Source: a bacterium
GTDB lineage: Bacteria > Actinomycetota > Acidimicrobiia > Spongiisociales > Spongiisociaceae
NCBI GenBank assembly: GCA_026710435.1
Contig: JAPOQZ010000231.1
Location: forward strand, 12,959 to 76,958
Length of the DNA: 64,000 nucleotides
Reading direction: 5' to 3'
Shown here: one piece after another, positions 1 to 64,000 of the stretch
Layout: every line of letters starts with the position of its first letter
Position numbering within the stretch: position 1 is the stretch's first letter
Notes under the pieces: generated by a model
What the model saw: only the letters and a program-made list of their open reading frames with translations
Databases searched by the model: none
What the model was told of the DNA's origin: nothing
Made by a program: the position numbers and the translations under genes

Positions 1-104
1 ATCCGTTGCGGTACTGCCCCGACACGGCTGTGACCAGGGCGCAGATGGCCACCCTCCTGACCCGGGCTCTTGATCTCATGTCCGAGTCGAGCGTTGATAC
101 CTGA
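1..104 (+). CDS. 3' end of a gene that starts left of the window; the C-terminal peptide looks like an S-layer-homology (SLH) repeat
   Basis: Frame 3 is open from the window edge to TGA at 102-104. The peptide ...DTAVTRAQMATLLTRALDLMSESSVDT contains an SLH-like TRAQMAxxLxRAL motif. Only 33 codons are visible. Confidence 0.3.
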   Translation, partial: PLRYCPDTAVTRAQMATLLTRALDLMSESSVDT

Positions 105-332
105 GAACCCGTGCACGACGGAACTTCCGGTCGTACACCGCTATCGTCGATTACTCACAGGTGCGTGGGGGATTATCCGTTGTCAGACGACCCGGCAGCG
201 GTTTCCGCCGGATCCCACAACCCAGCCACCATACAATCCGACATTGCGGCACCGGACACTTGGCGGGGCTGCACGGTTATCACGATGCGTTGTATACTGA
301 TGGTTGAACACACAATTGAGTGGAGGAGAGCC

Positions 333-518
333 ATGGCTTCTGTTCCTACTACCGACACGGACGCCGGAGAGTTGACACTGGCTGACCTAGACGCATCCGT
401 GGGGACGAATCCCGACAGGACCGGTGATTTTGAGGCCGGGCGAACGCATTTCCACGCCAGCAGCGATGACTTCCTCGAGTGTCTCGAATCGCAGCCCTTC
501 GAGCGGGATAACGACTAG
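333..518 (+). CDS. small acidic hypothetical protein (61 aa), possible antitoxin-like partner of the next ORF
   Basis: ATG at 333 follows GGAGGAG by a few nt. The ORF ends 12 nt before the next ORF. The product is acidic (MASVPTTDTDAGELTLADLD...). No family was recognised. Confidence 0.35.
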   Translation: MASVPTTDTDAGELTLADLDASVGTNPDRTGDFEAGRTHFHASSDDFLECLESQPFERDND

Positions 519-530
519 CCCACACCACGG

Positions 531-830
531 ATGCCAACTCATGAAGAGTCTGGCTCGTTCCTGAGTGACGTACGCCATCTAACGCCGGAGCAGCGGATCC
601 GCTTCCTCACGGCCCTGCGAAGGTTCATTGATGACCTTCGGGCAATGGAGGCGGGAGAGCGGCGCTGGTTCCGGCCGGGGCTTCGCGTGAAGGGAGTGCG
701 GGAAGCACCGGGGTTGTTCGAGATGACATGGGCGCCTGATGGGCGAGCGACGTTCTCTCTCGGGGCTTCACAGAAGGGTGGTTTGCGGCATGTGCAGTGG
801 GAACGTTGCGGGGATCACAGCATTCTGTAG
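531..830 (+). CDS. RelE/ParE-fold-like putative toxin (99 aa)
   Basis: The C-terminal half, GLFEMTWAPDGRATFSLG...HVQWERCGDHSIL, resembles the beta-strand core of RelE/ParE-superfamily toxins. It is tightly coupled to the upstream small ORF. Confidence 0.4.
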   Translation: MPTHEESGSFLSDVRHLTPEQRIRFLTALRRFIDDLRAMEAGERRWFRPGLRVKGVREAPGLFEMTWAPDGRATFSLGASQKGGLRHVQWERCGDHSIL

Positions 831-1078
831 GAGCGGCCATCTTCGATACCTCAACGAGATCGGACGGCCTGGCTCAGCAGGAAACAGGAAGCGATCAGCC
901 CGGACCAAACGACTATCACGGTCGGGGCACTAATCCGAGGAGCAACATTCTCGTCGCCCGAAGTTCTGGGTCCGTGTTGCGGAGGCCAGTCCCAAACCAA
1001 AGGCAATGCTCGGTAGCCAAGTACGAGAGTCACATTCTCAGGTCACTGGAGGGTCAACTGGAAGGGCCGACCTAGTCC

Positions 1079-1354
1079 TCACTCAGGACCCATCTTCGAC
1101 ACGTACTTTCGCTGAGCGGCTTGCTTGGAAATGCCGAGCATCGCTCCGATCTCTGACCAGGTGCGCTGAGTGCGGCGGGCCGATCGAACTGCTGCAGTCA
1201 GATCATCCTCGACATCAGCGCGCAGCCGGGCCAGCGAGGCGATCTCCCGTAGTGCTTCGGTATCGGCATGCCTGAGTTCAGATGGGTCAACACGGTCAGC
1301 CCACTCCTCCAGTGCCTGCGCCCGTTCATCTCTTGTGTTGCTCATTTGATCCAC
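1079..1354 (-). CDS. helix-turn-helix protein, antitoxin-like (91 aa)
   Basis: The C-terminal WSEIGAMLGISKQAAQRKY is a classic HTH. It overlaps the upstream small ORF by 13 nt. Confidence 0.55.
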   Translation of the reverse strand: MDQMSNTRDERAQALEEWADRVDPSELRHADTEALREIASLARLRADVEDDLTAAVRSARRTQRTWSEIGAMLGISKQAAQRKYVSKMGPE

Positions 1355-1578
1355 CAGCCTCTTAGGAACTTCTTGCGAGCCTTTATGGCGTGGATGATCG
1401 CCGTACCTTCATCGTCAGCGACAACTCCGACCACCAACGGTTCTGCTGTGATGGAAGAACCGATGAACATCGTCACATCCGGGTCGTCTGTTTCATATGC
1501 TCGCCCCCGAAGTCGTAGTGCATGCAGCATGTCCTCGTCGGGAACACCGTGCTTGCGTGCGCTCGCTTCTACGTGCAC
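1342..1578 (-). CDS. BrnT/DUF497-like putative toxin (78 aa)
   Basis: GTG start at 1578. ARKHGV...ED near the N-terminus and IIHAIKARKKF near the C-terminus match the KHG and ISAR-K-A layout of BrnT-type toxins. It is the first gene of a two-gene cassette. Confidence 0.45.
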   Translation of the reverse strand: MHVEASARKHGVPDEDMLHALRLRGRAYETDDPDVTMFIGSSITAEPLVVGVVADDEGTAIIHAIKARKKFLRGWWIK

Positions 1579-1605
1579 GGTGCAATTCTTCCGAGACCAA
1601 CGTTA

Positions 1606-1631
1606 TTACCGTCAACATATGTTGACGGTAA
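1606..1631. promoter_or_regulatory. perfect 26-bp palindrome TTACCGTCAACATATGTTGACGGTAA, candidate operator of the toxin-antitoxin cassette
   Basis: I checked the reverse complement by hand and it is identical. It lies 28 nt upstream of the GTG at 1578, and each arm carries a TTGACG hexamer. Confidence 0.6.
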
Positions 1632-2093
1632 GAGGTCGTTGAGAAGTCGTCGTGCGGCGGTCGGATCCTGCGGTCGGCAAGCATGGTTGGGATCGGTTTA
1701 GGACTTGGAAGGTTGGCGCCTGCCTCTACGTCCGCGATGGACAATCGGGGTGACAACCGCCCTGGGCCGGACGAGGCCGAGGTGGGACTCTCAAGTGAGA
1801 GCTCGAGCGCTCGTCTGGTTCTTGGACGATCCCCTTTGTGGCTTGTGCCTTCCCGAACTACGGCGTGTCCACGATATCCGCAGTCGTTACGGGATCGCGG
1901 CACCCCGTGGTTGGTCTGTGGGGCGGCGGTGGGATATGGCGCCGCAAGCGGCGTCAATGGCAAGGACTCGCCGACGGAGGCGTACCCGCCGGGGTACGTC
2001 GAGGAGGCAGGACGCAGCCAGGGGCGTCGACGGCGGCCCAGAGTACGCCGCCCGCAACGCAGGACCGACGACGATCAAGCTAGCTTTGGTCCA

Positions 2094-3281
2094 ATGACTT
2101 CCAAGGTGCATGGCACCCTTCCGGCCGGCGCGGAGTTGGTGATAATCGGCGCCGGGATAGCGGGCGCGTCCACGGCGTTCTGGGCGGCCCGGGCAGGGCT
2201 GTCGCCGGTGGTTCTCGAGGCTCTGGCGGCGCCGGCTGCGCTCACCACCCCGGTCGCCACCGGGGCGTTCCGCTTGCAGTTCGATAACCCGGAGGAGACC
2301 GAACTGGTGCGGGAGTCGGTGGACCTGATGCTGAACTTCACGGAGATCACCGGCCAGGATTCACGGCCGTTGGGGGTCCGCCAGCCCGGCTACATCTGGG
2401 CGACCACGTCCGGGGAGCGGGCGGAGGGACAGCGGCGGCTGGTGGCTCGCCAGCATTCCTGGGGGCAGGCCGATATCGAGATCCTCGATGGTGACGAGGC
2501 CCGCCGCATGTTCCCCTACCTCAGCCCCGATGTCGTCCAGGCCCGCTACCGGGCGGGCGACGGCTTCGTCGATCCCAGGGCCCTGACTCTCGGACTGCTG
2601 CGTGCGTCGGGAGCCCCTGTACACACGTCGTGCCGGGTGTTGTCCCTCCGGGATCGTCCCTCCGGGGGTTTCGACGTCACTACCAACCACGGTGCCATCC
2701 GGGCGGAGCAGGTGGTGATCGCCGCCGGACCCTTCACCGGGAAGCTGGCCTCCCTCACAGGGGTGGACCTGCCCCTGGAGGTGAAACCACGCCACAAGGT
2801 GGTGGTTCCCTCCCTGGCGCGGGTGCCGCCCGACGCCCCCATGACCATCGACGACGACACAGGCGTGCATTGGCGTCCCGTCCTCTCGGGAGCCCACGTG
2901 CTGGACGCTGCTCCCCGGGGACCGGGTAGGCAGCCGGTGGAGGATGTCCCTCCCGACCACGACATGGCCTTCCGGGTGCTGGATCCCTCCCGTTCGGAGG
3001 CGGCCGCCCGGATCAGTCCCTTCTGGGGCGAGGCCTGGAGGGCAGGGGAGTTCTCGTGGATGGTTCACTCCGGGCAGTACACGATGAGCCCCGACCACCG
3101 TCCCCTAATCGGGCGGACCCCGATCGACGGACTGTGGGTGAACACCGGATACTCCGGACACGGCATCATGTGCTCCCCGGCAGGGGGACGCATCCTGGCG
3201 GACCTGATCACCTCACGGCTGGAGGACTCACCCTTCTCTCCCGACCGGACCTTCGAGGACAGGAGCTTGGACCACCTCTAG
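2094..3281 (+). CDS. FAD-dependent oxidoreductase (DAO family; D-amino-acid / D-hydroxyproline / sarcosine-oxidase-beta-like)
   Basis: The N-terminal Rossmann motif is VIIGAGIAGASTAFWAARAG and the C-terminal motif is GYSGHGIMCSPAGG. I chose the ATG at 2094 inside the longer ORF 1683..3281 because the dinucleotide-binding fold starts right after it. Confidence 0.8.
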   Translation: MTSKVHGTLPAGAELVIIGAGIAGASTAFWAARAGLSPVVLEALAAPAALTTPVATGAFRLQFDNPEETELVRESVDLMLNFTEITGQDSRPLGVRQPGYIWATTSGERAEGQRRLVARQHSWGQADIEILDGDEARRMFPYLSPDVVQARYRAGDGFVDPRALTLGLLRASGAPVHTSCRVLSLRDRPSGGFDVTTNHGAIRAEQVVIAAGPFTGKLASLTGVDLPLEVKPRHKVVVPSLARVPPDAPMTIDDDTGVHWRPVLSGAHVLDAAPRGPGRQPVEDVPPDHDMAFRVLDPSRSEAAARISPFWGEAWRAGEFSWMVHSGQYTMSPDHRPLIGRTPIDGLWVNTGYSGHGIMCSPAGGRILADLITSRLEDSPFSPDRTFEDRSLDHL

Positions 3282-3585
3282 TTTCCCGAGAGCGGGCAGG
3301 CCTTGGGACTGTGACCGTGGATTCCGTGCGGTCTCGGCTAGTGTCCCGGCACCAGATTCGCCATCGATCCACGTACGTGCTGGACATTCCACAGGGTGCT
3401 GGTTGAAGATAGGTCGGGAACCTATTTGGTTGATACTGTCGTGAGTAACCAGGAACCAGAGTCGATGGATGTTTCGCTTCCGCTGGCGGCGACCAGCAAG
3501 GAGGTGGTCCGTGAGATGTCCGATCCAGCAAGGCCACCCGTCGACGGTTCATCTGTGGTCGGCACCTGGGCTATGACCGTACCGA

Positions 3586-4181
3586 TCAGTAGGTGAAGGC
3601 ACCGGAGATGGCTGTGGCGCCGTCGACGGAGGCTTCGATACGGGCGGTGTCTTGGTGGGTTTCGGCGTCGATCCGGAGCCGGACTCCGGGGTAGACGGGT
3701 TTGGAGAAGCGCACCGTGGCTGCGGACAGGTCGGCCGGGTGGGCGCTGACAGCCCCGGCTGCGAACCATCCAGGAGGTGAAGTTGGGCAGGTGAACCACC
3801 ACCACCCGCCTCGTTTCGCCGGCGATCGCACGGATCTTGCGGGCTGCGTCGCCTGCCGCGTTCCAGAGATCGGCCCGTGACAGGTAGTCGGGGCCGCCAA
3901 CCAGGGCCAGATCGTCTGCGGACCTCGGTGACATGGGACTCGAAGCGATCCACCAGCCGCTGGCCGGTCCACCATCCCGCCCGCCGGTAGCCTGCCGCGG
4001 CGCCGCCGGTCACGAGTTCCTCCGAGGCTGGTGGCGCCATGGCGTCGATACGCAAGCGCGCTATCCCGGGAGGCACAATCGTCCCCGCATTACCGGAACG
4101 GTAACCGCTGCAAACGAGTACGGCACCGTCGAGAGCTGCATGATGCGTGGCTTGACAATCCGCAGGGCCCGGCCCGATCAC
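3586..4181 (-). pseudogene. decayed gene fragments: an adenylate-forming-enzyme N-terminus split over two frames, joined to a hot-dog (MaoC-like) C-terminal fragment in a third frame
   Basis: Frame a reads ...GYRRAGWWTGQRLVDRFESHV. Frame b reads DDLALVGGPDYLSRADLWNAAGDAARKIRAIAGETRRVVVVHLPNFTSWMV, which is an EntE/acyl-CoA-ligase N-terminal pattern. Frame c reads TVRFSKPVYPGVRLRIDAETHQDTARIEASVDGATAISGAFTY. No single frame spans all three pieces. Confidence 0.4.
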
Positions 4182-4205
4182 GCTGACCGCGCTGAAGGAG
4201 CCCGT

Positions 4206-4312
4206 CTAGGACGGTGCTGAACAATGACGATTGCTCGGGCCTGCCGCCCGCCACCCCAGGCATTTTGCCGGCGGTTGGCAGGCCGCTGGTGGATTGCTCA
4301 GCACCCTCCTAG
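4206..4312 (-). repeat. nested-palindrome intergenic repeat, copy A (107 bp, reverse orientation)
   Basis: Its reverse complement is nearly identical to copy B. Both ends carry CTAG: CTAGGACGGTGCTGAAC...GCTCAGCACCCTCCTAG. Confidence 0.9.
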
Positions 4313-4527
4313 GAGGGTGGTACGAGTGAAGTTCGTAGTATGAAGGTACGCAGCACAGACTCACCGTAGGGGATAAGTTTCGACGGGGCCCGTTCGGGCC
4401 CCCTCCTATGCGATTGAGGGGGTGCGCGGATAGGCGGACGGGGTTACCCTCGCCGTGAGAGCCTCAGCTGTTGCCACGTACGAAACCCCTGGCCATAGCC
4501 GTAGAGTCGCCAGATGGATCGGGGGGT

Positions 4528-6084
4528 TTACTCCCGGATCAGCGTGCGGGCCTGCTCCCGCACGTAGGAGCGCATGTACCAGGGACCGCCGCTGCCGGCG
4601 CCCGAGGTACCGGAGCTTTTCCAACCGCCGAAGGGCTGGATGTCGGGCCACGCACCGGTCGTGGACCCGGCCCGGCGGTTGGCGTAAACCACCCCGGCCT
4701 GGATGCGCTGGAAGAACCTGTCCACCTCCTCGTCGGTGCCGGCGAAGACCCCGGCGGTGAGCCCGAAGATCGTGTCGTTGGCCTTGTCGATCCCCTCGTC
4801 CAGAGAGTCCACAGGGGTCACCGCCACGAACGGCACGAACAACTCCTTCTCCCAGATCCAGGTCTCCTCCGGTGCGGTCACCACGGTGGGCTGCACGAAG
4901 TTGCCCCGCGCCATGTCGCCATCGGTGACCACCTCGCCCCCGGACAGGACCTCGCCTCCGGCTTCCCTCACAGCTTCCACCGCGGAACGGAAGCGGTCCA
5001 CCGCCTCCTGGTCGATCACCGGCCCCAGGAAGGTCTCACGGTCGCGAGGGTCTCCCAACCGGACCTCGGCGGTCTTCTCGGCGAGAAGACCGAGGAAATC
5101 CTCGAAGGCGGGCCTCTCCACGTACACACGGGAGTTGGCGGAGCACTTCTGGCCCGACAGCCCGAAGGCAGCACGCATCACCCCTTCGGCCGCCTGGTCG
5201 AGGTCGGCCGTGGCGGTCACCACCGCCGGGTTCTTGCCGCCCATCTCGCACACGACGGGCTTGGGACGGCCGGCGGCCACCGTCCGGTAGAGGTACATCC
5301 CGACGTCGTAGGAACCGGTGAAGGTGACCCCGTCCACATCGTCGTGATGGGCGAGCCGGTCACCCGCCTCGTCGCCCCCGGTCACCACCTGGAGAGCTCC
5401 GGCGGGCAGCCCCGCCCGGGCGTAGATGTCGGCCAGCAGCAAGGATCCGAGGGCGCCGGTGTTGGACGGCTTCAGCACCACCGTGTTGCCGGTCAGCAGA
5501 GCCGCCGAAGTGGGGCTGGCCACCAAGGCCAGAGGGAAGTTGAACGGGGAGATGACCGCCCACACGCCCCAGGGACGCAGCACCGAGTGGTTGGTGTCGC
5601 CCACCCCGTACTGTCCCATGGCCGTCGCCAACCCGTCGGACTCCTCGAGACGGTCGCAGTAGTAGTCCATGAAGGCCACCGCTTCGGAAACGTCGCCCAA
5701 CGCCTCGAGCCGGTTCTTCCCGATCTCGAGGGTGAGGAAGCCGGCCAGGGTAGGGGTCTCCTCCTCGACGATCGCAGCGGCTCGGCGGATGATGGCCAGC
5801 CGGTCCTGCCACGGTGTAGCCTCCTACTCCGCCTGGAATGCCTGGGAAACGGCTACGGCCCCGTCCACATCGTAATCGGAAGCCTGCGAGTAGATCCCCA
5901 CTACGAGATCAGAATCGACGGGGGACCGCTCGGTGAATGTCTCGCCGGTGTACCGCTTCTCACCGTTGATGATCAGCGGATGGGTCTGCCCGATACGGGA
6001 GCTGGCGGCGGTCAAGCCCTCCTCGTAGGCGTGGTGGAGCGCCGGATCGTCGGCCGACATGGTGGCGTAGGTAATTCTTCCCAT
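4528..6084 (-). pseudogene. aldehyde dehydrogenase (1-pyrroline-5-carboxylate / semialdehyde dehydrogenase-like) interrupted by one in-frame TAG at 5824-5826
   Basis: ORFs 5824..6084 and 4528..5700 and the 123 nt between them are all in one frame (1557 nt). The translation reads ...AVAVSQAFQAE*EATPWQDRLAIIRRAAAIVEEETPTLAGFLTLEIGKNRLEALGDVSEAVAFMDYY... and continues through a complete ALDH. Confidence 0.8.
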
Positions 6085-6322
6085 TGTTCCTTACCTTGTG
6101 CGCGAATTGCTGGAAAACGACTCCAGAACTTAGCATGCGTTCCCCCTACCTCTGATGGTCTGTCTCTGAAATGATTCGACGCGCCCTGCCAGCCGGCGAC
6201 GCCCTTCACGGCGTTCCGGTTCCTCAACGTACCGCTGCGGGTACGCCCTTGCCGGCGGGCCTTGCGAGAAACGCCGCTGCCGGCGCCTCCCACACCGCCA
6301 CTCCCCATGCAGGCCACCGTCC

Positions 6323-7342
6323 ATGACCTTCATCCGCCGGTTTCATACGATCGACTCCCACACCGGAGGTGAACCCACCCGGGTAGTCACCGACGGGTTC
6401 CCGGCGCTGGAGGGAGACACCCTGCGGGAGATGGAGGCGGATTTCCTGGCCAACCACGCGGATGTGGCCAGGATGCTGGTCGGCGAACCGCGCGGGCACG
6501 CTCCGTTGCACGCCGTCGTGCCACTCCCGCCGATGCATCCGGAAGCGGATCTCTCCATACTGATCCTGTCCGCGCTCGGTTCGCTGACCATGTGCGGCCA
6601 TGCCTTGATCGGGACGGTCACCAGCCTGGTGGAGATGTTCAGGATCCAACCGGTGGAGCCCGTGACCAGGCTGGTGGTGGAGACCCTCAGCGGCCTCGTC
6701 GTGGCCGACGCACACGTGGAGGGGACCAAGGTTCGTTCGGTCACCTTCCAGGGAGTGCCCTCCTGGGTGGCATTGACGGGTGTCAAGGTGGAGGTCGACG
6801 GACGTTCCATCGTTGTGGACATCGTTTTCGGGGGTCTCTGGTTCGCGCTGGTCCGGATCGAACAGGTCGGTCTGCCGATCTCAGTGGAGTCGGTGCCGAA
6901 CCTCGTTGCCCTCAGCCATCGGATCCGCTCGGAGGTGAACGGGGCACTCCGGAGTCGGGCCGACTTGCCGCCGGGAACTCCGGACCGGGTCGATCAGTTG
7001 CTCTACGTGGGACCACCCAGCAGCCCGGGCGTCGACGGGCAGAATCTGGCGACGTCCACCGGCCTGGGATTCGACCGCTCCCCCTGCGGGACCGGGAGTT
7101 GCGCGCGTATGGCCTGGCACTTCGCGAGGGGGGAACTGGGCGTGGGGGAAGCCTTCGTCCACGAGAGCGTGCTCAACACCACCTTCACCGGCACGGTCAA
7201 GGCCGAGACAGCAATCTCAGGACGGAGCGCGATCATCCCCACCATCACCGGCTCCGCCTACCTGACCGGCTTCAACCAACTGGTCCTCGACCAAGGCGAC
7301 CCCCTGGGGGAGGGTATCTTCATCCCTGCCGCTGGGGGATAG
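6323..7342 (+). CDS. proline racemase family protein, probably a 4-hydroxyproline 2-epimerase or proline racemase
   Basis: N-terminal HTIDSHTGGEPTRVV. Both catalytic cysteine contexts are present (LTMCGHALIG and DRSPCGTGSCARM). Confidence 0.85.
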   Translation: MTFIRRFHTIDSHTGGEPTRVVTDGFPALEGDTLREMEADFLANHADVARMLVGEPRGHAPLHAVVPLPPMHPEADLSILILSALGSLTMCGHALIGTVTSLVEMFRIQPVEPVTRLVVETLSGLVVADAHVEGTKVRSVTFQGVPSWVALTGVKVEVDGRSIVVDIVFGGLWFALVRIEQVGLPISVESVPNLVALSHRIRSEVNGALRSRADLPPGTPDRVDQLLYVGPPSSPGVDGQNLATSTGLGFDRSPCGTGSCARMAWHFARGELGVGEAFVHESVLNTTFTGTVKAETAISGRSAIIPTITGSAYLTGFNQLVLDQGDPLGEGIFIPAAGG

Positions 7343-7493
7343 GCATCTGATCGTGGTTCCCGCGGCTAGCCGCTCCGTAATTCAACTGGACCTTCTCCGG
7401 GGGTAACGTTGCCGTAGCTGCCGATACACGGTTCCGAACCGGCGACGTCACCCTAGGGTAGACTTAAGGGAGCCGACGGCCTGGAAGGGGGGG

Positions 7494-8681
7494 TTGGTGC
7501 TTCGTCCGCGTCTCACCAGGCTGCAAGCTACCGAGTTCCGCTCGCTCGCGAAGGTCGACATTCCCCTCGGTCCCTTGACCGTGCTAGTAGGTCCCAACGG
7601 TTCGGGAAAGACCAACGTACTCAACGTGCTCAGGTTCCTGGCTTCGACAGTCCGCTTCGACTTAGCAAGTGCTATCGATGAGTGGGACGGATTTCACTTT
7701 ATCAAACGGCAGGGGCTGAACAGGGCCAGAAACGTGAATCTACGAGTCTCGGGCCTGTTGACCGATCACGCAAGCCGCACTGCGCTGGACGTGTACGAGT
7801 TGAGGTTCACCCAAGACGTTGCTGGGATTCTGTCACGACGTGAGTCCTTCACATTCAAGGGTACGCCCGGAAGAGGACGACGGAGGAAGATCGAGGTGAA
7901 GGGAACCCAGGCAGCGATTGGATCTGAGGACATCTGGCAGCTGGCAACTGGCCAGACAACTGTCCTCGCCACGCTGCCACGGCTCGCTGACGACCAAGGC
8001 GGAGCAGGCATTCGAAAACTGGCCGACTTCCTGTCCTCAATCCGCGTACTTGAGCCGGACATGGTGGCAGCGCGACGGCCCTCCCGAATGGTCAAAGGTC
8101 GTTTAGCGGACGATGCGGGCAACCTCGCCGCAGCCTTACACAGTCTTTCCAACGGGGACCCCGAATCGTTTGAAAGCCTGATGTCCGAAATGCGTTTCTG
8201 CCTGCCCGGCCTCGACTCCATCCGCTTCGAGCCCGTCGGGGGGCCCGGCAAGGCAGTGGCTGTCGCGCTACACGAGAAAGGTATTAGGTTGCCGGTGTAT
8301 CTGGAGGAAGCATCGTTCGGTACGGTCCGAATGTTGGCGCTCTTGACGGCCCTCCATGAACCTGACCCGCCACCGTTCACCGGGATCGAAGAGGTCGACC
8401 ATGGCTTGCATCCATGGGCAATCGATATCCTGGTCGACCGGCTGCGTGCCGCGTCACAGAACTCACAGATCCTGATCACTACCCACGCACCTACTCTCGT
8501 AAACCGCCTTAAGCCTCTGGAGTTGGTCGTCTGCGACCGTGACCCAGACACCGGAGCATCCGTGATTCCATGTATCAACAGCGCTCAGGTCCTCGCGGCC
8601 GAACAGGGCGCGGACGGTCTGAGGCCAGGAGAACTCTGGTTTGCCGGAGCCTTGGACGGAGTCCCACGCGGTACCTCCTGA
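7494..8681 (+). CDS. ABC/SMC-type AAA ATPase (AAA_15/AAA_21-like), first gene of a putative two-gene defence module
   Basis: Walker A is GPNGSGKTN at residues ~33-41. A long insert follows, then FTGIEEVDHGLHP (Walker B/D-loop-like) and ILITTHAP (H-loop). The start is TTG 7494 or GTG 7497, right after a G-rich RBS. Hand counts of two 60-nt stretches gave 52-53% GC, against ~65% in a nearby metabolic gene. Confidence 0.8.
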   Translation: MVLRPRLTRLQATEFRSLAKVDIPLGPLTVLVGPNGSGKTNVLNVLRFLASTVRFDLASAIDEWDGFHFIKRQGLNRARNVNLRVSGLLTDHASRTALDVYELRFTQDVAGILSRRESFTFKGTPGRGRRRKIEVKGTQAAIGSEDIWQLATGQTTVLATLPRLADDQGGAGIRKLADFLSSIRVLEPDMVAARRPSRMVKGRLADDAGNLAAALHSLSNGDPESFESLMSEMRFCLPGLDSIRFEPVGGPGKAVAVALHEKGIRLPVYLEEASFGTVRMLALLTALHEPDPPPFTGIEEVDHGLHPWAIDILVDRLRAASQNSQILITTHAPTLVNRLKPLELVVCDRDPDTGASVIPCINSAQVLAAEQGADGLRPGELWFAGALDGVPRGTS

Positions 8682-9349
8682 TGGTACGCGCCAGGTACCG
8701 GCGCCATCAAAGCAACCAACCCGTGGTTCTCGTATTCGGTGAGAGCCTCAACGATGCTAGAGCGGTCAAAACTCTGATCGTAGCGCTGTGTCCCTCGCTC
8801 CAGAATCGAGTCAAGGAGCAGGCGCGACCACCTTCTCTGCAGAAGTCGGCTGGACAACAGCCAGTGACGCGATGGATGCTTGGTCTCCGGCAGGTAGTCG
8901 AAACTGTCTCTAGACGCAGACCTATAGCTTGTGTCTTTGTTCATCTTGATTCTGACGGACCCGACCCGCACGGAAGAACCGCAGCCCGTACGGAGGCATC
9001 GATGCGTCAGGTTGGAATCGACAACGGATTTGCAGTGGTCCCTGTTCAAGAGATCGAGTCGTGGTGGCTGATGTATCCCGAAGCAACCGAGCGTCTCCGA
9101 ACACCGTGGTCGGGGACACTGCCTACCTCTCCGCGCGCCGTAGACATGATATCCGGTCCCAAGGAAGAGTTGGTGAGACGAACCGCACGCAAAGATCGAA
9201 GGACAGCATATGCAGAAGCCGATTCTCCTGATGTAGCGAGACTCGTGGGTAGCGCCATCGCGTCGGGGCATCCACCCACGGGCACCAGCCCTTCGTTCGA
9301 CCGGTTCAAACGCTCCGTAGCCAAATGCTGTACGGTGCAGGGATCATAG
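8681..9349 (+). CDS. Toprim-like protein (DUF4276 / DUF4435 / RloB-like motif layout), second gene of the module
   Basis: The ATG at 8681 overlaps the ATPase stop (TGATG). The motifs VVLVFGES (Glu), VFVHLDSDGPD (DxD) and VQEIESWWL follow the order seen in Toprim-type partners of OLD/PARIS/AbiL ATPases. A hand count of one 60-nt stretch gave 50% GC. Confidence 0.55.
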   Translation: MVRARYRRHQSNQPVVLVFGESLNDARAVKTLIVALCPSLQNRVKEQARPPSLQKSAGQQPVTRWMLGLRQVVETVSRRRPIACVFVHLDSDGPDPHGRTAARTEASMRQVGIDNGFAVVPVQEIESWWLMYPEATERLRTPWSGTLPTSPRAVDMISGPKEELVRRTARKDRRTAYAEADSPDVARLVGSAIASGHPPTGTSPSFDRFKRSVAKCCTVQGS

Positions 9350-9402
9350 GAGCGACCGCGAAGGTGAGGATCCTCCTCTCGCAAGACCGTTGGCCATCCG
9401 TA

Positions 9403-9609
9403 TCATCCACGCCGGTGTCCGGTTGACGATCGTAGGGAACCCCCTCCGCCTTCGTAGATCTCCACCGCTGCGGCAAGAGCGTCCTCCGCGTTTGCCACGG
9501 CCTCGACGGTAGTGTCGTCCTCAGTTATCAGCTCGGGTAACAATGGCGACGTGACTGTATAGCCCCCTTCACGCTGAGGATGCAGGATGAGAGGTATCTT
9601 CACCATCAC
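9403..9609 (-). CDS. HicB-family antitoxin-like protein (68 aa), with no recognisable HicA beside it
   Basis: LILHPQREGGYTVTSPLLPELITEDDTTVEAVANAEDALAAAVEIY matches the HicB N-terminal pattern (GGY..x.P.lP....G.T.eEA..na.eA). Confidence 0.55.
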   Translation of the reverse strand: MMVKIPLILHPQREGGYTVTSPLLPELITEDDTTVEAVANAEDALAAAVEIYEGGGGSLRSSTGHRRG

Positions 9610-9730
9610 AGGCCAACTCCCGGCTACGACGTTTGACCCTCGCTCAGGCTCGGCTGTGCCCTCCCCCAGCCTTGAGCCAAGAGTCGTGACTACTGCCTTG
9701 ACCGATTGCTATTGCAGGGGAGCCATCCGC

Positions 9731-9844
9731 ATGCAGGTCCGCTACAACCCGGAAGCGGACGCTATGCTCGTCACGCTGCGCTCCCCAAGGAGGGTGGGAG
9801 GGTGGTGTGAAACCGCTTTCAAGGACCGTCGACCGATAGCATAG
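9731..9844 (+). pseudogene. truncated DUF2283-like ORF (37 aa)
   Basis: MQVRYNPEADAMLVTL matches the DUF2283 N-terminal signature (MKxxYDxEADALYIxL), and GGGGAG lies 8 nt upstream. The ORF stops at about half the usual family length. Confidence 0.3.
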
Positions 9845-10097
9845 TGCCTGGTCAGAGGTAGACGGGCCGTTGCTCTCCACCGTTTGGACCACCCCTGCTA
9901 CCGGAGGGGGAAGCGGGTGGACAGCGGCTCGACGAGACGCGGATCGCGCACCCCGATCAGGCCGGTCGTGTCTTTGCCTACGAATTCTTGGCAATGAACC
10001 ACGGGGGGTTCCGTTGGGGAATCGGAGCCGATACGCTAACGCCAATGTCCGAGGCCCTCCAGCCGGTCAAGGCGCTCGCAGTCGTTTGAGGCTTGTC

Positions 10098-11141
10098 TCA
10101 GAGAGGCTTGACCATCTCGCCCCGACGGGCGGACTCGTATAGGGCCTCCATCACCGCAGTTGTCCTCCGACCCTCCCATCCGTCGACCAGCGGGGGACGT
10201 CCTTCCGAGACGGCTGCCACGAAGTCCTCCAACTGCGAGTAGTGCAGGCTGGAGTCGGCGTAACCGGCCATCGTCAACGTGTCCCCCCGGTCCACCGGAC
10301 CGGCGTTCATCAACTCCTCGATCTCGGGTGAAGGCCCGCCCGGTACATCCCACTGCACCAAGTCGTCGTCCACCATGCCCACCGTCCCCAGGGTTCCCCG
10401 GATGGTGAGGCTGCGCGGCTGGGGGTTTACCGCCGCGGTGGTGCTCGTCAAAGTGGCGAGCGTTCCGTTGGCAAATCGCAGCACGCCCAGGGTGGAGTCC
10501 TCGACCTCGATGCTGTGCAGGGGCGAGGTGCTGTAGAAACCGGCCACCGACTCCACGTCGCCCAGCATCCAGATCATCAGGTCCAGGCTGTGGCTGGTCT
10601 GGGTGACCAGCGACCCGCCTCCCTCCGTCTCCCACCTGCCCCGCCAGGCACCGGAGTCGTAGTAGGGCTGGTCGCGGTAGAACAGCCCGGTGCATTCGGC
10701 GATCAGGGGCAGGCCGATCAGACCGCCGGTGACCGACTCCCGCATCCGGAGGGCGGTGTCGAGGAAGCGGTACATGTATATGCAGCCCAGAGTCACTCCC
10801 GCCCGGTCGCAGGCCTCGATCATCCGGTCGGCGTCCGCCACGGTGGTGGCTATGGGCTTCTCGGTGAGGACGTGCAAACCCGCGGCGGCCGCTCCGATGG
10901 TCATGCGGGCGTGGCCACCGGTCGGCGACGCCACGCAGACCGCGTCGATGTCCGACCGGACCAGGTCGCGCCAGTCGGTGTGGACCTCGGTCACCCCGTA
11001 GCTGGCACCGAAGCCGGTCGCCTTCTCCCGGTTGCGAGAGCAGACCGACACCAGTCGGGCGCCTCGGGGACGGCCGGCCAAGGCACCGGCGAAGAGTTGG
11101 CCGCCTCCCCCGGTACCGATCAGGCCGAAGCGGAGGCTCAC
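10098..11141 (-). CDS. Gfo/Idh/MocA family NAD(P)-dependent oxidoreductase
   Basis: N-terminal LRFGLIGTGGGGQLFAGAL followed by LTEKP. I chose the GTG at 11141 inside ORF 10098..11357. Confidence 0.8.
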   Translation of the reverse strand: MSLRFGLIGTGGGGQLFAGALAGRPRGARLVSVCSRNREKATGFGASYGVTEVHTDWRDLVRSDIDAVCVASPTGGHARMTIGAAAAGLHVLTEKPIATTVADADRMIEACDRAGVTLGCIYMYRFLDTALRMRESVTGGLIGLPLIAECTGLFYRDQPYYDSGAWRGRWETEGGGSLVTQTSHSLDLMIWMLGDVESVAGFYSTSPLHSIEVEDSTLGVLRFANGTLATLTSTTAAVNPQPRSLTIRGTLGTVGMVDDDLVQWDVPGGPSPEIEELMNAGPVDRGDTLTMAGYADSSLHYSQLEDFVAAVSEGRPPLVDGWEGRRTTAVMEALYESARRGEMVKPL

Positions 11142-11232
11142 GCGGACGAGAAGGAGTGGGAGGCGCGAAGGAGGGAAGCCCTCAACATCGGCCGTAGTAT
11201 ACGCCCGCAGCAGCCCGAGAAAGCAGTTCTCC

Positions 11233-12285
11233 ATGCGCAGAGTGCCGACCACCGCCGCGGCCGGAGCGGAACTGGTCCCCCTCTTCCGGGACCACTTGGA
11301 ACTCTGCAACGTGCAGCCGGGCGAGGTGGTGCTCGGGTTCACCGACACCATGAGCAACGAGGCCTACGTCACCGCACTGGCCGGAGCGGCGCGGGTGCTG
11401 GGCGCCGACTTCTTCCAGATCGTGGTGGGATGCGACGAGACTTGGATGAGGTCACAGGCCATCATCGACGCCTGGAAAGGGTCCGATCTGGTGGTGGGGA
11501 TGCTCACCACCGAGTGGATCTACAGCGATGCCCACAACGCGGCCCTCGACGCCGGTGCCCGCACCCTTATGATCATCGAACCCGAGGACATGCTGCGCCG
11601 CATGTTCCCGATCCCCGAGATCCGGCGCCGGGCAGAGGTCAGCCAAGCCCTGTTGCAGGCCGGAACGACTCTGCACCTCGAATCGGAGGCGGGGACCGAC
11701 CTGACCCTGAGCTACGAGGGACGCCCGGTCATGATCCAGTACGGGTACTCGGACACGCCGGGACGCTGGGACCATTGGCCGTCGGGACAGGTCGTGGTGG
11801 CGCCGCTGGAACACTCGGCAGAAGGCACCCTGGTGCTGGACGAAGGTGACTGCCTGCTCAACCTCGGCCGCTACGTGATGTCCCCCATCCGGATGGAACT
11901 CCGGGAGGGGAGCATCGTCTCCATCGACGGAGGGACCGACGCCCGGCTGGCCCGGGATCACTTCGAGTCGCCCCGCGACAAGCGTTCCTACGGCGTGTCC
12001 CACATCGGATGGGGGTACGAGCACCGGGCCAACTGGAACGCCCTCGGTCTTCGCTTCTGGGAGTCGGGGGGTGTGATGGACACCGAGAGCTACTACGGCA
12101 ACCTGCTGATCGCCTTCGGGACCAACTTCCTGAGGAGTCTCGGCGGTGAGAACCGGGCTCCGTTCCACTTCGACATCCCCACCCGCAACCATTCGGTATG
12201 GGTCGACGACCGCCAGATCATCGACAGGGGGAGCTTCGTCGTCCCCGAGTTGCAACTCGACTGCCAGGAAGGAAACGTCGAATGA
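11233..12285 (+). CDS. 2,5-dihydroxypyridine 5,6-dioxygenase (NicX)-like / aminopeptidase-T-fold protein
   Basis: From memory of NicX, long blocks agree: YGYSDTPGRWDHWPSGQV, SAEGTLVLDEGD, YGVSHIGWGY, FHFDIPTRN. I chose the ATG at 11233 inside ORF 11032..12285. Confidence 0.7.
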   Translation: MRRVPTTAAAGAELVPLFRDHLELCNVQPGEVVLGFTDTMSNEAYVTALAGAARVLGADFFQIVVGCDETWMRSQAIIDAWKGSDLVVGMLTTEWIYSDAHNAALDAGARTLMIIEPEDMLRRMFPIPEIRRRAEVSQALLQAGTTLHLESEAGTDLTLSYEGRPVMIQYGYSDTPGRWDHWPSGQVVVAPLEHSAEGTLVLDEGDCLLNLGRYVMSPIRMELREGSIVSIDGGTDARLARDHFESPRDKRSYGVSHIGWGYEHRANWNALGLRFWESGGVMDTESYYGNLLIAFGTNFLRSLGGENRAPFHFDIPTRNHSVWVDDRQIIDRGSFVVPELQLDCQEGNVE

Positions 12286-13523
12286 CCAGCCTCGTAATCC
12301 GCAACGCCGAATTGCTGGACTGCACCGGCGCCGACCCTGCAACCGGCATGGACGTAGCCGTGTCGGGGCCGTCGATCAGCGGGATCGGACGCGGGGCGGG
12401 GAGTACCCCGGATCAGGTGATCGACGGTACGGGGCTGACCCTGATGCCCGGGCTGACCGACGCCCACGTGCACATGGGTCTGGTATCGGCGGCTGGGGGC
12501 ATCGGTGACCTTCCCTGGATCGACTACGTGTTCACGGTGCGCCGCATAATCGAGAACACCCTCCAGGAGGGTTTCACCACCGTTCGGGACGCGGGCGGAC
12601 TCGATCCCCACTGGGCGCGCCTCGTGGAGCGGGGCTCGGTCTACGGACCCCGCATCCTGCCTTCGGGCTCGGTACTGTCCCAGACCGGCGGGCATGGGGA
12701 CCTGCGACCCGCCCACCATCTCGAGCATCCCCGGGGAAGCATCCCCGGCCTGTCAGCCACCCCCGAGATAGTCGACGGTGTCGACGAGGTGCGCCGGGCC
12801 GCTCGCGAGCAACTCCGTAAGGGCGCCACCCAGATCAAGGTGTTCAGTTCGGGCGGGGTCCTCTCCCCCACCGATCCTTTCGACAGCCTCCAGTTCAGCT
12901 ACGAGGAACTGCGGGCCGCAGTGGAGGCGGCGGCCGATTGGCACACCTACGTGCTCGCCCACTGCCACACCTCCGACGCGATACGCCGAGCACTCTCCGC
13001 GGGGATCCGTTCGATAGAACACGCCAGCATCCTCGACGAGGACGCTGCCCGGCGGATAGTGGAGTCCGACGCCTTCGCGGTGGTCACCCTGGCGGTGAAG
13101 TACGACCTGCTGGAGAACCCGGAGGTAGCCGGCCTCACTCCGTCGCAACTGACCAAGCTCCAAGCGGTCGAGACAGAGGTCGGCCGGAGTATCGAGATCA
13201 TGGAGGAGACCGGGGTCAAGGTCGGTTCGGGCTCCGACATAGTCGGGCCCCTGCAGGACCGGCGCGGCCGGGAGTTGGCGAACAAGGCCAGGTTCATGAG
13301 CCCTGCCGAATCGATCGCCACCGCCACCACCGGTAACGCCGAACTGTTCCACCTGCAGGACCGGATCGGGACCGTCGAGGTGGGCAAGCAGGCTGATCTG
13401 ATCCTGGTGGAGGGCCGACCCTTGGACGAGATCGAGATACTGGCCGACCCCGACCGGATCGTGGGGGTGATCAAAGGCGGCCGCGTCCACAAGGACACCC
13501 AAGGAAGGACCTCACCCGCTTAG
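12282..13523 (+). CDS. amidohydrolase family protein (metal-dependent hydrolase)
   Basis: MPGLTDAHVHMG is the HxH metal motif. The ATG overlaps the upstream stop (ATGA). Confidence 0.8.
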   Translation: MTSLVIRNAELLDCTGADPATGMDVAVSGPSISGIGRGAGSTPDQVIDGTGLTLMPGLTDAHVHMGLVSAAGGIGDLPWIDYVFTVRRIIENTLQEGFTTVRDAGGLDPHWARLVERGSVYGPRILPSGSVLSQTGGHGDLRPAHHLEHPRGSIPGLSATPEIVDGVDEVRRAAREQLRKGATQIKVFSSGGVLSPTDPFDSLQFSYEELRAAVEAAADWHTYVLAHCHTSDAIRRALSAGIRSIEHASILDEDAARRIVESDAFAVVTLAVKYDLLENPEVAGLTPSQLTKLQAVETEVGRSIEIMEETGVKVGSGSDIVGPLQDRRGRELANKARFMSPAESIATATTGNAELFHLQDRIGTVEVGKQADLILVEGRPLDEIEILADPDRIVGVIKGGRVHKDTQGRTSPA

Positions 13524-13545
13524 CTCCGGACCGATGGCGGTCAGG

Positions 13546-14019
13546 TCAGTCCAGACCGGAGAGGGCTTCGATCAGTGTCGGAATCCCCAGACGGCCCTTG
13601 ACCTCGCCTACATCCTTGGCTAGGTCGACAACGATCCCGGTGAGCCCGTCCAAACGCACATCAATCTGCCCGAAACGCTCATCCATGCGGTCGAACCGCC
13701 TGTCCACACCGTCGAACCGGCTATCAATACCCTCCAACCGCCTATCAATACCCTCCAACCGGCTATCCACACCGTCCAACCGCCTATCAATACCCTCCAA
13801 CCGCCTATCCACACCGTCCAACCGGCTATCAATACCCTCCAACCGCCTATCCACACCGTCGAACCGCTTATCTACACGATCGAACCGGCTCTCGATCGCG
13901 GCGATAACCGACGCCAAGTCAGCACGGCGTGCACGATCCAGGTAGATCATCACGGTCAGCATGATCGTCATCATCATTGTGATCATGCCGCCGAAAACAC
14001 CAACGGTCACTGCATCCAT
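13546..14019 (-). CDS. membrane-anchored protein made of about 12 heptad repeats (D-x-R-L/F-D/E-G-V/I)
   Basis: An N-terminal hydrophobic helix (VGVFGGMITMMMTIMLTVMIYL) is followed by DKRFDGV DRRLEGI DSRLDGV DRRLEGI DRRLDGV DSRLEGI DRRLEGI DSRFDGV DRRFDRM DERFGQI DVRLDGL. I chose the ATG at 14019, which has a GGGAG RBS. Confidence 0.65.
   Translation of the reverse strand: MDAVTVGVFGGMITMMMTIMLTVMIYLDRARRADLASVIAAIESRFDRVDKRFDGVDRRLEGIDSRLDGVDRRLEGIDRRLDGVDSRLEGIDRRLEGIDSRFDGVDRRFDRMDERFGQIDVRLDGLTGIVVDLAKDVGEVKGRLGIPTLIEALSGLD
13646..13897. repeat. in-frame 21-bp tandem repeat array (about 10 well-conserved units plus 2 diverged) inside the heptad-repeat gene
   Basis: Units such as CCCTCCAACCGCCTATCAATA and CCGTCCAACCGGCTATCCACA alternate from ~13688 to ~13897. 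Diverged units extend down to ~13646. Confidence 0.85.
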
Positions 14020-14617
14020 CGTGCTGTCTCCCTGCCTGAACGCTACCACACCAACCAGCTAAAGGCCCCGTCTACGTCCGTGTGATGCCATATCACCGGT
14101 TGATTTCGATATATCACATGAAACGAGGATCGGTCAAGACCCATGTGGACCCAACCGGGAATGATCTCCTCCCCATTTGGTGAATCCCTACGCCGGCGCG
14201 GGTGACCGCCTACGTACACGCCCTCTCCCCACCGTGCTTCAGTAGGACTGCAATCGCCATACGATCCTTGTATGGCTGAAGTGCGGCCTTGCGATCAGGT
14301 AGAGGTTGCCTCCGGGTCCGGCTCGCAGTTTTGCCCTCACGGGTTTGGCTCTCACTGCTACAGATGTCACGCGACGGATTGACGCCGGCCGGACATCTCC
14401 CCTCCCAGCATCATCGCACGCGCTCACTCCTTCGGTTCCGCTGGTGTACGCGTGGTGCACTCGTGCAAGTCGGACGTGTGTCTTGGTTTCCTTGGCCGGT
14501 GTACACCGAACTGGGCGGATGCCGGGATGATTTGCCGGCTGGATCGGCTCGACACCGGAGCAGAGCATCGAGAGCCGGGCCGCGGATCGCAGAAACCCGC
14601 AGAAAGGAGTGCCTGTT

Positions 14618-14743
14618 GTGAACGTTCAGTACATACATCCTGGGAGGCTCAGGAGCCGAGCCACGACCATACGCTGGGCTGCGATGGTGATGGTCTCCGT
14701 CGTGGTGGCGGTTTCACCGGTCCTCGTCCACGGAGCTGGCTGA
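14618..14743 (+). CDS. possible small membrane or signal-peptide-like ORF (41 aa)
   Basis: GAAAGGAG lies 7 nt before the GTG. The product, VNVQYIHPGRLRSRATTIRWAAMVMVSVVVAVSPVLVHGAG, has a basic n-region and a hydrophobic core. It could also be the remnant of a secreted protein gene. Confidence 0.2.
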   Translation: MNVQYIHPGRLRSRATTIRWAAMVMVSVVVAVSPVLVHGAG

Positions 14744-15099
14744 GCCGGCACCGGGCTCGCCGGCGGAACCTCGACCTCGATCCGTCCAGCGTCTCATCCA
14801 AGCCTTCCGGGTGGAAGGTACTGATCTGCGGCGGCCGACCGAAATGACGACCGACGGGGTGCTTAGCGCGCCGCGGCGCTTGCCGTCACCGGGTGGGGAT
14901 TCTCACTGATCCCCGACAGCCTCCTCACTGACTTCTAGATACGTACGTCGCTCTACGACAGACTGACTGTTCAAGAGCGGCGGTCCCACTCCCGGACGCG
15001 CCGGTATCCTCACGTTCTACTGTGCCGGCAAGGAAAGAGCGACGACTCGGATGCAGACGTGAACCCGCCTACCGAGCGGAGCCACCCCGGAGAGCATCG

Positions 15100-15993
15100 A
15101 TGAAGGTCGGGTTCGTCGGGACGGGCATCATGGGACGGCCGATGGCGAGGCGTCTCCAGGATGCGGGGCATCAACTGTTCATCGTCAAGCATCGGTCCGC
15201 TCCACCCGAGGAACTCCTCGATAAGGGCGCCGTTCTAGCAGATTCGGCCATGGAGGTGGCCCAGACATCCGAAGTGGTGTTCACGATGGTTCCCGACACC
15301 GCGGCCGTAGAGGATGCCCTCTTCCGGAACCTGGGAGTGGCAGCGGGGCTGAGCCCGGGCAAGGTGGTGGTGGACATGAGTTCGATCTCGCCTTCTGCCA
15401 CGAGGACGTTCGCTGAACGCGTCCGGAGACTGGGTTGCGACTACCTGGACGCGCCGGTATCGGGCGGTGACCTGGGCGCAAGGGAGGGAAACCTGTCGAT
15501 CATGGTGGGCGGCACCCCAGAGGCCTTTGCCCGCGTGAAACCCCTGTTCGAAGTGATGGGCAAGACCGTCACGCTGGTGGGCCAGACCGGGGCAGGCCAG
15601 ACGTGCAAGGTTGCCAACCAGATGATAGTGGGGATCAATATCGCGGCGGTGAGCGAGGCACTCGTGCTGGCGTCGAAGGCCGGCTTGGATCCGGTAAGGG
15701 TGAGGGAGGCACTGCTTGGCGGCTTTGCATCCTCCCGAGTCCTCGATGTGCACGGCCGGCGGATGATCGACCGTGCTTTCGAACCAGGGGGTCGGATCGA
15801 ACTGCATCAGAAGGATCTGGGATTGGCGCTCGCCGAGGCGGGGGAACTGGGTGTGGCAGTGCCGATGACGTCCATCTGCCGGGACCTGATGGATGAGTGC
15901 GCCGCCCACGGAGGGGCCGGATGGGACCATTCGGCCCTGATCAGGGCCTACGAACTGCTGGCCGACCCCGAACTGGATTCCCGACCCGGGTAG
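15100..15993 (+). CDS. NAD(P)-dependent beta-hydroxyacid dehydrogenase (3-hydroxyisobutyrate / 2-hydroxy-3-oxopropionate reductase family)
   Basis: MKVGFVGTGIMGRPMARRL is the Rossmann motif, and the rest has the typical family layout (DAPVSGG, GAGQTCKVANQ). Confidence 0.85.
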   Translation: MKVGFVGTGIMGRPMARRLQDAGHQLFIVKHRSAPPEELLDKGAVLADSAMEVAQTSEVVFTMVPDTAAVEDALFRNLGVAAGLSPGKVVVDMSSISPSATRTFAERVRRLGCDYLDAPVSGGDLGAREGNLSIMVGGTPEAFARVKPLFEVMGKTVTLVGQTGAGQTCKVANQMIVGINIAAVSEALVLASKAGLDPVRVREALLGGFASSRVLDVHGRRMIDRAFEPGGRIELHQKDLGLALAEAGELGVAVPMTSICRDLMDECAAHGGAGWDHSALIRAYELLADPELDSRPG

Positions 15994-16064
15994 ATGGCTT
16001 TCCACATCCGGCACAGTCAACGTGCAACACGGGCATCGAGAGCAAGCTTCCTACCCCGAATGGG

Positions 16065-16547
16065 TCAGGCTCTCCGAGTTGTCCACATTCCACCGTCCGG
16101 CGTCCAAGTGATCACCACAAGCGATCGGTCTTCGACCCGGGTGAGGACCACCCGGGTCACATCGGCCGTGAACAGGGCCAAGGCCGAGCGGTCATCGATA
16201 GGAAACCGATGGCCCTTGACGAAGATCTCCAGCTCCGTGTCCAGGGCAGGCACAGCCCTACCTTCGACCCGGGCGTCGCCAAGCCGTAAGTCCTCTTCAT
16301 CGGGAGCGCTGTGTATCGAGAACCGGGAGTCCCGTCGAAGATCGTCCGTCTTGCGCGAAACGGTGTCCATTGCCAGCCACAGGTGACCATCCCGGATGGG
16401 AGTTTCCATACCGAAGAGCCGCGGTGCCCCGTCACGTCGTAGGGTCGCCATCACTGCGTGCGTGTGGCCCTCGAACCTGTCCTTCACGGAAGCCGCCAGC
16501 GCAGGCTCGGCCGCCCGGAAGTCCGTCCATGTCACAGCCATCGCCAC
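16065..16547 (-). CDS. pyridoxamine 5'-phosphate oxidase-like (FMN/F420-binding split-barrel) family protein
   Basis: The size and the pattern ...HAVMATLRRDGAPRL...HLWLAM... are typical of PNPOx-like split-barrel proteins. Confidence 0.6.
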   Translation of the reverse strand: MAMAVTWTDFRAAEPALAASVKDRFEGHTHAVMATLRRDGAPRLFGMETPIRDGHLWLAMDTVSRKTDDLRRDSRFSIHSAPDEEDLRLGDARVEGRAVPALDTELEIFVKGHRFPIDDRSALALFTADVTRVVLTRVEDRSLVVITWTPDGGMWTTRRA

Positions 16548-16566
16548 TCACGGACGGTACCGCGAG

Positions 16567-16673
16567 CTAGGAGGGTACTGAGCAATCCACCAGCGGCCTG
16601 CCAACCGCCGACAAAATGCCTGGGCTGGCGGGCGGCAGGCCCGAGCAATCGTCATTGTTCAGCACCGTCCTGG
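16567..16673 (+). repeat. nested-palindrome intergenic repeat, copy B (107 bp)
   Basis: CTAGGAGGGTACTGAGCAATCCACCAGCGGCCTGCC...GGCAGGCCCGAGCAATCGTCATTGTTCAGCACCGTCCTGG. Confidence 0.9.
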
Positions 16674-16773
16674 AAGTGGTGGACCCCCATCAGGAGGGTG
16701 ACCGTGTCGACTGGGCGAGTCGGGTTCGCTCAACCTGGGTGACGCTACCTGGTGACGACGGATGCTCGGGCGT

Positions 16774-18132
16774 TCAGACGAGAGTCAGGTACTGGTCGAC
16801 CTCGGCGCGGGTCACCTGGTGATGGTGGGCTAGGAACTCCTGGCGTTTGACAGCCGCGAAGTACTCGCTGTAGGGACCGCCCGGGGTCGTTCCCAGGCCC
16901 TTGCGTAGTACGTCGTTGGCGGCCAGGTTGTCGGCCGCGTGCAGCAGCGTGGGCGGCAGGGTCTTGATGCCACGGGCCGCGATCTCGTCGGGCGGGAGGG
17001 TGTAGAGGTTGTCGGTGTTGGGCTCTCCCGGGTCCATCTGCTTGTCGATGCCGTCGAGGCCGCACGCCGCTATGGCGGCGAAGAGAAGGTAGGGATTGGC
17101 GGCTCCGTCGGGCAAGCGGATCTCGATCCGGTCCGGCTCGGGCACCCGGATCATGTGGGTCCGGTTGTTGCCGCCGTAGGCCGCGTAGGCCGGTGCCCAG
17201 GTCGCTCCTGAGATGGGCGCTCCGACGCCCATCCGCTTGTAGGAGTTGACGATGGGGCAGGCGACCGCCACCAATGCTTCGGCATGGGCAAGCAGGCCGG
17301 CTGTGAACCGGTAGGCAAGGTCGCTGAGCCCGAGTCCTTTGCTGTCGGTCTCGCCAGCCGGGAAGAGAGGCTCGTCGGTGTCATCGGTCCACAGGCTCAT
17401 GTGGGCGTGGAGCCCGTTGCCCGTCTTGTCGGAGAAGGGCTTGGGCATGAACGTGGCGTACCTACCGTCCCGCTGGGCCAGGGTATGCACCATCAGGCGG
17501 AACACGATGAGCCGATCGGCGGTGGTCATGGCGTCCGAGTACTTCCAGTTCTGCTCGAACTGCCCGTTGGCGTCCTCGTGGTCGTTGGCGTAGTTCTCCC
17601 AGCCCATCGCGTTCATGTGCTTGGACACGGCGGTCAGGTGGGGGAGCATGCGGGTAAGGCCCCGGGCGTCGTAGCAGGGCCGGGGATCGGTGTCGCGCTC
17701 GTCGGCGACGCGGAGGCTGCCGTCGTCTTCACGTACCACCAGCGAATACTCGGCTTCGAATCCGGACTTCAACACCAGGTTGCGCCGGGCCAGCCGCTCC
17801 AGCGTTCGCCGCAGGATGACCCTGGGAGCGTACGGCCAGAGTTTGCCTTCCACGGTGGGATCGCACTGCATCACGGCGACGTTCGGTTGCCACGGAAGCT
17901 GGGTGTAAGAGGCAGGATCGGGGATCGCCAGGATGTCCGGGCTGGATGGGTCCTGACCCATGGGACCCGCCGCGAATCCGGCGAACCCGGCACCATCAGC
18001 CATCAGGCCGTCGAGCGCCTCGACGGGCACCAGCTTGGCACACGGCCTGCCGTGCATCTCGACGAACATCGCGTAGATGAACTCGACGCCATCCGCTTCG
18101 ACCTTCGACCGGATCTCCTCCACTGAGCCCAC
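16774..18132 (-). CDS. gmaS: glutamine synthetase family protein, candidate gamma-glutamylmethylamide synthetase
   Basis: GS catalytic-domain motifs are present (FMPKPF, GNGLHAHMSLW, NRTHMIRVP). The GTG start has a GAGGAGG RBS. It is divergent from a three-gene split glutamate-synthase-like operon. Confidence 0.75.
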   Translation of the reverse strand: MGSVEEIRSKVEADGVEFIYAMFVEMHGRPCAKLVPVEALDGLMADGAGFAGFAAGPMGQDPSSPDILAIPDPASYTQLPWQPNVAVMQCDPTVEGKLWPYAPRVILRRTLERLARRNLVLKSGFEAEYSLVVREDDGSLRVADERDTDPRPCYDARGLTRMLPHLTAVSKHMNAMGWENYANDHEDANGQFEQNWKYSDAMTTADRLIVFRLMVHTLAQRDGRYATFMPKPFSDKTGNGLHAHMSLWTDDTDEPLFPAGETDSKGLGLSDLAYRFTAGLLAHAEALVAVACPIVNSYKRMGVGAPISGATWAPAYAAYGGNNRTHMIRVPEPDRIEIRLPDGAANPYLLFAAIAACGLDGIDKQMDPGEPNTDNLYTLPPDEIAARGIKTLPPTLLHAADNLAANDVLRKGLGTTPGGPYSEYFAAVKRQEFLAHHHQVTRAEVDQYLTLV

Positions 18133-18277
18133 GTCAAACCTCCTCGCGCAGCTTCCCGGCAGTCACACAACCCGGCGGTGGGTCTCCGGCTACGACTGCT
18201 GAGAATCGGTATTTCACTAGTAGTGTTCGAACCTACATTAGCCCCGGCAACCCGGGGCGATCGGATCGGAGAGCACC

Positions 18278-19177
18278 ATGTGCGGCATCGTCGGCCTCTT
18301 CCTGAAGACCGAACGCTTTCAACCGCGGCTGGGAGAACTCACCGCCCGCATGCTCCACGAGATGCGGGACCGGGGTCCGGACAGTGCAGGATTCGCCGTC
18401 TACGACCAGGCCCGGGCCGGCACGACCCGCATCACCGTGCTGGCGGAACGGCACCGGCCCGACTGGGGTGAGATCGCCGCCGACCTCGAACCGGTCCTCG
18501 AGGCCGGAGTGTCGGTACGGGCCATCCGGGATCATGCCGTGCTCGAGACCGCGGGCGACGGCAGCCTGGCGCGCCAGTGGTTGATAGACAACGCTCCCCA
18601 TCTCGATGTGCTCAGCTACGGATCCCAGATCGAGATCTACAAGGCGGTGGGCGATCCCGACCTGGTAGCCATCAACTATGACCTGGCGTCCCGTTCCGGA
18701 ACCCATGCCCTCGCCCACACCCGGATGGCTACCGAGTCCGCGGTCACCACCAACGGATCCCACCCGTTCGCCACCGGCGCCGACACGTGCCTCATCCACA
18801 ACGGCTCCCTTTCGAACTACTACCAGCTCCGCAGCCGGCTCCGGCGGCAGGGAGAGATCTTCCAGACCGAGAACGACTCCGAAGTGGCCGCCGGCTACCT
18901 GGCCTGGCGCCTCCGCCGGGGTGACAGCATCGAGGAGGCCCTGCAGCGGGCTCTGGTGGCGCTCGACGGGTTCTTCACCTTCGCCATCGGGATCGAGGAC
19001 GGGTTCGCCGTTCTCCGGGATCCGATCGCCTGCAAACCGGCCATCGTCGCCGAGACCGACGACTGGGTGGCCATGTCGTCCGAGTACCGGGCCATCGTCC
19101 ACCTGCCCGACTCCGGCGACGCAGTTGTCTGGGAACCGGCGCCCGGCGTCGTCTACACATGGACCCGGGCTGCGTGA
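18278..19177 (+). CDS. mgsA: class-II glutamine amidotransferase-like subunit (N-methylglutamate synthase subunit A-like)
   Basis: Starts MCGIVGLF (Ntn Cys). It is homologous to the GltB N-terminal domain but encoded as a separate polypeptide. Confidence 0.8.
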   Translation: MCGIVGLFLKTERFQPRLGELTARMLHEMRDRGPDSAGFAVYDQARAGTTRITVLAERHRPDWGEIAADLEPVLEAGVSVRAIRDHAVLETAGDGSLARQWLIDNAPHLDVLSYGSQIEIYKAVGDPDLVAINYDLASRSGTHALAHTRMATESAVTTNGSHPFATGADTCLIHNGSLSNYYQLRSRLRRQGEIFQTENDSEVAAGYLAWRLRRGDSIEEALQRALVALDGFFTFAIGIEDGFAVLRDPIACKPAIVAETDDWVAMSSEYRAIVHLPDSGDAVVWEPAPGVVYTWTRAA

Positions 19178-19881
19178 GCAGGCCGCACCGGTTCACCACC
19201 ATCGACATGGCGGAGACATCGCTGCGCGACGTCAACCAGAGGCTCCACCGCGCCCGGGAGGGCTCGTTCCGGGTGCTGAACCCCCGTGGAGCGCACAGCG
19301 TGGCCGTTGGGATCGACGCCGACATCACGGTAGAGGTCCTCGGCTCGGTGGGCTACTACTGCGCGGGCATGCACCAGAAGGGGTCGGTCCACGTCCAGGG
19401 CAACGCCAGCACAGGGCTGGCCGAGAACATCATGTCGGGGACCGTGCGCATCACCGGCAGCGCCACCATGTCGGCCGGCGCCACCGGCCACGGCGGTCTG
19501 GTGGTGATCGAGGGGAATGCCGGCGCCCGGTGCGGTATCTCGATGAAAGGGGTCGACATCGTGGTGGGAGGCGACGTCGGCCATATGAGCGCTTTCATGG
19601 CCCAGGCCGGAAACCTGGTCGTACTCGGAGACGCCGGGGACGATCTCGGCGACTCGATCTACGAAGCCAACCTCTACGTGCGGGGCAAGGTGGCGAGCCT
19701 GGGAGCCGATGCGATACGCAAGGACATGCGGCCCGAACACATCCGGACCCTGTCTCGTCTGCTCGCGGCGGCGGCGATGGAGGCCGACCCGGGCGACTTC
19801 ACCCGTTACGGCTCGGCTCGCAACCTCTACAACTTCCACATCGACGATGTCGACGCGGAAGTGGCAGGGAGCGCCCGATGA
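19159..19881 (+). CDS. mgsB: GXGXG-motif protein (glutamate synthase C-terminal-domain-like; N-methylglutamate synthase subunit B-like)
   Basis: It has repeated beta-helix G-x-G motifs (GSVGYYCAGM, GNASTGLAENIMSGTVRITGSA...). The start is ATG 19159 or GTG 19174, which overlaps the upstream stop. Confidence 0.8.
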   Translation: MDPGCVSRPHRFTTIDMAETSLRDVNQRLHRAREGSFRVLNPRGAHSVAVGIDADITVEVLGSVGYYCAGMHQKGSVHVQGNASTGLAENIMSGTVRITGSATMSAGATGHGGLVVIEGNAGARCGISMKGVDIVVGGDVGHMSAFMAQAGNLVVLGDAGDDLGDSIYEANLYVRGKVASLGADAIRKDMRPEHIRTLSRLLAAAAMEADPGDFTRYGSARNLYNFHIDDVDAEVAGSAR

Positions 19882-21212
19882 GTCCCACCGGCGGCAACTG
19901 GCACCTGCGGGAGTCGTACACGTTCGACCGCAACGTGATCGCCGAGATCCACCGGGCGGCCAACACCGGCGTCTACCGGATCAGGGGCTGGGGCGCCAAA
20001 CGGAAGCTTCCCACGTTCGACGACCTGGTCTTCCTCGGCGCGTCGATGTCCCGGTACCCGCTGGAGGGTTACCGGGAGTCGTGTGGGACCGATCTGGTGA
20101 TCGGGGAGGGGCGCGCGGCGCGACCGCTCAAGATCGACATACCGGTGACGATCGCCGGGATGAGTTTCGGCTCGCTCTCCAGCCAGGCAAAGGAAGCCCT
20201 CGGTCGGGGAGCCAGCGCCATGGGTACTTCGACCACCAGCGGGGATGGCGGGATGCTCCCCGAGGAGCGGCAGCATTCGTCGAAGCTCGTCTACCAGTAC
20301 CTGCCGTCGCGCTACGGCCAGAACCCCGACGACCTGCGTTCGGCCGACGCGATCGAAGTGGTGGTGGGCCAGGGAGCGAAGCCGGGAGGGGGAGGGATGC
20401 TCTTGGGCCAGAAGGTCAGCGAGCGGGTGGCTGGGATGCGCACCCTGCCCGCCGGCATCGACCAGAGATCGGCCTGCCGCCATCCCGACTGGACCGGGCC
20501 GGACGATCTCCAGATCAAGATCCACGAACTGCGCGAGGTGGTCGACTGGCAGGTTCCGATCTACGTCAAGATCGGCGCGGCCCGACCTTTCTACGACACG
20601 GCACTGGCGGTCAAGGCCGGCGCCGACGCGGTGGTTGTCGACGGTATGCAGGGCGGCACGGCCGCCACCCAGGACGTGTTCATCGAGCATGTGGGTATCC
20701 CCACCATCGCCGCCATACCGGAGGCGGTCCGGGCCCTGCGGGATCTCGACATGCATCGCAAGTCGGTCAAACTCATCGCCTCGGGCGGTATCCGGTCGGG
20801 CGCTGACGTGGCCAAGGCACTGGCGCTGGGCGCCGACGCCGTCTCGATCGGTACCGCGGCCCTGATCGCCTTGGGCGACAACCACCCCGCCCACGACGAG
20901 GAGTATCGCCGGCTCGGTTCGGCGGCCGGCTTCTGGGACGACCTGCAGGACGGAACCGATCCGGCGGGTATCGCCACCCAGGATCCCCGGCTGACATCCC
21001 GCCTCGATCCGGTTATCGCGGGACGCCGGCTGGCCAACTACCTCCAGGTACTGACGCTGGAGACCCAGACCATCGCCCGGGCCAGCGGCAAGTCGCACAT
21101 CTCCAATCTCGAGCCGGAGGATCTGGCCGCCCTCACGGTCGAGGCAGCCGCCATGGCCCAGGTACCCGTGGCCGGCACCGACTGGATTCCCGGCGACCGG
21201 CGCAAGAGCTAG
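19878..21212 (+). CDS. mgsC: FMN-binding glutamate synthase family protein (N-methylglutamate synthase subunit C-like)
   Basis: The ATG at 19878 overlaps the upstream stop (ATGA). Motifs are GGGMLLGQKV, VVVDGMQGGTAA and ASGGIRSGADVAKALALGADAV. The ORF-track extension back to 18678 is out-of-frame overlap with the two upstream genes. Confidence 0.85.
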   Translation: MSPTGGNWHLRESYTFDRNVIAEIHRAANTGVYRIRGWGAKRKLPTFDDLVFLGASMSRYPLEGYRESCGTDLVIGEGRAARPLKIDIPVTIAGMSFGSLSSQAKEALGRGASAMGTSTTSGDGGMLPEERQHSSKLVYQYLPSRYGQNPDDLRSADAIEVVVGQGAKPGGGGMLLGQKVSERVAGMRTLPAGIDQRSACRHPDWTGPDDLQIKIHELREVVDWQVPIYVKIGAARPFYDTALAVKAGADAVVVDGMQGGTAATQDVFIEHVGIPTIAAIPEAVRALRDLDMHRKSVKLIASGGIRSGADVAKALALGADAVSIGTAALIALGDNHPAHDEEYRRLGSAAGFWDDLQDGTDPAGIATQDPRLTSRLDPVIAGRRLANYLQVLTLETQTIARASGKSHISNLEPEDLAALTVEAAAMAQVPVAGTDWIPGDRRKS

Positions 21213-21272
21213 AAACCGTTTCGAGGACGTCGCCGATCTGGGCACGCCTGGGTCGATCTTGGGGAAAGAGAG

Positions 21273-21379
21273 CTAGGAGGGGGCTGGGCAATCCGCCAGC
21301 GGCCTGCCAATCGCCCGCATGACTCCTGGATCGGCGGGCGGCAGGCCCGAGCAATCGTCGTTCTTCAGCACCTTCCTAC
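21273..21379 (+). repeat. nested-palindrome intergenic repeat, copy C (107 bp)
   Basis: It starts 61 nt after the mgsC stop. Its right-end CTA (21376-21378) is the TAG stop of the minus-strand permease gene. Confidence 0.9.
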
Positions 21380-22428
21380 AGGCCGGATCGGCCGAGCGCG
21401 CCCAAGCCTCCTGTGCTACGCCCTTCGAGCCGGCGCCCGACTCCATCGAGACCGGCCGCCACCACGAGGGCTGCCCCTGCACTCACGCGGAACCAGAACG
21501 GGGCCACACCGAACAGGAGAAGACCGTTGTTGAGAAGCCCGACGAACAGGACGCCGGCTATCACACCGATCAGCGAGCCCCGCCCGCCTCCGAAAGCCAC
21601 GCCGCCGAGGAGGACCGCGCTGAGAACGTTCAACTCGAGCCCATCGCCGGTGAGCGGAGGTGCCGCATCGAGCCTCGAGACGAGGATCATCGCCCCCACT
21701 GCGCTGCCGGCTCCGGTCGCCATGTACAGGTAGACGGGAATGGCGTTGATTCGGATCCCCGCCCTGAAAGCTGCCCTCGCGTTGACGCCGATTGCCACCA
21801 CGTAGCGACCCCATCTCGTCTTGTAGAGGAAGATCGCGCCGAGCAGAACGGTCACGGCGGCAATGGCGACCGGGACGGGTATCTCCAACCACCGCACCCG
21901 ACCTCGACCGATGATGGCGAAGGTGTCGCCGAATCCCGAAGCCGTCCGTCCTTCACTCACCACGAACACCAGCCCGCGGACGCCTGTGAAGAAACCCAAC
22001 GTGACCACGATCGGGGACAGTCCCAGCGGGGCGGAGAGTATTCCCTGCGCGGCGCCGACCGCCAGGCCGATCAACACCACGATGATCAGGGCCGGCAAGA
22101 TCCCCATGACTCCCAGGAGTTTGCCGAGGAGAACCGCGCACAGGCCCGTGATCGAGCCGATCGCGAAGTCGACGTAGCCCGCCATCAGGAGCAGAGCGCT
22201 CGGTATGGCCAGCGTGGCGATGACTGCTGTCTGCAACAGAACCAAGCGGAAGTTCGACACCGTGAAGAACCGGTCGGAGAAAATGGCGAAGAAGACGACC
22301 TCCACAACCAACGCCCCGACGATCCCGTTGCGGAGGATCTTGGCCCAGGTTCCGGCGATCTCCTGCTGGTTGCCTCCCAGTAGGGAAGCGGCTCTCGAAC
22401 GGAGACCCGCGGTTTCAAGTCCGGGCAT
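21376..22428 (-). CDS. ABC transporter permease, monosaccharide (RbsC/AraH-like) type
   Basis: Multi-pass hydrophobic protein with a typical family-2 sugar permease layout. ATG at 22428 (TTG at 22431 is also possible). Confidence 0.85.
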   Translation of the reverse strand: MPGLETAGLRSRAASLLGGNQQEIAGTWAKILRNGIVGALVVEVVFFAIFSDRFFTVSNFRLVLLQTAVIATLAIPSALLLMAGYVDFAIGSITGLCAVLLGKLLGVMGILPALIIVVLIGLAVGAAQGILSAPLGLSPIVVTLGFFTGVRGLVFVVSEGRTASGFGDTFAIIGRGRVRWLEIPVPVAIAAVTVLLGAIFLYKTRWGRYVVAIGVNARAAFRAGIRINAIPVYLYMATGAGSAVGAMILVSRLDAAPPLTGDGLELNVLSAVLLGGVAFGGGRGSLIGVIAGVLFVGLLNNGLLLFGVAPFWFRVSAGAALVVAAGLDGVGRRLEGRSTGGLGALGRSGL

Positions 22429-22681
22429 CAAACCTCGTTCCGGTAGCGATGGTCATAACAATGAGAGGGTGCGCGGAAAGGCGGCCTCGACAGCACCAGT
22501 CGATGCCTGTATCCGCTTCCGGTCGGAACATCCGTGCTCATCATGGGGGTTTCCTGCAGCCGGCGTCATCGGTGTCTCCCCAGTCAAAGCATCCATCCGC
22601 GCACCGGTCAAGGAAGGCGGCCGACATGTGGCCACTCGGGCACTACTTGTCGGCCGCCTCACTGTCCGGATCTGTTGCTCT

Positions 22682-23965
22682 CTAGCTGAGGAACTCTGCG
22701 TAGTTGTCCAGCACCTGCTGTGCGAAGTCCGGCATACCCGGCGTAATGGCCACGTAGTTGAGGACGAGACTCGTGGGCGGCTGCCCTTCGAGGATATTCG
22801 CCGGCAGGTCGGCTACCGCCTTGCCCAACTGGTCGAGGATCAAAGCGCCTGACACACGGTAGATACCGTATTCGTCGGCTCCGGCGAGCAACTCGAGGGC
22901 TTCGTTCTGCCCGTCCATTCCTCCAACGAAGATCTCGCCCGGATCCCGGCCTTCCGACTCGATCTGGCCCACGAACGCCTGGTAAGCGCCGAGAGCTCCG
23001 GCGTCGTTGATCCCGATGACCATGTTGAGGCCCGGGTCGGCTTGCAGGAAAGTCTCCGTAGCTTCGAGCCCGCTTCCCTCGGCAACAGACTCCGCCTCGA
23101 GGGGCGCGACGCCGGTCGCTTCGGTGATGATCTGGCGGATCGGGTCGGTGCGGTCCGTGCATGCCGTGCCACACTGATCGAAAGTGAATAGTGCCCAGGA
23201 GAAGGTCTCCGGATCACCGGTGAAGTCCTCTTCCAACCAGCGAAGAGCTTCGGCCGCCACCGCACGGGCTCCCGCGATGTTCGCGTAGACGATCGACGAG
23301 TCGCCGCCGGGGATGGCCGTCGAGTAACCGACGATCACGATGCCGGCGTCCTTGGCCGACTGCACCACCGGCAGATAGGGATCGATTCCACAAAGTGGCA
23401 GGAACACGATGGCATCGACACCGGCGGCCACGAAGCCCTCGATGTCCTGAACCTGCTTCTCGCAGTCGCCGTTCGCCGAACCTTCGACCCACTCGTAGCC
23501 ACGCCTCTCGGCCTCCAGCCTCGCCGGGTCGGCGACGATCGGATAGATGCCGGAACTCTCATTGCCATAGCTGAACGCGATCGTGCCCCTGACCTCAGGC
23601 TCCATCGCCTCTTCGATCATCTGCTTGGCCTCGGCAAGAGCAGCCTCCGCATCAGCAAGAGCCGCCTGGGAAGCCTCATCCCCCTCCATCGCTTCGGCGG
23701 CAGATGACTGCGCTGCCTCCAGATCGGCTTGGGCCTGGGCCAACGCCGCGGCAGCCGCCTCTGCGTCAGCCTGAGCAGCCTCTGCTTCAGCCTGAGCCGC
23801 AGCAGCCTGTGCCTGGGCGGCGGCCGCTTCGGCCTCCGCTGCGTCGCTCTCGCCGCCATCACCGCAAGCGAATGCGACGAGCGAAAGGGCCGCCAGCAAC
23901 GCAAAGAATCTCCAACTTCGGCGCGGTTGCCCAAGGGGGCGGGCCACCCGGTTTCTACGTGACAT
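22682..23965 (-). CDS. sugar-type ABC substrate-binding lipoprotein (periplasmic-binding-protein type I) with a ~90-aa Ala/Glu/Gln-rich linker
   Basis: The ATG at 23965 has a strong GGAGTAGGAGG RBS. A signal peptide with a lipobox-like LVAFAC is followed by a low-complexity AEAEAAAAQAQAAAAQ... stretch, then an RbsB-like fold (GVDAIVFLP, AGIVIVGY). Confidence 0.8.
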   Translation of the reverse strand: MSRRNRVARPLGQPRRSWRFFALLAALSLVAFACGDGGESDAAEAEAAAAQAQAAAAQAEAEAAQADAEAAAAALAQAQADLEAAQSSAAEAMEGDEASQAALADAEAALAEAKQMIEEAMEPEVRGTIAFSYGNESSGIYPIVADPARLEAERRGYEWVEGSANGDCEKQVQDIEGFVAAGVDAIVFLPLCGIDPYLPVVQSAKDAGIVIVGYSTAIPGGDSSIVYANIAGARAVAAEALRWLEEDFTGDPETFSWALFTFDQCGTACTDRTDPIRQIITEATGVAPLEAESVAEGSGLEATETFLQADPGLNMVIGINDAGALGAYQAFVGQIESEGRDPGEIFVGGMDGQNEALELLAGADEYGIYRVSGALILDQLGKAVADLPANILEGQPPTSLVLNYVAITPGMPDFAQQVLDNYAEFLS

Positions 23966-24323
23966 GGATCCTCCTACTCCGTCCGAGGAATAGGTCATCA
24001 TAACCCAAGGGCCCGCACCCCGGCAGGCGGGGAACCGGTTACCCGGGGCCGGTCGTCGATGGACGGCACCCGGGCTCTATAAGCCCCTCCCGGCGTTGTA
24101 CGTGGAGTGCTGGGCATAACCGCGATCATCGGCGCCCAAGAGCCTGCGTATCCCCGTCGACTGAGTGGCCAACCGCCACTCGCAGTCTTCAATGGAGATC
24201 CTGAAGTCCAACCTCCTGCGGGTCACCGGGTCGATGGCAGGCATCACCTGCGTACAATCACCCTGCGCAGACCTAAGACGGCCCCTTACATGACGATCCC
24301 CACCCAATGACAACCCCCAAGAG

Positions 24324-25460
24324 ATGACGATCCCCACCCCCACGGTGGATCGATCGATGTCCCCTCTGGTGAGAACGAGCCTGGTGGTGGGTCTGATCTA
24401 CATGTTCCTCGTGGGCATCTCGTCACTCGAGTCCGGTATAGGCCACCTGGGGAGCAACGTCCAAGAGACTCTCTTCTCGAGTGTCAGGAAGCCGCTCGCC
24501 GGGCTGTTCGTCGGAATCCTCGGCACGGTGCTGGTGCAGTCATCGTCGGCCAGCACATCGGTCATGGTCGGCCTTGTGGCTTCTGGTGTGCTGGGCTTCG
24601 AATATGCCGTACCGATGGTGATGGGAGCAAACATCGGCACCACGGTTACCAACACGCTCGTATCGCTCGCCCATGTAAGGCGGTCGTTCGAGTTCCAGCG
24701 AGCCTTCGCGGCGGCGACGGTGCACGACTTCTTCAACGTGGTGATCGTCGCGGTCCTGCTTCCGCTGGAGTTGGTCACCGGCGCCATCTCGAACCTGGCC
24801 GGACGGATCAGCGAGCCCCTGGTCGGCTCTGCCGGTTCCGAGTGGAAGAGCCCGGTCAAGGCGTGGGTGAAGGAACCGGTCGGCTGGCTCGAAGGTCTGT
24901 GGGATGGACTCGGCGTAGGCGGCAACGCGCTCGGTGCGGTGCTCGTCGTCTGCGGAATCATGACGGTGTTGCTCGCACTTGCGTTCGTGACCAAGAACAT
25001 GCGTCGGCTTGTGGCCGAACGCGTCGAGCGATCTCTCAACAAGGCTCTCGGGAGGGGCATCGGCCTGGTCGCCCTGCTGGTGGGAGTGGCGATCACGATC
25101 TCGGTGCAGTCATCGAGCATCACCACGTCGATGCTGATCCCGCTGTGCGCCGCCGGAGTCCTTTCGCTGCGGAATGCATACCCGGTCACCCTCGGCGCCA
25201 ACGTCGGCACGACCATCACGGCACTGCTGGCCGCGCTGGCGACCAGCCGGCCTGAAGCGCTCACCATCGCTCTGGTCCACACGCTGTTCAACATCGGCGG
25301 GATCGTGCTGCTCTACCCGATCACAGCCCTTCGAGAGATCCCGATCCGTGCGGCAGAGACCCTCGCCAGGGTGGCGGTCGAGCGGCGCTTGCTAGCTGTG
25401 GCCTATGTGATGGGGATGTTCATCGTCGTCCCGCTCGTGGGCGTTACCCTTCTTCGCTGA
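24324..25460 (+). CDS. Na/Pi cotransporter family protein
   Basis: The motif is duplicated: VQSSSASTSVMVGLVASG...GANIGTTVTN and VQSSSITTSMLIPLCAAG...GANVGTTITA. The start could instead be ATG 24357. Confidence 0.8.
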   Translation: MTIPTPTVDRSMSPLVRTSLVVGLIYMFLVGISSLESGIGHLGSNVQETLFSSVRKPLAGLFVGILGTVLVQSSSASTSVMVGLVASGVLGFEYAVPMVMGANIGTTVTNTLVSLAHVRRSFEFQRAFAAATVHDFFNVVIVAVLLPLELVTGAISNLAGRISEPLVGSAGSEWKSPVKAWVKEPVGWLEGLWDGLGVGGNALGAVLVVCGIMTVLLALAFVTKNMRRLVAERVERSLNKALGRGIGLVALLVGVAITISVQSSSITTSMLIPLCAAGVLSLRNAYPVTLGANVGTTITALLAALATSRPEALTIALVHTLFNIGGIVLLYPITALREIPIRAAETLARVAVERRLLAVAYVMGMFIVVPLVGVTLLR

Positions 25461-25640
25461 GGAACCCCCCACGAAAGTATCGGGCGACCAGGAAGATCCT
25501 CGGCGAGGGGTAGCGATCGCACCGGACTCAGGCCGCCTCCGGCCTCGCGCGCAGCCGGCGACCTCGCCCTGGCGCCTCGGCCGTTTGACATGCCGTGTCC
25601 TCCGATCCGGGGCTGACCTCCCCGTCCAGGCCCACCGTTC

Positions 25641-26915
25641 ATGAAGACCCGCGGCGGAACGCGACGACGGACCCCTCGCAAGTGGGAACTCATCGCCATG
25701 CTGGCCGCCATAAGTGCCACTTCCGCCCTGGGGATCGACATAGCGCTTCCCGCCTTCACCGACATCCGGGGCGGGTTCGGTCTCTCTCCCGATTCGCCCC
25801 GGGTGGCCCTCACGGTCACCCTCTACTTTCTGGGCCTTGCCGGCGCCCAGGTGATATACGGCCCGTTCTCCGATCGGTACGGCCGCAAACCTGTGCTCTA
25901 CGCAGGCTTCTGCCTCTACACTCTCGGCGCCTTGGGCGCGGCGTTCGCGCCGAGTTTCGGCACCCTGCTGGCCAGCCGCTTCGTCTGGGGCGTTGGCGCC
26001 GCCGGACCTCGCGCCCTCACCCTGGCCATCGGCCGCGACCTGTACTCCGGGGATCGGCTCGCCCGCGTCCTGGCCGTCGTCGCGTCGATATTCATGATCG
26101 TCCCCGCGGTCGCACCGCTGATCGGGCACGCAGTGCTGAGCCTGGGCTCGTGGCGTTGGGTCATGGCTGCTCCGACGGCCGTGACGCTGGTGCTGGTTGT
26201 GTGGCTCATCCGGCTCCCGGAATCTCTCGAAGCGGACCGGCGCCGCCCCCTCACTCTCGCCCGGACCCGTGAAGCGGTCGCCGCGGTGTTCAGCAGCAAG
26301 GTGACCACCGGGTCTGCGCTGGCGGTCATGTTCGACTACGGCTCCTTCGCTGCTTTCCTAGGAAGTATCCAGCTCCTCTTCGACGATGTCTACGGTCGGG
26401 GAGACCAGTTCGCCTACTACTTCGCCGGGATGAGCCTGATGATGGGTGTGGTTGTCTTCGTCGGGAGCCGGGGCGTGAAGAAGGTCGGAGCCGAACGGGT
26501 GATCGTCCTGGCTCTGCCGTCGATGGTGGTGCTGTCCGTGGCCGTAGCAATCTGGTCGTGGCAGGCGGGCGGGCGGCCGGCGTTCCTCGTCTGGTTCGCT
26601 CTGATTACGGTGATCAACTCCCTGCGGACGCTCATCAATCCCCTTATCCAAGCTCGGGCGATGGAGCCGATGGGTGAACTGGCCGGGACGGCGGCTGCTG
26701 TAATCGGCACGGTAACAATGGGAGGCGGAGCGGTGCTGGCCAGCTTCGTAGACCGGGCAATCGCGGGATCGGTTACACCGCTCGCCGTGGCCTACGCCGG
26801 ATTCGGAATGCTGAACCTCGCCTTCGCGTTCTGGGCTCGCCGGCACCGACCCCGTCAAGAACCTGCCACGGGGGAAGCCGCGGCGGCGCCAACCAGCTTT
26901 GTCAACACCCCCTGA
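25641..26915 (+). CDS. MFS transporter (Bcr/CflA drug-resistance subfamily-like)
   Basis: 12-TM pattern with GPFSDRYGRKPV (MFS motif A). Confidence 0.8.
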   Translation: MKTRGGTRRRTPRKWELIAMLAAISATSALGIDIALPAFTDIRGGFGLSPDSPRVALTVTLYFLGLAGAQVIYGPFSDRYGRKPVLYAGFCLYTLGALGAAFAPSFGTLLASRFVWGVGAAGPRALTLAIGRDLYSGDRLARVLAVVASIFMIVPAVAPLIGHAVLSLGSWRWVMAAPTAVTLVLVVWLIRLPESLEADRRRPLTLARTREAVAAVFSSKVTTGSALAVMFDYGSFAAFLGSIQLLFDDVYGRGDQFAYYFAGMSLMMGVVVFVGSRGVKKVGAERVIVLALPSMVVLSVAVAIWSWQAGGRPAFLVWFALITVINSLRTLINPLIQARAMEPMGELAGTAAAVIGTVTMGGGAVLASFVDRAIAGSVTPLAVAYAGFGMLNLAFAFWARRHRPRQEPATGEAAAAPTSFVNTP

Positions 26916-27427
26916 AGCATCTCGAGGGTTGCGCCGTCGCCGATGCGGCCGTCCGGGTCGACCAGCGCGAACACTCGCTCGACCGGGTGCGGACCTCCGA
27001 CCACCCTCGCTCCGGCACTGCCGAGAACCGCGATCGCGGTTTCCTGGGACCGTAGAGCTCCGAAGCGGGACGGGCTCGCGCCGACCACCGACACCGGCTT
27101 GCCCGCGAATGCGGACTGGCCGTAAGGGCGGGATGCCCAGTCGATCAGGTTCTTCAACACACCCGTAATGCTCGAGTTGTACTCCGGTGATGCGATGAGG
27201 ACCGCGTCGGCAGAGCGGATCCGGCTTCGGAGCTCCAGTACCGGCTGCGGGGTCAGATCGCCCTCGAAGTCCTCGTTGAACAGCGGTATGTGCTGTCCAT
27301 CTTCGTAGATATCGATATCGACAGGGTCCCGGGCCAGCTGCCTTGTAGCGTCGAGGAGCTTCCTGTTGTAAGAGGCCCTCCTGAGGCTGCCCGGTATGGC
27401 CAGCACGCGAATGCGTTGTTCTTGCAA
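26855..27427 (-). CDS. NADPH-dependent FMN reductase
   Basis: RVLAIPGSLRRASYNRKLL and LIASPEYNSSITGVLKNLIDW. The TTG start at 27427 is preceded by GGAGGAG. Its 3' end overlaps the convergent MFS gene by 61 nt. Confidence 0.8.
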   Translation of the reverse strand: MQEQRIRVLAIPGSLRRASYNRKLLDATRQLARDPVDIDIYEDGQHIPLFNEDFEGDLTPQPVLELRSRIRSADAVLIASPEYNSSITGVLKNLIDWASRPYGQSAFAGKPVSVVGASPSRFGALRSQETAIAVLGSAGARVVGGPHPVERVFALVDPDGRIGDGATLEMLQGVLTKLVGAAAASPVAGS

Positions 27428-27496
27428 ACGGGCTCCTCCGGAAGGACTCTGCCCACTTGCCGATGGACACGACCCGCAGGAGGAACGGTTCCTGCC

Positions 27497-27526
27497 GTCC
27501 GTGGCGTCCGTGGCGTCCGTGGCGTC
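27497..27526. repeat. 9-bp tandem repeat GTCCGTGGC x 3.3, intergenic
   Basis: Read directly from the sequence, upstream of the FMN reductase start. Confidence 0.9.
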
Positions 27527-27835
27527 TGGCAGCCGCAAGGAAGTATATTCGAGAACAGGCGCCCGCAGGTCCACCCCCCAAGCCCTCGGCACTCAGGGAA
27601 CCCGGGGATGTGCCCCTGCTGCACGCCGGCAGGGGAGTTCTTGGCGATTACTCCGGCATGAGGCTCGCCCGCTACCTCACTACCCATGACCTCATAGTCC
27701 AAGAACACCTGAGACTCGATCGAGCGAGCCTCGGGCCATCCGGGCGACTCGCAACACCCTTCCGGGACCCTCGTTCCCCCTCCGCTGGACGAAGCGCGAA
27801 GCGGGACCGTTGCCGGTGGGACTACGTGGGTGTTG

Positions 27836-28657
27836 TCAACCCGATGCGGCTTCTCCCCGGTGCCTGGCCAGCCAGTCGAGCGTCGCGCGGTTGAAGGTCC
27901 CCGGATCCTGCATGCCGAACAGGTGCGAGCCACCGGGGAACACAATCAACTCGGCGTCGGGAATCCCATCGGCAAGCTCGCGGCTGAAGAACGGCGGAAG
28001 GCACATGTCGAGTTCTCCGACGGTAACGAGCGTTGGCGCCCTGACGAGTGACAGCCGGTCCGCTTCGTCGTGCGTCAGGTTCGCCTCGATCTGCCCGGCG
28101 AGACCGTCGATAGGTGACGAGTTGGCCTTCATCCTGGCAAGGATCTCGAGAGCAGAGTCGTAATGCTCCGTCAGGAAGTCGGGCGGGAACAGGTAGAGCA
28201 GCGCGGCCTCGTAGTAGAAGTCGAGGCCACCTTCCTCGAGGAACCGTTTGAGCAGCGACAGGTACATCCTGGCGTAGCCGTGGGTCTTGGCCCAGGCGCC
28301 ATGGAGTTGCAGGGTCGTCACGCGTTGGGGAAAGTCGATCGCCAGCCTCAAGGAGACAGCACCGCCCAGCGACATCCCGGACAGGTGGCAGGTGTCGATC
28401 CCGAGGTGATCCATCAGAGCGATGGTGTCATCGACCATCATCGGGACGGAATACGGACCGGGTGGCGCGGAACTCCGCCCTGATCCACGATTGTCGAAGA
28501 TCAGGCATCGGTACCGATCCTTGTAATCCTCGACCTGGGGCATCCACCGGGAGCCGTCGGCTCCGGTTCCGCGTACGAAGACCACCGGCGGACCATCGGC
28601 GGCGCCGTGCCACTCGTAATAGATCTCCACGCCCGTGCTCAGATTCGCTAATGCCAA
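27836..28657 (-). CDS. alpha/beta hydrolase
   Basis: Nucleophile elbow HLSGMSLGG and N-terminal VVFVRGTG. Confidence 0.85.
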   Translation of the reverse strand: MALANLSTGVEIYYEWHGAADGPPVVFVRGTGADGSRWMPQVEDYKDRYRCLIFDNRGSGRSSAPPGPYSVPMMVDDTIALMDHLGIDTCHLSGMSLGGAVSLRLAIDFPQRVTTLQLHGAWAKTHGYARMYLSLLKRFLEEGGLDFYYEAALLYLFPPDFLTEHYDSALEILARMKANSSPIDGLAGQIEANLTHDEADRLSLVRAPTLVTVGELDMCLPPFFSRELADGIPDAELIVFPGGSHLFGMQDPGTFNRATLDWLARHRGEAASG

Positions 28658-28684
28658 AAGGGCTCCTGGTAGGGGGCCTGCATG

Positions 28685-30100
28685 TTACAAGCCGGCTGCC
28701 GGCGAGAACCCTGTGTCCGGAAGGACCGCGGCCGCTCCGGCTGCAGCATCCATCACCGCGTTCTCGGACAGGGTTTGCCCGGTTAGTTGAACTCCCAGAG
28801 GAAGCCCGTCGCTGTCCAGACCGTTGGGTACCGCGCATACGGGCAGTCCGAACAGGTCCTGGGCGACGGTGTAGTCCATCACGACATCGCGGAACGGCGC
28901 CTCCCCGGCGGCGTCGGACGAGACGTCCGGTTCGGATGTCGTGGACGGTCCGCCGGCCGTGATCGGGGTCAACACAACGTCGACCTCGTCGAAGAGACGG
29001 GCGAAGCGGTGCCGGAGAACCCGCGTGCTCGCGCGAGCCGACAGGTAGTCGGACAGGGTGACCTCGGCCGACATCTCGAGCCGTCCCCTCACATCGGCTC
29101 CGTATTCGGAAGCCCGCTCGGGGAAGATGCCCATAACCGACGAATGGACGTGGTAGGCCTCGGCCATCTGGATCGTCGCGAAGGTCGGCCGGATCTCCTC
29201 CGCCCAAGGGAAATCGAGATCGACTAGCAAGGCGCCCGCGTCCGACATGGCGTCGACGGCTGCATCGAAGCGGGCCTGGTGATCCTTCCGGAGGGCGCGG
29301 AGGTGGAAGTCGGCAACCACCCCTACCCGCACGCCGGCCAGCGACGGCGTAACGGTGTCCGAAGGAGGCCGGACGGGCAGCGTGCTCGGGTCGGACGCGT
29401 CGTATCCGGCCATGGCCGCCAGACCGATCGCCAGATCCGGAACCGTTCGGGCGAGCGGCCCCGGGTGGTCCAAGGAGGGAGCGAGCGACACGGCTCCGCG
29501 CTTGGCGACCCGGCCGTAGGTCGGTTTGATCCCCGCGACACCGCAGAAGCAGGCGGGGATGCGGATCGAACCACCGGTGTCGCTCCCGAGCGCCAGCGGC
29601 ACCATGCCCGCGGCAAGCGCCGCCGCGGTCCCCCCGCTCGATCCTCCCGGTACGCGGCCGGTGTCCCAGGGGTTCAGGGTACTGCCGAGCTTCGCATGCT
29701 GGGTGGTGATCCCCCAGCCGAACTCATGGGAGCGCGTGGTGCCGATCACGATGGCGCCGGCCTGCCTCCAGCGTGCCACCGCGGCCGCATCGGAGGGTGC
29801 GATCCGGTCCAGAAGGATGGTGGACCCGTAGCATCCCACCGCGCCTTCCACGTCGAAGAGTTCCTTGATGCCGACCGGAATGCCGTGGAGCGGACCCCTC
29901 CACTCTCCCCTGGCGAGTTCGTCGCTGCGCCGCCGCGCCTCCTTCAAGGCGCGGTCGTGGAAAACCTCACGGAATGCTCCGATGGACGAGTCGATACGCG
30001 CTATCCGCTGCAAGGAGGACTCGACGACTTCGACAGGTGAAGCCGTCCCGCTCCTGTAGGCGTCGACCAACTCCGAGACCGGGTATTGCCAGAGAGCCAT
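28685..30100 (-). CDS. amidase (amidase-signature family)
   Basis: GGSSGGTAAALAAG signature. I chose the ATG at 30100 inside ORF 28685..30262. Confidence 0.85.
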   Translation of the reverse strand: MALWQYPVSELVDAYRSGTASPVEVVESSLQRIARIDSSIGAFREVFHDRALKEARRRSDELARGEWRGPLHGIPVGIKELFDVEGAVGCYGSTILLDRIAPSDAAAVARWRQAGAIVIGTTRSHEFGWGITTQHAKLGSTLNPWDTGRVPGGSSGGTAAALAAGMVPLALGSDTGGSIRIPACFCGVAGIKPTYGRVAKRGAVSLAPSLDHPGPLARTVPDLAIGLAAMAGYDASDPSTLPVRPPSDTVTPSLAGVRVGVVADFHLRALRKDHQARFDAAVDAMSDAGALLVDLDFPWAEEIRPTFATIQMAEAYHVHSSVMGIFPERASEYGADVRGRLEMSAEVTLSDYLSARASTRVLRHRFARLFDEVDVVLTPITAGGPSTTSEPDVSSDAAGEAPFRDVVMDYTVAQDLFGLPVCAVPNGLDSDGLPLGVQLTGQTLSENAVMDAAAGAAAVLPDTGFSPAAGL

Positions 30101-30105
30101 GTGTG

Positions 30106-30501
30106 CTAGAGGGCGATGGCCGGTACGTAGCCGGCTTCTTCGAGGCTTCCCGCCCCACCCAGGACCCAATAGATAATCAGTTCCTCGGCTCCGACCGACT
30201 CGGCGCCGTGAAGGGTGTTGCGGGGAATGAAGATGATGTCGCCCGGTCCGATGTCGTACCACTCATCCCCCACAAGGTGGCGACCGCGGCCGGACTGGAC
30301 GATCACCACCTCCTCCGCGTTCGGATGAAGGTGGATCTCGTGGGTTCCTCCGTGCGGGGGATAGATGGTCTGGCCCACTCCGGTTAGTTCGGCACCGTTG
30401 CGCTCGTCGCTCACCAGCCACCTCACATCCAGATGGCTGAAGGCCGTTCCCGAGAGGTCGGACGGGGGCGTGGTATCGGCGCGTACGACGTATTCGGGCA
30501 C
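30106..30501 (-). CDS. cupin domain protein
   Basis: GGTHEIHLHPNAEEVVIVQSGRG...GDIIFIPRNTLHG are the two cupin motifs. The GTG at 30501 is preceded by AAGGAG. It is the first gene of a cupin-amidase-hydrolase operon. Confidence 0.7.
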   Translation of the reverse strand: MPEYVVRADTTPPSDLSGTAFSHLDVRWLVSDERNGAELTGVGQTIYPPHGGTHEIHLHPNAEEVVIVQSGRGRHLVGDEWYDIGPGDIIFIPRNTLHGAESVGAEELIIYWVLGGAGSLEEAGYVPAIAL

Positions 30502-30671
30502 TCGGAGCTCCTTTCGTGAGGAGGGATATACTTTAGGGGGGTATTCGAGAACGGATCTTGCGGGGTTCGCCTGTTGGCAGGTCACCTTGCCGGAGAGTCG
30601 TAGGATTCGAGCGAACCCTTTGCACGGGGTTTTGATGTCCCCAAGACGACCTCCGGACAGGCAAGTATGCG

Positions 30672-31520
30672 ATGGTTGTAGCCCAGGATCCACCCGCTCT
30701 CGGTTCCGATGTGACGGTATCCGACCGATCCAACGGGTCGGTTGCACTCGAGGTCCGTTCATTGTCGAAGTCGTTCGGGGCAGTCCGCGCCGCGAGGAAG
30801 GTGACCTTCGAGATCCGGCGCGGCGAAGTGCTGGGGCTCCTCGGGGACAACGGCGCCGGCAAGACCACGGTGGTGAACTGCATCTCGGGCGGCCTCACGC
30901 CGGACTCGGGAGAGATACTCATCAACGGTTCCGTCGTGTCCATCGAGAGCCCTCAGGCCGCCCACCGCCTCGGCGTCGAGACCGTCCACCAGGATCTGTC
31001 GCTGGTGGACACGCTCGACGTAGCGACCAACCTCTTCCTGAACCGGGAGCACACGTTCCGGTGGGGAATCTTCGGCTGGCTGGGATGGCTCGACCGCCGC
31101 CGCATGTACAGGGAGTCCAGGCAGATCCTCGACCGGCTGAGCATCGAGATCCCCTCGGTCCGCCAACCTGTCGACAAGCTGTCGGGTGGTCAACGCCAAG
31201 CGGTGGCGGTCGGCCGGGCGGTGGCATGGGGAAACCACATCGTGGTCCTCGACGAACCGACCGCCGCTCTCGGTGTCGAGCAGACCCGCCTGGTGCTGGA
31301 CCTGATCGAGCGACTCAAGAAGCAAGGAGTGGCAGTCCTCCTCGTCAGCCACAACATGCACGATGTCATCAAAGTCTGCGATCGGGTGATCGTGCTCCGC
31401 CACGGCATGAAGATCGGCGAACTCGAGAGCATGGAGGGCATCACCCCCCGCCATCTCGTCGACATGATCACCGGCGTGGCGCTCGGAGACCTCGACACCG
31501 CCCGCCATACGGATACGTAG
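30672..31520 (+). CDS. single-domain sugar-type ABC transporter ATP-binding protein (FrcA-like), not next to any permease
   Basis: GDNGAGKTT (Walker A), LSGGQRQAVAVGRA (signature), VVLDEPTAAL (Walker B). The start is uncertain. Confidence 0.85.
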   Translation: MVVAQDPPALGSDVTVSDRSNGSVALEVRSLSKSFGAVRAARKVTFEIRRGEVLGLLGDNGAGKTTVVNCISGGLTPDSGEILINGSVVSIESPQAAHRLGVETVHQDLSLVDTLDVATNLFLNREHTFRWGIFGWLGWLDRRRMYRESRQILDRLSIEIPSVRQPVDKLSGGQRQAVAVGRAVAWGNHIVVLDEPTAALGVEQTRLVLDLIERLKKQGVAVLLVSHNMHDVIKVCDRVIVLRHGMKIGELESMEGITPRHLVDMITGVALGDLDTARHTDT

Positions 31521-31609
31521 AGCAGGCTCGAAGGCGACGACAACGGCTCGCCCAACTACGCCGACCGTTGATATGAGCAGCACAGATATCAATATCAGTG
31601 CGCAACAGC

Positions 31610-31621
31610 TAACTATAGTTA
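31610..31621. promoter_or_regulatory. 12-bp palindrome TAACTATAGTTA in an AT-rich patch upstream of the HicB-like gene
   Basis: Perfect palindrome. A nearby inverted repeat is TTGATAT-n11-ATATCAA at ~31568-31592. It is a local AT-rich island in a GC-rich genome. Confidence 0.3.
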
Positions 31622-31693
31622 TCACAAGTCCGTATCATTGGTTTCCGAGCGACCGGAAGGGTTTTCAGGCATGGGCCACGGAGCGGAGGCCTG

Positions 31694-31960
31694 ATGGATC
31701 GGGAGACCCCAACACCACCGGGCTGGATCGAGAAGTGGGCTACAGTTGCTGCCGCCCAAGCCGTGATTGAACCGATGGGAGCCCCGGACGGGTTTTACGC
31801 CGAGGTGGCTGAAGCGCCGGGCGCGTGGAGCTACGGGGATACCGAAGTCGAGGCGCTATCCGTTCTTCATAGCGTGTTGGTCGGGTGGGCCGCTCTGAAG
31901 TTGGCCGATGGGGATACTGACATTCCCGTGATCGGCGGGGTTAGCCTCCACCACCGATGA
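31694..31960 (+). CDS. HicB-family antitoxin-like protein (88 aa)
   Basis: GFYAEVAEAPGAWSYGDTEVEALSVLHSVLVGW fits the HicB/UPF0150 core. GGAGG lies 5 nt before the ATG. Confidence 0.5.
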   Translation: MDRETPTPPGWIEKWATVAAAQAVIEPMGAPDGFYAEVAEAPGAWSYGDTEVEALSVLHSVLVGWAALKLADGDTDIPVIGGVSLHHR

Positions 31961-32018
31961 GCCGGACGCGGCGCCGGCTCCTGCCAGCCCGGAGAATCCT
32001 GATACGCCGGCTACGCAG

Positions 32019-32038
32019 CTTGTTCAGCGCCCTCCTGG
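32019..32038 (+). repeat. possible solo right end of the nested-palindrome repeat (degenerate copy G)
   Basis: CTTGTTCAGCGCCCTCCTGG against the family right end GTTGTTCAGCACCCTCCTAG. Weaker similarity extends ~45 nt to the left. Confidence 0.3.
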
Positions 32039-32143
32039 GCACGCTCGTGTGACCAGTGCGCGCGGTGGTCCGGAAGGACGCTTGAGAACGGTAAGAACAG
32101 TTGGCGAGCCGTCGGCTACCGGCTAGTTTCGGCATCGACCACC

Positions 32144-33034
32144 ATGCCGGCAGAGATGCTTCCACCCAAGGAAAGGACATGGACCGTGGCGACGATGTTG
32201 ATGGGCTATGACACGGAATACCACGCCATCGGTGAGAACCTGGCGAGAGGCGGCGGGGAGAGCTTCTACGGCTCGCTGCCCGACGACGCCACCGAAGCAG
32301 GAGTCGACATCATCACCGCCAACCACGAAGCCCTCGGCGTCACGGGCACACTGTTCGTGTGCGGTCGTACGCTGCTCCATTGCCTCCCCGCGCTCAAGGA
32401 GGCCGCCGGCAATCCCCTGATCGACATCCAGCAGCACACCTACAGCCACATCCTCTTGAAGGACGACACCTGGCGGGGAGGCCTGTTCCCGCAGTCGCCG
32501 ACCGAAGCCCTCTACCACGAACTCGGGGCGACATCCGCGCTGCTCAAGCAACACCTCGATGTCGACTGTATCGGGCTGCGGACCCCACACGGTTACTACC
32601 TGGGTCTCTCCGACCGGCCCGACCGACTCCAGATGCTGGCAGACGTCGGCATCGAGTTCGTGAGCTCGTGGGGCCGGAACTCGGAGCACGACAACCCCAC
32701 CCCACTCGACGTCCAACCCTTCTGGTACGGGGAACAGGGATTCCCGAACATCCTGGAACTGCCCTTCCAGCACTGGCTGGACGGTTTCTGGTTCGAGGAG
32801 TACGGCATCGACCGGGGCGCAGACTTCCTCGAAGTCCTCAAGCAGGGAGTGGACGAGATCGTCGAGAAGGACCTGGTCTACGGTGCTTGTTTCCACGAGT
32901 GGGCGATGATCCGTTACAACGAGGCGGGGACGGGCTGGGCGCGTGGAGTGATGGAGTACGCGCTGGAGCAGGGCGTAGAAGTGATGTCCTATACCGACTA
33001 CTACAACCAGCAACTGCAGCAGCGCGGATCGTGA
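32144..33034 (+). CDS. polysaccharide deacetylase (NodB / CE4-like) family protein
   Basis: QQHTYSH (NodB H-S/T-x-x-H motif). The size fits. Confidence 0.7.
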   Translation: MPAEMLPPKERTWTVATMLMGYDTEYHAIGENLARGGGESFYGSLPDDATEAGVDIITANHEALGVTGTLFVCGRTLLHCLPALKEAAGNPLIDIQQHTYSHILLKDDTWRGGLFPQSPTEALYHELGATSALLKQHLDVDCIGLRTPHGYYLGLSDRPDRLQMLADVGIEFVSSWGRNSEHDNPTPLDVQPFWYGEQGFPNILELPFQHWLDGFWFEEYGIDRGADFLEVLKQGVDEIVEKDLVYGACFHEWAMIRYNEAGTGWARGVMEYALEQGVEVMSYTDYYNQQLQQRGS

Positions 33035-33399
33035 CGGCTCGGGCGTTGGCGCGCGGGCGGCTGCCGCTCCTGGTCGCGCTCTCGGTGCTGGCAGTATCCT
33101 GTTACCTACCGCGCGCCGACGTCGAGCGCGACGTTGAGACATTCGTACTGGCGAGCGTCTCCCAGTGCTCGTCGGAATCGGTGGGCGGTATGTTGCGGAA
33201 CGACTCCGACGTGGGAGTGCGGCTGGAGCTAGTGGCGATGTGGCTGGACCTCTCCAGCGAGGTCTACCACGAGGTTGGGTTCACGGTGCCCCGGGTCGAA
33301 GCCGGAAGCGAACTGCCATACTCGGTTGGCGCCGGGGCCGAGGTGGACCCGCCGCTGCTGTGCACCGTGGAGACGTCATCCGTAGAGGTGATCGAATGA
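33031..33399 (+). CDS. hypothetical lipoprotein-like protein (122 aa)
   Basis: The GTG overlaps the upstream stop (GTGA). N-terminal RGRLPLLVALSVLAVSC is a signal peptide with a lipobox-like cysteine. Confidence 0.4.
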   Translation: MTARALARGRLPLLVALSVLAVSCYLPRADVERDVETFVLASVSQCSSESVGGMLRNDSDVGVRLELVAMWLDLSSEVYHEVGFTVPRVEAGSELPYSVGAGAEVDPPLLCTVETSSVEVIE

Positions 33400-33448
33400 G
33401 CACCACAACAACTGTTCAGGTGGTTCCAGGACGGCAAGGAGGTCAAGC

Positions 33449-34318
33449 ATGCAGACGGTGACTGACGAGGTGCGCACGAGCGCGCTGAGCGCCGACGAGC
33501 TTGTGGAGTTCCACCACAAGGGGTTTCTGCGGCCCGGCCGTGTCTTCACCACGGAGCAGGTCGAGACGTTGCGGGACGTGGTGGAGAGGGCCCGCGTGCT
33601 CCAAAGGGGGAAGGGCGAGGAATGGGACCTGCTCGATCCCGCCATCTGGCCGGAGGACAGCGTGCTCCCTCCCGAACCGGGAAAGTCGGTCGGGTTCCTC
33701 TTCAACCTGTGGACATGGGACCAGGACATCCGGATCGTCTCGTTCAACCCGGTCCTGGCCGGGTGGGCGGCCCAGCTGACGGGATCCCGAGAGGTCCGCA
33801 TCCTCGAGGACAACGCCCTGTTCAAGGATCCGGGCAAGGGCGGCAGCCTCAAGTGGCACCAGGACTATCCCTACTGGCCTCTCGCCCAGCCGAACGCCGT
33901 CACCGCGTGGGTGGCGCTCGACGACGTGACCGCCGAGAACGGGGCCATGCAGATGGTGCCGGGGAGCCATGTCATGGGCGAGACGCTGCCCGCCGCTTTC
34001 GGGACGGGCTCCACCTACCTGGAAGACCTGCGGCCCCCGACCGTGCGGCCGATCGACGATCCTGCCGAGGTGGGCCTACCGGTTGAGACGATCACCGTTC
34101 CGGCCGGGTCCGTCTCCATGCACCACTGCTTAACGTGGCACGCCTCGCTTCCGAACGTCTCGACCATCCCCCGCCGGGCGATCGTCGTGCGCTTCGTGGC
34201 CGACGGCACCCGGTGGTTCGGCAGCAGGCGCTACGAGTTCAACTACTCCGACGACGAGGTGGGTATCGAGATCGGCGACCCGATCGGCGGCAAGTACTTC
34301 CCGCTCGTCCCGTTCTGA
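33449..34318 (+). CDS. phytanoyl-CoA dioxygenase (PhyH) family Fe(II)/2-oxoglutarate oxygenase
   Basis: LKWHQDYPYWP and a later MVPGSH are the family metal-ligand contexts. Confidence 0.85.
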   Translation: MQTVTDEVRTSALSADELVEFHHKGFLRPGRVFTTEQVETLRDVVERARVLQRGKGEEWDLLDPAIWPEDSVLPPEPGKSVGFLFNLWTWDQDIRIVSFNPVLAGWAAQLTGSREVRILEDNALFKDPGKGGSLKWHQDYPYWPLAQPNAVTAWVALDDVTAENGAMQMVPGSHVMGETLPAAFGTGSTYLEDLRPPTVRPIDDPAEVGLPVETITVPAGSVSMHHCLTWHASLPNVSTIPRRAIVVRFVADGTRWFGSRRYEFNYSDDEVGIEIGDPIGGKYFPLVPF

Positions 34319-34340
34319 TCAGGAAAGGGGAGGTAAGGCC

Positions 34341-35702
34341 ATGACCGGGTACCGCTTCAACGGGGGTCGGGTGCTGACCTGCGAGGACCAATCGGTCATA
34401 GATCGAGGTTGCGTCGTGGTCGAGGACGACCGGATCGCCTGGGTGGGTGACTCCGACGCCGTACCCGAGGAGTACCTGGCGAACGGCTACGAAGAGGTCG
34501 ACACGACCGGTACCACGGTGATGCCGGGACTGGTCGACGGGCACATGCACATCAGTTTCGGTGAGGCGACCTCGGAGGAGGAGCTTTCGATCTATACCCC
34601 CGCGGAGTATCGAGCGATCCGGGCCTCGGTAGACGCGGAGAAGGCGCTGATGGCAGGCGTCACCTCCAGTTGCGACCCGGGGGGTCCGTACTCCGTGGCG
34701 ATCGCCGTCCGTGACGCCATCGAGGCAGGCCTCGTGCAGGGACCGCGGATGGCGTGCGCCGGCAAGCAGATCACCACGCAGCAGGGGATCTCGGATGGCT
34801 TCCCCAGCTGGATCGGGGTTCCCGAGTCGTCGTTCGGGGCGCTGGTCCGCAACCGGGACGAACTGCTCCAGGAGATCCGCAACGAGGTGAAGGACGGAGT
34901 GAACGTCATCAAGATCGCCGGGTCCGGCAACTCGTCGGACGAGTACGCCTCCTTCCGCCTCGAGGAACTCGAGTTGGCCGTCGACGAGGCGCACCGGCTG
35001 GGGCGTCCCGTCACCATCCACGCCCGCTCCCGCCAATCGGTCGAGTACGCGGCCAAGGCCGGCGTCGACTGGATAATGCATGCGTCATACATGGATCACC
35101 CGACGCTCCAGATGGTCATCGAGAAGGACATTCCCCTGCTCCCGGCCATGACCCTGCTGGTCAACACCCTCGAGGCCAACCGGGCCGACCTCTCCCCTCC
35201 CCTGCGGGACCGGTTCAAGCGCGAGTTGGATGCCGCGGCGGCCATCCTCAGTGAGGCACACCGGAACGGCGCCACGCTGGTCGGGGGCTCGGAGTCTGGC
35301 TTCGCCATGACCCCTTACGGGGAGTGGCACGCCAGGGAGATGGAACTCTTCGTCGACCTCCTCGGCATGTCCCACTTCGAGGCGCTGCTCTCCATGACAC
35401 GAAACAGCGCCATCACCCTGCCCCAGCATGCCGGATCGATCGGCACCCTGACCGCGGGCAAGTACGCCGACCTGCTGGTCGTGGAGGGCAACCCGGACGA
35501 GAACGTCACGATCCTGCAGGACCGGGCAAGAATCCGTACCATCCTCAAAGCTGGCCGACCGGTCTCGCCGTGGCGGCCGACCTCGATACCGAGAACCAAG
35601 CACCCGTTCGAGAAGACTCACGTCTACACCCCGCAGGTTTACCGGTTCGAGGAGCGGGCCGGATCGTTGGACTCCTACGCGGCACTGATATCGACTCTGT
35701 GA
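34341..35702 (+). CDS. amidohydrolase family protein
   Basis: MPGLVDGHMHISFG (HxH) and HARS...; a paralogue-like relative of 12282..13523. Confidence 0.85.
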   Translation: MTGYRFNGGRVLTCEDQSVIDRGCVVVEDDRIAWVGDSDAVPEEYLANGYEEVDTTGTTVMPGLVDGHMHISFGEATSEEELSIYTPAEYRAIRASVDAEKALMAGVTSSCDPGGPYSVAIAVRDAIEAGLVQGPRMACAGKQITTQQGISDGFPSWIGVPESSFGALVRNRDELLQEIRNEVKDGVNVIKIAGSGNSSDEYASFRLEELELAVDEAHRLGRPVTIHARSRQSVEYAAKAGVDWIMHASYMDHPTLQMVIEKDIPLLPAMTLLVNTLEANRADLSPPLRDRFKRELDAAAAILSEAHRNGATLVGGSESGFAMTPYGEWHAREMELFVDLLGMSHFEALLSMTRNSAITLPQHAGSIGTLTAGKYADLLVVEGNPDENVTILQDRARIRTILKAGRPVSPWRPTSIPRTKHPFEKTHVYTPQVYRFEERAGSLDSYAALISTL

Positions 35703-35763
35703 GGTGTGCCATCCGGCGGAGGCGACCCGACCGCACCGAGACTCTGGAAGAAAGGAGAGTTCC

Positions 35764-36108
35764 GTGAGCGATGGCTTCCCGGACTTCATAAAGGCACTGC
35801 CCGTGCCGGACAGCCCGGTCGACATGCGGGCTCACATCGTTCCGAACGAGTACTGCATGCCCATGTTCTACGAGATCGACCGGGATGTCGAAGTACCGGA
35901 ACACGCCCACGGAGCGCAGTGGGGCGTGGTACTCGAGGGGGAGATGGAGATGACGATAGGAGGCGAGACCCGCACCTACCGTCGCGGTGACACCTATACC
36001 GTCCCCGCCGGGGTCACGCACATCACCCGCATCCGCGGGGGCTACCGTGGAATCGACGTGTTCGCCGACGCTGACCGCTACCTGCCCAAGGAGGAAACGA
36101 CATCATGA
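35764..36108 (+). CDS. cupin domain protein
   Basis: The GTG at 35764 is preceded by AAAGGAG. Motifs are PEHAHGAQWGVVLEGEM and GDTYTVPAGVTH. Confidence 0.7.
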   Translation: MSDGFPDFIKALPVPDSPVDMRAHIVPNEYCMPMFYEIDRDVEVPEHAHGAQWGVVLEGEMEMTIGGETRTYRRGDTYTVPAGVTHITRIRGGYRGIDVFADADRYLPKEETTS

Positions 36109-37049
36109 GAGCCGCCCTTATCACCGAAGCGGGTGCCAGTCCCGTCGTGGAGGAACGCCAACTGCCGGATCCGTCCGAAGGCGAGGTGACGGTCGCGCTC
36201 GAGGCCGCCTCGCTGAATCCGGTGGATCTGGCTATCGCATCCGGCGGGTTCTACGCCGGTCATCCACCGATGCCCTACGTGCCCGCTATCGAGGCGGTGG
36301 GCCGGGTCGAGGGCGATGGCCGCCGCGTGTTCGTGATGGGAGGAGGCATCGGAGTCGTCCGTGACGGGACCGCAGCCGACCGTTTCAATGCGCCCGAGAG
36401 CGCCCTGGTCGACATAGGAGAGGATGCGGACGCCGCCACCGCCGCAGCGCTCGGCACGGCCGCGCTGGCCGGTTGGCTTCCGATCACTTGGACAGCGAAG
36501 CTGCAACCCGGCGAGACCGCTCTCGTGCTGGGAGCGACCGGGGCGGCGGGGAGCATCGCGGTCCAGGCGGCCCGTATAGCCGGCGCGGCGAAGGTAGTAG
36601 CGGTGGGTCGCAACCCTGAACGGCTGGCGGCCCTGGAGGCAATGGCCGATGCCGTGGTGTCCCTGGAAGGCGACGATCTGGCCGGCCGCCTGCAGGCCGC
36701 ATGCGGGGACGGCGCCGACGTTGTCTTCGACGCGTTGTGGGGTGCACCCCTGGAGGCCGCGCTCACCGCGACCCGGCTGGGGGCCCGCGTGGTCCACATC
36801 GGAGACGCAGCGGGAGGAACCGCCACGGTCGTGTCAGGGTTGGTCCGGGGGCGGCAGATGACGATCAAGGGTTACAGCAACTTCGGGATACCGCGCGACG
36901 AGACAGTCGCTACCTACCTGACCATGGTGGATCTGGCAACCGCGGGGGACCTGACCCTTCCGGTCACCACTACCCCGCTCTCCGAAATCGCCTCGGCATG
37001 GGCCGGAGTCGCCTCGGGCGGCGGCAAGCAAGTGGTAGTCCCCGGCTGA
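36105..37049 (+). CDS. medium-chain dehydrogenase/reductase (quinone oxidoreductase / Zn-ADH-like)
   Basis: The ATG overlaps the upstream stop (ATGA). LVLGATGAAGSIAVQAARIAGA is the Rossmann motif. Confidence 0.8.
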   Translation: MRAALITEAGASPVVEERQLPDPSEGEVTVALEAASLNPVDLAIASGGFYAGHPPMPYVPAIEAVGRVEGDGRRVFVMGGGIGVVRDGTAADRFNAPESALVDIGEDADAATAAALGTAALAGWLPITWTAKLQPGETALVLGATGAAGSIAVQAARIAGAAKVVAVGRNPERLAALEAMADAVVSLEGDDLAGRLQAACGDGADVVFDALWGAPLEAALTATRLGARVVHIGDAAGGTATVVSGLVRGRQMTIKGYSNFGIPRDETVATYLTMVDLATAGDLTLPVTTTPLSEIASAWAGVASGGGKQVVVPG

Positions 37050-37128
37050 GGAGAGAACCAGTGGTCCGTCCGCAAGACAACACGGCGTGCCCTACCTGCC
37101 ACGCCGCCAATCCACAGACGGACCGCTG

Positions 37129-37407
37129 ATGGCCCACGAGGTCTTCATACCCAAGACCGGCATCTACATGGACGATTGCCATCTGATCGCCTGGCTGGTC
37201 GACGAGGGGGCTACGGTCCGGGCCGGTGAGGCACTGTTCCTGATGGAGACCAACAAGGTGGAGATGGAGATCGAGGCGGGTGCTGCAGGGATCGTGCATC
37301 ATGGGGCCCCGGTGGGAGAGGACTATCCGATCGGTAGGGTGATCGGCTGGATCGCCGTGAACGATTCCGAATACCGCAGCCTCGTTGAGGGAGGAGCACC
37401 CGCATGA
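37129..37407 (+). CDS. stand-alone lipoyl/biotinyl-attachment domain protein (92 aa)
   Basis: LFLMETNKVEMEIEAGAAGIV matches the lipoyl-lysine hairpin (E-T/S-D/N-K). No E2 catalytic domain follows. Confidence 0.7.
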   Translation: MAHEVFIPKTGIYMDDCHLIAWLVDEGATVRAGEALFLMETNKVEMEIEAGAAGIVHHGAPVGEDYPIGRVIGWIAVNDSEYRSLVEGGAPA

Positions 37408-38378
37408 CCATCGCGGACCGCACCCTGCTCGACATGTTCGAGACGATGACGAGGATCCGCCTGTTCGAGGAGAGGGTCACGCTCGAGTACCAGCGGGGCG
37501 ACATGCCCGGCTTCGTCCACACCTACATCGGCGCCGAAGCGGTGGCGGCCGGGGTGTGCGCCCACCTGACGGACCGCGACCTCATCGCCAGCACCCATCG
37601 CGGCCACGGGCACAGCCTCGCCAAGGGATGTTCGATCGCGGGGATGCTCGCCGAGTTGTACGGTCGCGAGACCGGCCTGTGCAAGGGCCGGGGCGGATCG
37701 ATGCACATCGCCGACTTCGAGAGAGGGATGCTGGGTGCCAATGCAATCGTCGGTGGGAGCATCGGCCTCGCCACCGGCGGGGCCTTCGCGCAACAGGTCA
37801 AGGGTACTTCGAACGTCTCGGTCAGCTTCTTCGGGGACGGGGGCTCCGGGCAGGGCATCCTGTACGAATCGATGAACCTCGCTTCGATCTGGAAGCTGCC
37901 GGTCGTATACGTGTGCGAGAACAACGGTTGGGCGGAGTCCACTCCGGTCTCCTACTCCCAGAGCGTCGTGGATCTGAGCAGGCGGGCCGACGGCTTCGGC
38001 ATTCCGGGCCATGTGGTGGACGGAGCGGATGCCTTCGCCGTTTACGAGGTCGCGGGAGAGGCGATCAAGCGGGCCCGGCGCGGTGAGGGCCCGACGTTCA
38101 TCGAAGCGAAGATCCCCCGCATCTCGGCCCATTACGTGGGAGACACCCAGAAGTACCGCAACGAGGAGGACCTCGCAGACGCCAGGAGGCGAGACCCACT
38201 GCAGAAACTCCAGTCGCAACTCGCGGCAGCCGGGCTACTCGCGGAGGAGACCCTCGAGGGGATCCGGGCCGCCATCGTCGAGGAACTCGACCGGGGAGTG
38301 GCGGCGGCCAAGGCCGACCCGTGGCCCACCGCCGAGGGTGTGACCGACTATGTCTACAGCGGAGCGTATGGTGGCTAG
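37404..38378 (+). CDS. TPP-dependent 2-oxoacid/acetoin dehydrogenase E1 alpha subunit
   Basis: FFGDGGSGQGILYESMNLASIWKLPVVYVCENNGWA is the TPP motif. The ATG overlaps the upstream stop. Confidence 0.9.
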   Translation: MTIADRTLLDMFETMTRIRLFEERVTLEYQRGDMPGFVHTYIGAEAVAAGVCAHLTDRDLIASTHRGHGHSLAKGCSIAGMLAELYGRETGLCKGRGGSMHIADFERGMLGANAIVGGSIGLATGGAFAQQVKGTSNVSVSFFGDGGSGQGILYESMNLASIWKLPVVYVCENNGWAESTPVSYSQSVVDLSRRADGFGIPGHVVDGADAFAVYEVAGEAIKRARRGEGPTFIEAKIPRISAHYVGDTQKYRNEEDLADARRRDPLQKLQSQLAAAGLLAEETLEGIRAAIVEELDRGVAAAKADPWPTAEGVTDYVYSGAYGG

Positions 38379-39384
38379 GAGGCCGATCACCATGATCCAC
38401 GCGGTCGGGGAGGCCATGTTCCAGGCAATGGAAGCCGACGAGACCGTCGTCGTCTACGGCGAGGACGTGGTGGGCGGGGCTGGACTCGGCGAACCCTACG
38501 AGGGGGCGATGGGAGGCACGTTCGGAGCCACCAGGGGCCTGTTCCAGAAGTTCGGCGGTTCACGGGTACGGGACACCCCCATCTCCGAGGCCGGCCTGGT
38601 GGGGCTCGCGGTTGGAGCGGCGGCGTCAGGGATACGCCCGGTCGTCGACATGATGTGGTCCAGTTTCACGCCGCTGGCCTTCGACCAGATCCACAACCAG
38701 GCGGCCAAGCTGCGTTACATGTTCGGCGGCCAGGCGAGCGTCCCGATGGTGCTACGCATGGCCATCGGGGCCGGGCTGGGAGCAGCCGGGCAGCACTCAG
38801 ACACCCTGTATTCGGTCTACACGCACCTTCCCGGGATCAAAGTGGTCGTTCCCACGACGCCGTACGACGCCAAGGGACTGCTGCTGGCGGCGATAGAGGA
38901 CGACGACCCGGTCCTCTTCTTCGAACATATGCGCCTCTACAACACCCGCCAGGAGGTACCGGAGGATTCCTACACCATCCCTCTCGGCTCGGCGTCGGTC
39001 ACCCGTGCGGGAACCGATGTGACGATCGTCGGGATCTCCTACATGGCAAAGCTGGCGCTGGAGGTAGCAAACACCCTGGCATCGGACGGGATCGAAGCGG
39101 AGGTGATCGACCCCCGATCCCTGTCACCGCTCGATTCGGAGACGATCCTGGAGTCGGTCCGCAAGACCGGGCGACTGGTCGTCGTCGACGAAAGCCCTCC
39201 GAGGTGCAGCATCGCGGCGGACATTGCAGCAATGGTCTCCGAACAGGCATTCGGCTCGCTCGCCGCGCCCGTGAGGAGGGTGACCTCCCCCCACTCGCCG
39301 GTGCCGCTGAGCCCACCCTTGGAGAACGCCTACATCCCCGACGCCGCCCGGGTCAGAGCAGCGGTCAAGACCGTGCTGGATTAG
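38368..39384 (+). CDS. 2-oxoacid/acetoin dehydrogenase E1 beta subunit
   Basis: Transketolase-like pyrimidine-binding and C-terminal domains (RVRDTPISEAGLVGLAVGAA..., IDPRSLSPLD). The start is 38368 or 38350. Confidence 0.9.
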   Translation: MVARRPITMIHAVGEAMFQAMEADETVVVYGEDVVGGAGLGEPYEGAMGGTFGATRGLFQKFGGSRVRDTPISEAGLVGLAVGAAASGIRPVVDMMWSSFTPLAFDQIHNQAAKLRYMFGGQASVPMVLRMAIGAGLGAAGQHSDTLYSVYTHLPGIKVVVPTTPYDAKGLLLAAIEDDDPVLFFEHMRLYNTRQEVPEDSYTIPLGSASVTRAGTDVTIVGISYMAKLALEVANTLASDGIEAEVIDPRSLSPLDSETILESVRKTGRLVVVDESPPRCSIAADIAAMVSEQAFGSLAAPVRRVTSPHSPVPLSPPLENAYIPDAARVRAAVKTVLD

Positions 39385-39602
39385 CCAGGGCCCACCGACT
39401 GTCGTAGCTCAACGCCTGAGGCCGAACTCTGGCAGTACCGCACCGGTCTACCGACCGACCATCTGCCCGACGCGCGGGAACCCGTTCGTCTAGCCTCAGG
39501 GAGGCAAAGTTCAGCCGCCAAGGATCCGGCGATCCGACTACCAGGTGTCTTCGTCGGCGGTCGCGCGGTCTGGACCAAGCTCCATTAGGCAGGGAGGCCT
39601 CG

Positions 39603-41270
39603 ATGAGATTGCGACCCCTTTACCGGATGATTGCTTGCCTGCTGGCGGTTGGGCTGGTGGCAGCGGCGTGCGGAACCGACGATGATGAGGCCCCGGAGGC
39701 GACTCAAGCGGCGACCCAGGCGACCACGACAACGGAGGCCGCGGCACCCGATACGACCGAGGCGGCAGCGCCCGATACAACCGAAGCCGCCATGACCGGA
39801 CCGCAGCGCGGCGGCACGCTGGTATTCGCCCGCCAGCTCGAGACCAACACACTCAACCCATTCGAACTGTCCGACAACGGTCAGATCTACGCTCACGAAT
39901 TGATCTTCGACACGCTCGTGTACGCAGATCCCAAGGGAGACACGTCCATAATCCCGGCGCTTGCCGAATCGTGGGAAGTCAGCGACGACGGACTCGACTG
40001 GAGCTTCACCCTCCGAGAGAACGCCCGGTTCAGTAACGGCGATCAGGTCACGTCCGAAGATGTCCAGTACTCGCTCGATAGGTTTGCCAACCCTGAAATA
40101 AACACGATCCTCCCGTTCCTCGCTCTCGGTTACACGGGTACGGAGATCATCGACGACCGGAACTTCATCATCCATCTCGACCGGCCGATTGCCGCCTTCT
40201 TGGAGAACATCAGCATCTTCCCGGCGTACATCGTGCCCAAGGCAGTCCTGGAAACCCAGGGCGATGCTTTCTGGGAAGACCCCGTCGGTAGCGGACCATT
40301 CAAGCTCAAGGAATGGATCCGGGGTACGAGCATCAGCTTCGAGCCGAACCCCCACTACTGGGAAGAAGGCAAGCCCTATCTTGACGAGTTGCGCTATGAC
40401 TTCATCGTGGACGACAACACGAGGGCGTTGAAGCTCGACTCGGGCGAGGCCCACGTGATGGAGAGCGTCCCGTTCACCCAGATCGACGCGGTCGGAGCCA
40501 TGGACAGCGTCACGGTGCTGGTACGCGAGGTCACGCGCCAGGAGCCGGTCTGGATCAACCACAACGTCGCCCCGCTCGGCGAGCTCGCCGTTCGCCAGGC
40601 GCTGAGCTACGCCACCGACCGTGAGGCGATCAACGCCGCCGTGTTCGGTGGGGTTGGAACGATCCCCAACCATCTGATCCCACCGCTCAAGTACAACGCA
40701 TCGACCAGCGACGTGCCCCCGTTCGCCTTCGACCTGGACAAGGCGAAGGAGTTGATGGCTTCGTCGTCGGTCCCCGACGGCTTCAGCGTCACGTTCCAGT
40801 TCCCGGCCGGTTCCGGGCAACACAAGTCCTTGGCGACGGTCCTCCAGGCCCAGTGGGCTGAGATCGGAGTTGATCTGCAGCTGGTAGAGCTGGATGAGAG
40901 CACTCTGGCCGACAACCTGTTCAGCTACGGGTACGAGATCACGATGCCCTTCCTGAAGTGGACGTCGGACGTGCTGGTTCCTGACGAGTTCGCCCTGCTG
41001 ATGGCCGATCCCACCGATGCGGGACTGGACGGCCTGTTCAGCGGATGGGGCAACGAGTCGGTGTGGGCCAAGGTGGAGGAAGCGGTCGCGGCTACCGAGG
41101 AGAGGCGGCAGGAACTCTGGCCCCAGATCCAGGCGGAATGGGTGGCAGACATGCCCTGGCTGAACATCCTCTGGCTGCCCCTAGCGACGGGTGTACGCGA
41201 TGGCGTACATGATGTCGACCAGGACGCTCTCGGCGTGTACCACTTCGAGAACACATGGATCGAGCAGTAA
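39603..41270 (+). CDS. ABC transporter substrate-binding protein, family 5 (peptide/nickel/opine type), lipoprotein
   Basis: GGGAGG RBS, signal peptide with LVAAACG, family-5 SBP size and motifs. Confidence 0.9.
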   Translation: MRLRPLYRMIACLLAVGLVAAACGTDDDEAPEATQAATQATTTTEAAAPDTTEAAAPDTTEAAMTGPQRGGTLVFARQLETNTLNPFELSDNGQIYAHELIFDTLVYADPKGDTSIIPALAESWEVSDDGLDWSFTLRENARFSNGDQVTSEDVQYSLDRFANPEINTILPFLALGYTGTEIIDDRNFIIHLDRPIAAFLENISIFPAYIVPKAVLETQGDAFWEDPVGSGPFKLKEWIRGTSISFEPNPHYWEEGKPYLDELRYDFIVDDNTRALKLDSGEAHVMESVPFTQIDAVGAMDSVTVLVREVTRQEPVWINHNVAPLGELAVRQALSYATDREAINAAVFGGVGTIPNHLIPPLKYNASTSDVPPFAFDLDKAKELMASSSVPDGFSVTFQFPAGSGQHKSLATVLQAQWAEIGVDLQLVELDESTLADNLFSYGYEITMPFLKWTSDVLVPDEFALLMADPTDAGLDGLFSGWGNESVWAKVEEAVAATEERRQELWPQIQAEWVADMPWLNILWLPLATGVRDGVHDVDQDALGVYHFENTWIEQ

Positions 41271-41401
41271 GGAACAGCCCGACCCGGTACCCATTGATAG
41301 TGGCCTGTCTGCAAAACAACCTATCGCGCGCCGCCTGCCGTCGATGTGTGCGGCAAAGCGATTTGACAGACAGCCCACCAGAAGGCGGCTGACCCGGCAA
41401 C

Positions 41402-42346
41402 GTGTACCGTTACCTGGGTCGCCGCCTCCTGCACAGCATCCCGGTGATCGCGGCGGTCACCGTTGGTGCGTTCGTCATCATCGTGCTGATACCGGGGGAC
41501 CCGGCTCTGAACATGCTGGGTTACAACGCCACGCCGGAGAGCCTGGCCACCCTGCGTAGGGAGCTTGGTCTGGACCGTTCGGTGCCCGAGCAGTTCGTGG
41601 GCTTTCTGAGGGGTGCGGTGGTCGGCGATTTCGGCGACTCGATCATCAAGAAGGAACCGGTTCGCGACGTGATCGCCTCACGTGCCGCGATCAGCTTTAC
41701 GGTGCTGTTCTACAGCGCAGTGATCGCGGCCTTGCTTGCGGTTCCCCTGGCCATCCTCTCCGCAGTGAAGAAGAACCGCTGGCAGGACCATCTCATGCGG
41801 CTGGGCAGCATGATCACCTTCGCCATGCCCTCCTTCTGGTTGGGGTTGTTGCTGGCGCTCTTCTTCGGTATCAGACTGGGCTGGCTGCCGGTGGCGGGCT
41901 ACGACAAGACGAACCTTCTCACCATCCTGCGCAGCCTCACCCTGCCGGCAGCCACCATCGGGCTGTTCCTGGCGCCGATCCTCGCCCGTACGCTGCGCTC
42001 CAGCATCATCGAGGTCCTGGACCACGAGTACGTGGAGGCTGCCAGGGCCAGGGGATATAGCGCGTCCAGGGTGATCGGACGCCACGTCATGCGCAACTCG
42101 CTGATCGCCACCGTCACGGTGCTGTCGCTGATCATCGGCTTCATGATCAGCGGGTCCGTGATAGTCGAGAACGTCTTCGCCATCCCCGGGCTCGGCTCGC
42201 TGATCGTCGAAGCGGTGCTCGAGCGTGACTACCCGGTAATCCAGGCTCTGGTCCTGTTCTTCGGGCTCACCGTCATCGTGATCAACCTGGCGGCTGACCT
42301 GACCTACGCGGCGATAGATCCGCGGGTGAGGTTGGCAACCAGATGA
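41402..42346 (+). CDS. ABC transporter permease (DppB/OppB-like)
   Basis: MYRYLGRRLLHSIPVI N-terminus, and an EAA-type loop at YVEAARARGYS. Confidence 0.9.
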   Translation: MYRYLGRRLLHSIPVIAAVTVGAFVIIVLIPGDPALNMLGYNATPESLATLRRELGLDRSVPEQFVGFLRGAVVGDFGDSIIKKEPVRDVIASRAAISFTVLFYSAVIAALLAVPLAILSAVKKNRWQDHLMRLGSMITFAMPSFWLGLLLALFFGIRLGWLPVAGYDKTNLLTILRSLTLPAATIGLFLAPILARTLRSSIIEVLDHEYVEAARARGYSASRVIGRHVMRNSLIATVTVLSLIIGFMISGSVIVENVFAIPGLGSLIVEAVLERDYPVIQALVLFFGLTVIVINLAADLTYAAIDPRVRLATR

Positions 42347-43245
42347 GCATCGCCCGGGCGACTTCGGCACGCCAGCAGCGGTTGCTGGTGGCAACCCGGC
42401 GGCTGCGGAGGCGGGCGCTGTCCGATCGGCGGTGGTCGAATGTCGCCCTGTACATCGGCGGGTCGATCGTGGTGCTGGTTATCCTCGCCGGCTTGCTGGC
42501 ACCGTGGATATCACCGTATCCCCCCAACGAACTCAACCTCATGGAAACCCTTCAGCCACCGTCCAGCGACCACTTCTTCGGCACCGACGAACTCGGCAGG
42601 GACGTCTTCTCCCGAGTGCTGCACGGGATACGCCTGGATATGGCGATCGTGCTCGTGATCACGTACGTGCCGTTGCTGGTGGGCGTCACGCTGGGCATGC
42701 TCGCCGGGTACTTCGGGGGCTGGGTCGACACGGTGGTCAACCGTGCCGTCGACATCGTGATGGCCTTCCCCTTCCTGGTCGTCGTGATAGCGGTCGTCGC
42801 CATCACGGGACCTGGGCTGGTCGGCATCTTCATCGGCGTGCTCGCCGTCGGATGGGCTCTCTACGCCCGGCTGGCCAGGGGAGAGATGCTGGTGATCCGC
42901 GAGCAGCAGTACATGCTGGCCGCCAAGGGCCTCGGCTACTCCACCGCCCGAATTCTCCGTCGCCACGCCGTACCGAACCTCATCCGGTCCCCGCTGGTGT
43001 TCTCGGTGGCGGACATCGTCCTCAACCTGCTGCTCATCGCAGGCGTTTCGTACCTCGGTCTCGGGGTCCAAGCACCGACGGCCGAACTCGGAGTCATCGT
43101 CGCCGACGGGCAGGCGCACCTCCGGGTTGGTTGGTGGATCACCACCCTGTCCGGTCTCGTGCTGGTGACAATCGGGGTCGGGTTCAGCATGCTCGGGGAT
43201 GCCCTTGCCGACCGGCTGGGAGAGGAGTTGCGATTGACGGTGTAG
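42343..43245 (+). CDS. ABC transporter permease (DppC/OppC-like)
   Basis: It overlaps the upstream stop. HFFGTDELGRDVFSRVLHG and YMLAAKGLGYS. Confidence 0.9.
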   Translation: MSIARATSARQQRLLVATRRLRRRALSDRRWSNVALYIGGSIVVLVILAGLLAPWISPYPPNELNLMETLQPPSSDHFFGTDELGRDVFSRVLHGIRLDMAIVLVITYVPLLVGVTLGMLAGYFGGWVDTVVNRAVDIVMAFPFLVVVIAVVAITGPGLVGIFIGVLAVGWALYARLARGEMLVIREQQYMLAAKGLGYSTARILRRHAVPNLIRSPLVFSVADIVLNLLLIAGVSYLGLGVQAPTAELGVIVADGQAHLRVGWWITTLSGLVLVTIGVGFSMLGDALADRLGEELRLTV

Positions 43246-43268
43246 GCGGGTCGTCCCCGCTCCTCGAG

Positions 43269-44264
43269 GTGGAAGACCTCCATACCGGCTTCCCGACCCT
43301 GGAAGGGTTGCTGCTCGCCACCAACGGCGTGAGCTTCAGCCTCGAGCGGGGCGCCACCCTGGCGTTGGTCGGCGAGTCGGGATCGGGGAAGAGCATGACC
43401 TGCCGATCCATCATCGGGCTGGTGCCGAAGCCGGGCGAGATAATCGAGGGACGGGTGGTGTTCAACGGCCGGGACCTGCTCGGGCTGTCCCGTTCGGAAC
43501 TCCGCAAGGTGCGCGGGGGCGAGATAGGAATGGTGTTCCAGGATCCGACAGCCTCGCTCAATCCGGTGTACAAGGTGGGGAACCAGATCGTCGAGGTACT
43601 CAAAATCAAGCGCCGGATGGGTGCCCGGGCGGCAACGCGGCGGGCGATCGAACTGCTCGATCGGGTCGGCATCGCCTCCCCGGAGACGCAGTTCCATTCG
43701 TACCCCCACGAGATGAGCGGGGGTATGCGACAGCGGGCGATGATCGCCAGCGCCATCGCCGCCGAACCGAAGCTCCTGATAGCGGACGAACCGACGGCGG
43801 CACTCGATGTGACGGTTCAGGCTCAGATCATGACCCTGCTCACCGAACTCCAGGAGGACACCGGAATGGCGATGATCCTTGTCTCCCACGACTTCGGTGT
43901 CATCGCCCAGCACTGCGACCACGTTGCTGTGATGTATGCCGGCTATATCGTCGAGCAGGCACCGGTCCAGGAGATATTCGATCATCCCGGTCATCCGTAC
44001 ACTCATGCGCTGCTCGCATCGATCCCGCAACTGGACCCCGGCCGGCGGTCGGAGATCGTTCCCGTGACGGGACAACCGCCAGAGCTCTCCAGGCTACCTC
44101 CGGGGTGTCCGTTCAGCCCCAGATGCGGATTCGTCGGGGACGGATGCCATTCGGTTCCGATGTCGCTGCAGCCGGTGGGAACCGATCATGTCACGGCCTG
44201 CCCGTTCGTGACGTGGCGGGATCGCGCGGCCGGCCGGCCGGATGCCCAGGAGGCGCCACGGTGA
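43269..44264 (+). CDS. ABC transporter ATP-binding protein (DppD/OppD-like)
   Basis: GESGSGKS, MSGGMRQRAMIA, LLIADEPTAALD. The start is uncertain. The homology (SPLLEVEDL) begins right at the upstream stop at 43245, but the first canonical in-frame start is GTG 43269. Confidence 0.85.
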   Translation: MEDLHTGFPTLEGLLLATNGVSFSLERGATLALVGESGSGKSMTCRSIIGLVPKPGEIIEGRVVFNGRDLLGLSRSELRKVRGGEIGMVFQDPTASLNPVYKVGNQIVEVLKIKRRMGARAATRRAIELLDRVGIASPETQFHSYPHEMSGGMRQRAMIASAIAAEPKLLIADEPTAALDVTVQAQIMTLLTELQEDTGMAMILVSHDFGVIAQHCDHVAVMYAGYIVEQAPVQEIFDHPGHPYTHALLASIPQLDPGRRSEIVPVTGQPPELSRLPPGCPFSPRCGFVGDGCHSVPMSLQPVGTDHVTACPFVTWRDRAAGRPDAQEAPR

Positions 44265-45292
44265 CCGAGGACCGCCATGCGGAGAGCTCGAGCGGGGACA
44301 TCCTGCTCCAGGTCGACGGCCTGACCAAGGCCTACCCAGTACGCCGCACGCTGGGGGAACGGATCAGGCGGGCTCCGGCCCGACGGCTGGTCGCCGTGGA
44401 GAAGGTCTCCTTCGGGGTACGCAGGCGTGAGGTCATGGGTATCGTCGGCGAGTCGGGAAGCGGCAAGACCACCCTCGGCCGTTTCCTGATCCGGCTCGTC
44501 GAGCCCGATGACGGAACGGTCCGGTTCGACGGGATCGATGTGAGGTCCATAGAGGGACCCGACCTGCGCCACCTGCGCCGCAGGGTCCAGATGGTCTTCC
44601 AGGACCCGTTCACGTCCCTGAACCCGCGGCTCACGGTGGGGGCAGCGATCCTTGAGGCAGGCAAGGTGCACGGCCTCGTCGATGATGGGCAGGACGGAGC
44701 CTTCGTAGCCCGGCACCTCGAGAGCGTCGGGCTCTCCGCCACCCTGGCCGACCGGCGTCCCAGACAGTTGAGCGGCGGGCAGCGGCAGCGGGTCGCCATC
44801 GCCCGGGCCCTAGCGGTCGGCCCTGACATGCTCGTCGCCGACGAACCGGTGAGCGCCCTCGATGTCTCCATCCAGGCCCAGATCATCAACCTCTTCCGGG
44901 ACCTGCAAGCGCGCCTGGGGCTGACGATGATCTTCATCGCCCACCAACTCTCCGTCGTATCCCAGGTTGCCGACACGGTGGCGGTCATGTACATGGGGAG
45001 GATCGTCGAGCGCGGGCCTCTTGAGAAGGTGTTCGGCCGACCCGAGCATCCCTATACCCAGGCCCTCCTGGCGTCGCGTCCCAACCCGAACCCGCGCCAC
45101 AAGAGCGAAGCGCCGCTGCGCGGCGACATTCCCTCTCCCCTCGACATGCCGCCCGGATGCAAGTTCTCCACCAGGTGCCCATTCGCCGAGGATGTGTGCC
45201 ACCAGGTCGAACCCACCCTCGAGAGCACCGAACCCGGACACCTGGTAGCTTGCCATGTGAGGCCGCGGCCCTGGGAAGGCAGCAGTTCATGA
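44261..45292 (+). CDS. ABC transporter ATP-binding protein (DppF/OppF-like)
   Basis: The GTG overlaps the upstream stop (GTGA). GESGSGKTT, LSGGQRQRVAIARA, LVADEPVSALD. Confidence 0.9.
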   Translation: MTEDRHAESSSGDILLQVDGLTKAYPVRRTLGERIRRAPARRLVAVEKVSFGVRRREVMGIVGESGSGKTTLGRFLIRLVEPDDGTVRFDGIDVRSIEGPDLRHLRRRVQMVFQDPFTSLNPRLTVGAAILEAGKVHGLVDDGQDGAFVARHLESVGLSATLADRRPRQLSGGQRQRVAIARALAVGPDMLVADEPVSALDVSIQAQIINLFRDLQARLGLTMIFIAHQLSVVSQVADTVAVMYMGRIVERGPLEKVFGRPEHPYTQALLASRPNPNPRHKSEAPLRGDIPSPLDMPPGCKFSTRCPFAEDVCHQVEPTLESTEPGHLVACHVRPRPWEGSSS

Positions 45293-45357
45293 GTTCAGCC
45301 CGATACATTTCCGGAGATCGGGTTCGATCCGAACCGGACCGTTTCCGGCACGCATAG

Positions 45358-46218
45358 ATGCGACCGCCTGACTTCGCGTTCCGCCCGTCCGAAACGCTCG
45401 AGGATGCCATTGAGTTCTTGAACAGCGAGGCCGGCTCGGTTGCACTCGCCGGAGGCCAGAGCCTCATCCCGATGATGCGCTTCCGCCTGGTCCGCCCCTC
45501 CGTCGTGGTCGACATAGGAAAGATCGACGGCCTGGACTCCATCGAGTCTTGCGGGGACACTCTCCACATCGGTGCCCTCGTGACGACGAGCCGGGTGTCG
45601 CAAAGCGACCTGGTCCGCTCCTTCTCCCCGTTGTGGGCCGAGACCGCCACGGTCATCGCGGACCCCCTCGTCCGCAACCTCGGCACCGTGGGCGGCAACC
45701 TGGCCCATGCCGATCCCCTCAACGATCTTCCGGCCGCCCTGGTGGCCGCCCGGGGACGGGTCGTCGTCGAGGGAGCGAACGGCAAGCGGGTGATCGAGAG
45801 CGACGATCTCTTCGTGGGACCCTTCGAGACTTCACTCGGGCGGGGCGAGTTGATCACCGAGGTCCGGCTACCCGGGGGGGCGGCCGGATCGTACGAGAAG
45901 ATGAAGCGCGCGGCGGCCGACTACGGAGTAGCCGGCGTAGCCGTTCAGCTGACCATGGACGGGGCAGGACGCGTCACCGGCGCCGGGATCGCGGTGACGG
46001 GGGGAGAGCAGGTTGCCACCCGAGCGGCAGAAGCCGAGGCCCTCCTGGTGGGATCGGACACCGATCCTTCGACAATCGCCCACGTCGCCTCCGCCACCGC
46101 CGCCACCGTCAGGATGCCCGGCGATGACCGCGGAAGCTCACGGTACAAGAGCGGACTCGTAAGGGTTCTGGCCAGGCGCGCCGTCCAGCGCGCCGCTGGA
46201 CGGCGCGCCGGCGGATGA
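45358..46218 (+). CDS. molybdenum hydroxylase FAD-binding (medium) subunit, CoxM/XdhB-like
   Basis: [15 protein letters not shown] is the FAD-binding motif. First gene of an M-S-L operon. Confidence 0.85.
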
Positions 46219-46679
46219 AGGTGGGCGTGGTGGTCAACGGCGCCAGGCTCGATGTCGACTGCCATCCCTCGACGCTGCTGGTACACCTACTCCGAGAGGA
46301 GTTGGAGTTGACCGGAACCCACGTAGGCTGTGACACCAGCAGTTGCGGCGCGTGCACAGTGATTCTGGACGGGGTCGCGGTCAAGTCCTGCACCGTCCTG
46401 GCCGGTCAAGCCGATGGCAGGGAAATAGAGACGGTGGAAGGGCTCGCGGACCGCGGGCGCCTTTCCCCGGTGCAGCAGGCATTTGCCGATAACTTCGCCC
46501 TGCAATGCGGATTCTGCACGTCCGGATTCCTGATGGCCGCCACCGCCTTCCTGCGGCAGAATCCCGAACCCTCCGAACCGGAGGTTCGCAAAGCCTTGGA
46601 AGGCAACCTGTGCCGGTGCACCGGCTACCAGAACATCGTCGACGCCATCCTGTCAGTCTCGGCGCCGAGCGAGCAATGA
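46215..46679 (+). CDS. (2Fe-2S)-binding small subunit, CoxS-like
   Basis: [12 protein letters not shown] and CGFCTSGF...CRCTGYQNI cysteine clusters. Confidence 0.9.
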
Positions 46680-48994
46680 TGACCGCCATCGGCTCTCGAC
46701 TGCCCCGCAAGGAGGATCCTCGAATCCTCTCGGGCGGGGGCCGCTACGTCGACGACATCACCGTTCCCCATATGGTCCATGCCTCATTCGTACGAAGCCC
46801 GCTCGCGCACGCCGACATCACTTCGATCGACCTGCGGGAGGCACGGCGGGCGCGAGGCGTGGTCGCCGTCTATTCGGGACCTGAGTCGGCGGGAGGGATG
46901 CCACTCATTCCCAGCGCGGCTGCCGACGATTCGCCGGCGCGGAACCCGCTCACGGGTGATCGCGTCCACTACGCGGGCGAGGCGGTGGCGATGGTGCTGG
47001 CGAGCGATCCGCGGACCGCGGTCAACGCTGCCGAGCGCGTTGATGCCGAATACGAACCCCTCCCCCATATCCTCGATCCATGGGAAGCGCTCTCGCCGGA
47101 CGCCCCGCTGGTACATCCGGAGCGGGGAACCAACAAGATCGGCGAGATACACAAGGTGATCGGAGACCCCGACGGTGCGTTCGCCAGAGCCGGGCATGTG
47201 GTGTCCCGACGGCTCACGGTGCAGCGGATCTCTGCCTCTCCGATGGAACCGCGCGCCATTTTGGCGGTACCCGAGCCTGCCAGCGGTCATCTCACGGTGT
47301 GGCTCTCGTGCCAGGGACCCCATACCCTCCGCACGTGGCTGGCCCACATATTCGAGTTGGACGAGTCCAAACTGCGGATCGTCGCCCCCGATGTCGGCGG
47401 TGGGTTCGGCAGCAAACTCAACCTCTACTCCGACGAGTTGGCGGTCATCTGGGCCGCGCTGGAGTTGGGCGTCCCGGTGAAGTGGGTGGAGACCAGGACC
47501 GAGAACTTCACTTCCGGCGTCCATGCCAGGGACCAGATCCACAACGCGGAGTTGGCTCTCGACACCCAAGGCAAGATCCTCGCTCTCCGAAGCCACTTCG
47601 TCGGGGATCTCGGCGCCTACTTCCACTTCTTCACACCCGTCGTCCCCGACCTGACGATCGACACCCTCACCGGCAACTACGACATACCGAGCGTCGACAT
47701 CAGGCTGGAGAAGGTGTTCACGAACAAGATGTCGATCGAAGCGTTACGCGGTTCGGGACGGGCCGAGGCGACCTTCGTGCTTGAGCGAATGATCGACGAG
47801 GCAGCCCGCGAACTCGACATGGACCCGGTCGAGATACGGCTCCGCAATCTGGTCTCCCCCGACCGGTTGCCCTACCAGACCCCGTTCGGCCTCACCTACA
47901 CCGGCGGCGACTACCCCGCCCTGTTGAGGAGAGCGGTCGAACTGGTCGATTACGAGTCGGTGCGGGCTAGTCAGGCGGAAGCGCGGAAGTCAGGTCGCTA
48001 CATCGGAGTCGGTTTCGCCACCTACAACCTGCTGTGCGGTTTCTCGCCCTCGGGCCACGACTGGAACCCGATGAAGTTCTTCCCCGGTCATGAGTCGACT
48101 CTGATCCGGGTGGACCCGCAGGGCAAGGCGGTCGCCTATTCGGGCCTGTCCCCGCAGGGGCAGGGATCCGACACGATCGTCGCCCAGATCGTCTCTGACC
48201 AGTTGCAGATCCCCTTCGACCACATCACGGTTGTGCACGGCGACACCGAGACCATCCCGTTCGGGGGTGGCACGCACGGCAGCCGCGGCGCAGTCGTCGG
48301 TGGCCATGCCGCGCTGGTGGCGGCCGAACGCGTCGTCGAGAAGGCGCGCCAGGTGGCGGGCGCCATGCTCGAGGCGGCTCTGGAGGACATCGTGTACGCA
48401 GACGGGGTCTTCACGGTGGCTGGAAGCCCGGAGTCCAAGGTCTCGTGGCAGGAGGTAGCCGAGGAAGCGCACTTCCTCAAGCGCTGTGGGCCGATGTTCG
48501 AACCGGGGCTCGAAGCCACGGCCTTCTACGATCCGCCCGATGTCAACTTCGCCTTCGGCGCCAACGCGGCAGTGGTGGAGGTGGACACGGAAACCGGAAG
48601 AGTCAAGATCCTCGATTTCGTATCGGTGGACGACTATGGCGTCGGGATCAACCCGGGCATCGTAGAAGGCCAGATCCATGGTGGGATCGCCCAGGGAATA
48701 GGGCAGGCTCTCTACGAACAGGTCAGCCATGACGAGTCCGGTCAGGTGCGGTCGGCCAGCTTCGCCGCCTACCTCCTCCCCTCCACGGTGGAGATGCCCA
48801 GGCTGATCCTCGACAACATCGTGACGCCCTCGGACACGCCTCTCGGCGTGCGCGGGGTGGGCGAGTCAGGAACGCTTGCGTCGCCGCCTGCAATCGCGAA
48901 CGCGGTGGCCGACGCACTAACTCCGTTCGGCGTACGCGTCGAACGGACCCCGCTCAGGCCCGACGTGGTGTGGGAACTGATACACCCTGAGTGA
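46676..48994 (+). CDS. molybdopterin-binding large subunit of a xanthine dehydrogenase-family hydroxylase
   Basis: The ATG overlaps the upstream stop. N-terminal [17 protein letters not shown]. The active-site-loop region reads [12 protein letters not shown], not the AYRCSFR of form-I CO dehydrogenase. Confidence 0.9.
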
Positions 48995-49094
48995 TTTCGG
49001 AACCGCCACCGCTACGGCCAGCCGGATCGAGCCGCCGATCCCACCGCAACCGGATCGACACGCTCTATGCACGCCGCCGTGAGGAGGAAGCAAC

Positions 49095-50441
49095 ATGCGA
49101 GATCCTTCAGATGAGCGAGACCTGACACGGAGTCGGGCCGTCGCCGCCCGCGACGAGGCGGTCATCACGCCGTCGATGAAGTACCGGCTGTATCCCTTCG
49201 TGGTTGCCAGGTCGGACGGTGTCCGCATGTGGGACAAGGACGGCAACGAGTACCTCGATTGGATGGCTACCGGGGGAACAGCCGCAACCGGTTACGGTCA
49301 CCCGAAGGTGCGCCAAGCGGCTATGGACGCTATCAACAACGAGTTCAGCGGTCCGCTCGTCTGCTACATCCACGAGCCCGCCGTCGAACTGGCTGAGCGG
49401 CTGATCGATGTCTTCCCGGGGGAGTTCACCAAGAAGGCATGGTTCGGTGTTTCCGGTTCCGACGCCATGGACGTGCTCGCCAAGGTGGCGCCCATCGCCT
49501 CGGGAAGACCGCGCCTCGTGTCCTACATCGGAGCGTTCCACGGCATGACGATCGGCTCCGGTGCCATCTCGGGCCACGGAGCCCTTACTCGGCCAATACC
49601 CGGCGGTCACATCACAAAGGCGCCCTATCCCAACCCTTACCGGTGCGCCTGGGGTCCGTGCGACAAGAACGAGTGCTCCCTCAGATGTCTCGACTACCTC
49701 AAGAACGACCTGCTGGTCAATGTTTCTCCTTCCGACGAAACCGCCGCCATCTTCGCCGAGAGTATCCAGTCGGACAGTGGCGAGATCGTTCCACCGGACA
49801 ACTACTTCCCTGCCCTCCGAGAGCTATGCGACGAGCGGGGAATCTGGTTGATTTTCGACGAGGTCAAGGTCGGACTCGGCCGGACAGGACGCATGTTCGG
49901 TTTCCAGCACTTCGGAATCGAAGCGGACGCCATCGGACTTGCCAAACCCTTGGGAGGCGGTTTTCCGCTGTCAGCGGTGGTGGGCCGGCAGGAGATCCTC
50001 GATGTAGACCTCTATACGGCCTACACGCTGGGTGGCTCGCCGCTCAGTTGCTCCGCTGCCGTGGCGGTACTCGACGTGATCGAGGAGGAGGGGCTCGTCC
50101 GCAACGCCGACGAGATGGGAACCTACCTGCGCGACAAGCTAAACGAGATGAGAGCCGACCACCCGCTCATCGGCGATGTGCGCGGCAAGGGTCTCCTCAT
50201 CGGAGTCGAGCTGGTGAAGGACCAACAGACCCGGGAGCCGGCTGAAACGGATGCTTACCGGCTCGCCTACCGCTGCTTCGAACTCGGCCTGATACTGCTG
50301 GCGTTCGGCAACGTGATGGAGATCACCCCGCCGCTGACCATTACCCGGAAGGACGCCGACCAAGCGCTTGGTATCTTCGACCGCGCCCTTGCCGACGTCG
50401 AGGCAGGTCGATTCGATGACACCAAGCTACCCAGCCTCTAG
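49095..50441 (+). CDS. class-III (omega) aminotransferase
   Basis: GAGGAGGAAG RBS. IFDEVKVGLGRTGRMFG is the PLP-lysine region. The stop TAG (50439-50441) lies inside the left end of repeat copy D. Confidence 0.9.
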   Translation: MRDPSDERDLTRSRAVAARDEAVITPSMKYRLYPFVVARSDGVRMWDKDGNEYLDWMATGGTAATGYGHPKVRQAAMDAINNEFSGPLVCYIHEPAVELAERLIDVFPGEFTKKAWFGVSGSDAMDVLAKVAPIASGRPRLVSYIGAFHGMTIGSGAISGHGALTRPIPGGHITKAPYPNPYRCAWGPCDKNECSLRCLDYLKNDLLVNVSPSDETAAIFAESIQSDSGEIVPPDNYFPALRELCDERGIWLIFDEVKVGLGRTGRMFGFQHFGIEADAIGLAKPLGGGFPLSAVVGRQEILDVDLYTAYTLGGSPLSCSAAVAVLDVIEEEGLVRNADEMGTYLRDKLNEMRADHPLIGDVRGKGLLIGVELVKDQQTREPAETDAYRLAYRCFELGLILLAFGNVMEITPPLTITRKDADQALGIFDRALADVEAGRFDDTKLPSL

Positions 50442-50549
50442 GAGAGGCTGAGAGACCCCCGTTGGCCCGACGGCCGATGGGAAACTGCCTGTCCAGCGGA
50501 CGACGGGACAACCGCTACCGCCAATCGTCATTGTTCAGCACCCTTCTAG
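50438..50549 (+). repeat. nested-palindrome intergenic repeat, diverged copy D (112 bp)
   Basis: Left end CTAGGAGAGGCTGAGAG and right end CAATCGTCATTGTTCAGCACCCTTCTAG. The interior is diverged or rearranged. Confidence 0.6.
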
Positions 50550-50845
50550 CGAGCCGTGATGGCCGGTTCGGGGGCCAAGAAGCGGCCCAACCCCGCCACC
50601 GAGGAATGTGCTCCCGACGCTGACAGATGATGTGCCCTGGAACCCGGGTCAGACCACCCACGAGACCGAGGGGCCGGGACCGGCGACCGTGTACATCGGC
50701 CAGTCGACGGGGCGAGCCAACAATCGCCTTCCGATTCCAACTGGAGGAGAGGCCTACAGCACTTCCTCCAGACCTGGATCGGAAGACTCACCACGGGCAC
50801 TCCCGTGGCCCGTGAGTCCGATAGACGCCAACATTCCTGAGGAGC

Positions 50846-51685
50846 TCAATGACCCGACGGTGGCACGTAGCCTTCGAGAGGCTGGACGAGGATGCCGCCG
50901 TCAACGACGAGGAAGGCGCCGGTGACGAAGGCTGCCATGTCGGAGGCGAGGAACAGCACTGCCCTCGCCACGTCGTCCGGATCGCAGAGACGGCGGAGCG
51001 GGGTTCTCTCCTTGATACCGTCCCACTGAGCCTCCACGTCGATTCCCTCCGGCGCGCCAGCCGTGACCAGGGCGATGGCACCCTCGGTCATGGCCGCACC
51101 GGGGCAGACGGCATTGACCCGTATGCCATGGGCGGCGAGTTCTACCGCCATCGACTTGGTCATCCCTCCGATGGCGTGTTTCGACGTGGTGTAGTGCGCG
51201 AGACCTTCGGCGGAGGTGTTGAAGGCGTCGACCGAGGCGATGTTCACGATGGAACCGCCGTGGCCGTCGGCCATCATGCCCTGGGTGACCGCCTGGGACA
51301 TCTGGAAGGTGCCGACCACGTTGACCGAGACCGTGTCGGCGAACTCCTGCGGTGGCATGTTCGCGAAGTAGTAGTTGGAGTAGATGCCGGCGTTGTTGAC
51401 CAGCACGTCCACCCGGCCTGTTCGCTCCGTCGCGGCATCGACCAGCGCCTGCACCTTGTCCCTGTCAGCGATGTCGACGCTCTGCGCGATAGCGTCGCAT
51501 CCGTGACTTCTCAACCGCTCGGCGGACTTCTCGGCGCCCTCAACGTTGCGGTCAGCTACGAAGACTGTCGCGCCCGCTTCACCGAGGCGGCGTGATATGG
51601 CAGCACCGAAACCTTGGGCTGCGCCCGTCACGATGGCGCACTTACCCTCGAGGCTCAGTAACTCGCTGATACCAGGCAGTGCCAT
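50846..51685 (-). CDS. SDR family oxidoreductase
   Basis: The ATG at 51685 has a GGAGGAAG RBS. VTGAAQGFGAAI and YTTSKHA catalytic motifs. Confidence 0.85.
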   Translation of the reverse strand: MALPGISELLSLEGKCAIVTGAAQGFGAAISRRLGEAGATVFVADRNVEGAEKSAERLRSHGCDAIAQSVDIADRDKVQALVDAATERTGRVDVLVNNAGIYSNYYFANMPPQEFADTVSVNVVGTFQMSQAVTQGMMADGHGGSIVNIASVDAFNTSAEGLAHYTTSKHAIGGMTKSMAVELAAHGIRVNAVCPGAAMTEGAIALVTAGAPEGIDVEAQWDGIKERTPLRRLCDPDDVARAVLFLASDMAAFVTGAFLVVDGGILVQPLEGYVPPSGH

Positions 51686-51940
51686 GTCTCTTCCTCCGGT
51701 CGTCCATTCCCCGCTGCCGTTCGATCTTACCGCCGGGACAGCCGACACCTGACCGGCGTAGCGGGCGATGTCGAATGGATCCCGAGGTCGGCAAGCGATC
51801 AACCTCGTCCCGGCCTGCCCGGGGCCCGGCACATACGCGTAGAGATCGGCTGCGACCAACGATCACGCAGCCGGAGCAAGCTCGCAACGTGACCACGCAC
51901 GGAGCGGCAGCAGTGATCCGGCTAACCAGCACGACGGAGA

Positions 51941-52540
51941 TCAGGCCACCGATCCTCCGAGGGGACTGACATCGAATTCCTGACCGGCGTCGAGGATGAC
52001 CTCGAAGAGGTACTGGCCGTAAGACCGGTCGCAGGAGATCAGGTAGGAGGGGGTGCCCTCCTCGTCATTGCGGACTATGTCGCAGGTCACGTGGGCTACC
52101 GATCCGGATACGGCGGCACCATCGGGCGTCATGCGATCGTGCCAGTCGAGGCTGCATAGCTTCTCCAGCACCGAAGCCGCGCAAGCTCCGGTCAACCGGA
52201 ACAGCGCCCGGCTGTGGGTGCCGTCGATGACGCTGACGTGGCCGGACCGGTCCAGTCCGTCGACCACGGCTCGGCTCGCATCCGCCGGACCCAGGAGGGT
52301 CCACTCGTCAGGCCGCTGTCCGGCGATCAGCACGCCGTTCTCGGTCCGGCTGGTGCCGAAGCGGACGGACATCTGGTGACAGGCATTCGTTCCGGGTGCT
52401 GCCCTGACGATGGTCTTGGTGATGGAAGACAAATCTCGGAGGGTCAGCGGGGCATCCGGTCCGGCAGGCTGCATCGGGATGCCGGCATAGGACACGAAGC
52501 TGGTGCGCACCGGACTCTCGAAGGCGGCGAGTTCAGCCAC
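51941..52540 (-). CDS. soxG: heterotetrameric sarcosine oxidase gamma-subunit family protein (or N-methylglutamate dehydrogenase subunit)
   Basis: Its size, its position as the last gene after the alpha subunit, and its 8-nt overlap with alpha all fit. Confidence 0.7.
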   Translation of the reverse strand: MAELAAFESPVRTSFVSYAGIPMQPAGPDAPLTLRDLSSITKTIVRAAPGTNACHQMSVRFGTSRTENGVLIAGQRPDEWTLLGPADASRAVVDGLDRSGHVSVIDGTHSRALFRLTGACAASVLEKLCSLDWHDRMTPDGAAVSGSVAHVTCDIVRNDEEGTPSYLISCDRSYGQYLFEVILDAGQEFDVSPLGGSVA

Positions 52541-55376
52541 GGACCCTCTCCCCCTCCGGATCGAAGTGGGCGTGGTGCTCGATCACCCGAGCTGTTATGC
52601 GGCGGCCGTCGATCATGAGGACGGTCAGTTCCGAGCCCGGACCCGAAGCCTCCGGAAGCACGTGGCCGAGGCAGACGGAGCGGCCGAGGGTCGGGGACAT
52701 GCGTGAGGACGTGATCCGGCCGATGATCTCGCCGGTTCCGGGCCGCACGATCTGGCTGGCCTCGGGGGGAACGATCCGCGGGTCGGTCGGCTGGATGGCC
52801 ACGAGGACCGGCGCCGACGTGTCTCCGAGGGCCCAGGCCAACTCCGGCTTGCCGGCGAAGTCACTCTTGTCCAGCTTCACGAGGTGTGACAGACCGACCG
52901 CAGGCAGCTTCGTGAGGCCGTCGGTGTCCTGGCCTACGATGAAGTGACCCTTCTCGAGCCGCATGATGCGCTGGCCCTCCACCCCGAACGGCCTGATCCC
53001 GAGATCCTCGCCGGCTTCCAGCAGCGCCTCCCACACGTGAAGGCCGTATCCGGCCGGTACGTGGAGTTCGTAGGAGAGCTCCCCGGTGAATCCGATGCGC
53101 CACATGAAGCAGTCCCGGATACCGGCAACCGTCCCGGTGCGCACCTGCATGTACTTGAAGGACTCCGGGTCGAGGTCCACGTCCTCCACCAGCCGGCGCA
53201 TGAGGGTCCGTGACTTGGGGCCGGCCACGTTGATGCTAGTGAATCCCGACGTGACCGGCGTGACGTGCACCTGCCAGTCGGGATGCTCAGTCTGGAGCCA
53301 GTTCTCGGCCCACTCCCACACGGTCGCGGCGCCCGAACTGGTGGTGGTCATCATGTAGTGCTGGTCACCGAGCCGCCCGGTGACCCCGTCGTCGAAGACC
53401 ACCCCGTCCTCTGCGCACATGATGCCGTACCGCACCGAGCCGACCGCCAGCTTCATCCACTTGTTGGTGTAGAGATGGCTGAGCAGCTTCGGCACGTCGG
53501 GGCCCCGCAGGTCGAGCTTGCCAAGGGGGGTGACATCCATGATGCCGACGTTCTGCCGGGTGTTGAGCACCTCGCCGGCCGGGTCACCGTAGTGGTCGGG
53601 CCGGACCCATTGGCCGGCCAGCATGAACGTGGCTCCGTTGGCCTCGTGCCAGGACTGCACCGACGAGACCCGTACCGGCTCGAACAAACGCCCTCCCAGC
53701 GCCCCCATGGTGATCGGCGCGTAGGGAGGCCGCCAGGTGGTGGTTCCGACCTCGCCGATCGTCTGGCCCCGGGCCTCGGCCAGCACGGCGACGGTGTTGA
53801 CGGTTTCCAGCTTGCCCTGGCTCGGGCCCATCGTTGCGGTGGTGTACCGCTTCAGCAGTTCGACCGAGTCGTATCCCTCGTCCGCCGCTCCCACCATGTC
53901 CTTCGAACTCACATCCTCGGAGAAGTCGACGACTCCGTGCGTGCTCGACCGGAAGAGGGGAGGATGGGAGTAGCGGGGGAGCGACGGCCGGGTATCCGCC
54001 GGCCATGCGGGCTTGTCGCCCTTCGGTGGCCGCGCCCGCGTCGTGGCAGCCTGCAGGGAGTAGGCCACCGACCGAGCCCGGGCCGCGGCGAGCCGTCCCG
54101 TCGCCCGGGCGTGCTCGATGAGTTGTTCGTGATTTCCGTCGCCGACCAGGCCGCCGGTGGCTAGCACGTTCCCGATCGACGCCGACGGGAAGAAGCGAGC
54201 GGCCGCAGCGTCGTACACGGGTCGGTCGCCGGACATGTTCAGCAGGGATGTGGGGGCGGTCCAGCCGGTGGCAGTGACCAGCAGGTCGCATGCAAGCTTG
54301 CCGCCGCCCGGCAGTTCCACACCCTTGACCGACTTCGCTCCCCCCAGGGCGCGCACGATGCTCCCGCCCCGCCGGGCATCGAGAACCGTCACCTCCGCTC
54401 CGGCCCGCTCCAGGTCGGCGGCGGCCGCGGCGCCGTCGGGGGTGGCCGTGAACACCACCGCTCGGGTTCCCGGCCTCACCGCGTACAGGTTCACGAACCT
54501 TCGCACCGCACCTGAGAGCATCACACCCGGCTTGTCGTTGCCGGCGAACACGTAGGGACGTTCGATCAGCCCCGGCGCGGCTACCAGGACCTTGGCCCGG
54601 GCCTTCACAAGCCGCTCGACCGCGACCGGGTGGTTGCGCTGGACGATGGCGATCCAGTTGTCCTTGTAGCGGCCGGTTACGGTCGAGTCGGTGAGGACCT
54701 CCACCCCGGCGGCTGCGACGCCTGCGGCCAGTTCCGCAGCCAGCGCCCGGTCGGGGCCGTCCCCCCAGAGCAGGTGGCCGCCCAGGCGGTGGCCATGCTC
54801 CGCCAGCAGGACCCGCGCACCGGCCTCGGCAGCGGCGATGGCGGCGGCCATCCCGGCCGGACCTCCGCCGGCTACCACCACGTCGGGGTGGGCGTAGCGC
54901 TTGTCGTGGTACTGGAGGGGGGTATCGGGATCGATCCTCCCTCCTGGCGAGAAGGTGGACAGCACCTTCTCGTAGGTCGGCCATAGCCACCTCGGTCGCA
55001 TGAAGGTCTTGTAGTAGAAACCGGCGGTCAGGAACCGGGACGCCAGCCGGGTGACAGCTCTCAGGTCACGATCCAGCGAGGGCCAGACGTTCTGGGCCTC
55101 GACCGCCATGCCATGGCTGATCAGGATGTGCGCCGAGCGGACGTTGGGATCGTCGCCCACCTGAACCAAACCGTTGGGATCCCAGTAGTCGTTGCTCATG
55201 TAGCCGCGAGGCCGGCGGTACTTCATCGACCGGGACACCACCCGGACTCCTGCCGCGGTCAGCGCCGAGGCGATCGTGTCGCCCTCGAAGCCGGACACCA
55301 CCCGTCCGTTCCAGGTGAACTCGACGGGACGGGACCGGTCGATCACCTCGCCCGGCTGCGGAGGGAGGCGGATCAT
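52533..55376 (-). CDS. soxA: sarcosine oxidase alpha-subunit family protein (aminomethyltransferase/folate-binding C-terminus)
   Basis: N-terminal FTWNGRVVSGFEGDTIASAL, VVVAGGGPAGMAAAIAAAEAG, and a C-terminal GcvT-like domain. I chose the ATG at 55376; it overlaps the soxD stop. Confidence 0.9.
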   Translation of the reverse strand: MIRLPPQPGEVIDRSRPVEFTWNGRVVSGFEGDTIASALTAAGVRVVSRSMKYRRPRGYMSNDYWDPNGLVQVGDDPNVRSAHILISHGMAVEAQNVWPSLDRDLRAVTRLASRFLTAGFYYKTFMRPRWLWPTYEKVLSTFSPGGRIDPDTPLQYHDKRYAHPDVVVAGGGPAGMAAAIAAAEAGARVLLAEHGHRLGGHLLWGDGPDRALAAELAAGVAAAGVEVLTDSTVTGRYKDNWIAIVQRNHPVAVERLVKARAKVLVAAPGLIERPYVFAGNDKPGVMLSGAVRRFVNLYAVRPGTRAVVFTATPDGAAAAADLERAGAEVTVLDARRGGSIVRALGGAKSVKGVELPGGGKLACDLLVTATGWTAPTSLLNMSGDRPVYDAAAARFFPSASIGNVLATGGLVGDGNHEQLIEHARATGRLAAARARSVAYSLQAATTRARPPKGDKPAWPADTRPSLPRYSHPPLFRSSTHGVVDFSEDVSSKDMVGAADEGYDSVELLKRYTTATMGPSQGKLETVNTVAVLAEARGQTIGEVGTTTWRPPYAPITMGALGGRLFEPVRVSSVQSWHEANGATFMLAGQWVRPDHYGDPAGEVLNTRQNVGIMDVTPLGKLDLRGPDVPKLLSHLYTNKWMKLAVGSVRYGIMCAEDGVVFDDGVTGRLGDQHYMMTTTSSGAATVWEWAENWLQTEHPDWQVHVTPVTSGFTSINVAGPKSRTLMRRLVEDVDLDPESFKYMQVRTGTVAGIRDCFMWRIGFTGELSYELHVPAGYGLHVWEALLEAGEDLGIRPFGVEGQRIMRLEKGHFIVGQDTDGLTKLPAVGLSHLVKLDKSDFAGKPELAWALGDTSAPVLVAIQPTDPRIVPPEASQIVRPGTGEIIGRITSSRMSPTLGRSVCLGHVLPEASGPGSELTVLMIDGRRITARVIEHHAHFDPEGERVRG

Positions 55377-55645
55377 GGCCTCCTTCCCCTCTTGGTGACC
55401 GGCAGCGGGGGGTTGCTGAACTCGTTGGTCACGGTGTCGCGCTCCAGTGCGAAGTAGCGGCGGCATCCGGAGCGGCAGTACCAGGTCTCTCGGAGCATCC
55501 CGGCCGGGTTGGCTCTCTCGTACAGGTAGGCGCGCCACTCGGCGGGCGTGGCCGAGTTGGGATCGGGCCTGGGTCGGGACTCACCGACATACCGAAGGTC
55601 GGCAGAGTTGCGGGGACCGCAGTTGGGACAGGGGACGATCAGCAT
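55373..55645 (-). CDS. soxD: sarcosine oxidase delta-subunit family protein
   Basis: MLIVPCPNCGPRN...WYCRSGCRRYF is the Zn-ribbon-like delta subunit signature. Confidence 0.85.
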   Translation of the reverse strand: MLIVPCPNCGPRNSADLRYVGESRPRPDPNSATPAEWRAYLYERANPAGMLRETWYCRSGCRRYFALERDTVTNEFSNPPLPVTKRGRRP

Positions 55646-55715
55646 GCCGTGTGCCTGTCGATTGCCATCGCCGGCAAGCAGGACACGAGTAGTTGTTTCA
55701 CAGGCAGACCACCCA

Positions 55716-57005
55716 CTAGTGGCCGACCGCCGCGGCGCCCTTTTCCCCTACGAGGGCGTCTCTGCGGAACCGGGACAGCGCGAACGGGGCGATCAGGTCG
55801 GGGGTCCTCTGCGTGGCTATGGCCTCGGCCATCTGCTCGCCCGACACCGGCCCGGCCTTGAAACCGTAGGTGCCCCATCCGACGTCGCACAGGAATCCTT
55901 CCACGGGGGTGAACCCCATCACGGGCGAGTAGTCGGGGGTCATGTCGCAAAGGCCGGCCCACTGTCGCAGCAGCCGCATGCGCGAGATGCCGGGCATGAG
56001 TTCCAGCAGGTGTCCTGCCGTCTGCTCGGTGAAGTCGAGGGATCCGCGCATGCTGTAGGTGTTGTAGGGGTCGACGGACGCGCCGAACACCAACTCGCCC
56101 CGGGAGGTCTGGCTCACATAGACGTGAAGCGTCCCTGACACGACCACGACAGGCAGGAACACCTTGACCGGTTCGGTAACCGCCGCTTGGAGGGGGCGGG
56201 TGGTGATGGGCAGGTTGACGCCTGCCATGTCGGAGATCAGCGTCGCCCATCCCGCGGTGCAGTTCACGACTACGGGCGCCGAGATACAGCCGCGGTTGGT
56301 GCGAACCCCGGTGACCCTGCCTCCGGGTCCTTTCCCGCCTGGGCCGTCGCCGCCCGTGACCATGATGTCGAGAACCTCGGTCTTCTGGTGCATCTCGACG
56401 CCCAGGTGGTCGGCCCCCCTCGCGTATCCCCATACGACTGCGTCGTGGCGGATGATGCCTCCCGGCGGGTGGTACAGAGCGCCCAGTATCGGGTAACGGG
56501 GGTGGCTGGAAGTATCGAGAGCCGGCGCCAGCCTCTTGATCTCTGCCGGCCCGATCACACTCGAGTTGACGCCCTGGAGCTTGTTGACCTCGGCCCTCCA
56601 ATGCATGGTCCGGAGCGAGGCGTCGCTGTGCGCCAGGGTTATGTGCCCGCGCTGGGAGAACATGACGTTCATGTTGAGGTCGGTGGCCAGCCTCTTGTAG
56701 AGATCCAGGGAACGGTCGTAGAAGACGACGCCCTCCGGCGTGAGGTAGTTGGATCGCAGGATGGCGGTGTTCCGTCCGGAGCCCCCGCTTCCCAGATAGG
56801 ACTTTTCGAGCACCGCTACGTTGGTTATGCCGTGGTTGGTAGCCAGGTAGTAGGCTACGGACAGCCCGTGGACGCCGCCGCCGACGACCACGACGTCGTA
56901 GCTGCTCCGGAGCGGGACATCCCGCCATACGCGTGGCCAACTCCTGCTGCGAGCACCCCTCGCCAGCAGTCCGGCGGCGGAATATCGGGGGGAAAGTCTC
57001 TTCAT
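55716..57005 (-). CDS. soxB: sarcosine oxidase beta-subunit family FAD oxidoreductase
   Basis: RYSAAGLL...YDVVVVGGGVHGLSVAYYLATNHGITNVAVLEK and the C-terminal EKGAAAVGH match SoxB. I chose the ATG at 57005 inside ORF 55716..57095. Confidence 0.9.
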   Translation of the reverse strand: MKRLSPRYSAAGLLARGARSRSWPRVWRDVPLRSSYDVVVVGGGVHGLSVAYYLATNHGITNVAVLEKSYLGSGGSGRNTAILRSNYLTPEGVVFYDRSLDLYKRLATDLNMNVMFSQRGHITLAHSDASLRTMHWRAEVNKLQGVNSSVIGPAEIKRLAPALDTSSHPRYPILGALYHPPGGIIRHDAVVWGYARGADHLGVEMHQKTEVLDIMVTGGDGPGGKGPGGRVTGVRTNRGCISAPVVVNCTAGWATLISDMAGVNLPITTRPLQAAVTEPVKVFLPVVVVSGTLHVYVSQTSRGELVFGASVDPYNTYSMRGSLDFTEQTAGHLLELMPGISRMRLLRQWAGLCDMTPDYSPVMGFTPVEGFLCDVGWGTYGFKAGPVSGEQMAEAIATQRTPDLIAPFALSRFRRDALVGEKGAAAVGH

Positions 57006-57507
57006 CGGTCGCGCATGGTAACGGCACCTCCCACCAGGTCGAATTGATTGCCAGTGGCTGAAAAAGCCGCTCGCCATGGGCCCGGTATTCAGCAACTCGC
57101 CATCGATGTTCGGAGTGGGCCGCCCTGTCCTCCGCGCAGGGCCCAGGACGTCCGAGAACGCGAAACCCGCCTACGGGGTCCCGCCTGGGTTCCCTCCCCC
57201 GCCGCCACCTCCAGGGGTCGAAACGCGTTCCTCTATGCCCGTGCGGGTCGGCTTCGACAACATGATCCTTGCCACGGTCCGGTCGACGTCGCACCGGACC
57301 GGTGATGTTTAAGGCTGCTTACCAAACTACAACATGGCTGTGACACTGTCCATCCCCTCCTGCCGGCACGCTTGAGACGCCGCCGGGGATCATGTACGTC
57401 TCGATGCGATCGTCGTTCGTCGGTGACTCGATCGACCAGTGCATTGGGCGGGGAAACTCGACGCGACCCTCTGGGTGCTCAATGACTCCCAAAAAAGGCT
57501 TGCTGCT

Positions 57508-57614
57508 CTAGGAGGGTGCTGAGCAATCCACCAGCGGCCTGCCAATCGCCAGCATGATTCGTGGGTCGGCGGGCGGCAGGCCCGAGCAATCGTCGTTGTT
57601 CAGCACCCTCCCGG
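57508..57614 (+). repeat. nested-palindrome intergenic repeat, copy E (107 bp)
   Basis: CTAGGAGGGTGCTGAGCAATCCACCAGCGGCCTGCC...GGCAGGCCCGAGCAATCGTCGTTGTTCAGCACCCTCCCGG. It lies 24 nt beyond the arsR-family gene stop. Confidence 0.9.
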
Positions 57615-57637
57615 GAACCCGTCCCGGTGGTCGAGGA

Positions 57638-57964
57638 TCAGGCCTGGAGTATGTGGCTGAGGGAGGCGAGGCGTTCCGGCACGGTCCTGTAGTAGACCCA
57701 TCGACCGCGTTTCTCGGACACCACCAGACCGGCCCGTCGCAGCACCTTGAGGTGATGGCTGACGGTGGGCTGGGACACTCCGAGTGGTTCCACCATCTCG
57801 CATGCCGCGCATGCCTCCCCCTTGGCACCGATGAGGCTGAGCAGCCGGAGTCTGGTGGGATCCGCCAGCACCCCGAACCAGCGGGCGAACTGCTTAGCCT
57901 GTGCCTCTTCTAACGGTTCGTCGATGATCGGTGCGTACCCTGTCATGCTGGACAACTCTGACAC
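57638..57964 (-). CDS. ArsR/SmtB family metalloregulatory transcription factor
   Basis: LADPTRLRLLSLI...CAACEM...LGVSQPTVSHHLKVLRRAGLV is a winged HTH. Confidence 0.9.
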   Translation of the reverse strand: MSELSSMTGYAPIIDEPLEEAQAKQFARWFGVLADPTRLRLLSLIGAKGEACAACEMVEPLGVSQPTVSHHLKVLRRAGLVVSEKRGRWVYYRTVPERLASLSHILQA

Positions 57965-57973
57965 CTCCTTCGG

Positions 57974-58032
57974 CTAGGAAGGCACTGAGCGATCCACCAG
58001 CGGGCAATCGTCATCGTTCAGCACCCTCCTAC
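57974..58032 (+). repeat. nested-palindrome repeat, short copy F (59 bp) lacking the inner hairpin
   Basis: It aligns end to end with copy E except for a clean 48-nt internal deletion between CCAGCGG and GCAATCG. Its right-end CTA (58029-58031) is the stop of the permease gene. Confidence 0.85.
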
Positions 58033-58991
58033 AGGACCATCTCGCCTGCAAGTCCCAGGAGCATCCCACCTGCCAGCAGGATAGTCACCACCAGACCGAC
58101 CACCCTGCGGCGGGCTATGACCAGCAGGCCGGAGACGGACCCGATGCTGGCACCGGCTCCGGTCACCAGGAAGGCCAGCGCGGCCCCGGTACCCATACCG
58201 CCATCCACCAGCGCGGCCACGAACGGGAGCGAGGCCTCGGTGTTTACGTAAGCCGGTATGCCCACCACAGCGGCCAAGGGAACCGCGCCCGACGCGCCCC
58301 GACCCAGCAGGCCGCTGACCCAGTCTGTCGGGATCGCTCCTATCACTAGATACCCGACCGCCGTGAACACAAGGAAGAATACGAGGAGCCGTCGCCCGGT
58401 GACCACAACCTCGCGGCCGAACTCCTTAAGCCGCACAGTCCCGCGCTCCAACTCCTGGACCGATGCGGTACCGGGTCCCGAAGCCACACGGGTATCGCAA
58501 GCCTCCTCGTACCGGGCTCCCGGCGCCCGGACACGCGCCTGGTCCCGAAGCCACCCGGACCGCTCGATGACTGCGGTCAGGCCGCCCGCGGCCAGCCCGA
58601 TGGCTACGGTCCCGACGAAGAAGGTGAGGGCGAAGGGCCATCCCATCAACCCGGCCGACAGCAGCAACTCAGCCGGACTGGTGAGCGGGGAGGACACCAT
58701 GAACGCCACCAGCGGCGCCCACGGGGTCGAGGCCGCCATGCCGGCGATGATCACCGCGGTGGTTCCGCACGAACAGAAGGGCGTCAGGCTGGCCAGGGCC
58801 ACCGCGCCCACGATTCCCACCCACAAACGCCTCTTCAACCACTTCTCCAGACGTTCCGTTCCCACATAGGTGGTCAGGGTCGCTGCCGCCAGGATGGAGA
58901 TCACCAGGAACGGCCAGGTCAACACGAGAGTCGACCCCACATCATCGGCCACCTCTCGCATGAGATCAGCCAACGCATTCATGTGCACCAT
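58029..58991 (-). CDS. ArsP-like permease (predicted permease family with a vicinal Cys pair)
   Basis: Multi-pass membrane protein with LTPFCSCGTTAV. The start is uncertain (58991, 58982 or 59039). Confidence 0.7.
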   Translation of the reverse strand: MVHMNALADLMREVADDVGSTLVLTWPFLVISILAAATLTTYVGTERLEKWLKRRLWVGIVGAVALASLTPFCSCGTTAVIIAGMAASTPWAPLVAFMVSSPLTSPAELLLSAGLMGWPFALTFFVGTVAIGLAAGGLTAVIERSGWLRDQARVRAPGARYEEACDTRVASGPGTASVQELERGTVRLKEFGREVVVTGRRLLVFFLVFTAVGYLVIGAIPTDWVSGLLGRGASGAVPLAAVVGIPAYVNTEASLPFVAALVDGGMGTGAALAFLVTGAGASIGSVSGLLVIARRRVVGLVVTILLAGGMLLGLAGEMVL

Positions 58992-59037
58992 CCCGGATCC
59001 GTCGAGCCTTCGAGGCCTTAACGAGATATAGGTTATC

Positions 59038-59049
59038 ATCTATATAGAT
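59038..59049. promoter_or_regulatory. 12-bp palindrome ATCTATATAGAT in a sharply AT-rich divergent promoter region
   Basis: Perfect palindrome within ...GATATAGGTTATCATCTATATAGATATATGTCTATTAATG..., between the permease gene and the DUF3224 gene. A candidate ArsR-type operator. Confidence 0.4.
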
Positions 59050-59233
59050 ATATGTCTATTAATGGGCAATGGCGAATCGGATGAGCCGGATCCACCGGGG
59101 GGTCCGAGGCTGAGTGATCTGTCGGGTCAGTCCACCTCCCACGAGGCCGCCGGACAGAGCCGCCCGGACTCTCGGCTTACCGCGGCTATCGTCGGTGGGG
59201 AGAACCAGCCCGCACGAGATGGAGGAGGTCGTC

Positions 59234-59626
59234 ATGCCCACGGCCCGCGGTCCCATGGATGTCGACATCGAGGGGGAGCCACCCTTCCTCGACCGAGACG
59301 GCCTGAAGCTGAACCGCAACATCGTGCGCAAGGAATTCTCCGGTGACATGGTCGGGACCTCGGAGGCACAGATGATCGCAGCCTTCACAAGCACGCCGGG
59401 TTCTGCGGGCTACGTGGCTATAGAACACTTCACGGGCTCGGTGAGCGGGAAGTCCGGTTCTTTCGTCCTGCAGCACAGCGGGGTGATGAACAGGGGCGAT
59501 GCCCGGCTCACGGTCACGATCGTGCCCGACTCAGGCAGCGGAGAACTGGCCGGGATCTCCGGGACGCTACAAATCGACAACGACCAGGGTCAGCACTCCT
59601 ACGTTCTGGAGTACGAGATCGCCTGA
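59234..59626 (+). CDS. DUF3224 domain protein
   Basis: GGAGGAGG RBS. KEFSGDMVGTSEAQM...GSAGYVAIEHFTGSVSGKSGSFVLQHSG...VPDSGSGELAGISG matches the DUF3224 pattern. Confidence 0.8.
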   Translation: MPTARGPMDVDIEGEPPFLDRDGLKLNRNIVRKEFSGDMVGTSEAQMIAAFTSTPGSAGYVAIEHFTGSVSGKSGSFVLQHSGVMNRGDARLTVTIVPDSGSGELAGISGTLQIDNDQGQHSYVLEYEIA

Positions 59627-59699
59627 GCGCCTCGCATGGTAACGCCACATGGCATCAGCTTCGAGACCCGGGACCACCCGGTTCGCGTTGATGGCCGCC

Positions 59700-60059
59700 C
59701 TACAGACGCGCCGTCGGTAGCCGCTTCAGTTCCTCCCGGCGGGGATCCACCTCGAACCCGCCCGACTCGAGCGCCGTCACCGCGAGCAGCGGCTCGACTC
59801 CCTCCTCGCCGAATATGACCGTGTTACCGATGAGCACGCCCTCGAACTCGAGCACCGCGGCACCGATGTCGTAGGTGACGATGCTGCCGTCGGCCAGTTC
59901 GTACTCGCGGCTGGTCATCCGTTCGATCCCGATCGCCTCCAGAACGGATCCGGGCGCCATCGAGTCGTAGGCACCCGTATCCACCAGGAACGAGCCGGTC
60001 CACGACCTGACGAGGTCAACAGGATTGCGAACCGTCACGTCGACGTAAGTAGCTCCCAC
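59700..60059 (-). CDS. retropepsin-like (clan AA) aspartyl protease family protein
   Basis: FLVDTGAYDSM contains the D-T-G active-site triad. At 119 aa it is the size of a single-lobe retropepsin domain. Confidence 0.65.
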   Translation of the reverse strand: MGATYVDVTVRNPVDLVRSWTGSFLVDTGAYDSMAPGSVLEAIGIERMTSREYELADGSIVTYDIGAAVLEFEGVLIGNTVIFGEEGVEPLLAVTALESGGFEVDPRREELKRLPTARL

Positions 60060-60253
60060 CGCTATTCCCCCTCCAAACTGCAGCCGTGCGCGGGCTAATA
60101 GTACTTCTTATGGATGACCAATTATCAACCACTACTCACTAATGAGAAAACCAGGGAGTGGTTGCATCGCCAACTCGGGAAGCGGTCTCGTACGTGTCGG
60201 CGCCGTTGGCTGACCAAGGCCCGCCGGGCATCCAAGCACTACTCTTTCTTGAC

Positions 60254-61129
60254 ATGGAACAACCGACCCCGGCATTCGTAGACACACATCACCACCTGTG
60301 GGATCTCGATACGCTTCCCTACGCGTGGCTGACCGGCGACGGTACTCCGGGGGAGACGGACTACCTGGGTGACTACGCAGCCATCCGCCAGAACTACATA
60401 ATCCAGGATCTCCTCGCCGATTACGCACCCCAGAACGTGGTGAAGTCCGTTCACGTCCAAGCCGACTTCAGCGGACCGGACCCGACGGTCGAGACCAGAT
60501 GGCTCCAGGCGATCGCCGATGTTCACGGCTTCCCGCACGGGATCGTGGCCCATACAGACTTTCGGAGCCCAGATGCGGGTAAGGAACTCGACCGTCACTG
60601 CGAGAGTCCGAACATGCGGGGCGTCAGGATGATGGGCCACGACGACATGCTCGACGAGCCGGACTTCCGGCGCGGGGTGGCCGAACTGGCGAAGCGCGGG
60701 CTCTCCTTCGATCTCAACGGTGAGTGGGAGCGGGCCGATGCCGGGTTGCGGCTGGCCCGATCCTTCCCGGATACCTGGGTTGTCGTCACGCACACAGGCC
60801 TGCCCTACGAGCGGACCGCCGAATGCTTCCGGCACTGGCGCTCGGGTATGAAGACGTTCGCCCGGGCACCCAACATGGTCGTCAAGATCTCCGGCCTCGG
60901 CATGCGGGACCGGAACTGGACGGTCGACAGCATCCGTCCGTGGATCCTCGAGACGATCGACATATTCGGGGTGGACCGCTGCATGTTCGGCACCAACTGG
61001 CCGGTCGACCGCCTGTACGGCGACTTCGATACCTTGCTGAACGCATACCGAACCGTGATCGCCGACTTCTCAGCCGATGAACAGGCCCGGCTCTTCTCGC
61101 GGAACGCGGTGCGCTACTACCGCATCTGA
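60254..61129 (+). CDS. amidohydrolase-2 (TIM-barrel metal-dependent hydrolase/decarboxylase) family protein
   Basis: FVDTHHHLWD is the N-terminal HxH motif. I chose the ATG at 60254. Confidence 0.8.
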   Translation: MEQPTPAFVDTHHHLWDLDTLPYAWLTGDGTPGETDYLGDYAAIRQNYIIQDLLADYAPQNVVKSVHVQADFSGPDPTVETRWLQAIADVHGFPHGIVAHTDFRSPDAGKELDRHCESPNMRGVRMMGHDDMLDEPDFRRGVAELAKRGLSFDLNGEWERADAGLRLARSFPDTWVVVTHTGLPYERTAECFRHWRSGMKTFARAPNMVVKISGLGMRDRNWTVDSIRPWILETIDIFGVDRCMFGTNWPVDRLYGDFDTLLNAYRTVIADFSADEQARLFSRNAVRYYRI

Positions 61130-61160
61130 CACGCCAACCAGGTCGGATCCCGGCGCGGGA

Positions 61161-62300
61161 CTACTTGCGGAACACCGACCCGTCGTTGCGCATCCGCACA
61201 TCTGCCGGGTATTTCCATCGCGCATACGGCAGTTCCGTGATGGCCGGGTCCAGGTCGACGCCGAGCCCGGGACGGTCCGGCACCACCATGTATCCGCCCT
61301 CACGGACCAGGGGCGTCCTGAGCATCTCGGTGCGTGGCGGCTCTTCTTCCCATGGAAGGAATTCGAGGGTCCCGCAGTTCGGTATCGAAGCGTACAACTG
61401 GAGTGTGGCTGCGGTGAGCAGCGGGGAGAACGCGTTGTGGGCAATAACCTCGGCATGGAACGCTTCCGCCAGCGTGGCGATCTTCCGGCAGTGCGTCAGG
61501 CCGCCGGCCAGCCCGACGTCGGGCCGGACAACCTGTACCCCGCGGGTCAACAGTTCCCGGAACTCCCAGATCGTGTTCGAGCGCTCGCCGGCGCCTATCG
61601 GAACCGTCATCTTGTTGATGACATCTCCATGGGAGTCGACGCTGTGGGGCGGGATCGGATCCTCGATGTAATAGAGGCGGAACGGTTCGAGTTCCTTGGT
61701 CAGCGCCACCACCTCGCCGGGATTGAGATCCCGGTGAATCTCGAGGATGAGGTCACGATCCCAGCCGATGGTCTCCCGGATAGCAGCCACCCGGTCCACG
61801 ACTACCTGGAGCATCCCGCTGAAGGTTTCCTGTTTCTCGACCACATCGTCGGGTAGGGCGTCGATCTTGATTGCCGTGTAACCCTGCGATATCGCGTCGC
61901 GGGCCACTTCTACCAATTCCTCGACCGTGGAGTTCGGACCGTCGAAGAGGAGCAGATGGAGCCGGGCGCGGTCACGCTGTTTCCCACCCAACAACTGGTA
62001 GGCAGGCACGCCGAAGTGACGGCCGGCGATGTCCCACAGGGCGAGGTCCACCGCCGCGATCGCGGCCGTCAGGACACCGTCTCTGAAGGGCTTCCAGTGG
62101 AAATGCCGGTCCCAGTGCTGCTCGATCCGCAGCGGGTCGCTACCGACGAGTTTGTCCCGGAAGGAGTTGACGATCCGCTCGACGGACTCCGGAAAGCCCC
62201 AGTGGGCAGCCGGCCCGTAGCCGACGATCCCGCTGTCGGTCTCGATGCGGACAACCAGCCACTGGTAGAAGAGGAGCGGTTCTACGGACTCGATTCTCAC
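61161..62300 (-). CDS. enolase-superfamily enzyme (mandelate racemase/muconate lactonizing family, acid-sugar dehydratase-like)
   Basis: The GTG at 62300 has a GGAGA RBS. IKIDA..., LYYIEDP and similar metal-ligand contexts are present. Confidence 0.85.
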   Translation of the reverse strand: MRIESVEPLLFYQWLVVRIETDSGIVGYGPAAHWGFPESVERIVNSFRDKLVGSDPLRIEQHWDRHFHWKPFRDGVLTAAIAAVDLALWDIAGRHFGVPAYQLLGGKQRDRARLHLLLFDGPNSTVEELVEVARDAISQGYTAIKIDALPDDVVEKQETFSGMLQVVVDRVAAIRETIGWDRDLILEIHRDLNPGEVVALTKELEPFRLYYIEDPIPPHSVDSHGDVINKMTVPIGAGERSNTIWEFRELLTRGVQVVRPDVGLAGGLTHCRKIATLAEAFHAEVIAHNAFSPLLTAATLQLYASIPNCGTLEFLPWEEEPPRTEMLRTPLVREGGYMVVPDRPGLGVDLDPAITELPYARWKYPADVRMRNDGSVFRK

Positions 62301-62378
62301 TGTTTTCTCCGATCTATCCGGCGGTCTGTCTGTGAAGCGGCGGCGCGCAGGGTACGGCAAGTGGTGTGTGGAGAGACT

Positions 62379-63191
62379 TCACCATTCCAGATGAGCCTCC
62401 GACCAGATGATCCGACCGTTGGTCAACATCCCGGGAGTTGTTACCGCGTAGAGGACCATCCGGGCGAGATCGCCGGGATCCTGGAAGCTCCCGGTCGGCG
62501 TCTCGGCAAGATCCCGCCGGACGACCTCTTCGAAATCATGGCCCCACATATGGCTCCGCTGCCGGTTGACCCACTTCCACATGCCGTCGTAGACCATACC
62601 GGGATAGATGATCGTGGTGGCGATGGCACGCTGCTCCAGCGCCGTGGCGATGGTCCTCGAGAGATAGTTGAGCGCCGCCTTGCTGACCCCGTATGCCACA
62701 GAGGTCGGGATCGGGAACTCGGCGGCCTGCGAACTGATGTTGACGATGATCCCCCGTCTGTGCGTTCCGGGATCGATGTCCTGCGAGGACATGAGCCGGG
62801 CCGCATACTGCGCCGCCACCAGTGGACCCTCCAGGTTGACGGCGAGAACCCGGTGCCATGTATCCAGCGAAACCTCGAGGATGTCGTCCACATGAGTGAT
62901 CCCGGCGACGTTGACCAAGGCATCTAGCCGGCCATAGAGCTCAGGCGCCATCGCGACCAAACTGCGCACGTCGTCCGGCCGGCTCACATCCGCAGGGCAG
63001 GCGACGGCAGCGGGAGGACCGCCCAGTTCGGCCGCCAACCGATCCAACTCTGCATCCCTCACGTCCCCCAGCACCACCCGGATACCTCCGGCTGTGAACG
63101 TCCGCGCTATTTCCGAACCGATCGCCCCGGCCGCGCCCGTGATGACCGCGACCTTGTCTTCGGGAAACGAATCCGGGTCCGATAGGACCAC
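62379..63191 (-). CDS. SDR family oxidoreductase
   Basis: VAVITGAAGAIGSEIA and YGVSKAAL. Confidence 0.85.
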   Translation of the reverse strand: MVLSDPDSFPEDKVAVITGAAGAIGSEIARTFTAGGIRVVLGDVRDAELDRLAAELGGPPAAVACPADVSRPDDVRSLVAMAPELYGRLDALVNVAGITHVDDILEVSLDTWHRVLAVNLEGPLVAAQYAARLMSSQDIDPGTHRRGIIVNISSQAAEFPIPTSVAYGVSKAALNYLSRTIATALEQRAIATTIIYPGMVYDGMWKWVNRQRSHMWGHDFEEVVRRDLAETPTGSFQDPGDLARMVLYAVTTPGMLTNGRIIWSEAHLEW

Positions 63192-63201
63192 CCTCGCCCT
63201 C

Positions 63202-63999
63202 CTACCGCTCGGGCAGGAGCGCGGTCAGGCCCCCGTCGACCACGAAGCTGGAACCGGTGATGTTCGCCGCCCGCGGTGAGCAGAGGAACAGGACCAGATC
63301 GGCGACCTCCCGGGGATGGGAGAAGCGACCGGTGGGGTATTGCTCCTCCCAGTCGGCGCGCGTCTCGTCTGGCGTACGTCCCGTGTCCGCCGCGGTGAGC
63401 ACGACCGCCAAGTCGACCAGTGGCGTGTATACCGACCCCGGACATACGGCGTTCGCCCGGATGTTGTGCCTGGCCAGATCGATGGCTTCGCTCTTGGTGA
63501 GAGACACCATGCCCGCCTTGGAGACCGAGTAGGCCATGGCGCCGAGCTGGTTCCCGAAGGCCGACACCGATGCGATATTGACGATCGACCCCCCACCGGC
63601 CGACGCCATGTGGGGCACAGCGTGCTTTGCCATTATGAACGCCGAAGTGAGGTTGGTCGACAGGCATCTGTTCCAGGAATCGAGCGACAGCTGAACCACA
63701 TCGCCTACATGGTCGACCACACCGACGGTATTGACCAGGTGGTCGATCGATCCCAAGCCGGCCGCTACCGACGAGCAGAAGTTCTCGACTTCGGCGCTAT
63801 CGGTGACATCCACCGTGCGGCTCTCGACCACCGTGCCATCGTTCCGCAGTTGCTGGGCAAGCGCATCGAGTTCGGCTTCCCGCGTATCGCACAACGCGAC
63901 GCTCGCTCCGGCCGAGGCAAACGACGTGACGATCGCTTCACCTATCCCGCCGCACGCCCCAGTGATGATCGCGACCTGCCCCGAAAAGTCCTCCCTCAT
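63202..63999 (-). CDS. SDR family oxidoreductase (3-oxoacyl-ACP reductase-like)
   Basis: VAIITGACGGIGEAI and YSVSKAGM. The ATG is at 63999, one nt from the window edge. Confidence 0.85.
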   Translation of the reverse strand: MREDFSGQVAIITGACGGIGEAIVTSFASAGASVALCDTREAELDALAQQLRNDGTVVESRTVDVTDSAEVENFCSSVAAGLGSIDHLVNTVGVVDHVGDVVQLSLDSWNRCLSTNLTSAFIMAKHAVPHMASAGGGSIVNIASVSAFGNQLGAMAYSVSKAGMVSLTKSEAIDLARHNIRANAVCPGSVYTPLVDLAVVLTAADTGRTPDETRADWEEQYPTGRFSHPREVADLVLFLCSPRAANITGSSFVVDGGLTALLPER

Positions 64000-64000
64000 G

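Follow-up and report, generated by a model that had tools for sequence, protein, structure and literature searches.

Probable IS1182-derived MITEs form an abundant palindromic repeat family in sponge-associated Acidimicrobiia

Closest described elements and the repeats of the window

Correia elements (NEMIS) of Neisseria are about 100–150 bp long and combine terminal inverted repeats (TIRs) and a TA duplication with hundreds of copies, a location at gene ends, deleted short forms, and hairpin-forming transcripts. Processing by RNase III has been documented for them, as have effects as promoters or terminators, and to our knowledge no autonomous partner has been established. REPs comprise 20–40 nt, depend on a tyrosine (HUH) transposase (RAYT) and, as far as we know, neither carry long TIRs nor produce a target-site duplication (TSD). 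An IS1182-family-derived MITE, MITEPye1 of Paracoccus yeei, is registered in ISfinder (PMC11578231). ISfinder data cited in PMC7335449 give a span of 2–60 bp for the direct repeats of the IS1182 family, and members such as IS1272 target stem-loops and leave no TSD (PMC5678879).

We analyzed the window, i.e., the whole 64-kb stretch of DNA, for which an initial annotation had listed six copies of a nested-palindrome repeat and one possible solo end near 32019–32038. All six copies were confirmed (Table 1), with a 22-nt right-end pattern yielding six matches against 0.02 expected. The solo end proved to be real as well, with about 20–25 nt of the right end left. A 19-nt end pattern, TAGGAGGGTGCTGARCAAT, which is common to the ~100–118-nt two-ended elements and the ends of full-length insertion sequences (ISs), matched 11 ends against 0.01 expected. 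The repeats of the window were confirmed as a true repeat family, far beyond chance.

Table 1. Repeat copies in the window and their neighboring genes
Feature	Coordinates	Strand	Type and ends	Gene context
Copy A	4206–4312	-	107-nt type; element proper 4209–4309; TA at 4207–4208 and 4310–4311	3' of aldehyde dehydrogenase gene (4528–5700, minus strand)
Copy B	16567–16673	+	107-nt type; element proper 16570–16670; flanks TA (16568–9) and TG (16671–2)	Between PNPOx-like (16065–16547, minus strand) and glnT-like (16774–18132, minus strand) genes
Copy C	21273–21379	+	107-nt type; element proper 21276–21376	Right-junction CTA (21376–21378) is the TAG stop of a permease gene (21376–22431, minus strand)
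Solo right end	32020–32038	+	TTGTTCAGCGCCCTCCTGG; remnant of a decayed copy; 2 mismatches in 19	
Copy D	50438–50549	+	Diverged 112-nt subfamily; right end shared, left TIR weaker, core different	Left-junction TAG (50439–50441) is the stop codon of an aminotransferase gene (49095–50441)
Copy E	57508–57614	+	107-nt type; element proper 57511–57611; left TA intact, right dinucleotide now CG	3' of arsR (57638–57964, minus strand)
Copy F	57974–58032	+	59-nt internal-deletion form, both TIRs kept; junction CCAGCGGG/CAATCG	Right-junction CTA (58029–58031) is the TAG stop of an ArsP_1 permease gene (58029–59039, minus strand)

In the main type, the element proper comprises 101 nt, GGAGGGTGCTGA(G/A)CAAT…ATTGTTCAGCACCCTCC, and the TIR at each end, GGAGGGTGCTGA(G/A)CAAT, extends over about 17–20 nt rather than the 12 bp described before. 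Most TIR positions were at least 90% conserved among 143 copies, while two positions reached 76–89%. Between the TIRs lies a short, GC-rich, internally palindromic core, which is less conserved than the transposon ends. The inner inverted repeat (GGCCTGCC/GGCAGGCC) and the direct repeat GAGCAATC(C/G), previously ascribed to all copies, were found in A, B, C, and E, whereas D shares mainly the right end and F is internally deleted. Copies A and B, reported as near-identical in opposite orientation, are 96% complementary over 108 nt. The elements have no coding capacity, and their size (59–118 nt) lies under the MITE limit of about 300 bp; the repeated pseudo-peptides in the ORF track come from translating the repeat and are artefacts, as had been stated. 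Beyond the window, the family comprises a 107-nt type, a 117-nt type, the diverged type of copy D (also represented by r97 and r98), and the short type of copy F (~55–59-nt deletion forms), together with internally deleted and chimeric derivatives. All copies of the window are intergenic as annotated, although three of them (C, D, and F) abut a gene whose stop codon coincides with the junction TAG. Directly after copy A, a TIR-like remnant, GGAGGGTGGT, is located at 4312–4321.

Like Correia elements, the repeats combine TIRs and a TA duplication with hundreds of copies, gene-end sites, and internally deleted forms; they differ in that the sequence is unrelated and that host phylum and parent are different. 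MITEPye1, compared here by description and not by TIR sequence, is likewise non-coding and intergenic, with TIRs matching IS1182-family ends (18 bp in MITEPye1), short flanking direct repeats, a long hairpin fold, and presumed mobilization in trans. It differs in length (159 bp vs. ~101–118 bp here), copy number (1–3 per chromosome vs. about one per 10–12 kb), host (alphaproteobacterial vs. Acidimicrobiia), and direct repeats (4 bp vs. the central TA of a CTAG-like site). The stem-loop targeting without TSD of IS1272 is also unlike the element described here.

Target site, mobility and spread of the family

The CTAG termini noted initially belong to the element only in part. The inner G and C were 98–99% conserved among 143 unique flanked copies and the T/A 83–95%, compared with 87% for the outer C and 78% for the outer G, and 106 of the 143 carried TA/TA flanks. 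Since the outer bases change independently of each other (TTAG...CTAG, CTAG...CTAC) while the inner G and C are nearly invariant, TA represents the duplication and C..G a target preference. Hence, TA is duplicated within a preferred C-TA-G target, the outer C and G being flank and the inner G and C element, and a 4-bp CTAG duplication was rejected on the same grounds. The copies are located at the 3' ends of genes and face either way with respect to the flanking genes; 27% of them abut the stop codon of a long ORF. As this association is only ~1.8-fold above that of other CTAG sites, stop-codon targeting was rejected as a strong rule; the modest association follows from the target preference.

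Mobility is indicated by a related strain (~95–98% identical, from other sponge metagenomes) in which the site of copy B is precisely empty. Contigs of 3.3 and 5.5 kb from runs X6 and X10 skip exactly 16567–16669, i.e., 103 nt corresponding to the 101-nt element plus 2, and retain one CTGG. The flanking dinucleotides of copy B are unequal (TA/TG), and the empty allele carries TG. Other empty sites, orthologous or paralogous, likewise retain only one CTAG or CTGG, and a presence/absence polymorphism was also observed for L046 vs. L121. Filled and empty sites that distinguish ~96% identical strains could be used to follow populations of sponge symbionts at the strain level. In total, 215 copies were found in 1.18 Mb of fetched related loci, compared with six copies and one solo end in the 64 kb of the window. 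Sequencing depth over the element was ~130–600 times that of the flanks, and the element borders are exactly the points at which dozens of metagenome contigs cease to agree. Through amplification, the family has reached a density of about one copy per 10–12 kb in sponge-associated Acidimicrobiia, amounting to hundreds of copies. The plasmid collection contained no meaningful match to the element. Spread across phyla was rejected, as Ca. Spongiisociaceae falls in the Acidimicrobiia by taxonomy. The sole other non-actinobacterial label, a 'Kiloniellales' MAG, probably reflects mis-binning; its contigs likewise have 65% GC, and the one protein tested had its best matches in Rhodococcus and Meiothermus.

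Insertion sequences with matching ends

The initial annotation had recognized neither a named RNA family nor an IS end. The former held true, whereas the ends turned out to be those of the IS1182 family: all 17 of 17 TIR nucleotides are identical to one end each of four ISs (L014, L003, L010, and L016). In the partner ends of these ISs, and in L106, a related degenerate IS, either the match is limited to the first ~12 nt or the end is degenerate. ISs with matching ends occur in other Actinomycetota and encode proteins with DUF772, DDE_Tnp_1, and DDE_Tnp_1_6 domains. The two halves of the frameshifted L003 transposase scored 118.7 and 189.3 bits against NCBIfam NF033551 ('IS1182 family transposase'), for which the cutoff of 270 bits refers to the whole protein, and homologous transposases adjoin the same end in L010, L014, and L016. 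The ISs (NF033551; L014, L003) and the repeats share the 17-nt ends, GGAGGGTGCTGA(A/G)CAAT, and the TA or C-TA-G flanks; they differ in that the ISs are ~1.8 kb long and encode a ~540-aa DDE transposase, while the repeats are non-coding. Only the terminal ~17–20 nt are common to both, and the subterminal sequences of the MITE were not found in any full-length IS. The direct repeat of 2 bp lies inside the range of the IS1182 family.

In line with the earlier remark that no transposase was in sight, tblastn revealed no IS1182-type transposase in the window. L014, a ~1.86-kb IS in a Nocardioidaceae MAG, has a single open frame of 546 codons and, judged by its sequence, appears intact. The two ISs encountered in sponge-symbiont Acidimicrobiia are degenerate, L003 being frameshifted and L106 frameshifted and apparently 3'-truncated. 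L106, on an Aplysina aerophoba microbiome contig, starts with TA followed by GGAGGGTGCTGA and is located 1.2 kb from a MITE copy; it occurs in the same runs as the window organism at a depth of ~9, vs. ~11,500 for the MITE bin. As an intact parent in the same community it was rejected, since it is frameshifted and its right end is seemingly missing.

Origin of the repeats and competing explanations

We consider it very probable that the repeats are non-autonomous MITE copies that derive from an IS1182-family element with a DDE transposase and were most likely moved in trans by that transposase. Five observations support an origin as MITEs, namely TIRs identical to IS1182-family ends, the TA duplication, precise empty sites, a very high copy number, and deleted or chimeric derivatives. 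In the mechanism we propose, the transposase would bind both ends and insert the element at TA, preferably within C-TA-G, where repair of the staggered cut would duplicate TA. With G as the first base of the element, TAG is read at each junction on entering from either flank; an element inserted immediately behind a gene, or in the TA of its stop codon, would thus leave the protein intact. This would help to explain the copies at gene ends in a genome of 65% GC, where CTAG is rare, and we infer selection as the cause of this location. The family has diversified into the 107-nt, 117-nt, D-type, and ~55–59-nt deletion subfamilies. It represents a new case of a familiar type of selfish DNA and not a new RNA or regulatory system, and the general view of mobile DNA is unchanged. 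The chemistry by which IS1182-family elements transpose is poorly defined, and the repeats offer a simple system for its study, with a clean TA duplication in C-TA-G, hundreds of natural sites, and, in L014, a candidate transposase that appears intact.

Besides being mobile, the palindromes might serve the host as bidirectional terminators or as hairpins that stabilize mRNA 3' ends. Such exaptation is compatible with a MITE origin, and we regard it as unlikely. In its favor, very stable hairpins are predicted on both strands (−55 to −66 kcal/mol, z = −3.5 to −6.7; −74.6 kcal/mol for the predicted fold of a subfamily consensus), the inner stem remains paired between subfamilies through changes on both sides, and copies lie at gene 3' ends, including those abutting stop codons. 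However, the compensatory changes are mostly fixed differences between subfamilies and thus represent few independent events, the stop-codon association is modest and follows from the target preference, and copy B is wholly absent in a close strain. The hairpin also lacks a U-tract: the elements end with ...CACCCTCCTAG, and a scan of the E/F and B regions revealed no U-tract terminator, which argues against the bidirectional terminator module proposed initially. An improbable variant is that the nested palindrome is itself selected, either because an IS1182-type transposase acts on a hairpin or cruciform (cf. the stem-loop targeting of IS1272) or because copies were co-opted as gene-end insulators, terminators, or RNA-stabilizing hairpins. 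If co-option were true, the built-in TAG at both junctions would make stop-codon insertion harmless.

The same strong predicted folds and conserved pairing could point to structured small RNAs, or to cis-regulatory RNAs, acting as one-strand transcripts, an sRNA family being among the first suggestions. This is very unlikely, since Rfam 15 gave no match in the window at the gathering score (best sub-threshold match: Cobalamin, 11.8 bits vs. the cutoff of 31.5, E = 0.36), no σ70-like promoter was detected in the scan of the E/F and B regions, copies occur in both orientations relative to genes, and conservation is highest in the transposon ends and not in the core. Within subfamilies, alifold revealed little covariation. 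Moreover, G·U and A·C mismatches (18 vs. 11 pairs in the 107-nt type, 12 vs. 11 in the 117-nt type) showed no strand bias, and pairing without such bias gives nothing that points to a specific RNA. RNA-specific structure was therefore rejected on the absent G·U/A·C asymmetry, the low covariation within subfamilies, and the few independent compensatory events.

Mobilization of the MITE by an IS630/Tc1-mariner-type transposase instead of an IS1182-type enzyme would fit the TA duplication, a hallmark of that family, and the highly repeated DNA beside the IS1182 copy of L106 resembles, by eye, the 3' end of an IS630-type transposase gene. We consider this highly improbable, given that four independent ISs of the IS1182 family carry the identical 17-nt end, that direct repeats from 2 bp upward are reported for that family (PMC7335449), and that no IS630-type IS with these ends was among the ISs encountered here. 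Of the two kinds of mobile palindrome initially proposed, MITE and REP/BIME-like, the former stood on its TIRs, TA duplication, empty sites, and copy number. Elements of the REP/BIME type, for which a RAYT (IS200/IS605-like tyrosine transposase) would be the mobilizing enzyme, are likewise intergenic, palindromic, and highly repeated, yet this reading is extremely unlikely here in view of the unit length (~100–118 nt vs. 20–40 nt), the long TIRs (17–20 nt) identical to ends of the DDE-type IS1182 family, and the TA duplication with precise empty sites. An explanation by local duplication or faulty assembly is almost certainly wrong: nothing but the clustering of E and F speaks for it, and the repeat recurs in numerous independent assemblies, runs, and MAGs, each time between other flanks. 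In sponge-symbiont Acidimicrobiia, the family accounts for recurrent spurious ORFs and for breaks between contigs; since short-read contigs repeatedly terminate within the element, masking it should improve binning and annotation.

Copies in the window and insertion polymorphism

The initial annotation had listed six palindromic repeats and one possible solo end in the window. All six positions were confirmed, and the solo end is a genuine remnant (2 mismatches in 19 nt; 0.01 expected), with recognisable sequence reaching scarcely beyond its final ~20–25 nt. A 22-nt right-end pattern matched six times in the window (0.02 expected) and a 30-nt left-end pattern four times (0 expected); the family was also recovered there by a repeat finder. 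Copies A and B are complementary at 96% across 108 nt. Copy D combines the right end common to the family with a weaker left end and a different core, and copy F is missing the centre and retains both ends. D-type copies recur (r97 and r98), short F-type forms with a near-identical deletion junction are found elsewhere (loci L137 and L066), and chimeric E/D forms are present among metagenome contigs.

When Logan contigs of related runs were aligned to the window, depth across the element was ~130–600x that of the flanks, and dozens of contigs diverged exactly at 4206/4312, 16567/16671, and 57508/57611. In sponge metagenome runs X6 and X10, a ~95–98% identical strain is represented by contigs (3.3 and 5.5 kb) in which 16670 follows immediately on 16566; they lack 103 nt and retain one CTGG. 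Copy B has a precise empty counterpart in this strain, which establishes the presence/absence polymorphism at an orthologous site that the initial annotation had proposed to look for. Scanning metagenomes for the conserved right end yielded at least 118 stretches; most of the right-end matches listed originate from MKWU01, an Aplysina aerophoba microbiome assembly (PMC5649159). Across the full 1.18 Mb of fetched loci, a profile search revealed 215 copies (169 full length), with length peaks at 105–107 and 114–116 nt. Outside each locus's seed copy, there was about one more copy per 12 kb, compared to six in 64 kb in the window.

Coordinates of element copies, genes, and other features (positions in the window unless a locus is named)
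Feature	Coordinates	Remark
Copy A	4206–4312	minus strand
Copy B	16567–16673	
Copy C	21273–21379	
Copy D	50438–50549	
Copy E	57508–57614	
Copy F	57974–58032	
Solo end	32020–32038	
Permease	21376–22431	stop is junction TAG
Aminotransferase	49095–50441	stop is junction TAG
ArsP_1 permease	58029–59039	stop is junction TAG
arsR	57638–57964	minus strand; region with E, F, and permease gene 57508–59039
GlnT-like gene cluster	16774–21212	bracketed by B and C
21-bp tandem array	13681–13890	within overlapping ORFs 13546–14049 (minus) and 13598–13945 (plus)
High-depth stretches	51383–51418; roughly 52840–53400; 54830–55110; 55960–56530	
Tandem copies, L090	1229–1456	head to tail
IS, L003	3989–5755	chromosome OZ253564.1
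Apparent IS-rich island, L106	7590–7847; 9525–10148	

End structure, target site, and IS1182-type transposases

Conservation across 143 unique flanked copies is C (87%), T (93%), A (95%), G (99%), G (98%) at the left junction and C (98%), T (90%), A (83%), G (78%) at the right junction; the sequence outside these positions is random. Where the outer left base is other than C (TTAG, GTAG, ATAG), the right side stays CTAG, and where the outer right base is other than G (CTAC, CTAA, CTAT), the left side stays CTAG. A 4-bp target duplication predicts identical tetranucleotides on both sides and is therefore ruled out by these differing flanks. The element proper is GGAGGG...CCCTCC, with TA as the duplicated target and C..G as a flanking preference. 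The 103-nt skip at copy B (101 + 2) agrees with TA duplication, and other empty sites, which retain one CTAG or CTGG, are likewise consistent with it. For the IS1182 family, the ISfinder data quoted in PMC7335449 give direct repeats of 2–60 bp. CTAG was ~three-fold rarer than expected in the contigs examined.

Scanning the terminus TAGGAGGGTGCTGARCAAT against one genome per GTDB species identified at least 22 loci; about half of the matches listed are two-ended elements of ~100–118 nt, and the others are single ends. At four of the loci (L003, L010, L014, and L016), the single end is adjoined by a transposase with DUF772, DDE_Tnp_1, and DDE_Tnp_1_6 domains. The transposase matches NCBIfam NF033551 ('IS1182 family transposase'); in L003, where the gene is frameshifted, its two halves score 118.7 + 189.3 bits (cutoff 270). 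The L014 IS comprises ~1.86 kb with a single 546-codon open frame; it begins with GGAGGGTGCTGAACAAT directly after TA and ends with TTGTTCAGCGGCCTCC directly before CA. As IS1182-type transposases adjoin the same end, the small elements carry IS1182-family ends. No IS1182-family transposase was found in the 64-kb window. A candidate partner in the same community is an IS1182-type IS on the A. aerophoba microbiome contig L106, which starts with GGAGGGTGCTGATTTAATCG after TA, 1.2 kb from a small-element copy; it is frameshifted, and its right end is seemingly missing. In run X1, an exact 1,724-nt contig covers this IS at a depth of 9.35, compared to ~11,500 for the element bin, so the small elements exceed it by two to three orders of magnitude.

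On L106, the IS is inserted at TA and followed by another highly repeated segment, and the DNA directly before the insertion TA, read by eye, resembles the 3' end of an IS630-type transposase gene. Together, the three segments look like an IS-rich island. The L003 IS, from a Ca. Spongiisociaceae chromosome, has unlike ends (GGAGGGTGCTGAGCAAT and GGGGACTGCTGATTTAG), and a frameshift at ~4900 splits its transposase gene.

Folding and class assignment

Every full copy forms a long hairpin on either strand (−55 to −66 kcal/mol; z = −3.5 to −6.7). An alignment of 52 diverse copies identified the outer stem as the TIR pair. Inner-stem pairing is kept despite two-sided changes, with column pair 31/86 being GC in 25 and CG in 24 copies, and 34/84 being CG in 25 and UA in 21. 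For the most part, these compensatory changes are fixed between the 107-nt subfamily and the 117-nt one, and changes inside subfamilies are mostly one-sided. Strand bias of G.U versus A.C mismatches was not found (18 vs 11 pairs; 12 vs 11). A DNA palindrome accounts for the data just as well as an RNA does.

The family is a MITE and displays every testable defining feature of that class. REP/BIME was rejected in the corresponding feature test. An Rfam family was likewise rejected, with zero matches at gathering thresholds and one chance-level match at E ≤ 1, as was an intrinsic terminator; neither a sigma-70-like promoter nor a U-tract terminator was found at E/F and B. Among described systems, the closest is MITEPye1, a low-copy MITE of 159 bp from Paracoccus yeei whose TIRs are IS1182-like (PMC11578231); the present family is shorter and far more abundant and occurs in another phylum. 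The searchable literature yielded no earlier description of it. As a further example of its class, it would not surprise a specialist; it is of use in annotating sponge-symbiont genomes and as a natural set of data on how IS1182 elements choose their targets.

Neighbouring genes and host

Since G is the first base of the element, TAG is read inward at every junction; in the window, three genes have this junction TAG as their stop codon. Of the 143 flanked copies, 39 (27%) directly adjoin the stop codon of a long ORF with high GC3; per junction, the rate is 15% versus 8.4% at other CTAG sites, a real and modest enrichment. Copies point in either direction with respect to the genes beside them. 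About 5% of copies adjoin another TIR-like start, including copy A and the L090 tandem pair; this would follow if the junctions in turn offer C-TA-G targets. The two full L090 copies share their junction dinucleotide, and a GGAGGGTGGT remnant lies directly after copy A (4312–4321) and just after 5755 in L003. Existing element junctions apparently serve as targets again.

Copy F lies between arsR and the upstream ArsP_1-type permease gene and copy E on the other side of arsR, so two hairpin elements are located within or beside an apparent small operon. The cluster between B and C encodes a type III glutamine-synthetase-like protein (GlnT/Gln-synt_C), GATase_6/7, an unannotated ORF, and a Glu_synthase-domain protein, presumably resembling a gamma-glutamylmethylamide/N-methylglutamate (methylamine utilisation) gene set.

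The window has a GC content of 65% and was matched in a 239-kb ENA metagenome contig, ERZ27241798:k141_2326, and in Logan contigs from sponge metagenomes. Its GlnT-like protein best matches Streptomyces and Mycobacterium (among plasmid-borne genes), and related copies are held by MAGs labelled Acidimicrobiia, including Ca. Spongiisociaceae, which taxonomy places in that class. The host most likely belongs to the sponge-associated Acidimicrobiia. Five loci (L008, L009, L021, L022, and L024) of MAG CAXMOP01, labelled Kiloniellales, carry the 117-nt subfamily otherwise seen in Acidimicrobiia MAGs; its contigs have 65% GC, and the one protein tested best matches Rhodococcus and Meiothermus. The label of this MAG, whose bin name ends in '.orig', is doubtful.

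Two further features of the window were observed. The 21-bp array (~9 copies, 81% matches, no indels; also periods 42 and 63) is probably an in-frame 7-residue repeat; in the X6 strain, the array is shorter by exactly one 21-nt unit, at 13721, and its length thus differs between strains. Short stretches at 10–100x flanking depth in sponge metagenomes, with many contigs diverging at 51383 and 51418, fall inside ordinary genes (an SDR-family dehydrogenase and a 1001-aa ORF) and are most likely conserved motifs of large community gene families rather than mobile elements.

What the first reader, a model, noticed from the sequence alone, without database searches (positions are those of the whole stretch)
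7494..9349. Low-GC two-gene module: ABC/SMC-type ATPase plus Toprim-like partner, a candidate uncharacterised anti-phage system (PARIS / AbiL / OLD-like logic)
Seen in the sequence: a 395-aa ATPase with Walker A (GPNGSGKTN), a long insertion, FTGIEEVDHGLHP and ITTHAP. It is translationally coupled (TGATG, 1-nt overlap) to a 222-aa ORF carrying, in order, a conserved Glu (VVLVFGES), a DxD (VFVHLDSDGPD) and VQEIESWWL. Established knowledge: this is the motif order of Toprim-type nuclease domains that partner ABC ATPases in OLD-family nucleases, PARIS (AriA/AriB-DUF4435), AbiL (RloB-like) and the uncharacterised ATPase + DUF4276 pairs. Hand GC counts on 60-nt stretches gave 50-53% inside the pair, against ~65% in a neighbouring metabolic gene. 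The pair sits among toxin-antitoxin cassettes, solo antitoxin-like genes and decayed genes. Inference: a horizontally acquired abortive-infection or defence module of a type that, as far as I know, has not been characterised experimentally.
Basis: partly seen in the sequence, partly recalled or inferred. Interest (0 to 1): 0.75.

Follow-up and report, generated by a model that had tools for sequence, protein, structure and literature searches.

The report
ATPase plus Toprim-like defence candidate (HEC-01)
The two overlapping genes are a real, intact ABC-type ATPase and a small DUF4276-like (Toprim-type) nuclease partner. The pair matches the anti-phage candidate that the PADLOC catalogue already lists as HEC-01, so it is a divergent new member of a known, mechanistically unstudied family and not a new kind of system.

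Summary
ORF1 (7494-8681, 395 aa) and ORF2 (8681-9349, 222 aa) overlap by one base (TGATG), and every quoted motif is present.

ORF1 matches the PADLOC model HEC-01A over its full length (E 3e-117) and also Pfam AAA_21, SMC_N and AAA_15. ORF2 matches HEC-01B (E 5e-25). It falls below Pfam's threshold for DUF4276 (16.8 bits against 30.2), but its family is related to genuine DUF4276 proteins (hhalign probability 90%, E 1.5e-6).

The predicted ORF2 structure (pLDDT 86.5) has the Toprim order of strands and helices, with Glu21 after strand 1 and Asp90-x-Asp92 after strand 3. Its only significant fold match is a phage RloB-like protein. No solved Toprim structure matched.

The pair has 59.1% GC, not 50-53%, but it is still the lowest-GC stretch of its length in the 65% GC window. 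Related genomes have an empty site between the same flanking genes, so the pair lies in a 2.75-kb insertion. Both genes are under purifying selection and co-vary across 28 loci.

[quoted passage not shown] No mechanism is known.

The parts
7343..10097 (.). The 2.75-kb insertion relative to the empty site in related genomes. It holds the ATPase/Toprim-like pair, a HicB-like gene and about 490 bp with no recognisable gene.
   Evidence: Similarity to L063 and L062 stops at window 7338 and resumes at 10096-10125. In L063 the stop codons of the proline racemase and GFO_IDH genes are 37 bp apart. GC of the insertion is 60.1%.
7494..8681 (+). ORF1: ABC/SMC-type ATPase of 395 aa, HEC-01A type.
   Evidence: PADLOC PDLC04183 E 3.1e-117, covering 3-400 of 402 model positions. 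Pfam AAA_21 4e-33, SMC_N 9e-18, AAA_15 2e-14. Ka/Ks 0.09-0.12 against relatives.
7590..7616 (+). Walker A / P-loop, GPNGSGKTN (residues 33-41).
   Evidence: Sequence. GxNGxGK(T/S) is conserved in 37 homologues.
8313..8324 (+). ABC signature-like SFGT (residues 274-277, within ASFGTVRMLALL).
   Evidence: AS(F/Y)GT(V/I)R(L/M)L is conserved in 37 homologues.
8376..8414 (+). Walker B and D-loop region, FTGIEEVDHGLHP (residues 295-307). The usual Walker B Asp is Glu across the whole family (IEE).
   Evidence: AIEExDHGL is conserved in 37 homologues. The tested P. agarici HEC-01A reads CVEEPENQLYP at the aligned position.
8475..8492 (+). H-loop, ITTHAP (residues 328-333).
   Evidence: TTH(A/S) is conserved in 37 homologues.
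8681..9349 (+). ORF2: DUF4276-like (Toprim-superfamily) partner of 222 aa, HEC-01B type. It is translationally coupled to ORF1.
   Evidence: PADLOC PDLC04207 E 5.3e-25, covering 1-201 of 203 model positions. Weak Pfam DUF4276 hit, 16.8 bits. hhalign of the family against DUF4276 proteins, 90% probability, E 1.5e-6. AlphaFold2 model pLDDT 86.5. Ka/Ks 0.12-0.32.
8723..8746 (+). VVLVFGES: predicted strand 1 followed by invariant Glu21. This is the position of the Toprim glutamate.
   Evidence: Strand 15-19 in the model. E21 is invariant in 17 close homologues and at least 90% conserved in 108.
8933..8965 (+). VFVHLDSDGPD: predicted strand 3 followed by Asp90-x-Asp92 (and Asp95). This is the position of the Toprim DxD.
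   Evidence: Strand 82-88 in the model. D90 is invariant and D92 at least 90% conserved in 108 homologues.
9044..9070 (+). VQEIESWWL: follows predicted strand 4. It carries conserved Glu126 and Trp128 and aligns with the hEFEALLF motif of DUF4276.
   Evidence: E126 is at least 90% conserved and W128 is invariant in 108 homologues. It aligns with the DUF4276 motif in hhalign.

Best explanation
This is a self-contained, horizontally acquired two-gene module of the PADLOC HEC-01 type. It pairs an ABC (SMC/OLD/AriA-like) ATPase with a small DUF4276-like nuclease of the Toprim superfamily, and both are translated from one coupled transcript.

By analogy with PARIS and the OLD and Gabija systems, the likely mechanism is as follows. 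The ATPase oligomer holds the nuclease inactive and acts as the sensor. A phage-derived cue, together with ATP binding or hydrolysis, releases or activates the nuclease. The nuclease then cuts nucleic acid using metal ions bound by Glu21, Asp90 and Asp92 (with Glu126), and this stops infection.

Shown here: the family identity, intact catalytic motifs, coupling, co-inheritance of the two genes, purifying selection, insertion at a variable site and foreign base composition.

Inferred: the anti-phage role, formation of a complex, the trigger, and whether the target is DNA or RNA.
For: - Full-length matches to HEC-01A (E 3e-117) and HEC-01B (E 5e-25), and ABC ATPase Pfam families for ORF1.
- ATPase motifs are conserved in 37 homologues.
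- The ORF2 model (pLDDT 86.5) has the order strand-helix-strand-helix-strand-helix-strand, with Glu21 after strand 1 and DxD after strand 3.
- The best fold match is a phage RloB-like protein (E 3.7e-4, TM 0.48).
- The ORF2 family is related to DUF4276: 20 of 108 members hit PF14103, and hhalign gives 90% probability, E 1.5e-6.
- DUF4276 and RloB are classed as Toprim in PMC12065111. The HEC-01 preprint superposes HEC-01B on the Toprim domain of the OLD nuclease 6NK8 with a shared metal site.
- The ATPase lies directly upstream of the partner in about 45 of 51 loci, with no conserved third gene. Identities of the two proteins co-vary (Spearman 0.886, n=28).
- Ka/Ks is 0.09-0.32.
- Related genomes have an empty site between the same flanking genes. 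The pair is the lowest-GC stretch of the window, with low GC3.
- Distant ATPase homologues on plasmids are each followed by a DUF4276 gene. Some of these pairs sit inside type I restriction-modification or Hma-like operons.
- One HEC-01 system protected E. coli B against at least one phage (PMC12881386).
- mad3 and mad4 are each needed for MADS defence.
Against: - There is no experiment on this subfamily.
- The one HEC-01 tested by its discoverers gave no protection. That system is only 24% identical in the ATPase and barely detectable in the partner.
- Foldseek against solved structures gave no significant Toprim match, for the whole model or for the core alone. Profile searches of PDB sequences found nothing.
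- The pair is not in a defence island. Neighbours here and in relatives are mostly metabolic genes.
- Within one lineage it has stayed at one site and is strongly conserved, which also fits a domesticated host function.
Confidence: 0.62

Rival explanations
1. The pair is a selfish addiction or toxin-antitoxin-like cassette. The nuclease would be a toxin restrained by the ATPase, and the pair would persist by killing cells that lose it, with no benefit against phage.
For: - Pfam describes AAA_21 as a 'putative AbiEii toxin, Type IV TA system'.
- The pair often lies beside toxin-antitoxin genes: HicB-like here, HepT/MNT in L052 and L057, PIN in L067, ParE in L068 and VapBC in L073.
- It moves as a unit and is not in defence islands.
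- One tested HEC-01 gave no phage protection.
Against: - About one third of the loci have one partner split or truncated while the other looks intact, including loci with a broken ATPase next to an intact nuclease gene. That is hard to reconcile with a lethal toxin that the ATPase must restrain.
- Another HEC-01 did protect against phage.
- The related Mad3/Mad4 pair is needed for phage defence.
- Addiction and abortive infection do not exclude each other.
Confidence: 0.12
2. The pair is an orphaned accessory module of a methylation-based system. Like Mad3/Mad4 in MADS/Hma, or pairs embedded in type I restriction-modification operons, it would work only together with a methyltransferase and helicase encoded elsewhere, or not at all.
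For: - Distant homologous pairs on plasmids sit inside type I restriction-modification (Meiothermus), Hma-like (Aeromonas) and methyltransferase (Anabaena) operons.
- ORF1's best NCBIfam hit is MAD3 (E 1e-32).
- HEC-01 was first found embedded in Hma.
Against: - The MAD3 score of 113.8 bits is far below the 420-bit cut-off, and no PADLOC mad4 model matched ORF2.
- No methyltransferase or helicase lies within the insertion or its flanks.
- No third gene is conserved across 47 loci.
- Purifying selection on a pair that stands alone at the same site in several genomes argues that it works on its own.
Confidence: 0.1
3. The pair is a domesticated housekeeping ATPase-nuclease for DNA repair or chromosome maintenance (SbcCD/RecF/RecN-like) in this Acidimicrobiia lineage.
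For: - ORF1 has SMC_N, RecF and RecN-like similarity.
- The pair is at the same site in at least six related genomes or contigs, among metabolic genes.
- The ATPase is better conserved than the neighbouring proline racemase: 95% against 86% identity to L055.
Against: - Related genomes with an empty site lack the pair.
- Its distribution across phyla is patchy and the contexts are unrelated.
- Decayed copies are frequent.
- GC3 is foreign to the host genome.
- The similarity to repair proteins is confined to the generic P-loop and signature regions, with scores far below the family cut-offs.
Confidence: 0.06

Closest known systems
PADLOC HEC-01 (Hma-embedded candidate 01: ABC ATPase HEC-01A + Toprim/DUF4276 protein HEC-01B; preprint 10.1101/2024.01.29.577857)
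   Same: Both proteins match the HEC-01 models over their full length (E 3e-117 and 5e-25). The gene order is the same and the genes are tightly coupled. The ATPase has the same length (395 aa) and the same Glu-for-Asp Walker B variant as the tested P. agarici protein. The partner has the same Glu and DxD arrangement.
   Different: It is only 24% identical to the tested P. agarici ATPase. The partner is barely alignable to P. agarici HEC-01B (E 0.053) and falls below Pfam's DUF4276 threshold. It is not embedded in Hma. The hosts are Acidimicrobiia whose closest named relatives are sponge-associated, not Proteobacteria.
MADS Mad3/Mad4 (AAA/ABC ATPase + DUF4276 protein inside the methylation-associated defence system of Pseudomonas aeruginosa)
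   Same: It has the same two-protein architecture and belongs to a related family. MAD3 is ORF1's best NCBIfam hit.
   Different: ORF1 scores 113.8 bits against the 420-bit cut-off. No mad4 model matched ORF2. None of the other MADS genes (methyltransferase, helicase and the rest) is nearby.
PARIS (AriA ABC ATPase + AriB DUF4435 Toprim nuclease)
   Same: It pairs an AAA_15/21 ABC ATPase with a separate small Toprim-type effector. PARIS is the best mechanistic template: the ATPase scaffold senses a phage protein and releases a nuclease that cleaves tRNA (PMC11464382).
   Different: ORF2 gave no DUF4435 or AriB hit. The AriA models match ORF1 far more weakly (1e-31) than HEC-01A does. Trigger and target are unknown here.
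AbiL / RloA-RloB
   Same: It pairs an ATPase with a small Toprim-like partner. The only significant fold match of the ORF2 model is a phage RloB-like protein (E 3.7e-4, TM 0.48).
   Different: ORF2 gave no RloB (PF13707) or AbiLii sequence hit. The AbiLi match to ORF1 is weak (3.5e-18).
OLD-family nucleases and Gabija GajA
   Same: They combine an ABC ATPase with Toprim nuclease chemistry. The closest solved structure by sequence to the ORF1 N-terminus is an OLD-family protein (6p74, E 4e-11).
   Different: In OLD and GajA the two domains are fused in one polypeptide. ORF2 gave no OLD-like_TOPRIM (PF20469) hit. There is no GajB-like helicase.

Membership tests
PADLOC HEC-01 | Protein matching a HEC-01A model (ABC ATPase) | tested here: met
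   PDLC04183 E 3.1e-117, residues 5-389 against model positions 3-400 of 402.
PADLOC HEC-01 | Protein matching a HEC-01B model (Toprim/DUF4276-like) | tested here: met
   PDLC04207 E 5.3e-25, residues 15-217 against model positions 1-201 of 203. Three further HEC-01B models also match.
PADLOC HEC-01 | The two genes adjacent on the same strand | tested here: met
   The genes overlap by 1 nt. The same order is seen in about 45 of 51 related loci. The PADLOC program itself, with its system rules, was not run.
PADLOC HEC-01 | Demonstrated anti-phage activity | not testable with these tools
   The literature is mixed: no protection for the P. agarici system, and protection against at least one of T7, T5 and T4 for a cold-seep system. 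Nothing has been tested for this subfamily.
Pfam DUF4276 (PF14103) | Score at or above the gathering threshold of 30.2 bits | tested here: not met
   16.8 bits, E 0.0083. The family is nevertheless related: 20 of 108 members hit at E<0.01, best 2.7e-6. hhalign against six annotated DUF4276 proteins gives 90.3% probability, E 1.5e-6, over the C-terminal 106 columns only.
Toprim superfamily | Conserved Glu after strand 1 and DxD after strand 3 | tested here: met
   Model strands are at 15-19 and 82-88. E21, D90 and D92 are conserved in 108 homologues.
Toprim superfamily | Three-layer alpha/beta fold with strand order 2-1-3-4, superposable on a solved Toprim domain | tested here: inconclusive
   Foldseek against the PDB gave nothing significant for the whole model (best E 0.012) or for the core alone (best E 0.026). 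Against BFVD the top hit is an RloB-like protein (E 3.7e-4, TM 0.48).
ABC ATPase (AAA_21/AAA_15/SMC_N) | Walker A, signature-like motif, Walker B and H-loop in order, with Pfam scores above threshold | tested here: met
   AAA_21 116.2 bits (threshold 27), SMC_N 64.9 (40), AAA_15 54.3 (32.1). The motifs are conserved in 37 homologues. The Walker B Asp is Glu throughout the family.
PARIS (AriA/AriB) | Partner protein with a DUF4435 (AriB) domain | tested here: not met
   ORF2 gave no PF14491 hit and no PADLOC AriB hit at E<=1.
AbiL (AbiLi/AbiLii, RloB) | Partner protein matching RloB (PF13707) or AbiLii | tested here: not met
   No sequence hit. There is only a fold-level resemblance to one RloB-like phage protein.
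OLD family / Gabija GajA | ATPase and Toprim fused in one protein, with the OLD-like_TOPRIM domain (PF20469) | tested here: not met
   There are two separate ORFs, and neither hits PF20469.
MADS (Mad3/Mad4) | MAD3 equivalog score of at least 420 bits, a Mad4 match and the MADS core genes nearby | tested here: not met
   MAD3 scores 113.8 bits. No mad4 model matched ORF2. The flanks encode proline racemase, a HicB-like protein and a GFO_IDH oxidoreductase.

The most novel reading that the evidence does not exclude
This subfamily may be a mechanistically distinct ATPase-gated nuclease with its own trigger and target, for example a tRNA or another RNA as in PARIS. Three observations leave this open. 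The partner is invisible to Pfam, and public gene calls even truncate it to its C-terminal 115 aa. The pair is fixed at one site in a lineage of Acidimicrobiia whose closest named relatives are sponge-associated. The ATPase is under stronger constraint than the neighbouring metabolic gene. If so, it could serve as a compact model for how the whole HEC-01 and Mad3/Mad4 class works.
Probability: 0.15. Interest if true: 0.55.

Novelty: new member of a known kind. Interest (0 to 1): 0.3.

Why it matters
ATPase + DUF4276 pairs are widespread. They occur alone, inside restriction-modification and Hma/MADS operons, and on plasmids. They are counted as HEC-01 in defence-system surveys, yet nobody knows what they sense or cut, and the two published phage tests disagree.

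This locus adds a clean natural case. The pair is intact and under selection. It has a matching empty site, stands alone, and comes from a lineage (Acidimicrobiia close to sponge-associated species) that is poorly represented in defence studies. It also shows that Pfam and routine gene calling miss the catalytic half of the partner protein.

It does not reveal a new principle. Its value is as one more well-documented member of a family that deserves biochemical study.

Tried and rejected
- Foldseek of the full ORF2 model and of a separately predicted core (residues 13-131) against the PDB gave no Toprim or any other significant hit.
- Profile searches of PDB sequences with alignments A1 and A2 found nothing.
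- NCBIfam gave no family for ORF2.
- tblastn of ORF2 against 72,556 plasmids found no match.
- A word-indexed profile search with A2 returned only unannotated 'hypothetical' relatives and did not reach Pfam-annotated DUF4276 proteins.
- hhalign of A2 against the single P. agarici HEC-01B sequence was not significant (E 0.053), although DQD/DSD and ELEAF/EIESW line up.
- Searches for mobile-element hallmarks or extra parts in 7000-10300 found no Rfam match, no sigma-70-like promoter, no terminator above the number expected by chance, and no meaningful direct or inverted repeats at the insertion boundaries.
- A conserved third gene was looked for in 47 loci and not found.
- Membership of PARIS, AbiL, OLD/Gabija and MADS was considered and rejected on the domain tests listed in the membership table.
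- The idea that ORF2 is decaying, because it has the lowest GC3 and a public gene call truncates it to 115 aa, was rejected. The full 222-aa frame is open, its N-terminal motifs match those of relatives, and Ka/Ks is 0.12-0.32.
Full report

ORF1 occupies 7494-8681 on the + strand (TTG start, 395 aa). A GTG one codon downstream is an equally plausible start, and relatives are called at 393-394 aa. ORF2 occupies 8681-9349 on the + strand (ATG start, 222 aa). The TGA stop of ORF1 (8679-8681) shares its last base with the ATG of ORF2.

The motifs are not chance.
- In an alignment of 37 ATPase homologues taken from related loci, the Walker A (GPNGSGKT), an ABC signature-like AS(F/Y)GT, the Walker B block AIEExDHGLHP and the H-loop TTH(A/S) are all conserved.
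- In 17 close and 108 distant homologues of ORF2, the residues E21, D90, D92, E126, W128, K161, Y177, E179 and D181 are invariant or at least 90% conserved.

The base-composition claim is right in direction but overstated.
- ORF1 is 59.8% GC and ORF2 57.7% GC. The pair is 59.1%, against 65.0% for the window.
- Only 20% of 60-nt windows inside the pair are at or below 53%.
- Even so, the pair is the lowest-GC 1.86-kb stretch of the whole 64 kb (0.1th percentile, 3 SD below the mean).
- Third-position GC is 0.67 and 0.56, against 0.80-0.86 in most neighbouring genes.

**2. What the proteins are**

ORF1 passes Pfam's thresholds for AAA_21 (116 bits), SMC_N and AAA_15. Against PADLOC it matches model HEC-01A (PDLC04183) end to end at E 3e-117. 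That is far better than its matches to AriA (1e-31), mad3 (1e-24), AbiLi, Old or GajA. The NCBIfam MAD3 hit (113.8 bits) is far below its 420-bit cut-off. The closest solved structures by sequence share only the P-loop or signature regions: an OLD-family nuclease, PtuA and SMC heads.

ORF2 matches PADLOC HEC-01B (PDLC04207) over positions 1-201 of 203 at E 5e-25. In Pfam it gives only a sub-threshold DUF4276 hit (16.8 bits against 30.2), and NCBIfam gives nothing.

The ORF2 family is moderately large and unannotated. A profile search gave 460 cluster representatives at E<=1e-3. All named members are 'hypothetical protein' with no Pfam domain on record.

Two tests tie the family to DUF4276.
- Twenty of 108 members hit PF14103 at E<0.01, with a best E of 2.7e-6. 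No other family recurs.
- hhalign of the 108-member alignment against six plasmid proteins that PGAP names 'DUF4276 family protein' gives 90.3% probability, E 1.5e-6, across the C-terminal 106 columns.

**3. Is ORF2 a Toprim fold?**

The AlphaFold2 model (pLDDT 86.5, pTM 0.85) has strand 15-19, helix, strand 44-47, helix, strand 82-88, helix and strand 116-119, followed by a helical C-terminal part. Glu21 directly follows strand 1, and Asp90-x-Asp92 directly follows strand 3. Those are the Toprim positions.

The fold searches gave mixed results.
- Foldseek against BFVD returns one significant hit, a phage RloB-like protein (E 3.7e-4, probability 1.00, TM 0.48).
- Foldseek against the PDB returns nothing significant, for the whole model or for a separately predicted core.

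I therefore rate the fold test as inconclusive on my own evidence. The Toprim assignment rests on four things: the motif geometry, the RloB-like hit, the link to DUF4276, and two papers. PMC12065111 places DUF4276 and RloB in the Toprim superfamily. The HEC-01 preprint superposes HEC-01B on the Toprim domain of the OLD nuclease 6NK8 with a shared metal-binding site.

**4. Genomic behaviour**

A scan of species-representative genomes found 51 loci. Most are Acidimicrobiia MAGs, several of them named after sponges (Ca. Spongiisocius, Poriferisocius, Poriferisodalis) or assigned to Ca. Aldehydirespirator. Others are Pseudonocardiaceae, further Actinomycetota, Myxococcota-like bacteria, Alphaproteobacteria, Planctomycetota and a few more.

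The pair behaves as a two-gene unit.
- The ATPase lies immediately upstream of the partner in about 45 loci.
- No third gene is conserved. Shared neighbours are confined to groups of related genomes.
- Identities of the two proteins to the window's copies co-vary (Spearman 0.886, n=28).

The pair was inserted at a variable site.
- In the window's own lineage it sits at the same place, downstream of an aldehyde dehydrogenase and a proline racemase gene. This holds in at least six genomes or contigs: L001/L052, L002/L053, L055, L057-59 and L064.
- Three related metagenome contigs have the same flanks without the pair. In L063 the proline racemase and GFO_IDH stop codons are 37 bp apart. L062 and L065 carry an unrelated 570-bp insert.
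- The window therefore carries a 2.75-kb insertion (7343-10097). It contains the pair, a HicB-like gene and about 490 bp with no recognisable gene.
- Other relatives hold further metabolic genes at the same spot. The span between the proline racemase and GFO_IDH genes is about 6.9 kb in L053 and L057 and about 13.8 kb in L052.

Both genes are under purifying selection. Ka/Ks against four relatives is 0.09-0.12 for ORF1 and 0.12-0.32 for ORF2. Across the wider family, about one third of loci have one partner split or truncated. This carries a caveat for MAG assembly errors and for the limited reach of tblastn.

The neighbourhoods are mostly metabolic or housekeeping. Toxin-antitoxin genes are often nearby, and one locus (L069) has an adjacent OLD-family nuclease. 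Of nine neighbouring ORFs tested in the window, none matches a PADLOC model apart from weak coiled-coil and nucleotide-binding-motif hits. Taken together, the pair is mobile and dispensable but selectively maintained, and it is not a resident of a defence island. The HEC-01 authors say the same of most of their shortlisted candidate systems.

**5. What is known about this type**

HEC-01 was defined as an ABC ATPase plus a Toprim protein found embedded in Hma systems and also widespread outside them. The representative from Pseudomonas agarici gave no protection in E. coli against the BASEL phages. Its HEC-01B protein is annotated 'DUF4276 family protein'.

A cold-seep representative protected E. 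coli B against at least one of T7, T5 and T4 (PMC12881386).

In MADS, the ATPase + DUF4276 pair mad3/mad4 is needed for defence. Deleting the methyltransferase mad5 is tolerated only if mad2 or mad3 is also deleted. This suggests that the ATPase takes part in a toxic, restriction-like activity.

The window's ATPase is 24% identical to the P. agarici protein over its full length and shares the Glu-for-Asp Walker B variant. The partner proteins are barely alignable. The negative P. agarici result therefore says little about this subfamily. I found no mechanistic study of HEC-01 in the held library.

**6. Mechanism**

The best-supported reading is an ATPase-gated nuclease in the manner of PARIS or OLD. 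The coupled genes would give a complex in which the ABC ATPase senses a phage cue and controls a metal-dependent Toprim-type nuclease. PARIS supplies the template: an AriA scaffold releases AriB, which cleaves tRNA (PMC11464382).

Shown here are the family identity, intact catalytic motifs, co-inheritance, selection and horizontal acquisition. Inferred are the complex, the trigger, the substrate and the defence phenotype.

The rivals are an addiction cassette, an orphaned accessory of a methylation-based system, and a domesticated repair factor. They are set out separately with their evidence.

**7. Verdict**

However, the system type is already catalogued and has been tested, with mixed results. 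This is a divergent new member of a known kind. Interest is modest.

Noticed in passing
window 4528-6084 (- strand); stop codon at 5824-5826: The aldehyde dehydrogenase gene upstream of the pair spans exactly 519 codons, like its 518-aa relatives, but carries a single in-frame TAG where the relative L055 has TGG (Trp). It is either a fresh pseudogene or a sequencing or strain variant.
   Followed up: yes
window 8681-9349; proteins P0206 and P0207: The public protein collection holds the window's ORF2 only as a 115-aa product starting at Met108 (MRQVG...). A relative on another contig is truncated in the same way. Gene callers thus drop the N-terminal half, which carries the Glu and DxD catalytic motifs, probably because that half has low GC3.
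   Followed up: partly
window 9403-9609 (- strand) and 9610-10097: A 68-aa HicB-like antitoxin gene (Pfam E 5e-4, below threshold) has no HicA partner. It is followed by about 490 bp in which no convincing ORF was found. Relatives have an 81-aa version directly beside the GFO_IDH gene, so the window's copy may be truncated.
   Followed up: partly
window 1-2000, especially 1079-1354 and 1342-1578 (- strand) and 531-830 (+ strand): This is a second low-GC patch (about 60%) with small ORFs. It includes an overlapping 78-aa and 91-aa pair on the - strand, and the 91-aa protein ends in a weak helix-turn-helix match. The layout resembles a toxin-antitoxin pair, but Pfam and PADLOC give no family.
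   Followed up: partly
window 13546-14049 (- strand): A low-GC (57.7%) gene encodes a 167-aa protein with a hydrophobic N-terminus and about a dozen seven-residue repeats (RLEGIDS/RLDGVDR). It gives only weak coiled-coil hits (DUF7310, JetA, JetC), which probably reflect composition.
   Followed up: no
the site between the proline racemase and GFO_IDH genes in L052, L053, L057, L055, L062 and L063: The junction between these two convergent genes is a variable spot. It holds 37 bp in L063, a 570-bp small gene in L062 and 2.75 kb in the window. In L053 and L057 it holds the pair plus DAO, sulfatase and two GAPDH-like genes, and in L052 the pair plus DAO, Rieske oxygenase, aminotransferase and other genes. 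In L055 the GFO_IDH gene itself is missing.
   Followed up: partly
L069 1159-5348: A homologous ATPase/partner pair lies next to a 658-aa OLD-family nuclease (AAA_15/AAA_21 + OLD-like_TOPRIM). This is the one neighbourhood seen with a recognised defence gene adjacent.
   Followed up: no
L067 6788-8639 and L068 6404-8253: In two related contigs the pair sits just upstream of a 750-aa topoisomerase IV/gyrase A-like gene, with different toxin-antitoxin genes beside it (PIN or ParE). The ATPase is shortened to 308 aa in L067 and split into 214 + 188 aa in L068, while the partner gene stays intact.
   Followed up: no
L061 8001-8729: The partner homologue P0013 (242 aa, with an N-terminal extension) has no ATPase called upstream. 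It lies a few kb from two N6_N4 methyltransferase genes, a very large unannotated gene and an SNF2 helicase gene. It may be an orphan, or part of a larger system.
   Followed up: no
L070 (Meiothermus plasmid) 2170-8795: A distant ATPase + DUF4276 pair lies between the S and R subunit genes of a type I restriction system, next to a DUF4433 + macro domain pair (DarTG-like). It is a clear example of defence genes nested inside another system.
   Followed up: no
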